Positions 1-64,000 of a stretch of 64,000 bases of DNA are shown here, in pieces. The stretch is taken from positions 11,751-75,750 of the forward strand of contig JBGGMJ010000197.1 in assembly GCA_041288095.1 (NCBI GenBank), in the 5' to 3' direction. The notes below the pieces were generated by a model. It ran no database searches. It worked only from the letters and a program-made list of their open reading frames with translations, and was not told where the DNA came from. Positions within the stretch are counted from its first letter, which is position 1. Every line of letters starts with the position of its first letter. The position numbers and the translations under genes are program-made. The stretch comes from Myxococcota bacterium. GTDB lineage: Bacteria; Myxococcota; XYA12-FULL-58-9; JALHOP01.

Positions 1-28
1 CCCGAAGACAGCGCCCGGCAAGGCTCCA

Positions 29-2815
<2,787 letters not shown>

Positions 2816-2948
2816 GGTCGAACTGCCCCTCTGTCACTAGCCGACTCACCCGCGCAGGCGCGTCGTCCAGGTTCGATTCGACCTTAGGGCCGGGATCTTG
2901 CGCCGTCAAAAAACTAGCTGCGGGGCGGTCCTGGCAGACAAGTGGATG

Positions 2949-2978
2949 TTGACAGCATCGCCGATCGGTCACTAAGAA
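2949..2978 (+). promoter_or_regulatory. Possible sigma70-type promoter for the DUF507-like gene
   Basis: Perfect TTGACA at 2949-2954, 18 nt spacer, weak -10 TAAGAA at 2973-2978 in the divergent intergenic region. Confidence 0.35.
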
Positions 2979-3003
2979 GCCGAACCGAACTCACGAATGC
3001 GTG

Positions 3004-3018
3004 TGGCACGCCTTTTGT
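3004..3018 (+). promoter_or_regulatory. Possible sigma54 (-24/-12) promoter
   Basis: TGGCACG-CCTT-TTGT matches TGGCACG-N4-TTGC at all but the last base, with exact spacing, 24 nt upstream of ATG 3042. Confidence 0.5.
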
Positions 3019-3041
3019 ACGCGTGCCTGGTTGGGACGATC

Positions 3042-3557
3042 ATGAAACTGTACCGCAAGGTCATTCCGAAGATTGCCAAAGACATCGTCCGCTCGTTGCT
3101 CGCCAACCGCGCCATCGAAGTCGAAGACGGCCACCGCGACGAAGCAGAGCTCGACCTCGCGGCCGTCCTCGTCGAGTACATGAACGCCGTCGACCAGGTG
3201 AGCACCGATGCCAGCGAGGCCATGCAGCGCCACGGCTTCTCACACACCATGCTCGGCAAGGTGAAGAAGAGCATCGCGGACCAGCGCAAGGTCGTCATCG
3301 GTGAAGACGCCGAAGAGCACCTCGTCAACCGTGTCATCCACTCGCTCTTCAACTCGAAGCACATCGAGGAAGTGTTCATGGAAGATCACGAGCTGCGTAA
3401 GCTCGTGACCACCGCCATGCGCAAGTACGTCGGCGTCGACGAGGAGCTCGATCGCGAGGTCCGCGGCCGCCTGAAGAATCTGCGCGAGGGCACGGCCGAG
3501 TGGGAAGTCGAATACGGCCGCCTCATCGATCAGATGCGCAGCGCCAAGCAGGCCTGA
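3042..3557 (+). CDS. DUF507-like protein
   Basis: MKLYRKVIPKIAKDIVRSL start and C-terminal LDREVRGRLKNLREGTAEWEVEY resemble the deltaproteobacterial DUF507 family; ATG 3042 preferred to the upstream ORF start. Confidence 0.75.
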   Translation: MKLYRKVIPKIAKDIVRSLLANRAIEVEDGHRDEAELDLAAVLVEYMNAVDQVSTDASEAMQRHGFSHTMLGKVKKSIADQRKVVIGEDAEEHLVNRVIHSLFNSKHIEEVFMEDHELRKLVTTAMRKYVGVDEELDREVRGRLKNLREGTAEWEVEYGRLIDQMRSAKQA

Positions 3558-3558
3558 T

Positions 3559-4113
3559 CTAGGTCAGCTCGAGTGCGTTAGCCTTGCTGCCGTAGTACTC
3601 GAACCGCGCCGTCACGTGGAGTCGTCCGTCCACGTTCGTGATGCGGAGCTCGCCCGGTCCGTCACCGCGGTCTTCGCCAAAGCGGACAACGAGACCGTTG
3701 CCTTCGCGGAACAGCTCGTTCGCCAAGCTATAGAGGCGATTGCTCTTGCGGTCGTAGACCAGCTCTTCCGGGAGGACCGTGCCGCGGACGAGCAGTCGCG
3801 CAAGCTTTTCGCCCTCACCTGGCGCGAGGGCACCGGCGAAGGAGCGGGCCGCCTCGGGCAGCACGCCCATGGCGAGGCGCGCCCGTAGGACCACCCGGTC
3901 GGTCGGCACGCCGTCGTGGAAGGCAAAGGACACGTCGGGCTGGCCGGCGCGCGTGAGTCGGTGCACCGGGCCGTCGCTACGATCGGTCGTCCCCGTCTTG
4001 GTGATGAGGATGCCGTCGCGCGCAAGCTCTGCCACGATGAGGCCGTGGCGGTCCTTGGGGGCGGCTTGGTCGACGACTTGGCCCGCGGACGGACCTTGCA
4101 CGGATAGACTCAT
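3559..4113 (-). CDS. Hypothetical protein with low-complexity N-terminus (candidate regulon member)
   Basis: Protein-like ORF converging on the DUF507-like gene with a 1 nt gap; no recognisable domain; shared motif ends 6 nt before the ATG. Confidence 0.65.
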   Translation of the reverse strand: MSLSVQGPSAGQVVDQAAPKDRHGLIVAELARDGILITKTGTTDRSDGPVHRLTRAGQPDVSFAFHDGVPTDRVVLRARLAMGVLPEAARSFAGALAPGEGEKLARLLVRGTVLPEELVYDRKSNRLYSLANELFREGNGLVVRFGEDRGDGPGELRITNVDGRLHVTARFEYYGSKANALELT

Positions 4114-4119
4114 GCCCAC

Positions 4120-4146
4120 TTATCGGGGCGACTCCTTCGCGGTTCC
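4120..4146 (-). promoter_or_regulatory. Bipartite GGAAC-N14-CCCGATAA motif, copy 1
   Basis: Minus strand reads GGAAC cgcgaaggagtcgc CCCGATAA gtgggc ATG. Confidence 0.6.
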
Positions 4147-4223
4147 TCGAACCGCCCTGCCGCCATGTCGGCCCATCAGCGTGGGTGTGCGGCAAATCAT
4201 TCTCGGGAGCACAGGAGTGGCGC

Positions 4224-4250
4224 GGAACGGCCGGGTGGCTCTGGCGATAA
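4224..4250 (+). promoter_or_regulatory. Bipartite GGAAC-N14-GGCGATAA motif, copy 2
   Basis: GGAAC ggccgggtggctct GGCGATAA, 28 nt upstream of ATG 4279. Confidence 0.55.
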
Positions 4251-4278
4251 CGCAGCACCCCTATCCCGTGAGAGATTC

Positions 4279-5736
4279 ATGAACGTCGGCTCAATCCGTC
4301 CGCCGCGGCAGACTATTCCCACATCTTCCGTGGCACCGACTATCGCCGCCGCTCCCCGCGACACCGTTGAACCGCGCTACAACTGGAACAATCGCATCGC
4401 CATCAAGCCGCGCGCCTTCTACGAGCCCTCGAGCGAGGACGAGGTTTGCGCCATCGTGAAGCACGAGCGCTCTGTCCGCTGCGGCGGAGGGCTGCATTCG
4501 TTCAACGGTGCCATGGCGCCCGACCCCACCGGTGCCTTCATCGACATGCGGCGCATGAACCGCATCGACAAACCGGTCAAACACGCGGACGGCAGCGTGA
4601 CCGTGACCGCTCAAGCGGGCTGCACTCTCAAGCAGATCGGCACCTACCTGCGGGGCTTGGGCCTCGCGCTCGAGAACCTACCGACCAGCGCGGACATCAC
4701 CTTGGGCGGGGCGATCGCCAACGGCGTGCACGGCTCGGGTCTCACCTCTCCCGCCGTGCTCGCCGAGCAGGTCGTCGGCATGACGACCGTCAACAGCGCG
4801 GGCGAAAAGGTCACGGTCGCTGAAGCGGACTTGCCGCTGTACCGCATCAACATGGGCCTCTTGGGCGTCACCACCAGCTTCACCCTGCGCGTCGTGCCCG
4901 ACTTCGATCTGGTGATCGCCGATGACGCCGTCACCGGCGAAGACGAGGTCATCGCACGCCTCGAGCCTTCGCGCTTGCGGCGCGAGGTGAGCCAGTTCCA
5001 GAGCGCAACCTATCTCATCGACTTCAACCTCGAGGATCCCGCCGCCACCAGGCTCAGGCGCAACCTGCTCGTCAAAGTCACCGACGAGAATCGCTCCGAG
5101 ATCGAAGCGCGCAAGCTGCCGCGCAAAGAGGACTACGATCTTCCCCCCGAAACGGTGCGCCGAGCCTATCAGCAGGCCTTCGAGGCCGCGGCCGCGGGCG
5201 GCACGAGCGCGCGCGGCAAGGAGCTGTCCCGCAAGATCCGTGGCGGTTTCGCGCAACCCAAGGAGCCGCGCATCGGCCGCTCGTCGCTCATGTACCAGAT
5301 CTGGCTCGACCTGCCGGCGCACGATGTCAGCTATGGCGTACCGTTCGAGAAGGCCCAAGAAGCCTTCAAGCGCGTCATGACGGAGCTGCGCTCGCTCGGC
5401 TACGAGGCGATGGTGCCGTTGTCGATGCGCTTCCTATCCGGCACCGACAAGACGCTGATGGGCATGAACAGCGGCCGCGACGTGGTCAGCTTCGAGCTAC
5501 TCACCTCGACGGCGACCGACGGCAAGGGAGGCGTGCTGCGACCTGACGTGCTGGCCGCGCAAGTGGCCTTCGAGCGCGTCATGGCCGAGATGGGCGCGCG
5601 GCCGCACTGGGGTAAAGAGTACGATGTGAGCCCGCGCGACCGCTTCGCCCCCGAGGTCTGGCAGCGCTTCGCCGACGAGGCGAAGAGAGTCGGCGCCAAG
5701 TTCAAGAACGCCTGGTCGGCGGCCTTTACGCCGTAG
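4279..5736 (+). CDS. FAD-linked oxidase, L-gulonolactone / D-arabinono-1,4-lactone oxidase (ALO) family
   Basis: FAD_binding_4 features (NWNN, P-SEDEV, GGGLHSFN with the covalent-FAD His, ITLGGAIANGVHGSG, MGLLGV) and C-terminal ARPHWGK motif. Confidence 0.88.
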   Translation: MNVGSIRPPRQTIPTSSVAPTIAAAPRDTVEPRYNWNNRIAIKPRAFYEPSSEDEVCAIVKHERSVRCGGGLHSFNGAMAPDPTGAFIDMRRMNRIDKPVKHADGSVTVTAQAGCTLKQIGTYLRGLGLALENLPTSADITLGGAIANGVHGSGLTSPAVLAEQVVGMTTVNSAGEKVTVAEADLPLYRINMGLLGVTTSFTLRVVPDFDLVIADDAVTGEDEVIARLEPSRLRREVSQFQSATYLIDFNLEDPAATRLRRNLLVKVTDENRSEIEARKLPRKEDYDLPPETVRRAYQQAFEAAAAGGTSARGKELSRKIRGGFAQPKEPRIGRSSLMYQIWLDLPAHDVSYGVPFEKAQEAFKRVMTELRSLGYEAMVPLSMRFLSGTDKTLMGMNSGRDVVSFELLTSTATDGKGGVLRPDVLAAQVAFERVMAEMGARPHWGKEYDVSPRDRFAPEVWQRFADEAKRVGAKFKNAWSAAFTP

Positions 5737-6552
5737 CTACTTCGCGGGCGGAACCTCGTACATGTGGACGCGCGCCTCGAGCGGCTGCTTGCCCTCGACG
5801 CGCATCTTGTACGGCAGCCGGGTCGCATCCGTCGCCATCCAGATGGTCGCGGTGATGGCCGTGCGCTGTTTCTCCGAGGCGTAGCGCAGCTCGTATTTGT
5901 CCGCCGGCTTGCTGCCGACCGGGGTCCTCACCGACTCCTGGCCAATGTGTTTCACCCAGACCGTGTAAGCGCGCTGGTTGGCATAGAGGAGCGCGCAGCC
6001 GTTGGTCTCGGCTGGGAAGCTGCGCATCACGTAGTACGCGGACACGAAGTCGATGGCCGGCGAGGGGAAGCTACGCTCGTCGACCTTCTTTTCGTTGTTG
6101 CGCAGGCGCTTCGACGAGAGCCCCTTGCCGCCGCTCGCGTAGGTCACGTCCTCTTCGAAGTTGTTCTTGTCGGACTTGTAGCGGTTGGTCGAGGTCAGCG
6201 GCAGATGCGAGCCCAGGTCGACCAGCGACGCGGCACGGCCCTCGGCGGGCACGAAGCTCGCCACCAGGCTATCGAGCTTGAAGAGGCTGCGATACTCGGT
6301 GACCAGCTGACCAGCGTAGGTACCGACACGCTCGATCTTGAAATCGATGGTGCCCACCGATAGGCCGTTGACGTCGACGAGGTAACGGATGGTTTCGCCG
6401 GCTGTCTGCGGCAGCGGCCCCTTGGCGTCTAGCGCTTTGGTACATTGCGGCAGGTCGGCCGGCGTCTTGGGAAGAGCGGCGCTGGCCGTCAGCGCCTGGG
6501 CAGGCGGAGCGGCGACGAGCAACGTAACCAACAACGACAACACGATGGTCAA
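5737..6552 (-). CDS. Secreted DUF3108-like protein
   Basis: Signal peptide (TIVLSLLVTLLVAAPPAQA), GETIRYLVDVNGLSVG, C-terminal IWMATDATRLPYKM typical of DUF3108; start uncertain (TTG 6552 or GTG 6576). Confidence 0.7.
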   Translation of the reverse strand: MTIVLSLLVTLLVAAPPAQALTASAALPKTPADLPQCTKALDAKGPLPQTAGETIRYLVDVNGLSVGTIDFKIERVGTYAGQLVTEYRSLFKLDSLVASFVPAEGRAASLVDLGSHLPLTSTNRYKSDKNNFEEDVTYASGGKGLSSKRLRNNEKKVDERSFPSPAIDFVSAYYVMRSFPAETNGCALLYANQRAYTVWVKHIGQESVRTPVGSKPADKYELRYASEKQRTAITATIWMATDATRLPYKMRVEGKQPLEARVHMYEVPPAK

Positions 6553-6588
6553 TTTATTACCCCGACTTACCCCCACGAGCCACGCGCC

Positions 6589-7959
6589 CTGAGCCGCGTC
6601 GTCATCATTGGTCTGGACGGCCTCGAGCCGAGCCTCGCGCTCACACGCTTCGCCGGCGAGCTGCCGGTGCTCCAAAGCCTCGTGACCAAGGCGCGGCTTG
6701 CGAGCTGCGAGCCCCCCATCACGGTCCCGGCGTGGGCTTGCATGGTCACGGGCGTCGACCCGGGGATGCTCGGGCTCTATGGCTTTCATGATCGCTCCGC
6801 TTGGGACTACCGGTCGCGCCGGCTCGCATCGTCGCACGCGCTCACCGAGCCACCGCTCTGGGCCCTGGCCAACCGGGCGGGTTTGCGGGCTCGCATCATC
6901 GGCGTGCCACCCACGTATCCCGCGCCGGCGCTCGATGGGGCTCTCATCTCGTGTTTTCTGACGCCCGACGAGGAGGCGATATTCACCCACCCGGAGAGCC
7001 TCGGACCCGAGGTCCGGCGGCATGGCTACGTGTTCGACACGCCCGAGTTCCGCGTCGCCGAGGACGCTAAAGCGGACTTAAAGGTCGATATCGAGCGCAT
7101 GATCGAGCGGCGCTTCGCGCTAGCGCGCGAGTGGCTGCGTAAAGACGATTGGGACCTCTTCATGATGGTCGAGATGGGAAGCGACCGAGCTCACCACGCC
7201 TTCTGGCGCTACCTCGATCCGGCCCATCCGGAGCACATCCCTGGCCACGCGTTGGCGTCCGCAATCCGCGACATCTACAGGCGCATCGACCAGGAGCTTG
7301 GGCGCGCGCTCGAGCTCTTGCGCCCGGACGATCGGCTCCTCGTGGTCTCCGATCACGGCGCCTGCGGCATGTACGGCGGCTTTGCCATCAACGACTGGCT
7401 GGCCGCGAACGGCTTTCTCACTCTTGTCCCCGAAGCCCGGGGCCGCTTCTCGCCCGAGCTCGTCGATTGGTCGCGCACCACCGCCTGGGCGGACGGCGGC
7501 TACGTGGGACGCATCCACATCAATCAGCGCGGCCGCGAGCCGCAGGGCATCGTCGGCGCGGAGGCGGTGCCCGGAGTGCTGGAGGCCATTCGCTCGACGC
7601 CCGCCCCGACGGCGCTCCGTTTCGCCGCACCGAGCGCCATCTATCGCGCGACTCATGGGCACGCCCCCGCGCTTCAAGTCGAGGCGAGTGACCTGCATGT
7701 GCGCTGTCTCGCATCGGTCGGACATGACTCGCTCTTGGTAGCGAGCAACGACACGGGTCCCGATGATGCCAATCACGGCCGCAACGGCGTCGTGCTCTCC
7801 AACATGGCGCTGGCGCTGGACACGCCGGCGAGCCTCTACGACATCGCGCCGACGGCGCTCGCTTGGCTAGGCATCGCAAGGCCCCCGACGTTCATCGGTA
7901 GAAACCTCGCCAGCCCTCAGAGACACTCGATGGTGTTGCCGACGAGCAGGGCGCAGTAG
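6589..7959 (+). CDS. Alkaline phosphatase superfamily protein (type I phosphodiesterase / nucleotide pyrophosphatase)
   Basis: VVIIGLDG, PPITVPAWACMVTG (Thr nucleophile), DRAHHAFW, VVSDHG, DANHGRNG, LYDIAPT. Start codon unclear. Confidence 0.85.
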   Translation: MSRVVIIGLDGLEPSLALTRFAGELPVLQSLVTKARLASCEPPITVPAWACMVTGVDPGMLGLYGFHDRSAWDYRSRRLASSHALTEPPLWALANRAGLRARIIGVPPTYPAPALDGALISCFLTPDEEAIFTHPESLGPEVRRHGYVFDTPEFRVAEDAKADLKVDIERMIERRFALAREWLRKDDWDLFMMVEMGSDRAHHAFWRYLDPAHPEHIPGHALASAIRDIYRRIDQELGRALELLRPDDRLLVVSDHGACGMYGGFAINDWLAANGFLTLVPEARGRFSPELVDWSRTTAWADGGYVGRIHINQRGREPQGIVGAEAVPGVLEAIRSTPAPTALRFAAPSAIYRATHGHAPALQVEASDLHVRCLASVGHDSLLVASNDTGPDDANHGRNGVVLSNMALALDTPASLYDIAPTALAWLGIARPPTFIGRNLASPQRHSMVLPTSRAQ

Positions 7960-9320
7960 TGGCTCAAGTAGCAGCCAACCGTGCGTACCGGCGGGTGTGA
8001 GAAACGCTGGGGTTCCTCGGAGCTCAAGGTCGCGGTCGAGAAGCCCGAGACGTTGCCCGCCCCGTTGATCCAGCGCACGTCGCCATTGGCCCAACGCACG
8101 AACGTCCGCGAAAACGACAGCTTCACCTCGACGACGTTGGTAGCGTCGGGGACGAACGCGGTGCGCGTCACCGTGTGATTGGGGAAAGGCCCCGGGGCAT
8201 CGTCGGGGTTGACGAGGCTCTCGATGGCGATGAGGTCGCCGTTGCCGCGAACAGCCAAGACGACCGCGTGCAGTCCGTCGAAAGCGCGCAGGTCCGGCCA
8301 GGTGGCATACGGCTGCGGGATGCTGTTCGAATCGTAAGGGAAGAACGGGCTCGGCGTCAGCGTGACCACGCCCGCGGCATCCGCGGTGAGCGCGAACGCT
8401 TCGAGCATCGGAAGCCCGACGTGCCGGGGCGAGGTGGCAACGAGGGTGGCGACGCCGCCTGGGGTCATGCGCTTGAGCGTACCGTCGGCGTAAGACAGGT
8501 AGGCCTCGTAATAAGACTCCCGCATCCCGACGATCTGCGCGGCGTCGGGGTCGGTGACGGCATCGACGTCGACCACGTGACCGTCGTCGGTGATCTGCAG
8601 GGTCTCGGTGACCATAGCGAGGAGTACGTCGTCGGTGGATTGCGCAAACAGCAAGCCAAGCCCGCCGGTGGCGATGCGCGCGAGCGGTGGTAAATCCTCG
8701 TGCGTCAGCGCCGTCCCCGCCGCGCTCGGACAGCCCTGCGCGGTCAGCACAACACCGTCATGGCGGAGCACGCGACCGTGATAAGCCGTCGCCGCGATGT
8801 CCTTGATGTCGGTCGCGCGCGGGGTGATCGCGAGTGATCGGACCGTCGTGCCGCCGTCCGCCGAAAAGGACAGAGACAAGGCGAGGGCTTCGGCGAGACC
8901 CGCGGTGCCGGTGGCGAGCGTCGAGCTTGCGACGAGCTCGCCCGTGGGGATGACCAGGGTCGCGTCGCCAACTGGCAACTCGCCGCCGAAGCTCGAGCTG
9001 CTCACGGCTGCGTACTCGAGCTGCTCCCCGCGGCCGATGCTCCATACGACCGTCGTATCCGCCGACCGAGCGTTGGTGAGACGCGCCGTGACGACCAGAG
9101 CCTCGCCGATCGCCAGGGTGGTCGGCGTCTCGATGGTCAAATCCGAGAGAATCGTGCTCTCGTCGGTTGACCCGCCGTCACCATCGCCGGGGCCGACGTC
9201 GGTCGAGTCGTCGTCGCTAACCTCGGCGCCGTCACCTGGGTCCTCCTCGCCGCCCGGGCTGCCGTTGACGTTGCTCGAGCAGCCAGCAAGGAGGACGAGG
9301 CAAAAAATGAGGCGTCGCAT
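7917..9320 (-). CDS. Hypothetical lipoprotein
   Basis: Lipobox MRRLIFCLVLLAG-C, acidic G/D linker, beta-rich body with no recognised family. Confidence 0.7.
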   Translation of the reverse strand: MRRLIFCLVLLAGCSSNVNGSPGGEEDPGDGAEVSDDDSTDVGPGDGDGGSTDESTILSDLTIETPTTLAIGEALVVTARLTNARSADTTVVWSIGRGEQLEYAAVSSSSFGGELPVGDATLVIPTGELVASSTLATGTAGLAEALALSLSFSADGGTTVRSLAITPRATDIKDIAATAYHGRVLRHDGVVLTAQGCPSAAGTALTHEDLPPLARIATGGLGLLFAQSTDDVLLAMVTETLQITDDGHVVDVDAVTDPDAAQIVGMRESYYEAYLSYADGTLKRMTPGGVATLVATSPRHVGLPMLEAFALTADAAGVVTLTPSPFFPYDSNSIPQPYATWPDLRAFDGLHAVVLAVRGNGDLIAIESLVNPDDAPGPFPNHTVTRTAFVPDATNVVEVKLSFSRTFVRWANGDVRWINGAGNVSGFSTATLSSEEPQRFSHPPVRTVGCYLSHYCALLVGNTIECL

Positions 9321-9446
9321 CGCCGGGAAATGGCACGCGAGCTCTGCCCTGTGAACCCCGCGCCGCCTGACAGCGTAGCGGGGCGCGACGGACGCGGCAA
9401 ACTAGCGGCGCAGCCGCGAAACAGGTGCCGTACGGCGAAAACGGCG

Positions 9447-10049
9447 TCAGCCGTTTTCACCGTTGCTCGCCGCTGGCGGACGCACCACGATGTCAGGGGT
9501 CACGGGCGGGGGACTCGGGATGTCACCGGTGTCACCGCCCACCATCTCGACGATCGTGTCGCCCGAATAGACCGAGAGCTCGCCGACACAACCTTCGCTT
9601 TCCGTGAGCAGCTGGTCGACCTTGCCGCGAGCGATCGAGATCTTGTCGTACTCGTCGCGGCCGGTTTCCTCGTCGCGCCGCGCCAGAGCTTCTTGCATCG
9701 AGACGTCCGCTTGCTCGGACATCTTGAGCAAACCCTTCACGGCGGTGAGCTTTTCGTTGACGCAGTTGAGCTTGATGACGTCGCGCTTCTCGCGCGCTTC
9801 TTCGAGGTATTTGAGCACCGTCTTCAAGACCGAACGCATGCGCTCGAGATGCGAGGCGCCGCGGGCCACGCGCTCGGGCGCGGAGAGATTCTGCTCTTCT
9901 TCGGAGCGCGGCAAACCGAAGCGCGGCGCCGGAGTCGGTTGTGGCGGGGGCGTTTGCGCGGCGGCGATGGACGCGGCGACCAGAGTCGCGCCGAGCACGG
10001 CGACGACCTTTCTGGACACACGTGCACCCACACCAAAGAACCCCAGCAT
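9447..10049 (-). CDS. Conserved-looking secreted helical protein
   Basis: Signal-like segment (KVVAVLGATLVAASIAAAQ), helical core DVIKLNCVNEKL...EGCVGEL with two Cys, Pro-rich tail; resembles myxobacterial hypothetical proteins. Start 10049 or GTG 10019. Confidence 0.7.
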   Translation of the reverse strand: MLGFFGVGARVSRKVVAVLGATLVAASIAAAQTPPPQPTPAPRFGLPRSEEEQNLSAPERVARGASHLERMRSVLKTVLKYLEEAREKRDVIKLNCVNEKLTAVKGLLKMSEQADVSMQEALARRDEETGRDEYDKISIARGKVDQLLTESEGCVGELSVYSGDTIVEMVGGDTGDIPSPPPVTPDIVVRPPAASNGENG

Positions 10050-10198
10050 GTCTTCAAGGCTAACGGTCCCGACTGCGATCGTCAATTGCAACGGTCGCTA
10101 TAGGCGACGGTCTTCCCTTGCCTTTTCGAGATCGAATCTGATTACGTCCGGCCCGCCGCCGCGAATACTCGCGCTGCACACGTGTTGGAGGGTCGAAA

Positions 10199-10897
10199 GT
10201 GCGTTTCGAGCAGCCGCTTATCGAAGCTACGTTGGTCCGCCGCCAGAAGCGTTTCGTCGCCGATGTCCGTCTGCAAAGTGGCGAAGAAGTATCCGTCCAC
10301 TGCGCACATCCCGGGAGCATGATGGGATGCTCGGAGCCCGGCAGCAAAGTGCTCATCTCCTCCCACAACGATCCGCGCCGGCGCTTCAAGCACCAGCTCG
10401 AGATCATCTACTCGGGTCGTACGCCGGTCGGCATTCACACCGGCCGTCCCGCCTCCGTCGTTTACGAGGCGATCATGGCGGGCAAGATCGGCGAGCTCGC
10501 CGGCTACGCCCAGATCCGTCGCGACGCGCGTTACGGCCGCGACAATCGCATCGACCTGCTGCTCGAGGGCAATGGGCTGCGCTCCTGCTACATCGAGGTC
10601 ATCAACGTGACGCTCGGGCAGGACGGCACTGCCTTCTACCCAGACACGGTGATGCCCGAAGGCGCCATGCACATGGATGAGCTCACGGATCTGGTGCGCG
10701 AAGGTTGCCGCGCCATGATCTTCTTCGTCGCCCAGCGCGGCGACGTCGAGCGCTTCCGCCCGGCCGATCACATCGACGCGGAGCTCGCGCAAGCCATGCG
10801 CGACGCCTTCGCGCGCGGCGTCGAGCCGGTCTGCTATCGCGCCAAGGTGGCCCGCAAGGGCATCGAGCTCGACGACAGACTGCCGATCGAGCTGTAG
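10199..10897 (+). CDS. sfsA: DNA/RNA nuclease SfsA (sugar fermentation stimulation protein)
   Basis: RRQKRFVADV, HCAHPGSMMG, RIDLLL, YIEV, FYPD, HMDEL, FFVAQR, GVEP. Confidence 0.9.
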   Translation: MRFEQPLIEATLVRRQKRFVADVRLQSGEEVSVHCAHPGSMMGCSEPGSKVLISSHNDPRRRFKHQLEIIYSGRTPVGIHTGRPASVVYEAIMAGKIGELAGYAQIRRDARYGRDNRIDLLLEGNGLRSCYIEVINVTLGQDGTAFYPDTVMPEGAMHMDELTDLVREGCRAMIFFVAQRGDVERFRPADHIDAELAQAMRDAFARGVEPVCYRAKVARKGIELDDRLPIEL

Positions 10898-10921
10898 CCG
10901 ACAAGCTACGCTAAAACGAAC

Positions 10922-10947
10922 AGAGGCCGCCTTCGAGCGGCCTCTTT
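10922..10947. terminator. Probable bidirectional intrinsic terminator
   Basis: 9 bp stem AGAGGCCGC / GCGGCCTCT, loop CTTCGA, short T run after and A-rich run before, between convergent genes. Confidence 0.7.
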
Positions 10948-11492
10948 CATTTCAAGCCGCTGACTTTGACGTTGGTGAACTTGCCGTTCGTGATCTTGAG
11001 CGGCTCGGTGTAGGCGTTGCCTTCCTTCTTGGCGTGCAGGTAGGCCATCTCACCCTGGAAGGTGCCGGAGATCGTGCCTTCGCGCAGCGGCGAGTTCGCG
11101 ACGTCGTGAATTTCGAAGTCGGTGATCTCGACCGTCAGCTCCTCTGCCTTGGCCTGGTAGCCGAACTCGTGGCCGGCGTCGTCCTTGCGGGCGTACGCGG
11201 CGGCGACCACCGGATACTTGCGAGTGCCGCCACGGAACCCGTTGATCTGGATCGAGAACTGGTGCCGCGTCGTGTCCGGCGCCACCGCTCCATGCATCAC
11301 GATGGTGAGACTGCCCGTCGGCTCGACGTAGCTCGCGGCAGCGGGGAAGTTGTCTTCGCCCGAGGGAGCGGTCGATGCCGCCTTGCCGTTGGCCTCGAAA
11401 GTGACCGTGGCTTTCGTCGGGTCGACGGGTGCCGACCCACCTCCGCTGCAAGCCGCCAAGGCCAACAAGGCCGTCATCAGGATCTTCTTCAT
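10947..11492 (-). CDS. Hypothetical lipoprotein
   Basis: MKKILMTALLALAA-C lipobox; beta-sandwich-like end GTISGTFQG...ITNGKF; GGAGA RBS. Confidence 0.8.
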   Translation of the reverse strand: MKKILMTALLALAACSGGGSAPVDPTKATVTFEANGKAASTAPSGEDNFPAAASYVEPTGSLTIVMHGAVAPDTTRHQFSIQINGFRGGTRKYPVVAAAYARKDDAGHEFGYQAKAEELTVEITDFEIHDVANSPLREGTISGTFQGEMAYLHAKKEGNAYTEPLKITNGKFTNVKVSGLK

Positions 11493-11504
11493 GGTCTCTC
11501 CGTT

Positions 11505-12128
11505 TTAGCGGATATGTTTCTCGATGGTTTTCAACACGTCGATGCGGTGCACCAAATCACTCAAGTAGTCGAGCTGATCGGTCTCGAGCATGATCACCGG
11601 GGAGCGCTTGTAGCTCGCAAACCACCCTTCATAGAGCTCGTTCAAGGCCTTCAAGTAGCTCGCGGGTATGCTTTGCTCTTCCGGGCGGCCACGCAGCTTG
11701 ATGCGCTTGTTGATCGTCCGCAGCGAGGCCTTCAAATAGATCATCAAGTCGGGCGGCTTGAGCGACGTGAGGATGGTCTCGTAGAGCTCGCGGTACATCC
11801 GCCAGTCACGCTTGTTGATGAGCCGGCGGCGGTAGAGATTCGCCGCGAAGATCTCGGCGTCTTCGTAGATGGTGCGGTCCTGGACCACGGTGCGCTGGCC
11901 ACGCTCGAGCTCGAGCTGCTGGTGGATGCGGAACTTGTGGGTGAGAAAGTAGATCTGCGAGTGGAAGCCCCACTTCTTCATGTCCTCGTAGAAGTCGACG
12001 ATGTACGGATTCTCGGCGTTGGGCTCGAAGAAGGGTTGCACGCCGTACTGGCGGCAGATGAAGTCGACGAGCGTGCTCTTGCCGCAGCCGATGTTGCCGG
12101 CGACCGCGATGTAGCGTGGCGTGCTCAA
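11505..12128 (-). CDS. Deoxynucleoside kinase (dNK family)
   Basis: IAVAGNIGCGKST P-loop, QDRTIYED, PDLMIYL, RGRPEE, YLKALNELY. Confidence 0.93.
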   Translation of the reverse strand: MSTPRYIAVAGNIGCGKSTLVDFICRQYGVQPFFEPNAENPYIVDFYEDMKKWGFHSQIYFLTHKFRIHQQLELERGQRTVVQDRTIYEDAEIFAANLYRRRLINKRDWRMYRELYETILTSLKPPDLMIYLKASLRTINKRIKLRGRPEEQSIPASYLKALNELYEGWFASYKRSPVIMLETDQLDYLSDLVHRIDVLKTIEKHIR

Positions 12129-13612
12129 GCTTTGGCTACCGCGGTTTGCCAGCGTGCGATTGTCTGTTTTAGCGAATCGTCATGCGCGCGCGGCTCGTAC
12201 GTCTTGTCGATGGCCCATACGCGCGCCACCTCTTCGGGTCCGTTCAAGATGCCGGCACCAATCGCCGCGAGATAGGCGGCCCCGAGCGCCGTGGTATCGA
12301 GCACCGTCGGCCGGTGCAGCTGGACACCCAAGAGGTCGGCCTGGAACTGCATCAGCAGGTCGTTGGCGGCGGCGCCGCCGTCGACGCGCAGCACGGAGAT
12401 TGGTCGGTTCGCATCACCGCGCATGGCGCCGAGCAGGTCGTACACCTGCAATGCAATACCCTCGAGCGTGGCACGGGCGATGTGCGCCTTGGTGGTGCCG
12501 CGAGTAATGCCGGTGATGATGCCGCGGGCGTCCGGGTTCCAGTGCGGCGCCCCAAGGCCCGAGAGCGCCGGCACGACGGTGACGCCGCCGTTGTCCGGCA
12601 CCTGCGCCGCGAGCCCTTCGATCTCCGAGCTGTCGTTGATGAGGCGAAGGCCGTCGCGCAACCACTGCACGGCGGCGCCGGCGATGAAGACGCTGCCCTC
12701 GAGCGCGTAGGTGACCTTGTCGCCGATCTGCCAGGCAATCGTCGTGAGCAAGCCCCGGCTCGAGACCATGGGCTTGTCGCCAATGTTGACCAGGGCGAAG
12801 GCGCCGGTGCCGTAGGTGCACTTGGCCATCCCGACCTCGAAGCAGGCCTGGCCAAAGAGCGCGGCGTGCTGGTCGCCGGCGATGCCGGTGATGGGAATGC
12901 CGTCGGGCAAGAAGTCGAGGCCGCGGGTCATGCCGACGCGACCCGCGGATGGGACGACGCGCGGCAAGAGCGAGCGTGGGATGCCGCCCAGGAGGGTGAG
13001 CAGCTCGTCCGAGAAGGCCCGGCTGTGGATGTCGAAGAGTAGGGTGCGCGAGGCGTTGGTGACGTCGGTGGCGTGCTCCGTCCCGTTCGTGAGTTTCCAG
13101 ATTAACCAGCTATCCATGGTGCCGAAGCGAAGCTCGCCTTTTGCGGCGCGCTTGGCGAGCGTGGCGTCGTGCTCGAGCATCCAGGCGAGCTTGGTCCCGG
13201 AGAAGTACGGATCGAGGACGAGGCCGGTGCGGGCGCGGACGTGCTCCTCGTGGCCCAAGCGCTTGAGCTCGGCGCAGCGCTCGGCGGTGCGGCGATCCTG
13301 CCAAACGATGGCCCGGCCCGCGGGCTTACCCACCGTGTCCCACAGGCCGGTGGTCTCGCGCTGGTTGGTGATGCCGATGCAGGCGATCTCCCGGCCCTGC
13401 ACGCGCGCCTTGGTGAGCGCCTGGGTGATGGCGGTGGCGGTGGCGGTCCAGATTTCGTCGAGGTCGTGCTCGACCCAGCCGGCTTTAGGGAAGTGCTGGG
13501 GGATCTCGGCGTAGCCGCGCGCCACGACGCGTGTCGCGGCTCCGTCGATCGCCACCGCCAGGACGGTGGAACCGGTGGTTCCCTGATCGATCGCGAGGAC
13601 CATCTTGGCCAT
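12125..13612 (-). CDS. glpK: Glycerol kinase
   Basis: AIDQGTTGS, GITNQRETT, IVWQDRRT, DPYFSGTK, TDVTNASRT, GDQHAALFGQ, KCTYGTGAF, VDGGAAAN. Confidence 0.96.
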   Translation of the reverse strand: MAKMVLAIDQGTTGSTVLAVAIDGAATRVVARGYAEIPQHFPKAGWVEHDLDEIWTATATAITQALTKARVQGREIACIGITNQRETTGLWDTVGKPAGRAIVWQDRRTAERCAELKRLGHEEHVRARTGLVLDPYFSGTKLAWMLEHDATLAKRAAKGELRFGTMDSWLIWKLTNGTEHATDVTNASRTLLFDIHSRAFSDELLTLLGGIPRSLLPRVVPSAGRVGMTRGLDFLPDGIPITGIAGDQHAALFGQACFEVGMAKCTYGTGAFALVNIGDKPMVSSRGLLTTIAWQIGDKVTYALEGSVFIAGAAVQWLRDGLRLINDSSEIEGLAAQVPDNGGVTVVPALSGLGAPHWNPDARGIITGITRGTTKAHIARATLEGIALQVYDLLGAMRGDANRPISVLRVDGGAAANDLLMQFQADLLGVQLHRPTVLDTTALGAAYLAAIGAGILNGPEEVARVWAIDKTYEPRAHDDSLKQTIARWQTAVAKA

Positions 13613-13662
13613 GCCGACGGGTCTACTACCCTTGCTCTTTCGCGAGCAATCCCCGTAGCATC

Positions 13663-15534
13663 ATGGATATGTCGCGCAGTGCAGTATCGGCGCCGACGCG
13701 GCCGACTTCGCTGGTGTTCTTGCTGGCAAGCAGCCGCGACGTGATCGAAGAGGTGGCGAGCTCGCTCGCTATTGCGGACAACCCCGTCGAGATCCACGTC
13801 CTCCACGATCGCGGACGACTGGACGCGCACCTGGCGCGGGTCACTCCCGACATCGTCATCCTCGACCGCCAAAGCTTCAGCGGCGCCGAGAATCTGCTCA
13901 CCACGGGTCCATTGGCGGGCACACCGACCTTGGTGCTCGACGACCAGGTCGACACCTCGGCGCAGCAAGCCGTCATCACCGCCGGCGCACGCGCGTACCT
14001 GCCGCGCTCGCCGCAACGTGGTCACGCCCTTCGCGACGCCATCAACGCGGCGAACCGCCGACCCGCCCTCGACCGCAAGCTCGAGGAAACGCAGCGGCAC
14101 TTCCATTCCATTCTCGAGGCATCGAGCGACGGCATCATGGTGCTCGTCGACGGGCGCTTCCAGTACGTCAACAGCGCCTTCGCCTCCGCCTTGGGCTACG
14201 ACGCCGCCGAGCTGGGCGAATTCGGTACCTTGGTCGCCGAGGGCAGCCGTGATGCCGCGCACGACGCCCTCGGGCGCGTCGCCATGAGCGCGGGCTCGCG
14301 CGACATCTTCGAGACCGTGCTCCTCGCGAGGGATGGCCGTCAGGTGCGCTTCGAGATCGCTTGCCGCACCTCGACCCTCGACGGACACCGGGCCGTGGTC
14401 GGTGTCGCCCGCGACGTCACCGCGGTCCGCGAGCTACAAGGCGAGATCGAGCGTTCGCGCCAGCGCGCCGCCCATGTCGAGCGCTTACGTGCCCTGGGCG
14501 AGCTCGCCGCCGGCGTCGCCCACGACTTCAACAATGCGCTCGAGGCCATCCTCGGCCGTATCACCATGGCACGCACCCACATGGAACGCGGCGAGTCCGC
14601 TGAAACGGACATTGCGGTCATCGAAGCCGCCGCCAAAGACGCGGTCGAGACCGTCAAGCGCATCCGCGAATTCACGCGACCCTCGCACGATACGACGTGG
14701 AGCGATTGCGATCTCGGTATGCTCGCGCGCACCGCCTTCGAGCTGGTGCGCAGCCGGGCGCATGGCGCGGTGAAGGTGGACCTCGAGGTGGAGCCCACCC
14801 TGCCGGTGCGGGGCAACGCCGCCGAGTTGCGTGAAGTGATCATGAACCTGGTTTCGAACGCCTTCGACGCGGTCGGCGAGCGCGGCAACATTTGCATCCG
14901 CACCTGTCAGGAGCATGGCGCGGCCACCGTGATCGTCGAAGACGACGGCCCGGGCATGCCCGACGAGCTGCAGAAACGCATCTTCGAGCCGTTCTTCAGC
15001 ACCAAAGGTGAGCACGGCACCGGCCTCGGCTTGTCGGTCAGCCAAGGCATCCTGCGGCGGCACGACGCGCACCTCGAGGTCGAGAGCAGCGTGGGGGCGG
15101 GCTCGCGCTTCCGCATGGTCTTCGCCCCTCCCCCGCAGCTCGCGCCGGCACCACCGCTGCAAGCACGACCTGCGCACCTGCGCGTCCTCGTGGTCGACGA
15201 TGATCCCAACGTCGCCGACCTGCTGCGCGACGTCCTCGGCGAGCAGGGCCACGACGTCGGTCTGGCGAGCAGCATCGAAGACGCGCTCGCCTGGCTCGAC
15301 GACAACCGTTGCGACGTCCTTGTAACCGACCTCGACTTACGCGGCACGAGCGGCTGGAAGCTGGCGCGCAAGGTTCGCGAAACGCACCCGAGCATCGTCA
15401 TTGGGCTCATCACCGGTTGGCCGCTAGGAGCCCCCGATGGCGAGCTGAGGGCCCGTGGTGTCGACTTCGTGCTCACCAAGCCGTTCACCGCGGAAGCCTT
15501 GCTCGAGGCCATTGCGCGCAGGACTCACGGCTAG
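13663..15534 (+). CDS. Cytoplasmic hybrid sensor histidine kinase (REC-like, PAS, HisKA, HATPase, REC)
   Basis: PAS (SDGIMVL...YVNSAF), H-box GVAHDFNN, N-box NLVSNAFDA, DDGPGM, FEPFFSTK, GTGLGL, C-terminal receiver VLVVDDD...LVTDL...KPF. Confidence 0.92.
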   Translation: MDMSRSAVSAPTRPTSLVFLLASSRDVIEEVASSLAIADNPVEIHVLHDRGRLDAHLARVTPDIVILDRQSFSGAENLLTTGPLAGTPTLVLDDQVDTSAQQAVITAGARAYLPRSPQRGHALRDAINAANRRPALDRKLEETQRHFHSILEASSDGIMVLVDGRFQYVNSAFASALGYDAAELGEFGTLVAEGSRDAAHDALGRVAMSAGSRDIFETVLLARDGRQVRFEIACRTSTLDGHRAVVGVARDVTAVRELQGEIERSRQRAAHVERLRALGELAAGVAHDFNNALEAILGRITMARTHMERGESAETDIAVIEAAAKDAVETVKRIREFTRPSHDTTWSDCDLGMLARTAFELVRSRAHGAVKVDLEVEPTLPVRGNAAELREVIMNLVSNAFDAVGERGNICIRTCQEHGAATVIVEDDGPGMPDELQKRIFEPFFSTKGEHGTGLGLSVSQGILRRHDAHLEVESSVGAGSRFRMVFAPPPQLAPAPPLQARPAHLRVLVVDDDPNVADLLRDVLGEQGHDVGLASSIEDALAWLDDNRCDVLVTDLDLRGTSGWKLARKVRETHPSIVIGLITGWPLGAPDGELRARGVDFVLTKPFTAEALLEAIARRTHG

Positions 15535-15573
15535 GACCGTCCAAGCCTGCCCTCGGGACATCCCCGGAACCAG

Positions 15574-15599
15574 GGAACACTCGGCGGATTTGCCGATAC
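15574..15599 (+). promoter_or_regulatory. Bipartite GGAAC-N13-GCCGATAC motif, copy 3
   Basis: GGAAC actcggcggattt GCCGATAC tggagccg ATG(15608); a second GGAAC lies at 15566. Confidence 0.55.
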
Positions 15600-15607
15600 T
15601 GGAGCCG

Positions 15608-16063
15608 ATGTTCGACATCGGCCCACCGCCCCCTCCGTCACAGCCCAAGCCGGCTGCTCCCCGCGAGCTGGCGGTGTCGACGCTCTTGCCCCGGCAGGCC
15701 GTCGTGAAGGTCGCCGAGCCGCCCAAGGACGTCGTTCAAGTCCTGCTCCAACCGCCGCCCGAGCCGCCGGTCCCCGGCACCTTCTTGGGGCCGCTCACCG
15801 TGCGCGTCGACAACGCCCTGAAGCCGGTGCTGCGCCTCGGACCGCCTCTGATCTTTCTGGCCGGCACCGCCGCCGGCGCGCTGGCCTGCGTGGCCGCGGG
15901 GAGCATCGCGGCCCTCGCCGGCTACGATCCACAGCCTTTCTTCGCCGCCACGGAATACGCAATGCCGGCCGGCACCATTGGCTTGCCCGCTGCCCTGATC
16001 TTCATCGGCTTTCGCGCCGAGGCGGTTCGTAGGCGCTATCGCGACGCTGGACGCATCATTTAG
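15608..16063 (+). CDS. Hypothetical membrane protein with Pro-rich N-terminus (candidate regulon member)
   Basis: GGAG just before ATG 15608; MFDIGPPPPPSQPKP leader; two C-terminal hydrophobic segments. Confidence 0.6.
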   Translation: MFDIGPPPPPSQPKPAAPRELAVSTLLPRQAVVKVAEPPKDVVQVLLQPPPEPPVPGTFLGPLTVRVDNALKPVLRLGPPLIFLAGTAAGALACVAAGSIAALAGYDPQPFFAATEYAMPAGTIGLPAALIFIGFRAEAVRRRYRDAGRII

Positions 16064-16104
16064 CCCTGTCCGGGCCCGCTTCGAAGCAGCCGAGCCCGCG
16101 TAGC

Positions 16105-18567
16105 TTAGCTCAGCAGCTTCTGCGCGACCTCGAGAGCCTTGCGCGTGCGCACGAGGATCTCCGCCGTGCGTTGACGCTCTTGGCCAGCGGTGTCGTGGGC
16201 ATCGAGCGCCTTTTGGTGCTCCTCTTCGAGCTGCGCTTCCAGCTCGGTGATGCGCCCCTTGTTCTGCTCGGCGGTGGCGCGCAGCTTGCTGATCGCCTCG
16301 TCGCGCAGCTTCACGCTGTTGGTGAGCTCGCCGGTGCTCTCGTGCATGCTCTGCTCGAGCTCCTTGGCTTGCTCGCGTGCCGCCTCGAGCTCGCCGTTGA
16401 GCTCCTTGACGCGCGCGCGTTGACCAGCGACGTCGTCTTGCAACGTCGAGATCGACGACTCGCGGTCGGAGATGGTTGCCTCGAGCTCCTCTGCCTTGCG
16501 CTGAAGCTCGCTGATGCGCGCGTCCCGACCCTCGATGGTTTGGGTCATCTCGCCGACCTTGGTGTCGGTCTCGGCGCGCAGATCGCTGATGTCGGTGCGC
16601 AAGGCTTCGAGGTCGCCCGTTAGCCGGTCGATCTGCGTATCGCGATCCGCGATAGCGGCCTTTTGCTGTTCCACCGCGTTCTTGAGCTTCCCGATCGCTT
16701 GATCCCGGAGCTCGATGTCGGCGTGTGCCTGATCGCGCTCGCCCTGCAACGCCGTGTACTCGTCGTTGCGGGTGCCAATCTCCTTGGTGAGCGCCTCGAT
16801 CTGCTCTTGCTTCGCGGCGATCTCGCTGTCGCTCTCCCTCTTGAGCTCGGCGAGCTGATTCTCGAGACCGGCGATGGTGTCATCGCGCTCGGCGATGGCG
16901 GCCCGCTGGGTCTCGATGGCGTTCTTGAGCTTGTCGATGGCGGCGTCGCGGGCTCCGACTTCGTCGTCGAGCTTTGTCTGGAGCTCGACGCGCTGGCGGT
17001 CCGCCTCTTCGCGCATCGCGGCTTTTTCGCCCTCGTAGCGCTCCGTAAGCTGTTGCCGCTCGGCGGCGGCTTCGTTGCGCGCATCGGAGAGATCGGTCTC
17101 GGCCGCCTCTTTGAGGTTGCCGAGCTCGGTCTCGTACCGCTGCTTGAGCGACGTGAGCTCGCTCGAGTGTTTGCTCTCGAGCGACGCCACCGTTTGCTCG
17201 AGCTTGGTTTCGAGCGCGTTGACCTGGTTTTCGTTCTTGCTCTCGAGGACCGCGAGCTCGCCTTCGTGCTTCTGGCGCAGCGCCGTGAGGGCGCTCTCGT
17301 GGTTCTCTTTGACCTGCGCCATCTCGCCTTCGTAGGCTTCCCTGGTCGAAGACAGCTCCGACGAGGTCTGATCGCGTAGGGCCTCGAGCTCGCCTTGGCT
17401 CCTCTCGCGCAGCGCGGTGAGCTCACCCTCGTACTTGTCGGTGAGCGTGCGCACCTGCAGCGCAGCATCGTCCTTGGTCTGCGAGATCTCGGCCGAGCTC
17501 GACGCGCGAAGGTTTTCGAGCTCGCTGTTGAGCGCCGCGACCTGACCCTCGAGGTCCATCTGATTGCGGGTGGCCTCGTCGGTCGCCTGCGATAGCTGGG
17601 TCGAGATGCCGTCGATCTGCTCGTCGCGCTCGATGATCGCGGTCTTCTGGGTCTCGATGGTCGACTTGAGCTTGTCGATGGCCTCGTTGCGCACCGCGAT
17701 GTCACGCTCGAGCGTGTCGCGGGTGTCGAGCAGCTCCTGACGAACGTGCTCGAGCTCGATGCTCAGATCGCCTTGCTTGGTCTCGAGGTCCTGGATGCGC
17801 TCGTCGCGCGTCTGGATTTCGCGGCCGGCAGTCGACTGATCGCGCTGGGCGGTGTCACGGGTCTGCTCGAGCTCCCCAGTGAGGGCATCGATCTGACCAG
17901 CGAGACCGCGGATCTCGTTGTCTTTCTCGTTGATCTCGGCGTCGAGCTTCTCTTGGAAGCCGGCGATCTGCGCCTTGAGGTCCCGCTCGGCCTGATCTTT
18001 CTGGGCGAAGGCGGCTTGCACCTTCTGGCCGTAAGCTTCGAACTCGCGCTTCTTCTGGTCGAGGAATTGCTCGAGGGCGGCGAGCTTCTGGGTGAGCTCG
18101 GTGGTCTTGCCGGACTCGCCCTCGGCCTTGTTGCGCTCTTGCTCCATGAGCGCTTCGAGGACGTCCATTTCCTTGTCGCGGACCTGCCAGGCCTCGCGGA
18201 AACGGGCCGTACTGGCCTCGGAGCGCTTGAGCTTCTCGCGGAAGTATTCGACTTTTTCCTCGAGGCCGCCCCGGCCCGCGGGTACCGCGGCGGTGTCGGT
18301 CACGAAGAGGTCGTCAAAATTGGTGCGGCCGTTCCACTGGGTCGGCAGCGTGCCGGTGTCCTTGGTGGTCGAACGGCGTGCCGGCCTGCGCGGTGGCGGC
18401 GGCGGCCCCGGTGGACCGGCGGATGGACCAGCCTCCCCACCGTCAGCGGACATCGTGGGCGTAGCTGCGCCGTCGGATTCACCGTTCGTCGCGGCTTGCT
18501 TCTGCTTGTGAGACAGACCATCGAGAGCTGCGTCCAGCTCGTCGAGATCGAGGCCTGCGCCTCCCAT
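16105..18567 (-). CDS. Long coiled-coil protein, possibly AglZ-like
   Basis: GGGAG RBS before ATG 18567 (the ORF-track extension to 19233 overlaps hflX); about 700 aa of heptad-rich E/K/L/A sequence with internal repeats. Confidence 0.85.
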   Translation of the reverse strand: MGGAGLDLDELDAALDGLSHKQKQAATNGESDGAATPTMSADGGEAGPSAGPPGPPPPPRRPARRSTTKDTGTLPTQWNGRTNFDDLFVTDTAAVPAGRGGLEEKVEYFREKLKRSEASTARFREAWQVRDKEMDVLEALMEQERNKAEGESGKTTELTQKLAALEQFLDQKKREFEAYGQKVQAAFAQKDQAERDLKAQIAGFQEKLDAEINEKDNEIRGLAGQIDALTGELEQTRDTAQRDQSTAGREIQTRDERIQDLETKQGDLSIELEHVRQELLDTRDTLERDIAVRNEAIDKLKSTIETQKTAIIERDEQIDGISTQLSQATDEATRNQMDLEGQVAALNSELENLRASSSAEISQTKDDAALQVRTLTDKYEGELTALRERSQGELEALRDQTSSELSSTREAYEGEMAQVKENHESALTALRQKHEGELAVLESKNENQVNALETKLEQTVASLESKHSSELTSLKQRYETELGNLKEAAETDLSDARNEAAAERQQLTERYEGEKAAMREEADRQRVELQTKLDDEVGARDAAIDKLKNAIETQRAAIAERDDTIAGLENQLAELKRESDSEIAAKQEQIEALTKEIGTRNDEYTALQGERDQAHADIELRDQAIGKLKNAVEQQKAAIADRDTQIDRLTGDLEALRTDISDLRAETDTKVGEMTQTIEGRDARISELQRKAEELEATISDRESSISTLQDDVAGQRARVKELNGELEAAREQAKELEQSMHESTGELTNSVKLRDEAISKLRATAEQNKGRITELEAQLEEEHQKALDAHDTAGQERQRTAEILVRTRKALEVAQKLLS

Positions 18568-18688
18568 GCCAACTCCCGTAGCAATGAGACTTCGGCCGAG
18601 TCTATCAGCCCCCGGGGGGCTGTCAAACCGAACAACCCACATTGCGCGCACTACACGCTGATTTCTCCGCGTGCTAAGGGGCCGCGCT

Positions 18689-20074
18689 ATGGTGAACGTT
18701 CGGCCCGAATTGCCCCGCGTCGTCCTCGTTGGGGTGCAGATCGACGGCGTCAGCGACGTCGAGCATGCGGCGCATCTCGCCGAGCTAGGCCGCCTATGCA
18801 GCACGCTGGGGTGGCGCGTCGTCGCCACGGTGACGCAAAAGCGGCAAGCGCTGTCGCGCGGCAACGTCTTGGGCGAAGGCAAGCTGCAAGAGCTCGCGAA
18901 GATCACCGGGGGCACCGGCGTCGTCGGCTCACGCGCACCCAAGCGAACGTCGAAGGCCAAGGAGAAGTGGCAAGCCGACGGAGAAGACGACAGCGCTGAG
19001 ACCGCTGAAGCGGACAACGCCGAAGCGGACGAATCCGATGGCGGCGTGGAGACCAACGGCGAGCAGGCCACGATGGTCGTCGTCGACCACGAGCTGTCGC
19101 CCAACCAACTCTCGAACCTCGAGCGCGCGACCGGCGTCTCCGCCATGGACCGCAGCGGCGTCATCGTCGAGATCTTCCACCGCCACGCCCGCAGCCGCGA
19201 AGCTCGCTTGCAGGTCGAGATAGCCCGCCTCAATTACTTGGCGCCGCGCTTGCGCGAGTCAGCCGGATCCTCCGAGCGCCAGCAAGGACGCGGAGCTGGT
19301 GACACCGCGGTCGAGCTCGATCGCCGGCGCATCCGTGATCGGCTGGCGGAGCTACGTCGGGAGCTCGACTCCATCTCCGGCGACCAAGCAAATCGGCGCT
19401 TCGCGCGCCGCGATCAGCTGCGCGTCGCGTTGGTCGGCTACACCAATGCCGGCAAGTCGTCGTTGCTGCGCGCGTTGACCGGCAGCGAGGTGCTCGTCGC
19501 CGATCAGCTCTTCGCGACCCTCGACACCACGGTGCGCGCGCTCCATCCCGAGACCAAGCCACGCATTCTCGTGTCGGACACGGTCGGGTTCATCCAGAAG
19601 CTACCGCACGATCTGGTGGCGTCGTTTCGCTCGACGCTCGACGAGGCGATGGAGGCTTCACTCTTGCTGTACGTCGTCGATGCGTCGGACCCGACCTTCG
19701 AGAATCAGCTCGCGGTGACGCACGACGTGCTCGGTGAGATCGGTGCCTCCGAGGTGCCGAGCAGGCTGTTGTTGAACAAGGTCGATCGCCTGAGCGCCGA
19801 GCAGAAGGATGATCTGCGCCGCCGTTACCCTGATGCGATCCAGCTATCGGCGCATGCCAAGGAAGACGTCGCGCGCTTGCGCGAGCACATCATCGCTTAC
19901 TTCGAGGAAGCGATGCTCGAAGAGGATTTGCTCATTCCTTATTCGCGCCAGCAGAACATCTCCGAGATCTACGCCAACGCGCGGGTCATCTCGGAGAGCT
20001 TCGATGAAGAGGGGCGAACGCTGCGGGTGCGGGCGTTGCCGGCGGCTTTGGCGAAGTTGCGGTTGCTGGCTTGA
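18689..20074 (+). CDS. hflX: GTPase HflX
   Basis: LSPNQLSNLE, EIFHRHARSREARLQVE, G1 GYTNAGKS, LFATLDTT, DTVGFI, SFRSTLDE, NKVD. Confidence 0.93.
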   Translation: MVNVRPELPRVVLVGVQIDGVSDVEHAAHLAELGRLCSTLGWRVVATVTQKRQALSRGNVLGEGKLQELAKITGGTGVVGSRAPKRTSKAKEKWQADGEDDSAETAEADNAEADESDGGVETNGEQATMVVVDHELSPNQLSNLERATGVSAMDRSGVIVEIFHRHARSREARLQVEIARLNYLAPRLRESAGSSERQQGRGAGDTAVELDRRRIRDRLAELRRELDSISGDQANRRFARRDQLRVALVGYTNAGKSSLLRALTGSEVLVADQLFATLDTTVRALHPETKPRILVSDTVGFIQKLPHDLVASFRSTLDEAMEASLLLYVVDASDPTFENQLAVTHDVLGEIGASEVPSRLLLNKVDRLSAEQKDDLRRRYPDAIQLSAHAKEDVARLREHIIAYFEEAMLEEDLLIPYSRQQNISEIYANARVISESFDEEGRTLRVRALPAALAKLRLLA

Positions 20075-20102
20075 AGTGAGGGGGCTCGAGAAGCTCGTGT
20101 CC

Positions 20103-20846
20103 CTACCCTTCAATCCGCTCCGGCACCAACGCCGCTGGCGCCTCCAACACGAACACCGACGCATCCAACTCCGGATCGATCGTCAGATCCTTGAGCCTGA
20201 TCTCAATATCCACTTTAGCGGACGGCACCCGCATATGCAGCCGCGTCGGAATCCCCGAGCCATCATGATCCCCAACCTCGACATCCGACAGCACCACCTC
20301 GCCGCGTAGGGCCTGCAGCCGCTTCACATGGCCGGTCGCCGGATCCACGAATACCTGCCGCGTGACCTCGTCTTCAGTCCAGCGCGCCGCCCAAAGCGTC
20401 CCGCGCGCGCCGAGCTCGGCACCAGCCGGCACCGGGATGTCGCCGAAGAGCATGCCGACCCAAGCTGCCGCCGATTGATGTAGCGGCGCGAACTGCATGA
20501 GCTTGTCCAAGGTGTCCGGAGTCGCCGGGCCGTAAACGAAGCGGTTGTTTTGGAAGTCGAGCAGCTGCAGCTCGAAGCCGTTGGTCGCGAAGGCCTGGAT
20601 GACCCCTTCGTGCGGCCCATGGAGCTCGTAGCGCATCGATGCCGGGCGGACGACGGCCAAGGTGGCGCCGGCCTTGGCGCGGCCTTCCTTGCCGAAATAG
20701 GTGATGCGCACGTCGGCGCTGAATGCCTTGTGCGGTGAGCGTCCCCGTTGCATCGCGTCCGCCATGACGGCCACCGAGGGCGGCGGCTTGACGTTTGGGG
20801 CACAGGCGGCGGCGAGTACGGCGGCGACGAAGACGATACGTTTCAT
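20103..20846 (-). CDS. Lipoprotein, LolA/LolB-like fold (DUF4292-like)
   Basis: Lipobox VLAAA-C, RPASMRYE, beta-rich, C-terminal PELDASVFVLEAP typical of LolA-fold proteins; 4 nt overlap with the TPR gene. Confidence 0.65.
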   Translation of the reverse strand: MKRIVFVAAVLAAACAPNVKPPPSVAVMADAMQRGRSPHKAFSADVRITYFGKEGRAKAGATLAVVRPASMRYELHGPHEGVIQAFATNGFELQLLDFQNNRFVYGPATPDTLDKLMQFAPLHQSAAAWVGMLFGDIPVPAGAELGARGTLWAARWTEDEVTRQVFVDPATGHVKRLQALRGEVVLSDVEVGDHDGSGIPTRLHMRVPSAKVDIEIRLKDLTIDPELDASVFVLEAPAALVPERIEG

Positions 20847-22672
20847 GAGCTCACGCGCGTGCCCTGCACGAGTTGTTCGAGCCGCGCCTTAAGGGGCCGC
20901 GAAGGATGCGCGGCCAAAGCTTTGACGAAGCACGCGTGCGCTTCTTCACGCTTTCCCCTGGCGCGGTAGGTTTCACCAAGGTGCAGCAGAATCTCAGGAT
21001 CATTCGTCGAGCCCCGCATGGCGCGCACCAGCAAGCGCTCGGCGAGCTCGTAGCTCTGCTTGCGGAAGGCCAGCCAGCCGAGGCTGTCGACGATGAAGCT
21101 CTCTTCGGAGCCCAGACGATAGGCGTGGCGCAGATGCACTTCGGCTTCCTCGAGATCGCGCCCCGCGTCCGCCAAGGTGAAGCCGAGCGCGTTCAAGCGC
21201 GTCGCGTCCTCGGGCTGCTCCTCGACCATGGCGCGCAAGATGGTTACCGCCTCGTCGAGACGCCCGTTGCGTGCCAATGCGTCCGAGTAGCGCATGCGCA
21301 GGTCGGCGCTGCTCTTGTCGACGGCGTGCAACGCCCCGATGAGCGCCATTGCCTCGGCCTCGTGCCCGAAATGCTGGGCGAGGGTTGCCGTCGCGAGGCC
21401 TTGCTCGTGGTTGCCGAGGCCCGGCGCCTTGAGGAAGAGCGCGAGCTTGCGACGCGCGACCATTTCGTCGGGCTCGAGCGCCAGCACGCGCGAGGCATCG
21501 AGCGCCATCTCGCGACGCGAAGCCCCGGCGCTCAGGGCGCGCTGCAAGAGCGCTAGAGCTTCGTCGATGCGGCCGCTCTCGCCAAGACAGCCGGCGCGCG
21601 TGCGCACGACGTCGAGCGTGTCGCCCACGTGCTCGAGCTCCGCCAGACATTGCTTGGGATCGCCACTCTCGCGGTACGCCTCGGCGATGAAGGCGGAGAG
21701 CTGCGCCGGCGACGGTCCCAGGCCGTCCGCCGTGGCGGTCTTGCGCATCTCGCTGACGAGGGTGAGCCCGGCCGCGAGATTTCCTTCCGCGATGTCGCCG
21801 CTCGCGACGACGCCGCGGGCAATCAGGTCGGTACCGGCGATACGCAACGCCTCGACCCTGTACGCTTTAGCAGACGATGACCCGGCGCGTTCGTAGAGGC
21901 GAGCGACCTGAACGTACAACCCGACGTCATCCGGCTCGTAGGCGAACAGCTTGGCAAGGCTCGCGGCCGCGTCGGCGGGCCGCCCCATCAGGTCGAGGAC
22001 CCGCATCTCGCCGAAAGCTGCGTCCCGCGACCCAGGCTTCTGCTCGCGCGCCCGTTGGTAAGTAGCGAGCGCCGTGCCGAGGCGCCCGTGATCCTCGAGG
22101 ACGCCGCCGAGCTGGGCCGCGAGATCGTCACGACCGGGATAGGCGTTCATCAAGTCGATGACTCGCCCCTCCGCTTCAGCGGTCTTGCGCTGCCAGGCCA
22201 AGGCGTCGGCGAGCCCACTCCCCGCCACCAGAACCGTGTGCTCGTCGGCGAGGCCGTGCATGAGCAATGCGACCGCCTCACCGTAGCGTTTGTTGCGGCG
22301 GGCCAGCTCGCCCGCCATCGTCGTCAGGTAGGGATCGGTCGGCGCCCGCGCCAATCCGTGCTCGAGCACGTCGCGGGCACGATCGAGGCGCCCTTCCGAG
22401 ACCCAAGCCTCGGCGAGCTTCTGATGCAGGTAGCCGGAATCGGCGTCGTACAGCAGCGCCAGTCGGAAGTGCGCGATGGCCGCTCCCGAGTAGCCATTCT
22501 CGAGAAAATACAGCCCCTGCATGACATGGGTAACGCCGGCCGGCGCGAGCTGCGCCGCGTCAACCGGAACCGCGATGAGGTGGTCACCGCTCGGCGCCGG
22601 CCGCGGGGCGGGTGGCGTCGCGGCGCAGGCCACGAGCAAGGACACGACGAGCGCCGGCGCCGCTCGGCACAT
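20843..22672 (-). CDS. Tetratricopeptide-repeat lipoprotein
   Basis: Lipobox LLVA-C; C-terminal LNALGFTLAD, IVDSLGWLAF, DPEILLHLGE typical of this TPR family. Confidence 0.85.
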   Translation of the reverse strand: MCRAAPALVVSLLVACAATPPAPRPAPSGDHLIAVPVDAAQLAPAGVTHVMQGLYFLENGYSGAAIAHFRLALLYDADSGYLHQKLAEAWVSEGRLDRARDVLEHGLARAPTDPYLTTMAGELARRNKRYGEAVALLMHGLADEHTVLVAGSGLADALAWQRKTAEAEGRVIDLMNAYPGRDDLAAQLGGVLEDHGRLGTALATYQRAREQKPGSRDAAFGEMRVLDLMGRPADAAASLAKLFAYEPDDVGLYVQVARLYERAGSSSAKAYRVEALRIAGTDLIARGVVASGDIAEGNLAAGLTLVSEMRKTATADGLGPSPAQLSAFIAEAYRESGDPKQCLAELEHVGDTLDVVRTRAGCLGESGRIDEALALLQRALSAGASRREMALDASRVLALEPDEMVARRKLALFLKAPGLGNHEQGLATATLAQHFGHEAEAMALIGALHAVDKSSADLRMRYSDALARNGRLDEAVTILRAMVEEQPEDATRLNALGFTLADAGRDLEEAEVHLRHAYRLGSEESFIVDSLGWLAFRKQSYELAERLLVRAMRGSTNDPEILLHLGETYRARGKREEAHACFVKALAAHPSRPLKARLEQLVQGTRVSS

Positions 22673-24981
22673 CAGTTCTGAGTTTCCGGAGCCTTCGTGG
22701 CGTCGTCTTCCGGCGTCGGATCGACGGGCGGCTGGAACGGTGGCGGCGCTCCACGAATGATCGTCGGTGAGTCTGGCGGGGTTTGGATCTCGGGAGGCGT
22801 GCCGTCGCGCGGCTCAGGCGGAGGCGTCGGACGCGGCGCTGGGTCGCGTCGTGGCTGCTGCTCGGGCTTCGGCGTCGGGGGCGCGGCCGGCTTCGGCGGT
22901 TGGGGCGCGGGCTCCGTCTTCGCTTCGGGTGCCTTCGCGGTCTCGGGGGCCTTCGCCGTCTGCGGGCTCTTGCCGCTGGTCGGGGTCGCCGGCGCTTCGG
23001 GCATCACGGTGAGGAGGTCCTTGGCTTTCCGATGGTCCGCGTTCGCGGCCAGTACCTCGGTCGCGAGGTCGCGGGCGCGGCCGACCTCACCGCGTGCCGC
23101 CTCCAGCCGGGCGAGCTCGAAACGAGGCCGCTGCCAACGTGGCTCGAGCGTCATGGCGCGTTCGAGTGCGGCGCGCGCGCCGGCCGCATCACCTTCGAGG
23201 TTACGCAGCGTCGCTTGCAGGTACGCCGCATACGCCGTCGGCGGCGGCGCGTCCTCGGTGGCGTGAGCGAGACGCATGCCGCGCAGGTATGCGTCGCGCG
23301 CATGTGCCCGCTGATCCTCGTCGAGGGCGTAGTAGATGCCGGCGGTGAAGGCGAGCTCGGCGCTCTCGTCGTTCTTGCGCGACAAGACGCGGCGCGCGTG
23401 CGCGAGCTCCGCCGACGCCGTGGCGAGCATCTGCGATGACTGCACGACCTCGCCTTCGGCGACCATGTTCTGGGCGGCGGCGCGCACATCGACGCCACGG
23501 AACACCGATGCGATGCCATAGATGACGCGGGCATCCGCGTTCGAAGGATCGATGTCCAAGATGTCGTTCGCGGCCTTGGCGGCGTCGCGATAGCCGACGT
23601 CGGTGTCTGCGAGCAGCGCGGTGCGGGCGTTGGTCGTGAGCTCCTGCACACGCGGGTCACTCGGGCCCCGGATATGCATGATCTGCAACACCGACTTGCC
23701 GGTGAGGAGGGGCATCATTCCCAAGACGAGGGCGACGATCAGCACGAGCCCGGACACACCGAGGATGGTGTTGCGGTGCTTACCGCGCAGCCCGATCTTC
23801 GAGAAGACGCTGTCCTCGTCATCGAACTCGCGTGGGTCGATGCGCGGGTTGCTGTCGCGACGCATGCGCGCGACGTCTTCGTCGTCGAACGGCGGCCGGC
23901 GCGTCTTGGGCCGTCCCTTGCCGTCACTGCCGGTGCGAACACGCGAACGCATGACCGCCTGAGGATCTGGAGCGCCCCAGTTGGTGGCACCGGCACGCGA
24001 GCGCTCGTTGACCGCCATCGGCACGATGGCGCGCGGAGCGGTCTCGTCGCGCGACTGAACGACGGTCGGCGCGTCGTCGAGGACTTCGGCGTCTTCGGGG
24101 CCGGGGCGCACACCCGCCGCGTGAGCGAATGGCTTGGTGATCTCCTCGGGAATGGGCGTGTCGATGGGGCCCGAGGCGGTCGGACCTTCGGCGATCGATT
24201 CCCCGAAGCTCGGCCTCGCGTCCGTCGCGGCGGAGCCGGGCGCGTCCACCGTCGTCTCTTCGTCCGGATCCATCATCGACGCGCGCCCTGTTTCGGTGGC
24301 GAGCACCCGCCCCACTTCAGGCTCCGAGCTCTCTTCGTCGAGCACTTCCGCGTCGAGCGGACGCAGCAAGTCGACCGCCGCGGGAATCGTGTCGTCGTCG
24401 TGCTCGATCGAATCAGGCGGCAGCTCCGCCACAACGTCCGGATCACCGACGCGCGTCAGCCGGAACGGGTTGGCGCACTGCGTACAAGGCGCTTCGACCC
24501 CACCGCGGGGAATGTCATTGGCCGCGAAAGCGTACACCGTTTCGCACGCGGGGCAGGCGATGCTGAACTGGAGCTCGGTAGCCTCGGCGAGGCCGGCGTT
24601 CGTCGAGAGGCCGCCTCGGCCACCCACCGGCAGCACCGTAACCGTGGCGGGGCCGTCACGGCCGGCGCGTGGTTTTTGCCGCGGAGTGACGTCGGTGACC
24701 ATCGGCGCCGTGCCCACGCCGGTCGCGGCACGACTCGCGGTGGCCTGGGATGCCACCGTGCGTGCCGACTTGGGCGCCAGGGCGGGAGGCGCGAGCCAGG
24801 TGTCGATCATCGACATGCTCGGCAGCGCGATCGGCGCCTCGTTGCCCGAGGCGTCGGGTGCGACCACGAAAATGCCGCTGCAGTTGGCGCATTGCGCGTC
24901 GTAGCCCGCCTGGGGAATGAGCGAGCGCTCGAACTGATAGCGCGCGCCGCAGTGCGGGCATGTGACCTGCATCAACATCAT
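22672..24981 (-). CDS. MJ0042-type zinc-ribbon membrane protein with periplasmic TPR-like region
   Basis: CPHCGARY...CANC and second CPACETVY...CTQC ribbons, disordered linker, one TM helix, TPR-like helices, Pro-rich tail. Confidence 0.8.
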   Translation of the reverse strand: MMLMQVTCPHCGARYQFERSLIPQAGYDAQCANCSGIFVVAPDASGNEAPIALPSMSMIDTWLAPPALAPKSARTVASQATASRAATGVGTAPMVTDVTPRQKPRAGRDGPATVTVLPVGGRGGLSTNAGLAEATELQFSIACPACETVYAFAANDIPRGGVEAPCTQCANPFRLTRVGDPDVVAELPPDSIEHDDDTIPAAVDLLRPLDAEVLDEESSEPEVGRVLATETGRASMMDPDEETTVDAPGSAATDARPSFGESIAEGPTASGPIDTPIPEEITKPFAHAAGVRPGPEDAEVLDDAPTVVQSRDETAPRAIVPMAVNERSRAGATNWGAPDPQAVMRSRVRTGSDGKGRPKTRRPPFDDEDVARMRRDSNPRIDPREFDDEDSVFSKIGLRGKHRNTILGVSGLVLIVALVLGMMPLLTGKSVLQIMHIRGPSDPRVQELTTNARTALLADTDVGYRDAAKAANDILDIDPSNADARVIYGIASVFRGVDVRAAAQNMVAEGEVVQSSQMLATASAELAHARRVLSRKNDESAELAFTAGIYYALDEDQRAHARDAYLRGMRLAHATEDAPPPTAYAAYLQATLRNLEGDAAGARAALERAMTLEPRWQRPRFELARLEAARGEVGRARDLATEVLAANADHRKAKDLLTVMPEAPATPTSGKSPQTAKAPETAKAPEAKTEPAPQPPKPAAPPTPKPEQQPRRDPAPRPTPPPEPRDGTPPEIQTPPDSPTIIRGAPPPFQPPVDPTPEDDATKAPETQN

Positions 24982-24996
24982 CGGTTCACTACAATC

Positions 24997-25749
24997 TCAG
25001 CGTATTCGCGCATGAAGCAAGAATTCGTGGTTCCCTTTGGCTCCCAAAATGGGCGAATCCATGCTGGAAACCTGGGTATAGCCGTTCTCGGCCGCGATGG
25101 CTGCCGTGCTGTCTAGGGCCCGCTTTCGCGCCACTGGGTCGCGAACGATTCCGCCCTTGCCGACGTCGGCGCGACCGACCTCGAACTGCGGCTTCACCAA
25201 GGCAACGAGCTCGCTCGGCCTCGCCGACAAGCGGACCACGTGCGGCAACACCAGGGCGAGCGAGATGAAGGAGACATCGATCACCGTGAGGCTCACCGGG
25301 TCGGGCACGAGCGCGGCATCCAAGGCGCGAATGTTCGTCTGCTCGATCACCACGACCCTCGGGTCCTCACGCAGCTTCCACGCCAGCTGATTGGTGCCGA
25401 CGTCCACCGCGTAGACCTTGGCGGCTGACCGCTGTAGCAGACAGTCGGTGAAGCCGCCGGTCGAAGCACCGACGTCCATGCAGATCTTTCCCGCGGGATC
25501 GACGTGAAACCGGTCGAGCGCCGCCTCGAGCTTCAAACCGCCACGGGACACGTAACGCAGGGGCTCGCCCTTCAAACGCAACATGGTGCCGTCGGTCAGC
25601 AGCTCGCCCGGCTTGTCCACGCGCCGTTCGCCGCCACTCTTGGCGTCGACGGCGACGATGGAGCCGGCCAAGAGCAGCGCCTGGGCCCGCGAGCGCGTCT
25701 CGGCGAGCCCTTGCTCGACAACCAAGAGGTCGGCGCGCTGCTTCGCCAC
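24997..25749 (-). CDS. tlyA: TlyA family rRNA methyltransferase
   Basis: S4 domain, YVSRGGLKL, DVGASTGGFTD, DVSFISL, LVKPQFE, GNHEFL. Confidence 0.95.
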   Translation of the reverse strand: MAKQRADLLVVEQGLAETRSRAQALLLAGSIVAVDAKSGGERRVDKPGELLTDGTMLRLKGEPLRYVSRGGLKLEAALDRFHVDPAGKICMDVGASTGGFTDCLLQRSAAKVYAVDVGTNQLAWKLREDPRVVVIEQTNIRALDAALVPDPVSLTVIDVSFISLALVLPHVVRLSARPSELVALVKPQFEVGRADVGKGGIVRDPVARKRALDSTAAIAAENGYTQVSSMDSPILGAKGNHEFLLHARIR

Positions 25750-25757
25750 GGACGGCC

Positions 25758-25997
25758 TTAACCCTCGTCGACTGCGAACGGCTGGACGCGGTCACCTTCG
25801 AGCAGGATTTCGAGCTTCTTCTCGGCCTCGTCGAGGCGCTTGGTGCCGACCTTCGAGAGCCGGACGCCCTCCTCGAAGAGCGCGAGCGACTGCTCGAGGC
25901 TCGCGTCGCCCGATTCGAGACGCTCGGCGATGTCCTCGAGGCGCTGCAAAATGGCCTCGAGTGAGGTCGGCTCGGATGTCTTGTCGGCGTCGCTCAT
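25758..25997 (-). CDS. xseB: Exodeoxyribonuclease VII small subunit
   Basis: LEDIAERLESGDASLEQSLALFEEGVRL; overlaps the xseA stop. Confidence 0.95.
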   Translation of the reverse strand: MSDADKTSEPTSLEAILQRLEDIAERLESGDASLEQSLALFEEGVRLSKVGTKRLDEAEKKLEILLEGDRVQPFAVDEG

Positions 25998-27397
25998 GTG
26001 TCCTCGTCATCGGCCGGGGTCTGTCGCGGCCCCAAGCGCTCGACCCGCGCCTGAATCTGCCCGCGCGCCAGGCGGATGTCCACGTGGTCACCCACCGTGA
26101 GCTCACGAACGTCGCGCACCACGGCGCCCGAGGCGGTCTTCACCAAGGCGAAGCCACGGTCCAGCACGGCCAGCGGCGAGAGCGCGTGCAACCGCGCCGC
26201 CACTTCGGCGAGCCGCGCTCGGTGCGATTCGACTCGGGCACGCGTGCTCGGACCAAGCCGCGCCGTGAGAGTCGCGAGCTCGGCGCGCTCCGAGGCGAGG
26301 CGCGAGCGCGCCGGCGCGGTCAGCCGAGCCTTCAAGCTCTCGAGCTGGGCGCGCACGCCGGTGAGCCGGGCGCGCGGGTGCAAGCGCGCGAGACGCCCTT
26401 CGAGCCGTTGCAGGGCAAGGCGCTCGTCACGGCAGCGACCGAGGCTCGCTTGGCGCAAGTGCGTGTGCGCGCTCGCCAAGCGCTTGCGCTCACGGGTGAC
26501 GTCCCGCCGCAGGGCGCGGCTCATGCGCAGCAGCGGCCGCTCGAGCCGCTGCTCGAGATCGGCGGCGAGAGGAAAGACGAGCTCCGCCGCCGCGGACGGT
26601 GTCGGCGCCCTCAAATCGGCGGCGAAGTCCGCGATGGTGGTGTCGGTCTCGTGACCCACGCCGGAGACCACCGGTACCGAACACGCCGCGATGGCGCGGG
26701 CGACGCGCTCGTCGTTGAAGCCCCAGAGATCCTCGAGGGAACCGCCGCCACGAGCGACGACGACCACGGAGATGCCGAGCGACGGCGCGAGTCGCGACGC
26801 TCGTTTCACCGCCGCGGCGATCCAGGCCGCCGAGTCCGCGCCTTGCACCTTGCTCGGCACCACGAGGATCCGCGCCTTGGGAAAGCGCCGAGTAGCGACG
26901 TTCACGATGTCCCGGATCACCGCGCCGGTGGGGCTCGTGACCACGGCGACGGTGGCGGGAACCAGCGCGAGCTTGCGCTTGCGGCCGGCATCGAAGAGGC
27001 CTTCGGCGAGCAATCGCGCCTTGGTCTGCTCGAACGCGGCCTGCAAGGCGCCGGCGCCGACGGGCTCGATGCTCTCGACGGTTAGTTGGTAGCGGCCCTG
27101 CGGCTCGTAGACCGTGAGGCGGCCGCGCGCCACGACTTGCATGCCGTCCTCGAGGCGGACCTTCAAGGCGCGGTACTCGCGGCCCCACATCATCGCCTGG
27201 ACCTGCGAGCGTTGATCCTTCAAGCACATGTAGCAGTGGCCGTTGTGCACGCGGACGCTCGACAGCTCGCCGACCACGGCCACCTGCGGATAACGCTGCT
27301 CGAGGAGCTGCCGCAGCTGCGTGGTGAGCTGCGACACCGTGAGCGGCGCGGCTTGACGACCCAAGGCCAGCAAGGCCGGATTGACGTGCTTGCTCAC
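25994..27397 (-). CDS. xseA: Exodeoxyribonuclease VII large subunit
   Basis: OB fold (GELS...GHCYMCLKD), VTSPTGAVIRD, RGGGSLEDLWGFN, GVGHETD, APTPSAAAE, SPLAVLDRGF. Confidence 0.96.
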   Translation of the reverse strand: MSKHVNPALLALGRQAAPLTVSQLTTQLRQLLEQRYPQVAVVGELSSVRVHNGHCYMCLKDQRSQVQAMMWGREYRALKVRLEDGMQVVARGRLTVYEPQGRYQLTVESIEPVGAGALQAAFEQTKARLLAEGLFDAGRKRKLALVPATVAVVTSPTGAVIRDIVNVATRRFPKARILVVPSKVQGADSAAWIAAAVKRASRLAPSLGISVVVVARGGGSLEDLWGFNDERVARAIAACSVPVVSGVGHETDTTIADFAADLRAPTPSAAAELVFPLAADLEQRLERPLLRMSRALRRDVTRERKRLASAHTHLRQASLGRCRDERLALQRLEGRLARLHPRARLTGVRAQLESLKARLTAPARSRLASERAELATLTARLGPSTRARVESHRARLAEVAARLHALSPLAVLDRGFALVKTASGAVVRDVRELTVGDHVDIRLARGQIQARVERLGPRQTPADDEDT

Positions 27398-27413
27398 ACC
27401 ACGCGCTCGCCCG

Positions 27414-29738
27414 TCAGGGCGACTGCCCCTCGTAGGCCTTGAGCAGCTCTTCCACCTGCCGAGCGTCTTTGGCGTCGGGCATCACGCGCAAGTACATGCG
27501 GTAGTACTTCGCCGCCTTCGGACCGTTCTTCTGACGGGCGTAGGCGATGCCCAGGGCGCGATAGCACATGCCTGCCTTGGTGTCCGCTTTGACGCACTTG
27601 TCGAGCAGATCGATCGCCTTGTCGGTCTCTTGCGACTGCAAGGCTTGCAGCCCCGCGGTGTAGTAGCCCTTCGCGTCCATTGGTGGCTCGGCCGCCGGCT
27701 TCGGCTGCGGCGGAGGAGTCGGACGCGGCGCTGCTTGTTGCGGTGCCGGTTGCGGCGGCGTGGGCGCGGGTTGCGGCGGCGGCGTAGGAGTCGGCACCGG
27801 GGTCGGTTGCGGCGCGGGCACCGGCGGCGGCTGCTGCACGACGAGGGGCGCGGAGGCCTTCTGCGGTTGCTGCTTGGGGTCGTTCTTCGCCCGATCCTTG
27901 GCGCGGCCATCGCGGTCACGTCCGTCACGCGGCGGCGGAGTTGCCTCGCGATTGTCGGCTACGAGCTCATGACCGCCACCACGCTCGAGCTCCGCGACCT
28001 GGCGCTGGAGGCCAGGCAGCTCGGGCGAGAGCGGATCCATCTCGTTGATCTCGTTCAACGAGCGGCGAGCTTCCGCGACCTGGGCCGCGGCGATGTAGCG
28101 CTTGGTCTCCTCGATCTTGGCGATGACCCGGCCGGCGCGAACCTGGCCACGCAAGCTCACGGACTGAGTGTGCGCCGAGGTCGACTCCGGCACCTCCGAC
28201 AGCGAGCGCCAAGCGTCGTCCCAGTTGCGAGCTTCGATGGCGCGCACGGCGCGGTCGAGCGCGTTCTGGCCGATGATCTCGTCGGTGGCGCGCTGCTTGA
28301 TTTCTTGCGCCTCGCCGTCGGCGGGGTTCAAGACGAGGAGCGCGTCCGCGAGCTTGCGGGCCTCGTTCCACTCGCGTTGCAGCATCGCGGTCTTGGCGCG
28401 TTGCCGCATGTCCTGCGCGTCGGCGTTCGGTGTGTTGTCGACCTGGCGAATCGGACGATCACCGGTGCCCGCGGTCACGGACCCGCTATTGCGGCCGCTG
28501 ATCGAGAAGATCGCGATGCCGCCGATGATCACCACCGCGAGGGCCGAGACCCCCGCGACGATGAGCGGCTTCATGCGCTTCTTGGTGTGGATGATCGAGA
28601 GCTCGTCGCTCCACTGATTGATGGCGGTCGGCGCCGTCGAGATGATGCCGCTGAGGTCGCGGTCCGACGATTGGACGGTCTCACGCGCCTGTGGTGGCGC
28701 CTGGATGCGGCTCTGCGCGGCCGGCGGCAGCGCACCGCCTCCAGCCTGCCGGAGCGCCGCGACCTCTTCGGCGTTGAAGTCGTAGGTCGCGCCGGGCGGC
28801 AAGAAGCGGAACTTCACGTGGCCCAGCTCGATGAGATCACCGCGCTTGAGCTCGGTCTGGGCGTACTCTTCGCCGTTGACCAAGGTGCCGTTCGCGCTCT
28901 TCAAATCCATGATGCGGTAGGAGCGCTGATTGACGACGATCTTGGCGTGGTGGCGCGACACCGATCGATGGTCGATGGGGATGTCGTTCTCGTCGGTGCG
29001 GCCGATCACGACCTCGGTCTTCTCGATCTCGTATTCGGCACCCGCGAACTGAGTGCTCACGCAGATGAGCTTGGCCTTCTGGCCCGCGAGTCCCGAAGCC
29101 TCCGCCCTGCCACGGCGCTCGCTGTCGCCGTGATCCATGCGAATGAGCGCCGTCGGCTCGGGGCGGTTGGCGTCGTCGTCCACGACCGGCGCGCGGCCTT
29201 GCGGCATGTCGACACGCGACAGCCCATGAGCCTCGGCGTGCGCCGCTCCGTTCGAGACGCTCCCCGCGTGGCTGGGCGCTCCCAGCGGCGGCAGACCCTG
29301 CGTTGACGGCGATAGCGGACCGCCGTTCATGGCGTGCTCGAGGCGAATGTCAGGTCGCGTCGGCTCGGAGCCCTCGCCTACCATGGTACGTTGAGTGGTC
29401 TCTTCGACGCGGCGTTGCAGACCTTCGCCACGGAGCTCGAGCTGGAAGTCGCCGACCCGGATGGTGTCGCCGTCGTGCAGCTCCTGGCGCCCCTTGATGC
29501 GGTCGCCGTTGATCCACACACCGTTGTAGGAATCCAGATCCTCCGCGAAAATCCCCATCGGATCGCGGACGAAGCGCGCGTGACGTCGGGAAACATTCCG
29601 CTCGTTGAGGCGGATGGTGTTGCCCTCTTGGCGCCCGATGCTGATGCCGTCGCTCACACTGGACACATCGAGCGGCACGACACTGCGGCGGCCTTCATCG
29701 TCTTCGATGATGAGCTTGAAGCTCGAGTTCTCGCTCAC
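27414..29738 (-). CDS. Double-FHA-domain membrane protein with periplasmic TPR region
   Basis: FHA1 (IGRQEGN...NVSRRHA...SYNG), FHA2 (IGRTDEN...SVSRHHA...SANG), TM helix, TPR-like helices, P/Q-rich linker, terminal TPR. Confidence 0.88.
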   Translation of the reverse strand: MSENSSFKLIIEDDEGRRSVVPLDVSSVSDGISIGRQEGNTIRLNERNVSRRHARFVRDPMGIFAEDLDSYNGVWINGDRIKGRQELHDGDTIRVGDFQLELRGEGLQRRVEETTQRTMVGEGSEPTRPDIRLEHAMNGGPLSPSTQGLPPLGAPSHAGSVSNGAAHAEAHGLSRVDMPQGRAPVVDDDANRPEPTALIRMDHGDSERRGRAEASGLAGQKAKLICVSTQFAGAEYEIEKTEVVIGRTDENDIPIDHRSVSRHHAKIVVNQRSYRIMDLKSANGTLVNGEEYAQTELKRGDLIELGHVKFRFLPPGATYDFNAEEVAALRQAGGGALPPAAQSRIQAPPQARETVQSSDRDLSGIISTAPTAINQWSDELSIIHTKKRMKPLIVAGVSALAVVIIGGIAIFSISGRNSGSVTAGTGDRPIRQVDNTPNADAQDMRQRAKTAMLQREWNEARKLADALLVLNPADGEAQEIKQRATDEIIGQNALDRAVRAIEARNWDDAWRSLSEVPESTSAHTQSVSLRGQVRAGRVIAKIEETKRYIAAAQVAEARRSLNEINEMDPLSPELPGLQRQVAELERGGGHELVADNREATPPPRDGRDRDGRAKDRAKNDPKQQPQKASAPLVVQQPPPVPAPQPTPVPTPTPPPQPAPTPPQPAPQQAAPRPTPPPQPKPAAEPPMDAKGYYTAGLQALQSQETDKAIDLLDKCVKADTKAGMCYRALGIAYARQKNGPKAAKYYRMYLRVMPDAKDARQVEELLKAYEGQSP

Positions 29739-29887
29739 TTAGCGGTCCTTCGGAATCGTCGACGCGGAGACTTAGTTCCTACCATGTCCTTGCCACATGT
29801 TCGAGTCGCCATACACCCCCCCACCAGCCTCCCTTTGCGTCCTTGCCCGGAGTCGGTATGACGTTCACCTTCACCGTCAGGAACCTC

Positions 29888-31003
29888 ATGGATAACAACG
29901 ACATCATCCTCGGGGGTGACGAACAGCGCACTCTCGAAACCTTTGGCTTCGACCGCACGTCGTTCCAAGAGCTTGCCGCAGATTTGGCCGCAGGCAAGTT
30001 CCCCGCGGAGCGCAACCGCATCCAGGGACGCGTCGAAAAACCGCAGGCAGGAGACATAGTTAAGTGGCCCGGCGAAGGTACGGCCGAGGCCCGGGAAGCC
30101 GAGCGTATCGGCCGCGCCGCCATCGCCGGCGGTGAGGTCGCGGTCGCCATCTTGAACGGCGGCATGGCGACACGGTTCGGCGGCATGGTGAAATGCCTGG
30201 TCAAGGTGGTCGAGGAGCACACCTTCCTCGATCTCAAGCTCAAGAACATCGTCGACCTCGACGCGCCGGTCCCCGTCTTCCTCATGAACTCGTTTGCGAC
30301 CGACGGCGACACCCGTGCCCACTTGAACGCGCGCGACTACTGCGGTGTCGCGTCGGAGCGCCTGCACGTCGTGGCGCAGCACGTCTCCTTGCGCCTGACG
30401 CCGGACGGCAAGCTCTATCGCGACGCAAACGGCCGGCTCTCGCTCTTCGCTCCGGGCCACGGCGACATCTTCGACGTGCTGGCGAACGCTTCAGCCTTCC
30501 GGCGCTTCATCGCGGGTGGCGGCAAGTACGTATTGGTGAGCAATGTCGACAACCTCGCGGCGACGCTCACACCCAAGGTCGTCGGCTTGCACATCCTGGG
30601 GAAGAAGCCCCTCACCGTCGAGGTCGCGCCCAAGGAGCCGGGCGACCAAGGCGGTGCGCCGGCGCGCGTCGACGGCAAGCTGCAGATCGTCGAAGGGTTC
30701 CGCTTCCCGGCGAGCTTCAACCAGGACGACATTCCGGTTTTCAACTGCAACACCTTCATCATCAACGCCACGCACGTTCGCGCCGACTATCCGCTGACCT
30801 GGTTCCGCGCCGACAAGAAGGTCGATGGCGCCTCGGTGGTGCAGTTCGAGCGACTCATGGGCGAGGCGACGGCGTTCGCGGACGCGCAATATGTCGAGGT
30901 GCCGCGCGCCGGCCACGAAGGACGCTTCTTGCCGGTGAAAACGCCCGATGACCTGACGAGCGTACGCGACCTCGTTCGCGATAGACTGTTTCGCAAGGAG
31001 TAA
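29888..31003 (+). CDS. UTP--glucose-1-phosphate uridylyltransferase, eukaryote-like UDPGP family
   Basis: LNGGMATRFG, FLDLK, LMNSFAT, APGHGD, SNVDNL, FNCNTF, QFERLMG, RFLPVK. Confidence 0.85.
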   Translation: MDNNDIILGGDEQRTLETFGFDRTSFQELAADLAAGKFPAERNRIQGRVEKPQAGDIVKWPGEGTAEAREAERIGRAAIAGGEVAVAILNGGMATRFGGMVKCLVKVVEEHTFLDLKLKNIVDLDAPVPVFLMNSFATDGDTRAHLNARDYCGVASERLHVVAQHVSLRLTPDGKLYRDANGRLSLFAPGHGDIFDVLANASAFRRFIAGGGKYVLVSNVDNLAATLTPKVVGLHILGKKPLTVEVAPKEPGDQGGAPARVDGKLQIVEGFRFPASFNQDDIPVFNCNTFIINATHVRADYPLTWFRADKKVDGASVVQFERLMGEATAFADAQYVEVPRAGHEGRFLPVKTPDDLTSVRDLVRDRLFRKE

Positions 31004-31008
31004 GAGGT

Positions 31009-31713
31009 ATGCGGTATGTCGGCACAGTGGTCGTATGCTCCGCTATCGCGGTTGCGTGTGACCGGCCGAGAGACGCGGGCCCGGTGGTTCAACCAGAGAC
31101 CCCGGCAATCGGCGACGTCGACACCGGCACCACCAGCGCGCGACCAATCGCGACCGCCGAAGCGGACACAGACATCGTCGTGCGACCGGCGACGCCTTTG
31201 CCACCGCCGGCTCCGGCGCCCCCCACCGACGTTGCCGCGGGCGCCGATGCCGCCGCGCAACCGGCGACCCCGGTCGCACCCACCGTGCCGGGAAACGTGC
31301 TCGTGCCGCCGGGCTACGCCGTCGGTCCCAAGCCCACCGAGCTCTCGCATCCCGAGGATGCCCCACCGTCCGCCGAGCCGCGCGCCGATCTCAGCGCCCG
31401 CGTCGTCCTCGACGCCGGCCAGATGCGCTACGAGCTCTACGCGACCGCGCCCAAACCATGGGTCGTCAAGAGCGAGACCCCGTTCAACCTGACGCTGCGC
31501 CCGAGCAACGGCGTCCGCCTGCGCAAGCAGGTCTACGACCGCCGTGACTTCGCCGACCCGCGCGCCGAGGTGAAGCAAATCAACGCCGAGCTCGAAGCAG
31601 GGCCCGGCGAGCACACCATCGAAGCCGCGGCCGAGCTCTACGTTTGCTCGGCGGAGCTCTGCAAACGCATCAACCAGAAGTTGCGAACGGCGTTCACCAT
31701 CCCGAAAAGTTGA
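31009..31713 (+). CDS. Hypothetical lipoprotein
   Basis: SAIAVA-C lipobox, P/A-rich linker, C-terminal beta domain with YVCSAELC (DsbD-N-like); GAGG RBS. Confidence 0.7.
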   Translation: MRYVGTVVVCSAIAVACDRPRDAGPVVQPETPAIGDVDTGTTSARPIATAEADTDIVVRPATPLPPPAPAPPTDVAAGADAAAQPATPVAPTVPGNVLVPPGYAVGPKPTELSHPEDAPPSAEPRADLSARVVLDAGQMRYELYATAPKPWVVKSETPFNLTLRPSNGVRLRKQVYDRRDFADPRAEVKQINAELEAGPGEHTIEAAAELYVCSAELCKRINQKLRTAFTIPKS

Positions 31714-32602
31714 TGCCGCCGAGCAAGTAAGGAATCGCGCGGCTCACGTCTTCGCCAGTGCGGTATTTGCTCGCGATGTACCACTGCGTCGTCAGGAACA
31801 GGGTCGGCTCGCGGAACTTGCCGGTCTTCTCGAGGCTGAGCTTGTAGGCGATGATCGGGCCCATGCGATCGGTCGGAAGATTGTCGGGGTCGCGATCCTC
31901 TCCGGGGAGGAAAACCCAGTCGGGGTAGATGGCGGTGATCAGCGTGTTGCGGACCCCCACGGTGAGCCGGTCGGTCACCAACCACAAGAAGTCGCTGTCG
32001 TTCTGAATGACCCAGCCGCGCTTGGGTGTGGCGATGTCCCAGACGAAGTCGTAGTACACGGTGTCGCTGCCCTGGAGATTGGCGTGCAGGTACGAGCCGA
32101 CCGTCTCCGAGCGCACGACGAAGCGCTTCACCTTCATCTGCAATAGCAGAGCGATGTTCCACTGGTGGATCCAGGCGGAGTACGAGGGGCGATTCTCGGC
32201 TTGGCTCGGCCGGTAGTCGGCGTTGGGCGACTGAAAGGACTGCAAGCTGTCGAAGGTGCCCCAGTAGTAAATGGGCGTGTACGAGGCGGAGAGGCGCAGG
32301 ATGTTGATGGGCTGAGCGGTGATGCCGACGCCGGGGCCGATGGTCGCGGGTGAGGCGAAGAGAGTGGCTTCGGCGCGGACGTAGGTGCCGGCCCAAAGAG
32401 GATCGGTCTCGTCGGCCGAGGCCAGCGGCTTGGTGAGACGGAGCTGGAATTGCTCGAAAAGGCCGAGCGGATTGATACGGGCGCCCGTGGTGCTGGAGTA
32501 GGTGGGGACGAGCTCGGCTCGCGCGGGACTCGCCAGGAGAAGCAGGAAGGCGACGACCGAGAGGCGAGTGCTACCGATTGCCGACATCCGATCTCCGATC
32601 AT
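31694..32602 (-). CDS. Hypothetical secreted protein, probable outer-membrane beta-barrel
   Basis: Signal peptide ([11 protein letters not shown]), aromatic-rich amphipathic strands, C-terminal [11 protein letters not shown]; start could be 32587. Confidence 0.7.
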
Positions 32603-34200
32603 GACTTGTCCGCTTTAGCGAGCTCGTCTTCGATATCGATGCCGTATTCCTCGAGCTTGCGGTGGATGGTCGAGCGCGAGATGCCGAGCGCCGATGCCGC
32701 ATCCGTCTTGTTGCCCCGGTGTTTCACCAGCTCTGCGACGATGGTGCCGCGCTCGACGTCAGCCAGCGTACGGCCGTCGCCGCTGCCGCCGCCGGTTCGG
32801 GCCTTCGACGTGCTCGGCGGGAAGACGACGTCGGTGGTCGTGAGAACATCAGCGGTGCGCATGAGAACGGCGCGCTGCACGACGTTGCGTAGCTCGCGGA
32901 CGTTCCCCGGCCAGCGGTGGCCGTTGAGCAGGCGCATCGCGGCGTCGTCGAAGCGCACACGCTCGCCCTCCGGCACGAGCTGCTCGAGGAAGAAGGCTAC
33001 GAGCTCGGGAATGTCCGCGGCGCGGTCGCGTAAGGGCGGCAGCGGCAAGGCGAGCACATGCAAACGGTGGAAGAGGTCTTCGCGAAAGCGATTGGCCGCG
33101 ACCTCTTCCTCGAGACGTCGATTGGTGGCGGCGATGACGCGAACGTCGACCTTGACGTCTTCGTTGCCGCCGACGCGGTGGACCTCGCCAGTCTCGAGGA
33201 CGCGCAAGAGCTGTGGCTGCAGGTCGGTGGGCAGCTCACCGATCTCGTCGAGGAACAACGTGCCGCCATGGGCTTGTTCGAAGGCACCGGCCTTGCGCGA
33301 CACCGCGCCGGTGAACGCGCCTTTCTCGTGACCGAAGAGCTCGGACTCGATGAGCGTTCGCGAAAGCGCTCCGCAGTTGATGGCGACGAACGGTTTGCCG
33401 GAGCGTTTGCCGTGCGACGCGATGAGGCGGGCCACGACCTCTTTCCCGGTCCCGGTTTCGCCGTGCAGCAGCACCGGCGCATCGTTCGCCGCCATGCGCT
33501 CCGCCAGGGTCCGCACGCGCAGCGCCTTGTCAGAACCGCCGACATATCCGGATGCTGGAAGCTCGGTGTCCGCTTCAGCGGTCGCTGGCAGCACCTCGAT
33601 GTCGATACGGCCAATGCGCACGGTCGCTGGCGGAACGACCTCGGCGGCTTGCACCTTTTGCTCGCCGATGAACACACCGTTGCGGCTGCCGACGTCGTGG
33701 ACCATGCAGCGACCGTTTTCCAGCACGACGCGCGCATGGAAGCTCGACACATAGGGGTCGGCGAGGACCACGTCGTTGCTCACGTCGGAGCCGACGGTGA
33801 CACCGCGCTTGCCGATGTCGTGCGTGCGCTCACCGACCTTGAGCACGAAGGCAGCGCCCGCCTTGGTCTCCCGGTGCAGGGTACGCGTGCCTTCTCCAGA
33901 TGGGTTCCCGCCGCGATAGCGGACGGTCGCGGTGACCGGACCGAGCTGGATCACGTCACCGTCGGCTAGGCGGGCCTCGCTGCTGACGATCTCGCCGGCG
34001 ACCCGCGTGCCGTCTTTCGACTCGTCCACCAGGACGAGCAGCGGGCCCGAACGGCGCAAGGTGCACTGGAACGGCGCAACCGCCGCGTCCGGCACCGAGA
34101 GATCACAGTCGGGGTTACGGCCGATGCTGAACAGAGGCGTATCGATGCTGCGCCACAATGTGTCGCGGCCGCCTACCGTGAGCATCAAGCCGACCTGCAT
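32599..34200 (-). CDS. Sigma54-dependent enhancer-binding protein with two FHA domains
   Basis: FHA ([14 protein letters not shown]...GSRNG), AAA+ [39 protein letters not shown], Fis-type HTH. Confidence 0.94.
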
Positions 34201-34227
34201 CGGCGTGTCTTAGCGCGAAACCCGGCG

Positions 34228-34566
34228 TCAGCGAAATGCGCTTGCGCGCTTGCGCCGCGCCCGAAAGGCACGGAGGCGCCGCCATTGGTGGATGCCCCAG
34301 AGGATGGCGCTGCCGACCGGCCGCCGCAGGACCGGCACGTCTTGAGCGATGAGCATGAGCCCGAGCGGCAGCATGTAGAGACCAAGCACCGGCAGGAACC
34401 AGAGGAAACCCGCGACGATGAAGAGCAGAGCCAGCGGGATCCGGAGCTTGCGGCTCTTGGGGTCGCGCAGCCAGCGCAGCATGCGGGCCAGGCGCTCCGG
34501 CACCTCTTCTTCGAGCCGGTCGAAGGCCTGGTCCAAGGTCTGTTTTCCGTCGTCGCCTTCAGCCAT
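34228..34566 (-). CDS. Small conserved membrane protein
   Basis: RIPLALLFIVAGFLWFLPVLGLYMLPLGLMLIAQDVP hydrophobic hairpin; AGGT RBS. Confidence 0.75.
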   Translation of the reverse strand: MAEGDDGKQTLDQAFDRLEEEVPERLARMLRWLRDPKSRKLRIPLALLFIVAGFLWFLPVLGLYMLPLGLMLIAQDVPVLRRPVGSAILWGIHQWRRLRAFRARRKRASAFR

Positions 34567-34630
34567 CGACCTACGATGCGCACCCCAGACAGCGCCGCCA
34601 CGCCACCATGACGTTTTGTCATGTTTTCAC

Positions 34631-34658
34631 GAAACGAAAGGCGGGGGTCGGCCGATAA
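34631..34658 (+). promoter_or_regulatory. Bipartite GAAAC-N15-GCCGATAA motif, copy 4
   Basis: GAAAC gaaaggcgggggtcg GCCGATAA; the second element is a perfect sigma28-type -10 box, 50 nt upstream of TTG 34709. Confidence 0.6.
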
Positions 34659-34666
34659 AGACATAG

Positions 34667-34689
34667 ATCCCCAGAAACTGGGGATTTTT
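34667..34689 (+). other. Terminator-like hairpin in the leader of the 1045 aa gene
   Basis: Stem ATCCCCAG / CTGGGGAT, loop AAA, followed by TTTT. Confidence 0.5.
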
Positions 34690-34708
34690 CGGCTTCCGGG
34701 AGTCGCGC

Positions 34709-37700
34709 TTGAGTGATTTGGCGCCAGATCGAGTGGGAGCAGCGCGTCACGTCCGCGCAGTCAGCACCACCGAGGCCGAGCAGCCGGCGGCCCGTCCCCG
34801 CCTGGTCGAGCCGAACGCCCGTACCGTCCGCATCCCGGCTTCCTACCAGGCGCGCCTTCAGGTCCCTGGATCGCAGCGCCTGACTCGCCTCCCAGGCAGC
34901 GCCCCGAACGATCAAATCGCGCGCCGCGTCGCGCAAGCCGCGAGCGCCGACGAGCTCATCGAGATCTTCGCCGGCATGCCGGCCCGACAACGGGCCGAAG
35001 TCGCGCAAGCATGGCTCGCGCAAGCACAGCGCCGCCGCGTGCCCGGCGACCAGGCACTGGCGGCGCTCACGGAGCACGTCGGCCGCTTCGGCAACCGCGC
35101 CGAGCGCGTGCTCCTCGAAGACATCGTCCGCCCGGAGAACCAGAGCGGCATCATCTCCGACGCCGCGACCGTCCACCTCGACCTGCAAGGCTTGATGTTC
35201 TTCGAGCACCTCGGAATCGGCGCGCCCAACCACGAAGCAGCCGCGATGTTGCTCGAGCGCCGTAGCCAGCGCGAGATCGATGCCCTCGACGGCGATCTCC
35301 GCAACCGCTTCGGCTCGACGCTCGCACAGCGCGTCGACGCGGTACCCGACGCACGCGGCCGGGCACGCCTGCAGTTCCTCACCAACCGCGCCAACCGAGA
35401 CCGCAACGGCGAGCTATCGCCGGGCGCCGTCGACGCCTGGTCGGTGCGTGAGGGTCTCGGCGGCTTCAGCTTCATGGAGCGCTTCGAGCGCTCGCTCCCC
35501 TGGAACGACGACAACTCCCGCGCCGCCACCATCCAGCAGATGTTGACGATGACGCCGGAGCGCGCCACGGCGATGCGGCGGCAATACGCCAATGTCCGCG
35601 GTGACGGACCACGCATCCCGGAGCCCACCGAAGAAGTGCGCGGCCTCGGCGACTACCGCTTGCGCCAAGCGGCACGCGGTCTCGCGCTCGATCCCGATCG
35701 CACGCACAGCAACACCGTCATCGAGGATCAGACGCGCCAAGTCGCGCGCTACATCGCGGCGACCATCTTGCACCGGGAGCAGCGCGGCGCGACCCGCGCC
35801 GAGGTCGAGCAAGCGGTTGCCATGGTGCGCCCGAACCTCGCATCGGGCCAGCAACGCGACGGCCGCGCTAGCTTCGATGACGTGGCACGCGCCTACTACG
35901 AGATGTCACACGAGGTACGTGGCGAGCGCCCGCAGCCGTGGCGCGGCCAGGGTGGCTTGAGCGACGCCGAGCGCGCCCGCTGGAAGCAGAATGTCGGTGC
36001 GCGGATCCAGGGGGACGTCCCGCGCGCGGACGTCGACGGTCTGCTCGCTGGTCGTGGAGCCGATTCACCGCAAGCGCGCGCCGGCCGCATCGCTCGCGCC
36101 GCTGCCGGCAACTTCGTCGGCCCCTACCTCGACGAGCTCAACCGCGCGCTCGACCTGTCACGCATTCCAGCCGAGCAGCGACCGCGCTACCTCGCCGAGA
36201 TGCGCGCGACGTTCCGCCAAGGCGGACGCGATCTCGACACCATCGTTCGTGAGCGCGCCGGCCGCCCCCTCACCCTCCCCACCGGCCGCCAAGTCCCTTC
36301 GCAAGCCATGGCGACGCTCGCGGCCAACGGCACGCTCAGCGACGAGCAACGCATCATGTACGCGCTCCACGACAAGGGCCCGATGGGCGCCGGCCGCCCG
36401 CGCCTCGGTGACATCGGCGCCATCGGGACAGAGCTCACCCCGCTCGACCGTCACCTCGCGCGCCAGCGCTACCAGGCGCTCACCGGCGGCAACTTGCTCG
36501 AGGACCTGGGCAACGTCCAGGGCTACGAGGCCCGCCTCGCCGAGTCGGCCTTCCACATCTCACCGTCCGACAACAACGCCATCGCGACGCAGCTCATCAC
36601 CATGACGGTGCCGCTCAGCGCCGAGAACCTGCCGCCGGGCGTGAGCCTCCGCCAGGCCCAAGCCGCGCGCGACCGCTACTGGGCAACCGTTTTCCCGGAC
36701 CGCGCGCAACGCGAAGCATTCCTGCGCCCCTTCCAAGGGCCGGGTGCTCCGCAGGCGGTCATGGATTTCGCGGCGCGCGCCATCGACCGGCCCGAGGTGA
36801 TCACCGGCAGCCTGCAGCGCTTGATCGGCGAGGCGGAGGGCACACGCTTCGCCGCCGCGGTCACGAGCATCTTCGGCCACCGCAACGCCCGCGAGCTCGC
36901 CAACGGCAAGTATCAGACGGTCCGCAATCTGCTCGCCGGTGCCGCCGCCAACGGTTGGCGCGAGCAGGACCTGGCGACCATCCCGCCACAACAGCTCGCC
37001 GGCCTCATCGCCGAGGTTCGTGCCCGCGCCCGCCAGCAAGGCGTCGCCGTCGACCGCTTGAGCGACCAAGCCGTGACCATCATGACGCTCGCGGCGCTTG
37101 GGCTCGGTGGCGGCTTGAATCCGCTGGCGGCCGCCGGTCTCACTGCTCTCGCCCGGGTCGGTGCCCGCGCCGCGACTGGCCGCTTGAACGGACAGCTCAT
37201 GCGCGAGGCGATGCTCGGTGCCTTGCCCGGCCTCACGTTCGGCGTGGCCCGCTATTTCCCGACCGGTCTCGTCGGCACCTCGCTCGCCGGCGGCTTCGCC
37301 TACTCCGGCTTCAATCTCCCCAATCACATCAGCAACGCGCCACTGCACGACCCAGCCGTGGCCTTCGAATACATCAGCCGTAACTCGGGCCGCGACTTCG
37401 TCTTCGGCACCGCGACCACCGCCGCGTTCTACGCGGCGATGCGGGCCATGGTGCCCAAGCGTGAACGTCCACCGACGTCGCAACAACCGGGAGGCAACCA
37501 GCCGACCCCGGGCCGCGGCGAGCCGCCGCTCGATCGCCCAGTCACTCCGGATCGCCCGACCAACCCCGGCGGTCGGCCCGGCGTCGGCCCGACGCAGACC
37601 TCCACGCCCGGCGGTCCCCCGCAGCGGCCCAGCGTACGCCCCGATGTGCAAACCGGCACGACGCGCCTTCCCGCCGAACGCGTCAGCAGCGGTGTCCGCC

Positions 37701-37846
37701 CGAGCGGATCAACTCCGGCACGCGACATTCCCGCGCGCACCCAGCCCGTACCGCCGCGGACCGGCCAGCACGGAACCGTCGGGAGTCCGGTCGGCGAGCG
37801 CGTCGGTAGCGGCGTCGTGCCCGCGGCCCGTCCGGGTGCCCGCTAA
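34709..37846 (+). CDS. Large hypothetical protein (annexin-like helical motifs, hydrophobic C-terminal helices, Pro-rich tail)
   Basis: 1045 aa ORF, TTG start with GGGAG RBS, no Sec signal; motifs FGSTLAQRV, FRQGGRDLDTIV, YQALTGGNLLEDL; Gly/Ala-rich hydrophobic stretch near the C-terminus. Confidence 0.8.
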   Translation: MSDLAPDRVGAARHVRAVSTTEAEQPAARPRLVEPNARTVRIPASYQARLQVPGSQRLTRLPGSAPNDQIARRVAQAASADELIEIFAGMPARQRAEVAQAWLAQAQRRRVPGDQALAALTEHVGRFGNRAERVLLEDIVRPENQSGIISDAATVHLDLQGLMFFEHLGIGAPNHEAAAMLLERRSQREIDALDGDLRNRFGSTLAQRVDAVPDARGRARLQFLTNRANRDRNGELSPGAVDAWSVREGLGGFSFMERFERSLPWNDDNSRAATIQQMLTMTPERATAMRRQYANVRGDGPRIPEPTEEVRGLGDYRLRQAARGLALDPDRTHSNTVIEDQTRQVARYIAATILHREQRGATRAEVEQAVAMVRPNLASGQQRDGRASFDDVARAYYEMSHEVRGERPQPWRGQGGLSDAERARWKQNVGARIQGDVPRADVDGLLAGRGADSPQARAGRIARAAAGNFVGPYLDELNRALDLSRIPAEQRPRYLAEMRATFRQGGRDLDTIVRERAGRPLTLPTGRQVPSQAMATLAANGTLSDEQRIMYALHDKGPMGAGRPRLGDIGAIGTELTPLDRHLARQRYQALTGGNLLEDLGNVQGYEARLAESAFHISPSDNNAIATQLITMTVPLSAENLPPGVSLRQAQAARDRYWATVFPDRAQREAFLRPFQGPGAPQAVMDFAARAIDRPEVITGSLQRLIGEAEGTRFAAAVTSIFGHRNARELANGKYQTVRNLLAGAAANGWREQDLATIPPQQLAGLIAEVRARARQQGVAVDRLSDQAVTIMTLAALGLGGGLNPLAAAGLTALARVGARAATGRLNGQLMREAMLGALPGLTFGVARYFPTGLVGTSLAGGFAYSGFNLPNHISNAPLHDPAVAFEYISRNSGRDFVFGTATTAAFYAAMRAMVPKRERPPTSQQPGGNQPTPGRGEPPLDRPVTPDRPTNPGGRPGVGPTQTSTPGGPPQRPSVRPDVQTGTTRLPAERVSSGVRPSGSTPARDIPARTQPVPPRTGQHGTVGSPVGERVGSGVVPAARPGAR

Positions 37847-37857
37847 AGCGGCCTACA

Positions 37858-38775
37858 TCACTTGCGACAAGCGCCCTTGCTGGGTTGCGGTTTCTGCACC
37901 GTGCCGCGCAACGGGATGTTGATGGTACCCGAGGGATCCTTCTGGAACTGGATCTCCGCGAGCTGCATCGCCGAGCGCACCTTTTCGTTCTTGGCGAGCC
38001 ACTCGGGATCGGCCTTGAGCTGGGCGCATAGATCGAGCGTCGACGTGTCGAACTTGGGCCGCAGGGCCATCTCGCCACCGAAGCCGAGCGTCAGGTTGCC
38101 GCCGCTGTTCTCGAACTTGGTCACTTTGGCTTTGCCGTCCTTGAGATCGAGGACGGCCTTGAGGTTTCCGAGCGTCACTTGCGGCACCGTAAAGCCCAAC
38201 ACGGCACCGGGCCCGACGCTGCCGCCCTTGAGCTCGAGCTCGAGATTGCCGGTGGACGCGTTGGGTTGCTCGGCGAGATAGATGCTGCCGCTGGCGTTGA
38301 GCTTTCCGGCGAGCGGAATGCCCGCGAGCTTGGGGAGCAGCGGCGGCTGCGTGAAGTCGACATCGTCGATGTCGAAGTCCGCGTCGATGATCTCACCGCG
38401 CTTCGAGAAGTCCGCGTGAATGACCCCGTCGCCGAGCTCGAGCTTCGCGTGCACCGCGGTGCGCAGGAGCAAGAGCGGCAAGATCTTAACGCGCGCGGCC
38501 ACCTGATCGAAGTCGAGGATCAGTGGGTCCTTGCCGTCTTGCAGGATGGTGACCTTGACGCTCGACAGCGATACTCCGCTGAAGCGGTAGAGCGAGGCGT
38601 CACCGAACGAGAAGCTGACCTTGCCCTTCGACTGCTTCTGCACCTCGTGCGCGAGGCGCTGGCCCACCGCTTCCGCTGGGAAGGTGAGGTAGAAGGAGAT
38701 CAAGAGCGCGCCAAGGCCGAACGCCACGTAGGCGAGGGTCGTGAGCAGCTTCTTGTTCTGGAGGATCTCCATCAA
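37858..38775 (-). CDS. gspN: Type II secretion system protein GspN
   Basis: N-terminal TM then FYLTFP, beta-jellyroll-like body; last gene of the gsp operon. Confidence 0.82.
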   Translation of the reverse strand: MMEILQNKKLLTTLAYVAFGLGALLISFYLTFPAEAVGQRLAHEVQKQSKGKVSFSFGDASLYRFSGVSLSSVKVTILQDGKDPLILDFDQVAARVKILPLLLLRTAVHAKLELGDGVIHADFSKRGEIIDADFDIDDVDFTQPPLLPKLAGIPLAGKLNASGSIYLAEQPNASTGNLELELKGGSVGPGAVLGFTVPQVTLGNLKAVLDLKDGKAKVTKFENSGGNLTLGFGGEMALRPKFDTSTLDLCAQLKADPEWLAKNEKVRSAMQLAEIQFQKDPSGTINIPLRGTVQKPQPSKGACRK

Positions 38776-39332
38776 CCTTGCTTCGTCTTGTAGGTGGTGA
38801 GCGTCAGCTCGACGTCGACGGTGTCGCGCTTGTAGGGCCGCTGTACCTTCAAGCGCCGCGCTATCACCAGATCCTTGGAGTTTTCGATCAACTCGAGGAA
38901 CTTCTGCAAGCGATCGGCGGAGAGCCCCGCGACGCGCAGATCGACGCGCGACTCGACGATGCCCTCGGCGTTGGGCTCACCGTCCTCGGGTTTGAGTTGA
39001 CCGATCTCGACGCCGGCTTGCCGCGCGAAATCCTCGACGATCGACACGAGCCGAACGTTCGAGCGTCCGAGCTCTCGCATCTTCGCTTCGCGCTCTTGCT
39101 GGCGTGCTTTGTATTCGCCCTGAAGCTGCAGCACCTGCGTGAGCTGGTCGGTCTTCACCTTGACGCGATTTTCGGCGCGGCTGATGGCGCCCGACACGAA
39201 CATGCCGACCATCGCGAAGACGGTGAGCACCACGGCGGCTGCGCAGCCCAGCACCATGAGCTGTTCACGCTGCGTGAGGCGGCCGAAGGCTTCGCGCGCC
39301 AGAGCGATCTGTTCCTTGAGACGATCCATCAT
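38772..39332 (-). CDS. gspM: Type II secretion system protein GspM
   Basis: LTQREQLMV then TM, coiled coil, ferredoxin-like C-terminus; position after gspL with 4 nt overlaps. Confidence 0.82.
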   Translation of the reverse strand: MMDRLKEQIALAREAFGRLTQREQLMVLGCAAAVVLTVFAMVGMFVSGAISRAENRVKVKTDQLTQVLQLQGEYKARQQEREAKMRELGRSNVRLVSIVEDFARQAGVEIGQLKPEDGEPNAEGIVESRVDLRVAGLSADRLQKFLELIENSKDLVIARRLKVQRPYKRDTVDVELTLTTYKTKQG

Positions 39333-40804
39333 TGCTCCGCCTGCGCCGTCGGAGCCGCGCCGGTCTGGCCGGGCAGCACGCCGATGGGACATTGCACTTG
39401 TACGGTGAGCGCGAACTCGACGCGGCCGGCGTCGATCTTCTTCTGGCGCGAGACGTCGACGTCCTTGACGCAACGGTCGAGGCGCAGCTTGCTCGCGACC
39501 TCTTCGACCACTTCGAAGCTGCCGGCGTCACCCTTGCCGGTAACGCGGTCATTCTGATCGGCGCGGCCATCCACGCGCATCTCGAGATCGGCGAACTGCA
39601 CGTCGATGCCCTCGAGCGACTGCGACATCATGGCGAGCAGCGACGAGGCGGAGTAAGCCGGCACGACGACACCATCCGCCGCTCCTGGCGTCTGCTTGAT
39701 GATCGCCATCACCGCATTGGGGTCGCAAACCTCGCGGCCGATGATCTTCCGCGAGGCGTCGCAGAAGCCCTGATTGATCTTCCGCTCCTCGGCGGAAATC
39801 ATGCTATAGCGGACAATCGAGCCGAGGATCGCGAAGAGTAGCACCGCTCCGAGCCCGACGGCCATGCGGGTGAACTCGCCGCGATAGACCTGCAAGTCAC
39901 CGTGGTAGGAGAGATCGCCGCGACGGAAGTTCAAGGGAATGCCGCGCCCTCGGCGTAACAAGGACGCCGCGAGCCCGACCGCGACGGCGTACTCGGGCCC
40001 GATGGCGTTCGCTCCGACGTCGACGGGCGCGACCCCGGCCACGATGTCGAGGAGCTCGACGGGCAACGACAAGCGCATCGAGAGATCTTGCGCGACGCCC
40101 GCGAATCGCGAGCCGCCGCCGGTGAGCAGAATGCGCGTCGGCTGCATGGCGGGTGGCAAGGCGCGCAACGTGGTGGTGAGCTCGCGCGCCAAGACCGTGA
40201 GGTGCGCCTCGTTGTGGCTATCGAGCCCGATGCGCAAGGTGCGCGCGAACTGCAGGCCGCGGCGCACCAGCGCGAAGTGCGTGGTGGTGGTGTCGATACA
40301 GACCACGGCGGTGAATTCGTCGGACGCGGGCGTGAGCTCCGCCAAAGCGGCCGAGGGCAACACGACCGCGCGCGGCTCGAGGCCGACCGTCGCCATCGCA
40401 TCGATGAGCCCGCGTACCGTGTCCTTGGCGGCGAGCGCCGCGACCGCCTCGGTGCGTCCATCGGCCGCGTGGCCGACGTGCCAGGTGACGGCGGTCTTCT
40501 CGAGCTCGTAAGGGATGACGCTCTCGAGCTCGAACGAGACCGCGGCGTCCACCTTGCGCGGGTCCACGAACGGAAAGCTCAGCGAACGGGTCGAGGCGGC
40601 GCGGCCGTCACTCGACACCACGACATTGTCGACCTCTTTCGGGACATAATCGCGGACGAGCTGCCAGAGACCCGCGGCATCGGTCTCGGCCGGGATCGGA
40701 ACCGTGGTCACCATGGTGACCTGGGCTTTGCGGAAGGTCGCCTCGAGCGCCACCACGCGCACGGCGTTGGTCGAGACATCCAATGCTACGAGTCGCTGGC
40801 CCAC
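39329..40804 (-). CDS. gspL: Type II secretion system protein GspL (PilM-like actin fold plus TM and periplasmic domain)
   Basis: VALDV, RSLSFPF, ILLTGGGS, LNFRRG then TM; operon position. Confidence 0.85.
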   Translation of the reverse strand: MGQRLVALDVSTNAVRVVALEATFRKAQVTMVTTVPIPAETDAAGLWQLVRDYVPKEVDNVVVSSDGRAASTRSLSFPFVDPRKVDAAVSFELESVIPYELEKTAVTWHVGHAADGRTEAVAALAAKDTVRGLIDAMATVGLEPRAVVLPSAALAELTPASDEFTAVVCIDTTTTHFALVRRGLQFARTLRIGLDSHNEAHLTVLARELTTTLRALPPAMQPTRILLTGGGSRFAGVAQDLSMRLSLPVELLDIVAGVAPVDVGANAIGPEYAVAVGLAASLLRRGRGIPLNFRRGDLSYHGDLQVYRGEFTRMAVGLGAVLLFAILGSIVRYSMISAEERKINQGFCDASRKIIGREVCDPNAVMAIIKQTPGAADGVVVPAYSASSLLAMMSQSLEGIDVQFADLEMRVDGRADQNDRVTGKGDAGSFEVVEEVASKLRLDRCVKDVDVSRQKKIDAGRVEFALTVQVQCPIGVLPGQTGAAPTAQAEQ

Positions 40805-40810
40805 GGCGCG

Positions 40811-41974
40811 TCACTCCATCCTGAAATAGTAAAACTGGCCTTCGGTCGATTGCAGCACGGCCCGCAGCGTGCGTGAAGCGTTTCCCACCTTGCCCGTGGC
40901 GGTCAGGCTGTACCACGTCGTGCCCGGGCGGTCGGTGAATACCTCGCGGATGCGCTGCACGTCGATGAGGCTGTCGAGGCCGGCGGCCGAGACCAATGAA
41001 ATCAATGTCTGGACGTTGAGCTGGGCCATTCCGGGGACCGGCGAGGCGGCGCGCATGTCGGCAATCGAGCGCATGAGGTTGCCAACGCCGGTGACCAGCT
41101 GCTCGGGCGGTACCGCGACACGGCGAGCCGCGAGCAGGCCGAAGAGGATGCGCTCGGGCGTCGCGGTCGACAGCTCGATGGCGGTGCCGTCCGTATAGAT
41201 GGTGACGTGGTCGCGGAGCACGGCGTAGATGTGGTCGCTCACGCCGTGCACGAGCTGCAGCTCGGAGATCGAGTCGAAGGGCGCGTTCTTCGCGCGGTAG
41301 GAGTCCTTCAAATACGAGTAGCGTCGGTCTTCGTCACCGCTGGTGCCGGTCTCGCTCTTGTCGCGGTCGACCCAGTCCGCGATAGCAGCGACGAGCTGTT
41401 GCGGGTTCTCGGCATGCGACCCGCTCTTGTCGTCGCTCTGGAAGTTGTCCTCGAGGCGTGGGTCGGAGAGGAACGACAATAGCATCGTCTGCACTTGCGC
41501 CGACGTGTTGTTGGTGACGTTCGCCAGCATGTTGAGCGAGATCTTCGAGTGCTCGCTTTTGCTACTGGCGCTGCACTCGCCGGGAAAGAAATCGTCCTTG
41601 GCCTTGCTGTCGAGGCGGGCGTCCTCGGCGTCATCGTTCTTCTTCAAGACGGTCGACAACAAGCCGCAGGTGATCGGCACCTGCTCGAGGATCTGGCCGA
41701 GCGGCAGCTTGGTGTTCGCGTCACCGGTGAGCGCCTGCAACATCGACGACATGCCGGCCTCTAGGGCCCGGCCTTGGCGCAAGAGCAAGGAGCGCAGACG
41801 CAAGGCCGCCATGGCGTTGTACTCGGCCTGCAGCTCGTCGCGGGCGTTGTAAGCGAGCGTGAGATCCACAGTCGCCGAGTACTGGAACTCGACGATGACC
41901 GCGGCGAGCAGCGCGATGGTGATGAGCACCATCATGATCGCCACGCCGCGTTCCTTGCCCTTCAATCGGCGCAT
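40811..41974 (-). CDS. gspK: Type II secretion minor pseudopilin GspK
   Basis: ERG-VAIMMVL leader lacking Glu5, KISLN, AIADWVD, KNAPFDSISELQLVHGV. Confidence 0.9.
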   Translation of the reverse strand: MRRLKGKERGVAIMMVLITIALLAAVIVEFQYSATVDLTLAYNARDELQAEYNAMAALRLRSLLLRQGRALEAGMSSMLQALTGDANTKLPLGQILEQVPITCGLLSTVLKKNDDAEDARLDSKAKDDFFPGECSASSKSEHSKISLNMLANVTNNTSAQVQTMLLSFLSDPRLEDNFQSDDKSGSHAENPQQLVAAIADWVDRDKSETGTSGDEDRRYSYLKDSYRAKNAPFDSISELQLVHGVSDHIYAVLRDHVTIYTDGTAIELSTATPERILFGLLAARRVAVPPEQLVTGVGNLMRSIADMRAASPVPGMAQLNVQTLISLVSAAGLDSLIDVQRIREVFTDRPGTTWYSLTATGKVGNASRTLRAVLQSTEGQFYYFRME

Positions 41975-42648
41975 CTGGTGAACCCCGTGCCGGCGATGAG
42001 GATGGCGTTGCGCAACATGACGCGCGTCTTGGTGACGAAGACCTCGTCTTTGCCTTGCGGGTCGACGACCGTGAGCTTGATCGACACGAACATGGGCATG
42101 CGGTCGCGGTAATCCATGTTGGTGGTGTTCCACTCGTCGACCCAGCGATCTTCCTTGGAGTCGTAGAACTCGAACTCGAGCTTCTTGACGTTGGGCGCGA
42201 GCACTTGCTCGACGCCGCCTTCACGCGGCTCGTTGTCGACGCGAGGTTGCGAGCGGCGGATGAGCGCCATGTTCTTCTTATCGTCGGGATTGTCGTCGAC
42301 GTAGTAGGAGAGCTCCTCTTCGTCGGACTCGTTGGCGTCGGCGCGCACCTTGTAGTGCGAGAAGGCGGTGAAATCGAGGCGCATGCCCCCGGACGCGTTG
42401 GCGGAGGCGAAGATCGACCGCGTTCGCGGATCTTCGCAATCGCGGTGCGCGGTCACGTAGGCCATCTCGATCTCGCGCGACATGCGCAACATCGCCTGAC
42501 GGACGCCGTGATAGTGCGTTGTGATCTGCTCGGCGCGCTCGCGACCGTCCATCGAGCGGCCGACGACTCCGAAGGTCAGCATGCCGATGAAGCCGAGAAT
42601 GCCGACGGCGATCATGATCTCGAAGAGAGTGAAGCCGCGCTGCCTCAT
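41962..42648 (-). CDS. gspJ: Type II secretion minor pseudopilin GspJ
   Basis: Class III signal QRG-FTLFEIMIA; order H-I-J-K. Confidence 0.88.
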   Translation of the reverse strand: MRQRGFTLFEIMIAVGILGFIGMLTFGVVGRSMDGRERAEQITTHYHGVRQAMLRMSREIEMAYVTAHRDCEDPRTRSIFASANASGGMRLDFTAFSHYKVRADANESDEEELSYYVDDNPDDKKNMALIRRSQPRVDNEPREGGVEQVLAPNVKKLEFEFYDSKEDRWVDEWNTTNMDYRDRMPMFVSIKLTVVDPQGKDEVFVTKTRVMLRNAILIAGTGFTRCAD

Positions 42649-43298
42649 TTGACCGTGCCCGTGCCGGTCTGCGGCGTCGTCCCGCCGCTGCCGGTACCAG
42701 TGCCGGTGCCGGTACCAGGAAGCCCCGGCACGGCTTGGCCGGGGAGCTGGCCGGGTATCACGTTCATGTCCTCGCGCGTGACCAAGGTGCGCAGCTCGAC
42801 CTTTTCGCCCGCGCCCTTCGGCCCGTTACCCGGCATGGTCACGGTGAGGTCGACCAAGCGCAGCGACTGACCGATGCCGCTAGCGAGCTGCTCGAGCGGA
42901 CCACCGAGGGCGCTCGTCATGCGCTCACAGGCGCTGCCGTCGCCGCCGCCGGTCCCCTCTTCCTTGTCGGCGCCGTAACCCTCGCATAGGCCCTTGATGA
43001 GCGAGAGGTCGAGCTCGACTTCGCTCACCTTGTATTTCCATTTGACGTTCTCGTGGCCCTCCTCGCCAAAGTCGCCGTCTTCGTCGAGGTCGCCGGCGGT
43101 GAAGCCCTCGTCGACGAGACGCTTCTCGATGTCGATCATCTTGGCGCGCGCGAGCAGCGTCGCCGTGGTGATATCACGCGAGCGCGAGGCGGCGGCCATG
43201 GATGCGGACTGAGAGGTCAGGAGCACCGTGAGGCTCATCGCGAGGATGAGGACGGCGATGAGAACTTCGAGCAGCGTAAAGCCACGTTGAGCCTTCAT
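42645..43298 (-). CDS. gspI: Type II secretion minor pseudopilin GspI
   Basis: QRG-FTLLEVLIAVLIL; operon order; GT-repeat tail. Confidence 0.85.
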   Translation of the reverse strand: MKAQRGFTLLEVLIAVLILAMSLTVLLTSQSASMAAASRSRDITTATLLARAKMIDIEKRLVDEGFTAGDLDEDGDFGEEGHENVKWKYKVSEVELDLSLIKGLCEGYGADKEEGTGGGDGSACERMTSALGGPLEQLASGIGQSLRLVDLTVTMPGNGPKGAGEKVELRTLVTREDMNVIPGQLPGQAVPGLPGTGTGTGTGSGGTTPQTGTGTVK

Positions 43299-44095
43299 GG
43301 GGCCTCCACGTAGCCGTCGGTGATGGTCGGCTTGCCGGTGAGAGGCGCGAGGCGAATGCTGATGACGCGCTTGTCGTCGTCGTTCGTCTGCAGATGGACG
43401 ATGGCGTCCTGCGTGTAGCCGTTGGGGAAGAAGTAGATGTAGGCCTCGCCGGCGTCGACCGGCTTGTCCATGCCTTCCGTCCAGATGCTGAGGAGGCGCA
43501 CGTCGAGATCCACATCGACCGTTTTAGCGGCCTCCTTGAAACCGGTGTCCTCGCCCTCCTCTTCCTCATCGTCGTCGTCACGGCTGTTGGCGCGCGCGCC
43601 GTCGCGACCACCGGTGCCGAGCACCTTGTCGATGGCGCTCGCGGCGGGCCCGTCCAGGGCCGCGAAGCCTGCCTTCGCGTCCACGCCGCCGGTCGGCGCG
43701 TTCATCGTGGCGAACTCGTCCCACGAGAGTGAACCGCCACCAGAGCCGGCGAGCGCGCGCGACAACGTCGAGGTCTCGGGATCGAAGACCAGCATCTCGG
43801 GCGATGCTTCGACGCGAATCGCCTGTTTGTCGTTCTTCTTGGGATCCCCGATGGCGAACACGAGCCGATAGGTCTGCCCGGACAAGGCGGCGCTGTCGTA
43901 GGCGGCGCGCATGGTCGAGGCGACGACGCCGGATTGCTTGCGCAGCTCGGCGCGTGTCGTGTTGTCGGCGGCGACCGCCACGACTCCCACCACCATGCCC
44001 ACGATGGCCACGGTGATGACCATTTCCACCAGGGTGAAGCCGCGCCCGGCGTTGCGTCCACTTTCGCGGACATTATGCGCCGGGCAGTGCTTCAT
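43295..44095 (-). CDS. gspH: Type II secretion minor pseudopilin GspH
   Basis: RG-FTLVEMVI, YFFPNG, LAPLTG; follows gspG. Confidence 0.85.
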   Translation of the reverse strand: MKHCPAHNVRESGRNAGRGFTLVEMVITVAIVGMVVGVVAVAADNTTRAELRKQSGVVASTMRAAYDSAALSGQTYRLVFAIGDPKKNDKQAIRVEASPEMLVFDPETSTLSRALAGSGGGSLSWDEFATMNAPTGGVDAKAGFAALDGPAASAIDKVLGTGGRDGARANSRDDDDEEEEGEDTGFKEAAKTVDVDLDVRLLSIWTEGMDKPVDAGEAYIYFFPNGYTQDAIVHLQTNDDDKRVISIRLAPLTGKPTITDGYVEAP

Positions 44096-44535
44096 TGCGC
44101 TTTATCGGTCTGGCCGTGGACGATGTCGTCGTTGCCCTGCGCGCCGTCGGGTCCGTAGCTGTAAAGGTCGAAGCCGCGCGAGTTGTTCTGACCGGGGTAG
44201 ATGTAGACGTAGTCCTTGCCCCAAGGATCTTGCGGCACGGTCGCCATTACCGCCGAGCCGCCGTCCTTTGGCGCCGCGAGCGCCTGCAGACCCTCGGCGG
44301 TCGACGGGTACTGGCGGTAGCTCAGCTTGTACATGTCGAGCGCGTTGGCGATCTGCGCCATCTGCGTGGCAGCGGTCTTCTGCTGCGCCTTGGTCAGCTG
44401 ACCGAAGACGGCGACGCCGACAACGCTGGTGACGAGACCGATGATCACGACGACGACCATGATCTCGACGAGGGTCATACCGCGCTCGGATTCGCGGATG
44501 ACTCGGGTAAGCTTCAATTCGGTATTCTCACGCAT
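44092..44535 (-). CDS. gspG: Type II secretion major pseudopilin GspG
   Basis: ERG-MTLVEIMVVVVIIG, YPSTAEGLQAL, PQDPWGKDY, SYGPDG. Confidence 0.95.
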   Translation of the reverse strand: MRENTELKLTRVIRESERGMTLVEIMVVVVIIGLVTSVVGVAVFGQLTKAQQKTAATQMAQIANALDMYKLSYRQYPSTAEGLQALAAPKDGGSAVMATVPQDPWGKDYVYIYPGQNNSRGFDLYSYGPDGAQGNDDIVHGQTDKAQ

Positions 44536-44564
44536 GACGAAGACTCCGTCCGGGCTAAGCCGGA

Positions 44565-45803
44565 TCACTTGGCAAAGGACGCTAGCTGCAACATCGGTAG
44601 CAAAATCGAGAAGACGATGAACGCCACCACACCGCCCATGAGGACGATGATCATCGGCTCCATGATGCTCACCATCGCGCGCAAACGAGAGTCGACCTGC
44701 ACCTCGTAAGCTTTGGCGATATTGCCGAGCATCTCCTCGAGCGTGCCCGACTTCTCGCCGATGGCGATCATGTGGGTGACGATTGGCGGGAATTCCCCGG
44801 ACCGCTTGAGCGGAGCGGCGATGCTGTCGCCCTCTTTCACCGCGTCGCGCGCGACTTCGATGACGTCCAGGAGCACCTTGTTCTGCAAGACGTTCTTGAC
44901 GATGTCGAACGCGGTGAGCAACGGGACGCCGGAGCCGAGCAACGTCGACAAGGTCTTGCTGAAACGCACGATGGCAACCATGCGCACGAGCGGACCGAAG
45001 AGCGGTGCTTTGAGAATGAAGCGATCCCACTTGGGTCTCCCCTTGCCGCGAAAATAACGCGTGAGCCCCATGCAGGTGACGATGAATAGAGGAACGATGA
45101 TGAAGGCGTAGTCGCGCGCGATGGTGGCGGAGCCAATGAGGATCTGGGTCGGCAGCGGCAGCGACACCTTCTGCGATTCGAAGATCTTCGAGACACGCGG
45201 AATGACCACGGTGAACAGCATGGCGATCACGCCAACCGCCATCAGCAACATGATCAGCGGATAGACCATGCTGCCGATGAGCTTCGAGCGCAGCTCCGCC
45301 TGCGACTCCGTGAAGTCCGCGAGGCGCGACAATACGATGTCGAGCGCACCCGAGGTTTCACCGGCGCGTACGAGGTTGACGTAGAGGCCCGAGAAGATCC
45401 GCGGATGCGCGGCCAACGCGTCACCGATGCCGATACCTTCGTTGACCTTTTGTTTGACGTCCGCCCAAACGGATCGGAAGTGCTCGCTGTCGAGCTGATC
45501 GATCAATGCGTTCAAGGCCTCGACGAGCGGGATGCCCGCGCCGATGAGCGTCGAAAGCTGGCGTGTCGCGACCGCGAGCTCCTGCGAGCTGACGCGCTCC
45601 TGCAGCCGTCGCAGCAAGGCCGAGCTGCTGCTACTCGGTTTTGCGCCCTTGGCTCCGGCCTTGTTTCCGGTCTCGCGCAGCTCGGTGACGAAGATGCCTT
45701 CGCGACGCAACAGCGCCTTCACGGCGCGCTCGTTCTCCGCCTCGCGCGTGTTCGCGACCGACTTACCGACGGTCGTGTAACCCTTGTAGGCAAAGACGGG
45801 CAT
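44565..45803 (-). CDS. gspF: Type II secretion inner membrane platform protein GspF
   Basis: MPVFAY, RQLSTLIGAGIPL, AGETSGAL, SMVYP, IGEKSG, MEPMII. Confidence 0.95.
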   Translation of the reverse strand: MPVFAYKGYTTVGKSVANTREAENERAVKALLRREGIFVTELRETGNKAGAKGAKPSSSSSALLRRLQERVSSQELAVATRQLSTLIGAGIPLVEALNALIDQLDSEHFRSVWADVKQKVNEGIGIGDALAAHPRIFSGLYVNLVRAGETSGALDIVLSRLADFTESQAELRSKLIGSMVYPLIMLLMAVGVIAMLFTVVIPRVSKIFESQKVSLPLPTQILIGSATIARDYAFIIVPLFIVTCMGLTRYFRGKGRPKWDRFILKAPLFGPLVRMVAIVRFSKTLSTLLGSGVPLLTAFDIVKNVLQNKVLLDVIEVARDAVKEGDSIAAPLKRSGEFPPIVTHMIAIGEKSGTLEEMLGNIAKAYEVQVDSRLRAMVSIMEPMIIVLMGGVVAFIVFSILLPMLQLASFAK

Positions 45804-47563
45804 TAGGCGCTGTCCTCACCCGTGACGCGTAGAACCTCCGCCGACGAGGTCATGCCGACGAGCACCTTGCGCGCTCCGTCTTCGCGGAGGGTACGCATGC
45901 CTTGGGTCATCGCCTTCTTCTTGATGCTGTTGGCGTCGACGTTTTGCAGAATCAGCTGACGAACTTCATCGGTGGGCAGCATGAGCTCGTAGATGCCGAT
46001 GCGGCTGCGATAGCCGGTGTTCAAGCAGTTCGGACAACCTTTGCCGCGCCAGAACTTCGGATGCGCGCCGACGACGTCGACGGCGAGGCCGAGCTCTTTG
46101 ACCTCTTCAGCGGACGCCTCGTAAGGCTCCTTGCATTGTGGGCAAAGCGTGCGGACGAGACGTTGCGCCAGGATGCCGATGACCGACGATGCAACGAGGA
46201 AGGGCTCGACGCCCATGTCGACGAGACGCGTGATGGCGCCCGGGGCGTCGTTGGTGTGGATGGTCGAGAGCACCAAGTGGCCGGTTAGAGCGGCCTGGAT
46301 GGCGATCTCGGCGGTTTCGAGGTCACGAATTTCGCCGACCATGATGACGTCGGGATCGTGACGCAAGAACGAGCGCAGCCCGGAGGCGAAGGTGAGATTG
46401 ATCTTCGGATTCACCTGCGTCTGCGACACGCCGTTGAGCTGATACTCGACCGGGTCCTCGACGGTGAGGATGTTCAGATCGGGTGAGTTGATGGACGAGA
46501 GGGCCGCGTACAGCGTCGTCGTTTTGCCCGAGCCCGTCGGGCCGGTGACCAGGATGATGCCGTGCGACTTGTTGATGAGCCCGTTCATCGTCGCGTAGTT
46601 GTCGGGCGAGAAGCCGAGGTCCTGCAGATTCAGCAAGATGTTCGAGCGGTCGAGCAAACGCATGGTGATGCGCTCGCCATACGACGTCGGCACGGTGGCG
46701 ACGCGAATGTCGATGTCCTTGCCGGCGATCTTGATGCGAATGCGGCCGTCTTGCGGCAGACGCTTCTCGGCGATGTTCAAGCCCGCCTGCACCTTGATGC
46801 GGCTGACGATGGGCGCGTGCAGCTTCTTCGGCGGCCGGATCTTCTCGTAGAGGATGCCGTCGATGCGAAAGCGCACGACGATGTCTTTCTCGGTAGGCTC
46901 GATGTGAATATCGGAAGCGTGCTCTTTGACGGACTGGGAGATCAGCGAGTTGACGAGCTTGATGATCGGCGCTTCGTCCTCGGAGTCGAGGAGGTCGACC
47001 GCTTCTTCGATGTCGTGCGCGAACCCCTGGAGCTCGTCGTCTTCCTCGATCTGCTCCATGGCGGCGGTCGCGTGCGCCGTGCCGCGGTCGTAGGCGAAGT
47101 TGATGGCCTCGAGAATGGAGTTGCTCGGCGCCAGCACCACGTCGAGCGGCGCGTGCACGAGAACGGCGAGATCATCGAGCGCGGCGATGGCGAGAGGATC
47201 CGCCGTGGCGACACGCACCAAGCCCGCCTCGCCGGCGCCGAGCGGCACCACCTTGAACTGCTTGGCGAAGTTGATCGGCACCGCGTTGATCAGCTCGTCT
47301 GGAATGGCCTTGTGATCGATCTTGTCGATGAGGTTGAAGCCAAGTTGCTCGCCCAAGGCCTCGAGGAGCTGCTGCTCGGTGATGGTGCGCTGGCCCAGGA
47401 GGATCTCGCCGAAACGGCCGCCCTTGTCGCGTTGCGTTTCCAAGGTCTCCGCTAAAACGGCTGCGTCGATGACCCCGCGGCGCATCAGGATCTCGCCGAT
47501 CCGCGGCGCCGAGAGTTGATACCCCGGCGTCGTGGCTTCCATCGCTTCAATCCCGGCTGCCAT
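45803..47563 (-). CDS. gspE: Type II secretion ATPase GspE
   Basis: ASDIHIEP, RLPQDGRI, GPTGSGKTTTLY, TVEDPVEY, DPDVIMVGEIRD, tetracysteine motif. Confidence 0.96.
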   Translation of the reverse strand: MAAGIEAMEATTPGYQLSAPRIGEILMRRGVIDAAVLAETLETQRDKGGRFGEILLGQRTITEQQLLEALGEQLGFNLIDKIDHKAIPDELINAVPINFAKQFKVVPLGAGEAGLVRVATADPLAIAALDDLAVLVHAPLDVVLAPSNSILEAINFAYDRGTAHATAAMEQIEEDDELQGFAHDIEEAVDLLDSEDEAPIIKLVNSLISQSVKEHASDIHIEPTEKDIVVRFRIDGILYEKIRPPKKLHAPIVSRIKVQAGLNIAEKRLPQDGRIRIKIAGKDIDIRVATVPTSYGERITMRLLDRSNILLNLQDLGFSPDNYATMNGLINKSHGIILVTGPTGSGKTTTLYAALSSINSPDLNILTVEDPVEYQLNGVSQTQVNPKINLTFASGLRSFLRHDPDVIMVGEIRDLETAEIAIQAALTGHLVLSTIHTNDAPGAITRLVDMGVEPFLVASSVIGILAQRLVRTLCPQCKEPYEASAEEVKELGLAVDVVGAHPKFWRGKGCPNCLNTGYRSRIGIYELMLPTDEVRQLILQNVDANSIKKKAMTQGMRTLREDGARKVLVGMTSSAEVLRVTGEDSA

Positions 47564-47566
47564 GCG

Positions 47567-50263
47567 CTACTCCTGAATCGGCGGTGCGTCGTCCACGGGC
47601 GAGTCGTCCTGCATCCGCACCGGCGCCGTCTTGCGGCCGCCATCCGGGTCGAGGAGGTTCTCACCGCGCGGCAACGGGTCTTCGCCCGGCGATACCGTGC
47701 CCGGCGCGCCCTTGGGCTTGATCACCATGTCGCCATCTTCGGTCTGACCGTTCTGCGCGCGCTCTTTTGCCTTGGCGATCGACTTGGCGAGCCGCGCCAG
47801 CGGACCGGTCTTCTTGCGGTAGTCGATGTATGCCCGGTACTTGGGGGTCGCTCCGTAGTACTCCGCCGCGAACTCCTCGTACTCGCGCACCTTGCGCTCG
47901 AGGATGCTCTGGAAGTCGTCGGCGCTGCGCACGATGTAAGGCGTCAGCACGAGGATGAGGTTGATCTTCTGCGTCGACGTCGTCTTCGACTTGAAGAGCC
48001 AGCCGAGCACGGGGATGTCGCCGAGAATCGGAATCTTGTTCTCGCCCTGCGTGGTGTTGTCACGCATCAAGCCGCCGATGACGATGGTCTGCTGATCGTC
48101 GACGACGACGACGGTCTTGGCCTGGCGCTTCGACGTGATTGGCGTCGAGGTCGCCGGGTCGGTACCCGCGACGTCTTCGATATCTTGATCGATCTCCAAG
48201 CGGATGCGGTCGCTCTCGTTGATCTGTGGCGTCACCGTGAGCTTCAAGGTGACGTCGATACGATCGACGCTGGAGAACAGCGAGCTCGCGCCACCGAGAG
48301 CGCCCAAGGCACCCGCGGCGCCCGCCGCCCCCCCCGCACCCGCGCCGCCCAGTCCCGCAACCCCGAGAGCCGGCAACGAGGTACCACGCCGGAACGGAAT
48401 TTTGCGGCCGACCTCGATGGACGCTTCTTCGTTGTCCATCGTGAGAATGTGGGGCGTCGAGAGGATCTGCACGTTCGACTGCGTCTGCAGCGCTTTGAGG
48501 ACGATGCCGAAGCTCGGCAAGGTCACCGAGTTGTCGCCTACCGGGATGGTGACCGCCTTGCCGACGAGGCCGACGATCGAGCCGTTGGCGATGGAGAGCA
48601 GCGAGGCGGGATTCGAGAGGTCGGTGAGGGTCGGCGAGATCTGGCCGGCGCCGGGGTTTTGAAAGAAGCCGAGTGAGCCCGGGCCGCCGACACCGCCGGG
48701 GAGGTCATCGGCGCCGAAACGCGTCGGCACGTGCCACTGGGTGCCGTAGTTTCCGGTGTTGTCGACGCTGACCTCCATGATGGCGGCCTCGACGTAGACT
48801 TGGCGCCGCGGGATATCGAGCTGCTCGATGATCTTGCGCAGCGAGCGGAAGTCGCGCCCTGACGCCAAGACGAGCAGCGAGTTGGTCGCCTTGTCGGCCG
48901 TGATCTTGATGTCACCCTCGAAGAGCGAGGCGGTCTCGGCGCCCTGGCGCTGGCCGGGTGCGTTACCGCCCGCGGGCGCGGCGGGATTGTTCGGCTGGCC
49001 ACGGCGATTGGTTTGGCTGCCGGCGGCGCCACCAGCGTTGGGCTGACCCTGCGCTAAAGCGGACAACGTCGACGAGAGCTCCTCGGAGGAAGCGTTCTCG
49101 AGGTAGTAGACGTGAACGCGGCCTTGTTCGACGTCCGAGACCGGGATGTCGAGCTTCGCGATCAGGCGGCGGATGGCGTCGAAGCTGCGCTTGTTGGCCT
49201 TGATGATGATCTGGTTGGTGCGGTCGTCGGGCACGATCTTCGAGATCTGCACGTCGGAGTCGTTGTCGCCGCCGGTGGCTTGTTGATTGCCGCCCTCGGG
49301 ATTGTTCGGCCGTGGCGGCACGACGCCGCCGGTGGGACGGGGCTGATTACCGCCGCCGCCTCGACCCTGAACTTCGAAGATCTGGGTGATCTTGTCCGCT
49401 ACTTCGGACGCGGTGGCGTATTCGATGTCGACGATCTGCAGCTCGTCCTGGAAGCCGGGAACGTCGAGCGAGTCGATGATGCGGCGAACGCGCTGCAGAT
49501 TGCGGGCGTAGTCGCTGATGATCACCGCGTTCGACGGCTGGAAGAGCTGGATGTCGCCATCCTTGCCGATGAGCGATTTGAGCACGTTGTTGAGCTGCGT
49601 GCCGTCGACGTAGTTGAGCCGGATCATCACGGTGATCATCTGGTCGCTGTTCTGCGGACAATTGTCGTCCTCGCCGATGCACGTCGGGATGGGCGACTTG
49701 ATGGCCTCCTTCGACTCGACCAACTTGTAGAACTTGCCGGCGCGCACGACCGTGATGCCGTTCGACTCGAGCGCCGCGAGGAACACCGAGTAGGCCTCCC
49801 CCGCCGTAATCTGGCCGGGCGACAGGATGGTGATCTTCTGGCTCTTCACCTTCTCCGGAATGATGAAGTTGCGCTGGGTGAGGTTCGAGATGGCCTTCAC
49901 CACGTCCATGAGATCGGCCTTCGAGAACTCGAAGTTGAACTTGCCGGTCTTCAGGCGCTCGGCGACGTCGACCTCGGACTCCTTCTTGGCCTGCTGGCGC
50001 GTGCTGCTCGGGGTGGCGGCTCCGGACGGCGCCACGGTGGGAGCAGGAGGCGTGACGGGCGGCGGTGGCGCGGCCGGCTCGGCGATGGCGTCCTCGGCGT
50101 TGCCGGCACTCGGGTCGGGGGTGGGCGCCGGCTCGTTCCGCGAGGTGCCACGCGGCAAACCTCGAGGTCCACCCAGCGGCAGGTTGCGAGGTAAATTGCG
50201 CGGGCGCACGACTTCGTCGGGTTGCTGCGCGAGGATGAGGACTGGAAGCAAGAGGGCGAGCAC
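47567..50263 (-). CDS. gspD: Type II secretion secretin GspD
   Basis: N0-N3 domains, LDIPRRQVYVEAAIMEV, ILSTPHILTMDNEEA, VIGGLM, KIPILGDIPVLGWLF. Confidence 0.96.
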   Translation of the reverse strand: MLALLLPVLILAQQPDEVVRPRNLPRNLPLGGPRGLPRGTSRNEPAPTPDPSAGNAEDAIAEPAAPPPPVTPPAPTVAPSGAATPSSTRQQAKKESEVDVAERLKTGKFNFEFSKADLMDVVKAISNLTQRNFIIPEKVKSQKITILSPGQITAGEAYSVFLAALESNGITVVRAGKFYKLVESKEAIKSPIPTCIGEDDNCPQNSDQMITVMIRLNYVDGTQLNNVLKSLIGKDGDIQLFQPSNAVIISDYARNLQRVRRIIDSLDVPGFQDELQIVDIEYATASEVADKITQIFEVQGRGGGGNQPRPTGGVVPPRPNNPEGGNQQATGGDNDSDVQISKIVPDDRTNQIIIKANKRSFDAIRRLIAKLDIPVSDVEQGRVHVYYLENASSEELSSTLSALAQGQPNAGGAAGSQTNRRGQPNNPAAPAGGNAPGQRQGAETASLFEGDIKITADKATNSLLVLASGRDFRSLRKIIEQLDIPRRQVYVEAAIMEVSVDNTGNYGTQWHVPTRFGADDLPGGVGGPGSLGFFQNPGAGQISPTLTDLSNPASLLSIANGSIVGLVGKAVTIPVGDNSVTLPSFGIVLKALQTQSNVQILSTPHILTMDNEEASIEVGRKIPFRRGTSLPALGVAGLGGAGAGGAAGAAGALGALGGASSLFSSVDRIDVTLKLTVTPQINESDRIRLEIDQDIEDVAGTDPATSTPITSKRQAKTVVVVDDQQTIVIGGLMRDNTTQGENKIPILGDIPVLGWLFKSKTTSTQKINLILVLTPYIVRSADDFQSILERKVREYEEFAAEYYGATPKYRAYIDYRKKTGPLARLAKSIAKAKERAQNGQTEDGDMVIKPKGAPGTVSPGEDPLPRGENLLDPDGGRKTAPVRMQDDSPVDDAPPIQE

Positions 50264-50267
50264 GCTT

Positions 50268-50759
50268 TTACCTCACCGAGAGTTTGCACTGCAGAGTAGT
50301 GTCCGCTTTCGCGAACGTGATCGATTGTTTGGAGATGCGGCGGACCAAGACGTCGCCGGCGGGGGCGCTGATGGTTTGAGCGGGCGTGACCATCTGCGAA
50401 GCATCGTCCCAGGCGATGATGGCGAACGGCGAGTCACCGCTGACGATGGCGCGAATATCCGGACAAACCAAAGTCACCGGATCGGCCGCTCGGCTATCGG
50501 TGATCGGCAATCGATCATCGGCCATCGGTGATCCGCCATCGGCGACCGGCAGTCGGCCATCGCCGTTCGGCGGCTCCGGCATCGCAACGACCGCCAACCC
50601 ATACCGTCGCGGCAACGCCTCAGCCTCCGCCACGGCGGACAGCTCCCTCGGCCCCTTCTGCACCGCCGCCGCCGCCTCCGGCGCGAATGCCGAACGCATC
50701 ACCGTCAAGGCAAACGGCATGGCCACGAACACCGCCGCGATGGCGAGCCCACGGTTCAT
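50268..50759 (-). CDS. Hypothetical protein, possible PDZ-less GspC/PilP-like HR-domain protein
   Basis: Overlaps the gspC stop by 4 nt and ends 4 nt before gspD; N-terminal hydrophobic anchor; C-terminal IRAIVSGDSPFAII...VRRISKQSITF resembles the GspC HR fold. Confidence 0.6.
   Translation of the reverse strand: MNRGLAIAAVFVAMPFALTVMRSAFAPEAAAAVQKGPRELSAVAEAEALPRRYGLAVVAMPEPPNGDGRLPVADGGSPMADDRLPITDSRAADPVTLVCPDIRAIVSGDSPFAIIAWDDASQMVTPAQTISAPAGDVLVRRISKQSITFAKADTTLQCKLSVR
50489..50572. repeat. Degenerate 7 bp tandem repeat (consensus ATCGGNN), about 12 units
   Basis: ctcggct atcggtg atcggca atcgatc atcggcc atcggtg atccgcc atcggcg accggca gtcggcc atcgccg ttcggcg. Confidence 0.75.
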
Positions 50760-51697
50760 CGCTGCACCGTGTAGTTCATGTTCATGTCCTTGCCGCGACG
50801 CTTGAGATCGATCTGAATCGACTGCGAGTCCTTGAGCTTGGCGTAAATCTCCAGCGCCTTGTCGGGGCTGTTCATCTCGTAGCCGTTGATCTTCGAGATG
50901 ACGTCGCCGTTCTGCAGGCCAATCTTCTGGTAGATGCTGTTCGGCTTGATCGAGAAGAGCTTGAAGCCGTTGGCCTTGCCGTTCTGGAAGCTCGGCACGA
51001 TGCGCGCCTGGGTCGCGACCTCGTTCATGTCGCCGAGCGCCTTGTCGATCTCGCTACCGGCGATTGTGTACGACGTCTCCGACGTCTTGGTGACGCCTTC
51101 GCCACCACCCGACTCGTCGGTGGGCGCCGGCGCCGCGGTGATGACCGGCGGCGCGTTGCCCTCGGTGGAGCACAGCTCGAAGTGGTCGCGGCGGCGGATC
51201 ACCACTTCGCGATAGCGGATGTCAACCAGGGTAGCGTCGTCGGCGATCTGATTGCTGCCGGCGTTGATGGAGTAGACTTCCGGCTCGTGGGTCGTGTTCG
51301 ACACCAGAACCGCGAGCGACCACTCCGGATACTCGCCCGACACCAGTGTCGCCGAGACGACCGCCGGAACGGTGCACGGCTTGAGATCCTTGCCGTCGAA
51401 GCTCACGGCGTCGGTGAGGGTGCCGTCCTCGGCGGGTTTCGGATTGAGCTCTTCCCGCTTCACGTTGAAGAGGTTGCGGCTCGCGATGGTGGTGAGCGGT
51501 ACCTTCGGGCGCTGCGAGATCTGCGGACGCGCGCTCTGACTGGCGGCGACGTCCTCGACCGTCGGCACCACGCGGATCGAGCGCGCGACGATGGCATTCA
51601 CGGCGCCCGCGACGAAGTAGGCGGCAAGGCCGATGAACACCAGGTTCAATCCCCAGCCGTAATCCTTGAGCAACGCTGCGATGCGGGCGCTAGACAT
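50756..51697 (-). CDS. gspC: Type II secretion system protein GspC (TM, HR, PDZ)
   Basis: TM, RNLF, HR domain, PDZ GFKLFSIKPNSIYQKIGLQNGDVISKING; first gene of the operon. Confidence 0.92.
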   Translation of the reverse strand: MSSARIAALLKDYGWGLNLVFIGLAAYFVAGAVNAIVARSIRVVPTVEDVAASQSARPQISQRPKVPLTTIASRNLFNVKREELNPKPAEDGTLTDAVSFDGKDLKPCTVPAVVSATLVSGEYPEWSLAVLVSNTTHEPEVYSINAGSNQIADDATLVDIRYREVVIRRRDHFELCSTEGNAPPVITAAPAPTDESGGGEGVTKTSETSYTIAGSEIDKALGDMNEVATQARIVPSFQNGKANGFKLFSIKPNSIYQKIGLQNGDVISKINGYEMNSPDKALEIYAKLKDSQSIQIDLKRRGKDMNMNYTVQR

Positions 51698-51855
51698 CGG
51701 TAACTCGGTCTCAGAGCAAGAGGCGCGCCATAGCGTGAGTCATGCGTAAACCGCCAGCTTTCGCCGCCTTCCACGTCCTTTTGACAATTTGGCAATTCAC
51801 CGCGCGACGCGTCGTCGATTGCTGCCAAGTTGGCGAGCGATCTAAAAGGCCGCGC

Positions 51856-53616
51856 ATGCCATCCGCATTGCTTCTGGCGCTCGTTCTCGCGGCGCCGCAG
51901 ACCGACAAAGCCCGCTTCGATACGCTCATCCACGCCGAATGGGAGTGGCTGCTCGAGCAGTATCCCGAGCTCGCGACCGACGTCGGCGACGCGCGCTACG
52001 ACGACCGCCTCGTCGACCTGTCGCCCGAGGCAGTGGCGCGCCGCAAAGCCCACCCGGCCGAGTCGCTGAAGACCTTGCGGACCATCGACCGCGGCAAGCT
52101 CGATGCACATACCCAGCTCGACTACGACGTCCTGGCTTTCGACCTCGAGACCAACGTGGGGTTGACGCGTTTCCCGACCGAGTACCTGCAGATCGACCAC
52201 ATCTACGGCACGCATACCGCCTTAGCGTCCTTGGCACAGACCGCCCCGCACGCCACCGTCAAACACTACGAGAACTTCTTGAAGCGCATGGAGAAAGCGC
52301 CGGCGCATATCGCGCAGTCCACCAAGTGGCTGGAAAAAGGAGCGCTCGCCGGTATCACCATGCCGCGCATCATCATCGAGCGCGTGCCGGCGCTGGTGCG
52401 CCAGCAAACGCCGAAGGATCCCAAGGAGAGCCCGGTCTACTCGACGCTCTTCGCCAACATGCCCAACGACATCGCCGCCGCCGATCAGGCGCGGCTGCGG
52501 GAGCGCGCGCTCACCATCCTGCGCGAGCAATTGTATCCGGCATACACCGCTTTCGCGGACTACATCGAGAAGCAGTATCTGCCACGTACGCGGACGGCCA
52601 TCGGCTGGACACAATTGCCGGACGGCGAGGCCTGGTACGTGGCGCGCATCCGCGACCAGACGAGCCTGACCAAGAGCGCCGACGAGATCCACGAGCTCGG
52701 GCTGCGGGAGGTCGCGCGCATCCGCGCCGAGATGGAACGCGCGATGGCGCAGGCCAAGTTCACCAAGGGACTGCCCGCGTTCTTCGGCTTCCTACGCACC
52801 GACAAGCGCTTCTTCTACACCGATAAAGCGGACCTGATGCGCGGCTACAGCGAGATTGCCAAGCGCATCGACGGCGAGCTGCCCCGCCTCTTCGGCAAGC
52901 TCCCGCGCCTCACCTACGGCGTGAAGCCAATCCCCGCCTACGCCGAGAAGGTGCAGACCACCGCGTACTACCAGCCGGGCTCCGGCATCGCCGGCCGCTC
53001 GGGCACCTTCTTCTGCAATACCTACGATCTCGCGTCGCGACCGAAGTGGGAGATGGAAGCGCTCACCGCGCACGAGGCGGTGCCGGGCCACCACCTGCAA
53101 ATCGCGCTCGGCGAGGAGGTTGAGGGCGCGTCGGAGTATCGCAAGCATGGCTTCAACAACGCCTATGTCGAGGGCTGGGCGCTGTATTCGGAATCCCTGG
53201 GCGACCAGCTCGGTCTCTACCGCGACCCCTATTCGAAATTCGGTCAGCTCACGTACGAGATGTGGCGCGCCATTCGGCTGGTCGTCGACACCGGCATGCA
53301 CGCCAAGGGCTGGAGCCGTGAACGTGCGATTCAGTTCTTCAAGGACAACACGGGCAAGACCCCACACGACATCGAAGTCGAGGTCGACCGCTACATTGCC
53401 TGGCCCGCTCAGGCCTTGGGCTACAAGCTCGGCGAGCTCAAGATCCGAGCTCTCCGCGCCAAGGCTCAGGAAGCCCTCGGCGACTCCTTCGACCTACGCG
53501 CCTTCCATGATCGGGTTCTCGATGACGGAGCCCTACCGCTAGACGTGTTGGATGCACATGTAAGTAGATGGATCGAAGATTCACGCGGAGGGCGGGCGAC
53601 AGCACCGCGGCGTTGA
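51856..53616 (+). CDS. DUF885 family secreted protein (putative metallopeptidase)
   Basis: Signal peptide, EIHELGLREVARI, AHEAVPGHHLQ, YVEGWALYSE, RLVVDTGMH, EVDRYIAWPAQALGYKLG. Confidence 0.92.
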   Translation: MPSALLLALVLAAPQTDKARFDTLIHAEWEWLLEQYPELATDVGDARYDDRLVDLSPEAVARRKAHPAESLKTLRTIDRGKLDAHTQLDYDVLAFDLETNVGLTRFPTEYLQIDHIYGTHTALASLAQTAPHATVKHYENFLKRMEKAPAHIAQSTKWLEKGALAGITMPRIIIERVPALVRQQTPKDPKESPVYSTLFANMPNDIAAADQARLRERALTILREQLYPAYTAFADYIEKQYLPRTRTAIGWTQLPDGEAWYVARIRDQTSLTKSADEIHELGLREVARIRAEMERAMAQAKFTKGLPAFFGFLRTDKRFFYTDKADLMRGYSEIAKRIDGELPRLFGKLPRLTYGVKPIPAYAEKVQTTAYYQPGSGIAGRSGTFFCNTYDLASRPKWEMEALTAHEAVPGHHLQIALGEEVEGASEYRKHGFNNAYVEGWALYSESLGDQLGLYRDPYSKFGQLTYEMWRAIRLVVDTGMHAKGWSRERAIQFFKDNTGKTPHDIEVEVDRYIAWPAQALGYKLGELKIRALRAKAQEALGDSFDLRAFHDRVLDDGALPLDVLDAHVSRWIEDSRGGRATAPRR

Positions 53617-53757
53617 GGCGGGAGAGGCCGACCCGTCCCGCCCGCAGCCGAGTCGTGGCCGCAACGCCATCCGTCCGCAGTAGCGAGGATTGTGGCGTCG
53701 GGTTCCGCGTTGCCTTTGCGGAACTCGACCTTAGCGCCGCCCCCGCGGCGCGGTAAG
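53617..53757 (+). other. Structured intergenic region with four consecutive hairpins
   Basis: Stems at 53617-53642, 53664-53698, 53697-53729 and 53730-53757. Confidence 0.4.
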
Positions 53758-53800
53758 AAACGGTTTGTAATTCGCGCCCGAGAGAGGGAAGCTCAACGTC

Positions 53801-54499
53801 ATGCCGTCGAAGTTGCAGCACTTGGTCGTCGCCGATCCGAATCGCGACACGGCGCAGACCATCGCCGATTCCTGCGAGCGTCTCGCTGACACACGTCAGG
53901 TCGTCACGAGCGGAGAAGAGGTCGTCAACGTCATCGCGGACAAGCAGCCGCAGCTCCTGGTGATCTCGCTCGAGATGACCCGGCCAGACACCATCGAGAT
54001 CATCCCGCGCTTGCAACGTATCGCCGGGGACCTGCTGGTGATCGCCACCTATCGCGAGCTCTCGGTTCCGCTCATGGAGAAGCTGTCGCGACTCGGCCTT
54101 TCGCACTTCGTCCCACAGCCGGTCGAGGTCACCGAAATCTTCCGCGCGGCCTCGAACCGCTTTCAGATGCACTTTCGCCGACACGACCGTCACAACGTGA
54201 CCGTCGAGGTCTATCGCGCCGACGGCGTGCTCGTCGGGCGAACGCGCGATCTCTCCGAGGGCGGTATGTCGATGGACGCACTGCACCCGGTCCACCCCGA
54301 TGAGTCGCAGCTCCTCGACTTGATGATCGCCGACGGGGCGTCGCGGCCACTGCGTGTGCGCAGCCGCGTCCTGCAGGTCGATGGCACGCAGCCGGCGCCG
54401 GTGCTCGCGCGCATCCAGTTCGAGCGCCTCTGGGGGCCCGACCACAAGCGACTGGCCGACTATATTCAAACCTTGGTCAAGGCGGACAAGCGCGCGTGA
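53801..54499 (+). CDS. Pseudo-receiver plus PilZ domain protein
   Basis: REC-like N-terminus; PilZ c-di-GMP motifs RRHDR (RxxxR) and DLSEGG (DxSxxG). Confidence 0.82.
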   Translation: MPSKLQHLVVADPNRDTAQTIADSCERLADTRQVVTSGEEVVNVIADKQPQLLVISLEMTRPDTIEIIPRLQRIAGDLLVIATYRELSVPLMEKLSRLGLSHFVPQPVEVTEIFRAASNRFQMHFRRHDRHNVTVEVYRADGVLVGRTRDLSEGGMSMDALHPVHPDESQLLDLMIADGASRPLRVRSRVLQVDGTQPAPVLARIQFERLWGPDHKRLADYIQTLVKADKRA

Positions 54500-55695
54500 A
54501 AGTCCTGATCGCCGACAAGCTCGAGAAGGAAGCCGTCACCGCTCTTACCGCCGCCGGCATCACGGTGGACTACGACCCCGAGGCGGGAGCGAAAGGCCTG
54601 ACCGCTCTGGCGGACCACGACGTCTTGGTGGTGCGTTCGAGCAAGGTCTCGGGCGATGTCATTCGTAACGCCAAGAACCTGCAGCTCGTCGTTCGCGCGG
54701 GCGCCGGCGTCAATACCATCGACGTCGCGGCCGCGAGCTCGCGGGGCGTGTTCGTCACCAATTGCCCCGGCAAGAATGCCATCGCCGTCGCCGAGCTCAC
54801 CTTCGCGCTGATGCTCGGCCTCGACCGCCGTGTGCATCGTGCCTCGAACGACCTCACCGCCGGTCGGTGGAACAAGAAAGAGTACGCCAAAGCAGACGGC
54901 GTCTTCGGTAAGACGCTGGGCGTCGTCGGCCTGGGTCAGATCGGCCGCGAGGTCGCCGCGCGCGCGGCGAGCTTCGGGCTGAATGTCGTCGCTTGGTCAC
55001 GCTCACTCACCGACGAGTCGGCCGCCGAGCTGGGCGTCGTACGCGCTCCCGATCTGCTGACCCTCGCCGCCAAGAGCGACATCGTCAGCGTCCACGTCGC
55101 TCACACCGCCGACACCAAGCACTGCATCAACGCGGCGTTCCTCGCGATGCTCCCGGAGCACGCCATGCTCATCAACATGGCGCGGGACGGCATCGTCGAC
55201 GAGCAAGCGGTCACCGCCGCGATGAAAACGCGCGGCCTGCGCTACGCCTCCGACGTATTCGATGGCGAGCCCTCGGCGGGCGAAGGTCCGTTCGTGCACG
55301 CGCTGGCCGGCGACCCGGCGGTACTTGCGACGCCGCACATCGGCGCCTCGACACAGCAGGCACAAAACGCCGTCGCCGCCGAAGCGGTCCGCATCATCAC
55401 GACCTTCACACGCACCGGACAAGCGCTCAACTGCGTGAACCTCTGCAAGCAGTCGCCGGCCCAGTGGCAGCTCAACGTCCGCCACCTCGACCGCGTCGGC
55501 GTGCTCGCGAACGTCCTCGGGTCCCTGCGCGAATCGAACATCAACGTCGAAGAAGTCGAAAACGTCATCTTCGACGGCGCCGAAGCAGCGAGCGCCCGCA
55601 TCCGTTTGGGTGGCGAACCCCCGGCCGACCTGGTCGCGAGGATCGGGCAATACGACCATGTTCTCGACGCGCGCCTCGTGCGCTTGTCGCAATAG
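54496..55695 (+). CDS. serA: D-3-phosphoglycerate dehydrogenase with C-terminal ACT domain
   Basis: RAGAGVNTID, NAIAVAE, GLGQIG, INMARD, DVF, TPHIGAST, ACT (HLDRVGVLANV). Confidence 0.85.
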   Translation: MKVLIADKLEKEAVTALTAAGITVDYDPEAGAKGLTALADHDVLVVRSSKVSGDVIRNAKNLQLVVRAGAGVNTIDVAAASSRGVFVTNCPGKNAIAVAELTFALMLGLDRRVHRASNDLTAGRWNKKEYAKADGVFGKTLGVVGLGQIGREVAARAASFGLNVVAWSRSLTDESAAELGVVRAPDLLTLAAKSDIVSVHVAHTADTKHCINAAFLAMLPEHAMLINMARDGIVDEQAVTAAMKTRGLRYASDVFDGEPSAGEGPFVHALAGDPAVLATPHIGASTQQAQNAVAAEAVRIITTFTRTGQALNCVNLCKQSPAQWQLNVRHLDRVGVLANVLGSLRESNINVEEVENVIFDGAEAASARIRLGGEPPADLVARIGQYDHVLDARLVRLSQ

Positions 55696-55788
55696 TCGCG
55701 CAGGACGGTCAAGCCGCTCTGCACGAGCTCCGGCATGGGGGCGGCGAGAATGACGAGGAGGCACAACCACATCACAGTACGCCATAGC

Positions 55789-55812
55789 GGACACGCAAAG
55801 ATGAGCGTGTCC
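55789..55812. terminator. Hairpin between convergent serA and gltG-like genes
   Basis: 8 bp stem GGACACGC / GCGTGTCC; no clear U tract. Confidence 0.35.
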
Positions 55813-55823
55813 CCGCGTCGATT

Positions 55824-58340
55824 TTACATACCGATGGCGGCGAAGTTGAATGGATAGCTGACGACGACCTCGCCGCCGCGTGGCTGCGGGAACTGCCAGC
55901 CTTTGACCGACGCGAGCATGCAATTGACGGCGGAGGACGATTGCAGCGTCGCGTCCTTCTGGCGCGACGACTTCACCGCGCCGCTGGTCGCGACTACCCA
56001 CTCGAGGGTGACTTTACCGGCGAGGGTCGGCGTCTTGAGGAGCTCACGCTCGTAGCAGCGCTGGATCTCGCCGATGTGCTTGTTGACGACCTTCTGGATC
56101 TCTTCGCGATCGAGCGAGCCGCCCTGCGCGTGCATGCCCTGGGGCATCTTGGTGACCAGTGACCGCACCTGGCCCGTGGTCTTGCCGCTGAGGACGCCGG
56201 CGCCACCACCACCACCGCGCAGCAACGCCGCCGCGCCCTTGGTCATTGGACCACCACCACCGCCGCCGATCGACAGATCGGAGGTCGGCAGCTTGCCGAT
56301 GAGACCCGAAACCTTGTAGCCGCTCGAGCCGGTCGGCGTCTTGGCCGCCGCGAGGTTGGAGATCGCCGCGACAGCCGCGGCCGGACCAGGCGCCTGCGTC
56401 GGGCCCTTCTTGTTGAGCAACCCGAGCACGCCGACCGGCGCGGGGTTCGGCGGCGCGGGGGCCTCGGCGGCCACCTTCGGCTGCTTCATCCTCGGCTGCT
56501 TCACCGGCGGAGGCGGCGTGGGGGCGGGCGGCGTCGGCTCCGGCGGCGGAGGCTCAGGAGGCTTCGGCGGCTCCTCGAGCTTCATCTCGGGCTCGACGGT
56601 GACCTCGATGAACTCCTCCTGCATCTTCTCTTTCATCTCCGGCGGACCGGCGAGGAGCGTCATGAACGCCATGATGACGATATGGACGACGAGGGCCGAC
56701 ATGCCCGAGGTGAGCAGGAGCTTCTCGGGGCGGATGCGCTGGAGGAATGGTCTGTCATCGCGGAGCGGCGCCGGCGCGATGACTTGGCGAACGTGATAGG
56801 TCGTGGGGCCGTCGGTGACTTGAGCGATCTCGCCGCGCGACAGACCCATGATCTGCGTGCCGCGCCGCACCTGCTTGCGACCCTGCCGCCCCTGGACCGA
56901 GCCGAGCTCGACGCTGCGGCCGCCGCGCACCACCATGCCGCGCGAGTCCTTCTTGAACTCGACTTCGACCTCGCCGGGGCGCTTGTGTTTCACCAGCTCG
57001 AAGCGCGGGCCGGGCTTGTAAGGCGTCCCGCCTTCCTTGTTGGCGGCCTTGGCCATGAGACGGCCGATCGCCGACTCGGGCCCGACCCAATACGATTCAC
57101 CGGGCGCGAGCAGGGCAACGCTATCGACGACATCGTCGCGCACGGCGAGGACCTCGACGCGCGGCACGCCGTGCTTGGGAGGCATCTCGTCGCCGAGAAT
57201 GTGCTGAGCGAGCGAATACGTGGGGACGTAGTCGTCCTCCTCGTCGTGATCGTCGTCGTGGGTCACGTCCGCGTGCGGCTCGAAGGCCGACATCGGATCG
57301 CTGTCGAGGCCGAACATGTCCGGCGGCTTCGGCATGCCGCGCGCTTGCACCGGCGCGGCGGAGGGCATCGACTCGGGCTCGATGTCACCGCGCGAAACGG
57401 CGGGCCCATGCGCGTGCGGATAGGCGCGGCCGCCGCCGTTCATCGACTTGCCGTTGACACCTCGCGAGCCGTCGCGGCGGGGCTCGTCGAGCTCGTCGGG
57501 GTCGAAGCCGCTGATGTTCGTTCGCGTCGCGGCGCCTTCGAGCTCGGACTCCAGCTCCGCGAGGCCGGCGCTCTTGCCGCCGCGGCGCTTCGAATCCGAG
57601 TCACCACGCGCCATCGGCAGCGGCGAAGCATCGACCGTCGTCGGGCCGTTGACGCCGGGCTCGGAGATACCGATGCCGGCGAGCATGTCACCGAGCTTGT
57701 CGCGGTCGACCGGCTCGTCACGCTTGCGGAACTCGGCGCGCGGCGAGCTGCGGCCGATATCGTCGGTCGGATCGTCGGGGATGTCGTCGAACTCCGAGAG
57801 ATCGCTCGCCGTCGCCGGCATCCGCGATCGCGGAGCGTTCACTTCCACGCGGGACGCTGACTGCGGCGCCGGAGCAGCGGCTGGTCGAGGCGCGGTGCGC
57901 TCCTCGCGCGGCAACGCCGCGGGCCCGCCGCCCTTCGACATCGCCTGGATCTCACGGGTCGAATCGCCCGGACGGCGCTCGAGCTGCGGCACGGGAGCGG
58001 ACTCCTCCGCGCCTTTTGTCTTCGAAGCGAACTTCAGCTTGAGGGCGAACTCGCCGATGCGGATCTCGTCGAGACGAGTGACCTCCACCGGAGTCACGAC
58101 CTTGTCGGCATTCAGGAAGACGCCGTTGGTGCTCCCGGCATCGCGAACGGTGACACGTCCGCCCTCGTTTTCGATGATGGCGTGGCGCCGCGACACCTGA
58201 GACGACTCCAACACGAGGTCCGCCTCGTCCGGGTCGCGCCCGACGACAATCTGCCGCTCGGCAAAAACATCGGTGCCCAAGAACTCGCCGTCACGAAAGA
58301 TGTGAACTTGGAGGACGGCTGGGCCGGGTCGGTTCGCCAA
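55824..58340 (-). CDS. gltG: GltG/PglI-like protein (FHA, linker, TM, Pro-rich, TonB-C-like AgmX/PglI domain)
   Basis: FHA (VGRD...VSRRHA...GSTNG), TM SALVVH, Pro-rich spacer, LDREEIQKVV...IQRCYERELLK...WQFPQPRGG.V.VSYPF; directly after a gltF-like gene. May be a paralog. Confidence 0.8.
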   Translation of the reverse strand: MANRPGPAVLQVHIFRDGEFLGTDVFAERQIVVGRDPDEADLVLESSQVSRRHAIIENEGGRVTVRDAGSTNGVFLNADKVVTPVEVTRLDEIRIGEFALKLKFASKTKGAEESAPVPQLERRPGDSTREIQAMSKGGGPAALPREERTAPRPAAAPAPQSASRVEVNAPRSRMPATASDLSEFDDIPDDPTDDIGRSSPRAEFRKRDEPVDRDKLGDMLAGIGISEPGVNGPTTVDASPLPMARGDSDSKRRGGKSAGLAELESELEGAATRTNISGFDPDELDEPRRDGSRGVNGKSMNGGGRAYPHAHGPAVSRGDIEPESMPSAAPVQARGMPKPPDMFGLDSDPMSAFEPHADVTHDDDHDEEDDYVPTYSLAQHILGDEMPPKHGVPRVEVLAVRDDVVDSVALLAPGESYWVGPESAIGRLMAKAANKEGGTPYKPGPRFELVKHKRPGEVEVEFKKDSRGMVVRGGRSVELGSVQGRQGRKQVRRGTQIMGLSRGEIAQVTDGPTTYHVRQVIAPAPLRDDRPFLQRIRPEKLLLTSGMSALVVHIVIMAFMTLLAGPPEMKEKMQEEFIEVTVEPEMKLEEPPKPPEPPPPEPTPPAPTPPPPVKQPRMKQPKVAAEAPAPPNPAPVGVLGLLNKKGPTQAPGPAAAVAAISNLAAAKTPTGSSGYKVSGLIGKLPTSDLSIGGGGGGPMTKGAAALLRGGGGGAGVLSGKTTGQVRSLVTKMPQGMHAQGGSLDREEIQKVVNKHIGEIQRCYERELLKTPTLAGKVTLEWVVATSGAVKSSRQKDATLQSSSAVNCMLASVKGWQFPQPRGGEVVVSYPFNFAAIGM

Positions 58341-58346
58341 CGGGGT

Positions 58347-58610
58347 CTACTCCTCGAACACGCTTTTGACGATCTTGGGTCGGAAAGTGCGTGCTTTGGT
58401 CACCAGCGAGCGGATTTCGATCTGCTGCCGGTCGTAGATGTAGACGGAGTCCGCTTTGGTGGTCTGTCCTTTGATGAGGCGATCGTCGAAGTCCACGCGT
58501 GTTGGACCGCGGTACCCGCCGGCCGCCTGCGCGTATGCGACGGAACTATCTGCAAGCACGGCCGTTACCAGAACGGCCATGAACGACATGAGCGTCAAAT
58601 TGCGTCGCAT
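58347..58610 (-). CDS. gltF: GltF/CglF-like small secreted protein
   Basis: Signal peptide, DFDDRLIKGQ, RSLV...TFRPKI; size and position upstream of gltG. May be a paralog. Confidence 0.75.
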   Translation of the reverse strand: MRRNLTLMSFMAVLVTAVLADSSVAYAQAAGGYRGPTRVDFDDRLIKGQTTKADSVYIYDRQQIEIRSLVTKARTFRPKIVKSVFEE

Positions 58611-58750
58611 GTTCTTCGATCCTCGAGCTTTGGCCTAACGTAGGGTGATGGAAGGCTTACCCAAGTCCACCTGTGTTTACCGTAGGTGGGCGTGACACGC
58701 CATGTTCTTGCTTTGGTAAGCCTCCTGACAAGCAAAACCTCAACATCGGG

Positions 58751-60553
58751 CTAAAAGAAGGTGGCCTGGATGATGGTCCCGCCGGCGCCAATGAGCCAGA
58801 AGCGGGCGAAATCGGGCCGCGGCACGTTCGGGTCGAGGTCCTCCAAGAGCTGACCCGTCGAGAGGATCTCGTCGTCGGTCAGCGGCGCGAAGGTCCGCCA
58901 AATCGCGAAGAAATTCTGGTCTGTGTTGGTCGGGATCGCGGTCAGAGTACCGCCTTGCTGCTGCACGAGGACGCCCTCGTCGCCGACGATGAACGAGCTA
59001 TCGCCGCCCGTCGGGAAGATCGCCGAGAGGAACCCCTTGGGCGCCCCGAGCCGCGAGGCGATGTCGCAGCCGCCGCCGTCGGTGCCACGGAAGACGGCCC
59101 CGGCCGCGCCGATGATCTGGAAGGCGCCCCCCGCGGCACGTACGGCGGTGAGCAGGGGTTTCTCGTCGAAGGGCGCCGGCGGATCCGGACAGCTCGGAGC
59201 GCTCCAGGTGAGATTCACGTCGGTGAGGTCGCCGTAGACGATGGTGCCGCTCGCACCGACCGCGGCGATGGTGTTGTTGTCCACCGTGACGCTGCGCAGC
59301 GTCTCTTCGAGGCGGCGGAAACAATTCGGGCAGAGCGATGAGCAGTTACCGGTCGCTGGATTGCAGGCGTTAGCCGCCGGACCGTCAGGGCCCGAAGCGC
59401 CCGTGCTGGCGGTCGTGTCGCAACACTGGCCTTGTGCGACGGGACACGTGCACGTCGTTTTGATCGGGTTGCACTGCGCTTGGCAGGTCGGGGGCAAGCG
59501 ACCGTTGTCGCAAGCTTGGCCAGCCGGAGTCGCGGGATCGCAGTCGTCGACGAAGCGGAACCCGAGATTCACTTGGGCTTCCCAGCCGCCGGTCGCGGTG
59601 ACCGGCTGCATCATGCCTGAGGGCAAAGCGCCAGCGGAGAGGCCAGTGAAGTCGGCGAGCGCGCCCTCCTCGCCCACCGCGATCACGCGCAGGTTGTTGC
59701 CATTCGCGCGCATCCACACAGAGAAGAGGTGTGACTCGAAGCGCGGCAGGTAGCTCGGCAAGAAGTCGTCGTCGTCGCAGGTGAGGCCGACGCCGTCGCT
59801 GTCATTGTCGACCTGATCCCGTGACAGGTCCGGCACCGAGCCGGGACCGACGCAGCCGGTGCCGGTCGAGTCGGTGAGTGGGCGCTGGTTACCGTTAGCG
59901 ACGATGCGACAGTTGTCGTCACAATTGGCGGTCGCGCCGCCGACACAGATGTGTTGCAGGCCACCGGTGTTGCCTACCCAACCGTCATCGTCACCATCGT
60001 CGCCCCGGCCGTCGCCGTCGGTGTCGGGGCAAGCGGGGTCTGGACGCAATAGCGGAGCGAAGACGGGCAGGCTCTGGGTCGCCGCGTCGGCGAGCTGACC
60101 AGTCACGGGATCGCCGGCGCTCGCGATCAGGGTCCAGACTCCGTCCTCGGTGAGAGGATCGGTGTCGGGATTCGGGTGGTAGTGCAGGATGGTGCCGTGC
60201 CAGCCGACCGCGACCATCTCGCCGTGCGCCGCGGGCAAGCCGAACACGCCGCCGTTCTCGACGCCGCTGATGGCGGTGAGATTGACGTTCGTCGGCGAGG
60301 GCATGCGCTCCCAGGCGCCGGTGCGGTTGGTGAGGATGACGCCGCCCCAGCCGACCACGAACAGCTCGTTCATCGAGTTGCCGTAGGTGCCGGTAAACGT
60401 CGTGTCACCCGTAGGTTGGCCCTGGCGGACGAAGTGCCAGCGGGGCTCGCGGGTCGTGAAGTCTTCGGTGACACGGCGGTTGTTGTCGCGGCATTGCGCG
60501 AGGAGGAGCGCTACCGCGGTCAAACCGAGGATGACGGGGGATCGCCGGAACAT
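58751..60553 (-). CDS. Lipoprotein with beta-propeller-like repeats, thrombospondin type 3-like Ca-binding repeats and Cys-rich inserts
   Basis: LLLAQ-C lipobox-like; repeated VG-x-G-I motifs (VVGWGGVI, AVGWHGTI, AVGEEGAL, AVGASGTI, IVGDEGVL, LIGAGGTI); DTDGDGRGD, CDDNC, QVDNDSDGVGLTCD. Confidence 0.8.
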   Translation of the reverse strand: MFRRSPVILGLTAVALLLAQCRDNNRRVTEDFTTREPRWHFVRQGQPTGDTTFTGTYGNSMNELFVVGWGGVILTNRTGAWERMPSPTNVNLTAISGVENGGVFGLPAAHGEMVAVGWHGTILHYHPNPDTDPLTEDGVWTLIASAGDPVTGQLADAATQSLPVFAPLLRPDPACPDTDGDGRGDDGDDDGWVGNTGGLQHICVGGATANCDDNCRIVANGNQRPLTDSTGTGCVGPGSVPDLSRDQVDNDSDGVGLTCDDDDFLPSYLPRFESHLFSVWMRANGNNLRVIAVGEEGALADFTGLSAGALPSGMMQPVTATGGWEAQVNLGFRFVDDCDPATPAGQACDNGRLPPTCQAQCNPIKTTCTCPVAQGQCCDTTASTGASGPDGPAANACNPATGNCSSLCPNCFRRLEETLRSVTVDNNTIAAVGASGTIVYGDLTDVNLTWSAPSCPDPPAPFDEKPLLTAVRAAGGAFQIIGAAGAVFRGTDGGGCDIASRLGAPKGFLSAIFPTGGDSSFIVGDEGVLVQQQGGTLTAIPTNTDQNFFAIWRTFAPLTDDEILSTGQLLEDLDPNVPRPDFARFWLIGAGGTIIQATFF

Positions 60554-60634
60554 CTCCGGAGAGTAACCGACCGCATGGGCCTGCACCAACGTCGCTCGTG
60601 ACGATTTCACTTCGCGTGGTACACTGGGGGCATC

Positions 60635-62665
60635 GTGAAGCGTCTTGCTCCCCTCCCCCTGTTGTTCGCACTGGGATGCACCGGTTCGGACCTCTACGTT
60701 CAAAATGGCAACAATCCGCTGATCCCGGACCGCATCGCGCTTACCGGCGAGGTCTGCTCGGAGAACACGAGCGGCTCGCAGTTTCCGGTGAAGGTGCTCT
60801 TCCTGGTCGATACGTCGGCCGAGATGCGCCAAGCGGATCCCGACCAGCGTCTCATCGACGCGCCTGGCGGCATCGACGCGCTGGTGCAGGCAAATCGCAA
60901 TCAGCTTCACGTCTCGTTCGGCTTCGTCGGCTTCAACTCGACGGCGCGCGCCTTCCCGGACACCGTCGGCCAGCAGTTCCTGCGCCCGCAAGACCAGGAT
61001 CTCATCGCCCTCGCCGAAGCCCAGCTCCGCGTCGCGCCCAGCGACCCACGTCGCGATCTCACCACCGCCATCACCACGGCGGAGTCGTTCATTTCGGCGG
61101 ACGTCTCGCGCTCGGCGCCGGGCGACGTGTTGCGCACGCGCTACGTCGTCTTCTTGCTGGTCGCCGGCCCCGCGAACCCAGACATCGACACCCCCGAGAT
61201 CGCCGAGCAAGTCGCGCACCTGCGTGACCTCGTCTACGACTACGGCGCGCTCGAGTTCCAGCTCAACATCGGCCTCTTGTACTTTGGGCCGTCGACCATC
61301 GATCAGGGCGTAAATCAGTCGTTCAATTGTTATCTGCCGCTGGCCACCCCGCCGGCATGCGACTGCATGAACCTCGCGGGCGACCTCTACTGCACGACCG
61401 AATGCGTGCTCGCGGCGGCACCAACCCCGACTTATTACGACGACCAGTTCGCTGAAGCGGTCACCGTTTACCAGAACATCAAGACCGTCGGTAACGGCAC
61501 GCTGCGCACGTATAACTGTCCGAACCTCGTCGACATCAAGCTGCCGATAGCCTCGGGCTCGGTGAACTTGGTGCGCAAGGATATCCTCGCCTTCAACCGC
61601 AACGTGCGCATCTCACCGGCGGGCCCCGAGCTCGACAGCGACGGGGACGGTCTGCCCGACACGCAAGAGGTCGGACAGATCGGCACTGACCCGTACCTCG
61701 TCGACACCGATGGTGACGGTCTCGGCGACGGCATCGAGTCGCGCAGCAACAAGAACCCGCTCGATCCCCTCGACCGGCCCTCGTCGTGCCCCAATCCGCA
61801 GGACGTCGGCGAGCTGCCCGACAGCGATCTCGACATCTTGAACGACTGCGAAGAGGGCATCATCGAGACCTCGGCGTCGAAGCCGGACACCGACGGCGAC
61901 GGGCTCACTGATTTCGTCGAGTTCATGAGCGGCACGTTGCCGACGAACCCCAACGACCGCTTGCTGGACTTCGACTCCGACGGCGTCTTGAACGGCGACG
62001 AGGTGCTGGCGCACACCGATCCGCGCATCAACGAGTCGGCCGTGCGCGGGGTCGAGGGCTACCGCACCGGCATCGACACGATAGGTTTGCGCACCATCGC
62101 CTCGATGGAGGACTCACCCGAGCTCCGCGCCGTGCAGTTCGTCCAAGGCTCCGGCAACATCGCCGCCGGCCAGGCTGACCTCACTTGGGATCCCGCCGCC
62201 GGCACGCTCTCGTGGGTCGACGCGCATTCGCGCTTCCCGCCGTTCTGGTCGGCCGTCCCCGTCGCCATCAACGGCAGCGGTACCTACCGGCTCACGGCCC
62301 GCGCGCCCAACGGCGAGGTCGCCTACATCGACGTGGCTGTCGACGTCGACCTCTTGCCGGGTGAGATGGTGCGTGTCTTCCCGTTGATCTCGATAGCGGA
62401 CCGCAACTGCTATAACGTACGCATCAGCAACATCAAGCTCATGCAAACGGGCTCGTACGACCCGAATCTCGTCGGCGTCAACAACATCTACGTGTTCTTC
62501 ACCCAAGCGCCGGCGGACCGTCTCACTCAGCCCGGCATTGCGCAGGTGGCGACGTTCCCCGTGGTCTTCCGTTGCAGCAACACGCGTGATCTTTCGAGCT
62601 GCGCGCGCAACCCCGACGACGCAAGCGTGACCATCACCTCGGAGCAATTCGTCACTGCCCGTTAG
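60635..62665 (+). CDS. MtsD-like lipoprotein (VWA-like domain plus DxDxDG repeats)
   Basis: Lipobox FALG-C; LTGEVC...FPVKVLFLVDTS resembles myxobacterial MtsD; five DxDxDG-type repeats; CYNVRISNIKL...NNIYVFFTQAP. Confidence 0.75.
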   Translation: MKRLAPLPLLFALGCTGSDLYVQNGNNPLIPDRIALTGEVCSENTSGSQFPVKVLFLVDTSAEMRQADPDQRLIDAPGGIDALVQANRNQLHVSFGFVGFNSTARAFPDTVGQQFLRPQDQDLIALAEAQLRVAPSDPRRDLTTAITTAESFISADVSRSAPGDVLRTRYVVFLLVAGPANPDIDTPEIAEQVAHLRDLVYDYGALEFQLNIGLLYFGPSTIDQGVNQSFNCYLPLATPPACDCMNLAGDLYCTTECVLAAAPTPTYYDDQFAEAVTVYQNIKTVGNGTLRTYNCPNLVDIKLPIASGSVNLVRKDILAFNRNVRISPAGPELDSDGDGLPDTQEVGQIGTDPYLVDTDGDGLGDGIESRSNKNPLDPLDRPSSCPNPQDVGELPDSDLDILNDCEEGIIETSASKPDTDGDGLTDFVEFMSGTLPTNPNDRLLDFDSDGVLNGDEVLAHTDPRINESAVRGVEGYRTGIDTIGLRTIASMEDSPELRAVQFVQGSGNIAAGQADLTWDPAAGTLSWVDAHSRFPPFWSAVPVAINGSGTYRLTARAPNGEVAYIDVAVDVDLLPGEMVRVFPLISIADRNCYNVRISNIKLMQTGSYDPNLVGVNNIYVFFTQAPADRLTQPGIAQVATFPVVFRCSNTRDLSSCARNPDDASVTITSEQFVTAR

Positions 62666-62723
62666 CTATTTCACCCGGCCGCTACTTGAAGCAGCCCCCT
62701 TGTCGATGAGAGAGCCCTGCAAG

Positions 62724-63206
62724 ATGTCGCGTTGGTGGATATTGCCTTTGTTTTGCATGGCGGCGACCGCCTGCGATCCGAATTCGTCGCGTTCCTTCCA
62801 ATCAGGCCGCTCGCAGAACCCGTGCACGGCGACGATCCCCGCGTGCGCTGAAGCAGCCGCCGACTGCGAGCTCGACGAAGCGCAATACATCGAGCAGCGC
62901 TTCCCCGGCGACGTTTCGTTCTTGGTGCAGGCGCGCGCCGAGGACGAGATCAAGGTCGAGCTCTTCGTGCAGGACGTCCTGGATGTCGGGCAGCAAACGA
63001 TCATCTACTGGAACGAGCCGGGCTGCTCCGACTACTACGTTTGGGACAGCGCGGGTCGGGACTTCGTGGCGGAGTCGCGCGATACGAACATCTATTCGGA
63101 GACGCGGCGGGTGCATGAGCCGGGGCAGCATTTGATCGAGGTGTTCAGCGATCTGAATGGAATTCTGCTCGTCGGGATCGACATCATCGAGGCAGGGTCG
63201 CGGTAG
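62724..63206 (+). CDS. MtsF-like small lipoprotein
   Basis: Lipobox AATA-C; C-x5-C-x6-C, RFPG, E-x-x-C, GQHLIE pattern recalled for MtsF; follows the MtsD-like gene. Confidence 0.65.
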   Translation: MSRWWILPLFCMAATACDPNSSRSFQSGRSQNPCTATIPACAEAAADCELDEAQYIEQRFPGDVSFLVQARAEDEIKVELFVQDVLDVGQQTIIYWNEPGCSDYYVWDSAGRDFVAESRDTNIYSETRRVHEPGQHLIEVFSDLNGILLVGIDIIEAGSR

Positions 63207-63243
63207 ACGAGCCACATCGACGCGAGGGGTCGAAAAGCTCGAG

Positions 63244-63894
63244 TCAGTCGGCAAACGAACAGTTCCGCGCCTGACCGACGCGCTTGCGGTTGAGCTCTAC
63301 CCCGATGGCGTTGAGACCGAGCTCATTGGCGGCGGCAAGGATGCTGCCGCGCCCACAGAACGGATCGATGATGGTGTGCGAGGTCGTGTTGTCGACGACG
63401 AAGCGGCAAGCCAGGCGACACGCCTCCCGGCCCATGCCACGCGTCCACACACTTTCACCGGGATCGGCGAGCACGTCGGGCTGAGACCGCGTCATGTTGA
63501 GGCGCACCGCGCGGGAGAAACCCACGAGGTGCGCGTAGGCGGGCCGTCCGAACGCGAGGGTGCCGGGTGGCTTGCGACACACGATCTTGTGCAGCAACGT
63601 GATGCAGCCATGGTCCTCGGCGGCGCGGCTACACAGATAGCCCTTGTCGATCCACTCGCCGTTCACCTTGACGTCGGACTGATAGAACAAGGCGACGCCA
63701 TCGTCCGGCAGTCGCGACAGGATGGCGCCGGCGGCGTTGCGAAACCACGGCTTCCACGCGTCGAGCGTCATGCCGCCCAGCTCCGAGACATCCGGCAGCG
63801 AGGTGATGAACGAACAGCCGGGAAAGGGGCCCGCCTCGGCAAGCCACTGGAGCGCGTCGCCGTAATGCACGATGCGTGTGGGGGTCGTGCTCAT
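63244..63894 (-). CDS. SAM-dependent methyltransferase, N4/N6 DNA-methylase-like (beta order)
   Basis: GDALQWL, FITSLPD in place of motif IV, C-terminal motif I IDPFCGRGS and AIGVEL. Confidence 0.75.
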   Translation of the reverse strand: MSTTPTRIVHYGDALQWLAEAGPFPGCSFITSLPDVSELGGMTLDAWKPWFRNAAGAILSRLPDDGVALFYQSDVKVNGEWIDKGYLCSRAAEDHGCITLLHKIVCRKPPGTLAFGRPAYAHLVGFSRAVRLNMTRSQPDVLADPGESVWTRGMGREACRLACRFVVDNTTSHTIIDPFCGRGSILAAANELGLNAIGVELNRKRVGQARNCSFAD

Positions 63895-64000
63895 GGGAAT
63901 GGTCGATGCCATGGGACTGGCCCGTCGCGCTACGCGGTCCGCCCAACTTGGACTCACATCGTGCGCTGGCCGAAGCCAACCAGCAACGAGATCGCCGGGT

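What the first reader, a model, noticed from the sequence alone, without database searches (positions are those of the whole stretch)
3559..37846. Dispersed candidate regulon: one bipartite promoter-like motif precedes four accessory genes with secretion-signal-like N-termini
Seen: four accessory genes are each preceded on their own strand by GGAAC-N14-CCCGATAA (4146-4120, minus), GGAAC-N14-GGCGATAA (4224-4250), GGAAC-N13-GCCGATAC (15574-15599) and GAAAC-N15-GCCGATAA (34631-34658). I did not see it before housekeeping genes, and two intragenic CCGATAA hits (44102, 52820) lack the GGAAC partner. All four proteins lack Sec/lipoprotein signals and start with low-complexity leaders (MSLSVQGPSAGQ, MNVGSIRPPRQTIPTSS, MFDIGPPPPPSQPKP, MSDLAPDRVGAARHVRAVSTT). 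Known: GCCGATAA is the sigma28/FliA -10 box, GGAAC is an ECF-type -35 (as in HrpL boxes), and disordered S/P-rich N-termini are typical of type III/flagellar export substrates. Inference: a dedicated alternative sigma factor with a hybrid promoter co-expresses scattered exported effectors, possibly for predation. Neither the sigma factor nor a type III apparatus is in this window.
Basis: partly seen in the sequence, partly recalled or inferred. Interest (0 to 1): 0.85.

Follow-up and report, generated by a model that had tools for sequence, protein, structure and literature searches.

The report
Promoter marking predatory secretion cargo
The four sites belong to a genome-wide promoter that is probably read by the sigma factor of the myxobacterial 'needleless' type III secretion system, and the genes behind it, here and in Myxococcus xanthus, look like the long-sought cargo that these predators use to lyse prey.

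Summary
The four sites are real, but they are minor variants of a genome-wide promoter, GCAAC-N16/17-CGATA. It has 282 co-oriented upstream sites (4-7 with shifted spacers) and a leaderless ATG peak 8-12 nt downstream. The scan noted this regulon before on another contig (e1-7734304). The genome carries a secretin-less type III system syntenic with the M. xanthus T3SS*, with a FliA-like sigma inside it. That sigma keeps the FliA -10 reader but has an altered, near-invariant -35 helix. The motif is enriched in 28 of 39 genomes with this sigma and 1 of 22 without, and precedes T3SS* genes across Myxococcota. Regulon proteins mostly lack signal peptides and start with S/T/P-rich leaders. Most are orphans; the recognisable ones are often proteases, lytic transglycosylases and glycosidases whose paralogues carry Sec signals. 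In M. xanthus the motif precedes MXAN_2434, MXAN_2455, a peptidoglycan amidase, a signal-less thermolysin and eight unknown proteins. These are candidates for the unknown T3SS* lysis effectors. Sigma assignment (~0.8) and export (~0.6) are inferred; no TSS or secretion data were available. Site 3 is weak, and GGAAC is not the consensus.

The parts
4120..4146 (-). Site 1: GGAAC-N16-CGATAA promoter variant, PWM 16.1; ATG 7 nt after CGATA (near-leaderless)
3559..4113 (-). 184-aa orphan; two clear homologues share the body from about residue 15 and differ in the N-terminal leader; no Pfam or NCBIfam family
4224..4250 (+). Site 2: GGAAC-N16-CGATAA, PWM 18.1, divergent from site 1; both boxes kept in congeners G002 and G003 with a different spacer
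4279..5736 (+). 485-aa FAD-dependent sugar-lactone/alditol oxidase (FAD_binding_4 + ALO); it and its six close relatives carry an unconserved 25-91-residue non-hydrophobic leader where distant homologues have none or a twin-arginine-type signal
15574..15599 (+). Site 3: weak variant (spacer 15, PWM 10.4); -10 and ATG 9 nt downstream kept in G001 and G002, -35 not
15608..16063 (+). 151-aa proline-rich orphan with a hydrophobic segment; 3 homologues only
34631..34658 (+). Site 4: GAAAC-N17-CGATAA, PWM 21.2; both boxes kept in G001 and G002 with a different spacer
34709..37846 (+). 1045-aa orphan; homologues found only in two congeners (72-79% identity); no family

Best explanation
GCAAC-N16/17-CGATA is a sigma-70-family promoter (shown statistically; start site inferred about 8 nt after CGATA). 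It is read by the FliA-derived sigma encoded inside the needleless type III (T3SS*) cluster, G000:C92:35188-36072, orthologue of the M. xanthus FliA/WhiG-family sigma three genes after MXAN_2434 (inferred). This sigma keeps the FliA region 2.4 (hence CGATA) but has a changed region 4.2 helix (hence GCAAC instead of TAAAG). It turns on its own operon, parts of the apparatus, a chaperone-substrate operon and a few hundred scattered genes. Many of these encode proteins without a Sec/Tat signal whose first 20-50 residues are an unstructured S/T/P/A-rich leader, which is inferred to be a type III export signal. The T3SS* would move them across the inner membrane, and a second route (Tad/Kil pilus or type II secretion, not determined) would bring them to prey. 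There the amidases, lytic transglycosylases, proteases, glycosidases and oxidases would digest it. It works like the HrpL/hrp-box regulon of plant pathogens, but with a sigma-28-derived factor and bacterial prey.
For: Promoter: spacer-specific excess, intergenic and strand bias; 282 sites against 4, 4, 7, 7 with shifted spacers; in-frame ATGs at offsets 8-12 in 51 of 282 against 4 at offsets 1-7. Apparatus: SctV over the hrcV cut-off; SctR/S/T/Q/N/L/J, FliO- and FliJ-like genes; SctU and LcrH-type chaperones; no SctC over cut-off in 4 of 4 genomes of the genus; gene-by-gene match to the M. xanthus cluster. Sigma: helix GLSKSW(T/A)SR(L/K)H in 37 of 39 loci against GVSESRVSQLH in solved FliA; own clade with the M. 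xanthus protein, apart from flagellar FliA (support 91/98); motif enriched in 28 of 39 genomes with it and 1 of 22 without, the exception G005 having the neighbour gene 670 nt from a contig end; site before the MXAN_2434 orthologue in 15 of 23 loci and right after the sigma in 21 of 38 (1 of 23 and 4 of 38 with shifted spacers); the flagellin gene of congener G001 has TAAAG-N16-CGATG instead. Cargo: hydrophobic N-terminus in 22 of 269 against 619 of 2288; S/T/P/Q/N in residues 2-26 of signal-less proteins 7.9 against 6.2, p 4e-20; 6 of 53 members against 37 of 110 of their own non-regulon paralogues; signal-less SLT, M4, S8, S41, M20, GH3 members beside signal-bearing paralogues; 17 peptidase-family hits among 58 Pfam hits against 2 among 40 in controls; in Myxococcaceae the motif precedes PG-binding amidase, CHAP and LysM-SLT proteins, matching the reported T3SS*-dependent lysis with local peptidoglycan degradation (PMC12428579, passages).
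Against: No TSS, binding, expression or secretion measurement. The profile is across kin, so not independent, and cannot separate the sigma from another regulator inherited with the T3SS*. 11 of 39 genomes with the sigma show no significant enrichment. The sites in front of the G000 apparatus genes score only 13-14, and sctV has none. About 8% of members have hydrophobic N-termini, and some look cytoplasmic (aminotransferase IV, kinases, homoserine dehydrogenase fusion). The leader signal is a modest compositional shift and does not rise with site score; young orphan genes may have disordered N-termini anyway, and starts come from my own gene caller. Six M. xanthus candidates were not found in a published vesicle/membrane proteome table that uses MXAN tags (PMC4158809 supplements). 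A Tad CpaB gene was found in G000 but not in its three congeners, so Kil coupling may not be general. Only 2 of 11 M. xanthus/Citreicoccus families besides MXAN_2434 gave even weak hits to G000 regulon proteins: cargo is not conserved.
Confidence: 0.6

Rival explanations
1. The same T3SS*-linked sigma reads the promoter, but it runs a broad predation or life-stage programme, as FliA does in the Bdellovibrio attack phase. Only a small part of the regulon is exported by the T3SS*; most leaders are just the disordered ends of young genes.
For: 282-378 of 5068 called genes is very large; members include Sec/Tat proteins and cytoplasmic enzymes; 127 of 161 have no Pfam family; precedent in PMC3627812 (passages).
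Against: Within the same enzyme families, regulon members lack signals while non-regulon paralogues carry them (6 of 53 against 37 of 110). Thermolysins with a full propeptide but no signal occur under the promoter in both G000 and M. xanthus. The oxidase clade has a leader in place of the twin-arginine signal of exported homologues.
Confidence: 0.25
2. An ECF sigma factor reads the motif (AAC-containing -35 boxes are typical of ECFs, recalled), and the link to the T3SS* sigma is co-inheritance.
For: 36 sigma-70 region-2 matches in G000, most of ECF size. Three ECF genes have a site within five genes upstream.
Against: The best of these (C53) matches only 13 of 61 genomes and is missing from strongly enriched ones such as G003, G004, G011, G019, G029 and G056; the other two lie 2-3 genes behind weak sites. 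The -10 is the sigma-28 one. The sites cluster around the T3SS* sigma gene itself. Only 1 of the ECF-type genes was profiled.
Confidence: 0.1
3. Flagellar FliA, or the solo FliA-FlgM pair at G000:C127, reads the motif, and the proteins leave by a flagellar export gate.
For: Congeners carry a full flagellar cluster, so G000 (90% complete) may too; the solo sigma has a FlgM-like neighbour.
Against: Both have the canonical FliA helix. The solo sigma is close-matched in 7 of 61 genomes and 23 of 29 enriched genomes lack it. G016, with flagellar FliA only, shows TAAAG 29 against 9 reversed but GCAAC 40 against 39. Flagellin in G001 has a TAAAG box. M. xanthus has the motif, and its T3SS loci lack flagellar parts (PMC3459982, passages).
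Confidence: 0.05

Closest known systems
Myxococcus xanthus needleless T3SS* (mxan_2434-2464; Thiery 2022 not held; PMC12075869, PMC10433427, PMC12428579, PMC3459982 passages read)
   Same: Orthologous export apparatus, ATPase, C-ring, FliO, LcrH-type chaperones and the same first four genes; no SctC over cut-off.
   Different: In G000 the cluster is split over at least four contigs. The passages read describe no regulator, promoter or effector; this report proposes all three. The regulon is about ten times larger than in Myxococcaceae (193 against 19-20 exact sites).
Bdellovibrio bacteriovorus attack-phase FliA regulon (PMC3627812, passages)
   Same: A sigma-28-family factor with a CCGATA -10 and a 16-nt spacer controlling many non-flagellar predation genes.
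   Different: There it is the flagellar FliA with TTAAG; here it is a separate clade inside a non-flagellar T3SS, with GCAAC and a changed recognition helix, alongside a flagellar FliA in congeners.
HrpL / hrp box regulon of Pseudomonas syringae (recalled, no call)
   Same: A sigma encoded in a type III cluster transcribes the apparatus and dispersed substrate genes, so the promoter works as an effector finder.
   Different: HrpL is an ECF with GGAACC-N16-CCAC and a needle-bearing system aimed at plants; here a sigma-28 derivative, a CGATA -10, no secretin, bacterial prey.
Flagellar class 3 (FliA/sigma-28) promoters
   Same: -10 CGATA(A), region 2.4, transcription of late type III substrates.
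   Different: -35 TAAAG is not enriched in this genus (1-4 sites); helix differs at three positions; no FlgM beside this sigma.

Membership tests
Flagellar sigma-28 (FliA) regulon | -10 box GCCGATAA-like | tested here: met
   CGATA in 231 of 282 sites, A next in 163
Flagellar sigma-28 (FliA) regulon | -35 box TAAA(G) | tested here: not met
   GCAAC 189 of 282; TAAAG-N16/17-CGATA 4 in G000
Flagellar sigma-28 (FliA) regulon | Sigma over the FliA/WhiG family cut-off, with the FliA recognition helix | tested here: not met
   163.7 bits against 189.6; SKSWTSRLH against SESRVSQLH
Flagellar sigma-28 (FliA) regulon | Targets are flagellin and late flagellar genes | tested here: not met
   No flagellin in the G000 assembly (90% complete); G001 flagellin has a TAAAG box
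HrpL/ECF hrp-box regulon | GGAAC(C) -35 and CCAC -10 read by an ECF (recalled) | tested here: not met
   GGAAC in 3 of 282; -10 is CGATA; linked sigma groups with FliA, not ECFs
HrpL/ECF hrp-box regulon | Sigma gene inside the type III cluster, box before apparatus and dispersed genes | tested here: met
Myxo-type needleless T3SS* | SctRSTUV, SctN, SctL, SctQ, SctJ, LcrH-type chaperones | tested here: met
Myxo-type needleless T3SS* | No SctC secretin | tested here: met
   0 of 4 genomes of the genus over the TIGR02516 cut-off; assemblies are incomplete
Myxo-type needleless T3SS* | No needle subunit SctF or translocon | not tested
   No family search for SctF was run; none appeared among the cluster proteins scanned
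Myxo-type needleless T3SS* | Needed for prey lysis together with Tad/Kil | not testable with these tools
   Uncultured organism; CpaB found in G000, not in G001-G003
Type III export substrates | No Sec/Tat signal; S/T/P-rich unconserved N-terminus | tested here: met
   (statistical, not per gene)
Type III export substrates | Export depends on the type III ATPase and gate | not testable with these tools
   needs secretion assay

The most novel reading that the evidence does not exclude
The earliest-branching non-flagellar type III system kept the flagellum's late-gene logic: a sigma-28 paralogue with a re-specified -35 drives the substrates. In this uncultured lineage the system became a bulk export route replacing Sec for 150 or more digestive enzymes and orphan effectors. 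The promoter then reads out the prey-lysis arsenal of any myxobacterium, including the unknown T3SS* effectors of M. xanthus.
Probability: 0.35. Interest if true: 0.92.

Novelty: new variant of a known kind. Interest (0 to 1): 0.8.

Why it matters
Reviews from 2023 and 2025 state that the T3SS* of M. xanthus is needed for prey lysis and that its effectors are unknown or hypothetical (PMC10433427, PMC12428579, passages). A promoter tied to the cluster's own sigma gives a short candidate list in a genetically tractable organism: MXAN_1566, 2037, 0342, 6562, 6443, 0890, 2874, 6152, 2455, a PG-binding amidase (ABF87137.1) and a signal-less thermolysin. It would also show a sigma-28 paralogue re-specified for a non-flagellar system, which bears on how injectisomes arose from flagella, and point to a very large pool of new antibacterial proteins in uncultured Myxococcota.

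Tried and rejected
GGAAC as consensus: rejected (3 of 282). Canonical TAAAG-N16/17-CGATA: not enriched in the genus. The sigma beside sctV on C31: RpoH, over its cut-off, rejected. Solo FliA-FlgM on C127: wrong distribution, canonical helix. ECF at C53: wrong distribution; the other ECF-type genes were only checked for upstream sites. RNA evidence: no RNA holder listed. Published M. xanthus TSS map: the supplement table described covers only fruA, mrpC and c-di-GMP genes (PMC8844925 passages and file list; files not opened). Supplement searches for candidate locus tags in PMC10196010 (1 file), PMC4158809 (2 files) and PMC12075869 (8 files, two cut, numeric matches only) gave nothing. Thiery 2022 and one proteomics paper are not held; their text or supplements, and bioRxiv supplements, may already mention the sigma or candidates. 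Fold of the 184-aa orphan: single-sequence model pLDDT 42, Atlas TM at most 0.40, uninformative; Atlas hit for the 1045-aa protein 0.76, a lead only. Literature searches searches found no description of this promoter or sigma in the held library. No complex prediction was run.
Full report
Observation. The window is C197:11751-75750 of a 5.85-Mb, 66% GC, 212-contig assembly, 90% complete. Close sigma homologues come from records titled uncultured Myxococcota, Deltaproteobacteria or Bdellovibrionales. I called 5068 genes with a hexamer model of my own; starts are approximate. The plain pattern confirms it without training: 133 and 60 matches at spacers 16 and 17 against 4-15 at 16 other spacers; 146 of 168 intergenic; 138 of 145 co-oriented. 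At score 15 there are 349 hits, 305 intergenic and 282 within 250 nt of a co-oriented start, against 4-7 when the spacer is shifted (the matrix was trained on these sites). In-frame ATGs pile up 8-12 nt after CGATA (51 of 282; 4 at offsets 1-7), as expected of leaderless messages starting just after a -10 box. Sites 2 and 4 keep both boxes in congeners while the spacer diverges. Site 3 keeps only its -10 and ATG. The gene behind site 1 was not found in the congener stretches fetched.

The apparatus. The genome has one SctV over the non-flagellar cut-off (C31), a C92 cluster with SctT, S, R, FliO-like, SctQ, FliK-like, FliJ-like, SctN, SctL, FliG-like and SctJ, SctU on C41 and LcrH-type chaperones on C92, C41 and C10. 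No secretin reaches the SctC cut-off in 4 of 4 genomes of the genus. No flagellin or hook gene is in this assembly, although the three congeners have a second FlhA-type gene beside a second FliA and G001 has a full flagellar cluster. Handle G164 encodes proteins identical to M. xanthus DK1622 MXAN_2434 and its FliA/WhiG-family sigma ABF85965.1 (the tag MXAN_2437 is inferred from gene order). Its cluster matches G000 gene by gene. This is the needleless T3SS* that the papers describe as required for prey lysis, with unknown effectors (PMC12075869, PMC10433427, PMC12428579, passages) and as the basal non-flagellar lineage (PMC3459982, passages).

Which sigma. G000 has two FliA-like sigmas under the family cut-off. 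The C127 one has a FlgM-like neighbour and the canonical helix; close matches exist in 7 of 61 genomes, and 23 of 29 motif-enriched genomes lack it. The C92 one lies in the operon MXAN_2434 orthologue, TPR chaperone, unknown gene, sigma; the TPR gene is beside it in 34 of 39 loci and sctI- or sctJ-like genes in 34 of 39. Its region 2.4 matches FliA, while its recognition helix is SKSW(T/A)SR(L/K)H in 37 of 39 loci against SESRVSQLH. The change to 'SRLH' resembles ECF helices (recalled, and seen in G000 ECFs), a plausible cause of the hybrid promoter; residue-base contacts were not modelled. In a tree of 19 proteins it forms a group with the M. xanthus sigma (91/98), apart from flagellar and solo FliA (95/92; the solo branch is long). 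Comparing spacers 16-17 with 13-14 in 61 genomes, the motif is enriched (binomial p<0.01) in 28 of 39 genomes with this sigma and 1 of 22 without; outside the order, 10 of 19 against 0 of 20. Kin are not independent, so this overstates. The exception, G005, has the TPR neighbour 670 nt from a contig end. The site sits before the operon's first gene in 15 of 23 loci and just after the sigma in 21 of 38. In G029 (proteins named Citreicoccus inhibens) 4 of 20 exact sites lie within the T3SS* cluster and one lies 9 kb from the second SctV-like gene. An ECF reader is not excluded; the one ECF behind a strong site has the wrong distribution.

What the regulon holds. 282 genes, up to 378 with co-transcribed neighbours. 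I scanned 216 of the 282 against Pfam; 66 were not scanned. In the first 161, 34 had a family, against 40 of 60 first-in-unit control genes from the same loci (60 sent of 245 available; p 6e-10). A further 54, chosen partly for length, gave 24. Of these 58 hits, 17 are peptidase families (S8 x4, M4 x3, S41 x2, S9 x2, C11, C26, M20, M24, M28, trypsin); others are 2 lytic transglycosylases, GH3, GH15, amylase, lipase, PHB depolymerase, a non-specific nuclease, a serpin, Fic and 4 flavin oxidases, plus some plain metabolic enzymes and kinases. Hydrophobic N-termini are rare (22 of 269 against 619 of 2288), and among signal-less proteins residues 2-26 are richer in S/T/P/Q/N (7.9 against 6.2; proline 8.7% against 5.9%; bodies alike). 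Within families the contrast holds: 6 of 53 members against 37 of 110 non-regulon paralogues. The LysM-SLT member has a leader while four paralogues have signal peptides; S41, M20 and GH3 behave alike; four thermolysins in tandem on C69 all lack signals. The window's oxidase shows it in homologues: it and six close relatives carry an unconserved 25-91-residue leader; most of 47 distant ones start within 20 residues of the domain or carry twin-arginine-type signals. A strong site drives a leader-bearing gene directly ahead of an LcrH-type chaperone on C10.

Myxococcaceae. In G164, GVAAC-N16/17-CGATA has 32 matches against 10 for the reversed pattern. 12 of the 19 GCAAC sites and one GAAAC site lie 6-71 nt before genes with leader-like N-termini: MXAN_2434, 2455, 1566, 2037, 0342, 6562, 6443, 0890, 2874, 6152, a 241-aa unknown, a PG-binding Amidase_2 and an FTP-PepSY-M4 protease (leader-like is my reading). 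The other 19 matches are intragenic, face no gene, or precede lipoprotein-like genes. Two more matrix sites lie in the T3SS* cluster. In G029 the motif precedes PG-binding CHAP and LysM-SLT proteins. Against this, six candidates were absent from a published vesicle/membrane proteome, which neither supports export nor tests contact-dependent export, and the cargo sets of G000 and M. xanthus share almost nothing by sequence.

Mechanism and status. Shown: a promoter-shaped motif, its size, its conservation at T3SS* genes, and the signal-peptide deficit. Inferred: reading by the T3SS* sigma (about 0.8) and type III export of a large share of the products (about 0.6 overall). Open: how cargo passes the outer membrane. 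G000 has a Tad CpaB locus that its congeners did not show and a type II secretion operon next to site 4's gene; either could take periplasmic cargo.

Novelty. Ten searches of the held library returned no description of this promoter, of the sigma's role or of the candidates; Thiery 2022 was not held and subscription papers are not covered. The scan itself had noted the giant regulon on another contig (e1-7734304), which gave me the Bdellovibrio comparison (PMC3627812, passages). I saw only a few lines of that note, so I cannot say whether it made the T3SS* link. It is a new variant of known kinds (sigma-28 regulon; HrpL-like logic). It scores high because it turns an open question in a model predator into a short list of experiments.

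Noticed in passing
window 37858-51697 (-): Type II secretion operon (GspD, E, F, G, pseudopilins, J, K, L/PilM-like, M) starting right after the 1045-aa regulon gene; a possible second step for periplasmic cargo.
   Followed up: no
G000:C127:21759-22853 (L008:9759-10853): Isolated FliA-like sigma with a FlgM-like gene, away from any flagellar or type III gene; close matches in 7 of 61 genomes; targets unknown.
   Followed up: partly
G001:C2:512001-552000 (L052, L053): Congeners carry a complete flagellar cluster with a third FliA; none of its flagellum-specific genes hit the G000 assembly (loss or assembly gap).
   Followed up: partly
G000:C69:11926-19568 (L206): Four tandem thermolysin-family (M4) proteases, all without signal peptides, behind one site.
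   Followed up: partly
G000:C92:10570-16749 and 19698-21602 (L011, L012): Orphan genes with leader-like N-termini, one with an HD domain, inserted between sctO, sctN, sctL and sctK of the T3SS* operon; absent at these places in M. xanthus.
   Followed up: no
G000:C27:37537-47602 (L189): Tad/Flp locus with CpaB and an FHA protein; CpaB not found in the three congeners.
   Followed up: partly
G000:C181:33054-36441: A further chaperone-like TPR gene followed by leader-bearing unknown genes, one weakly similar to repeats in the M. xanthus T3SS* cluster; no site at score 12.
   Followed up: no
L181:1334(-), L183:1216-809(-): Behind the orthologue of the 151-aa gene, G002 has another motif-driven leaderless gene and G001 a paralogue of the same family.
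   Followed up: no
L066 (G029:C45:48040): The motif also lies 9 kb from the second SctV-like gene of a Myxococcaceae genome, so the 'short' T3SS(2) locus may share the regulator.
   Followed up: no
L166:1573-2418: The DK1622 annotation of this amidase (203 aa) omits the leader and PG-binding domain of the 281-aa form; several other candidates are annotated with starts upstream of the promoter.
   Followed up: partly
window 22672-24981, 27414-29738, 32599-34200, 55824-58340: Zinc-ribbon/TPR and three FHA-domain proteins, one a sigma-54 activator divergent from site 4; ordinary for myxobacteria.
   Followed up: no
G000:C32:11187-11840, C203:33343-34050, C126:34937-35629: Odd sigma-70-family proteins; C32 and C203 group together, next to the ECFs, in the tree.
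   Followed up: no
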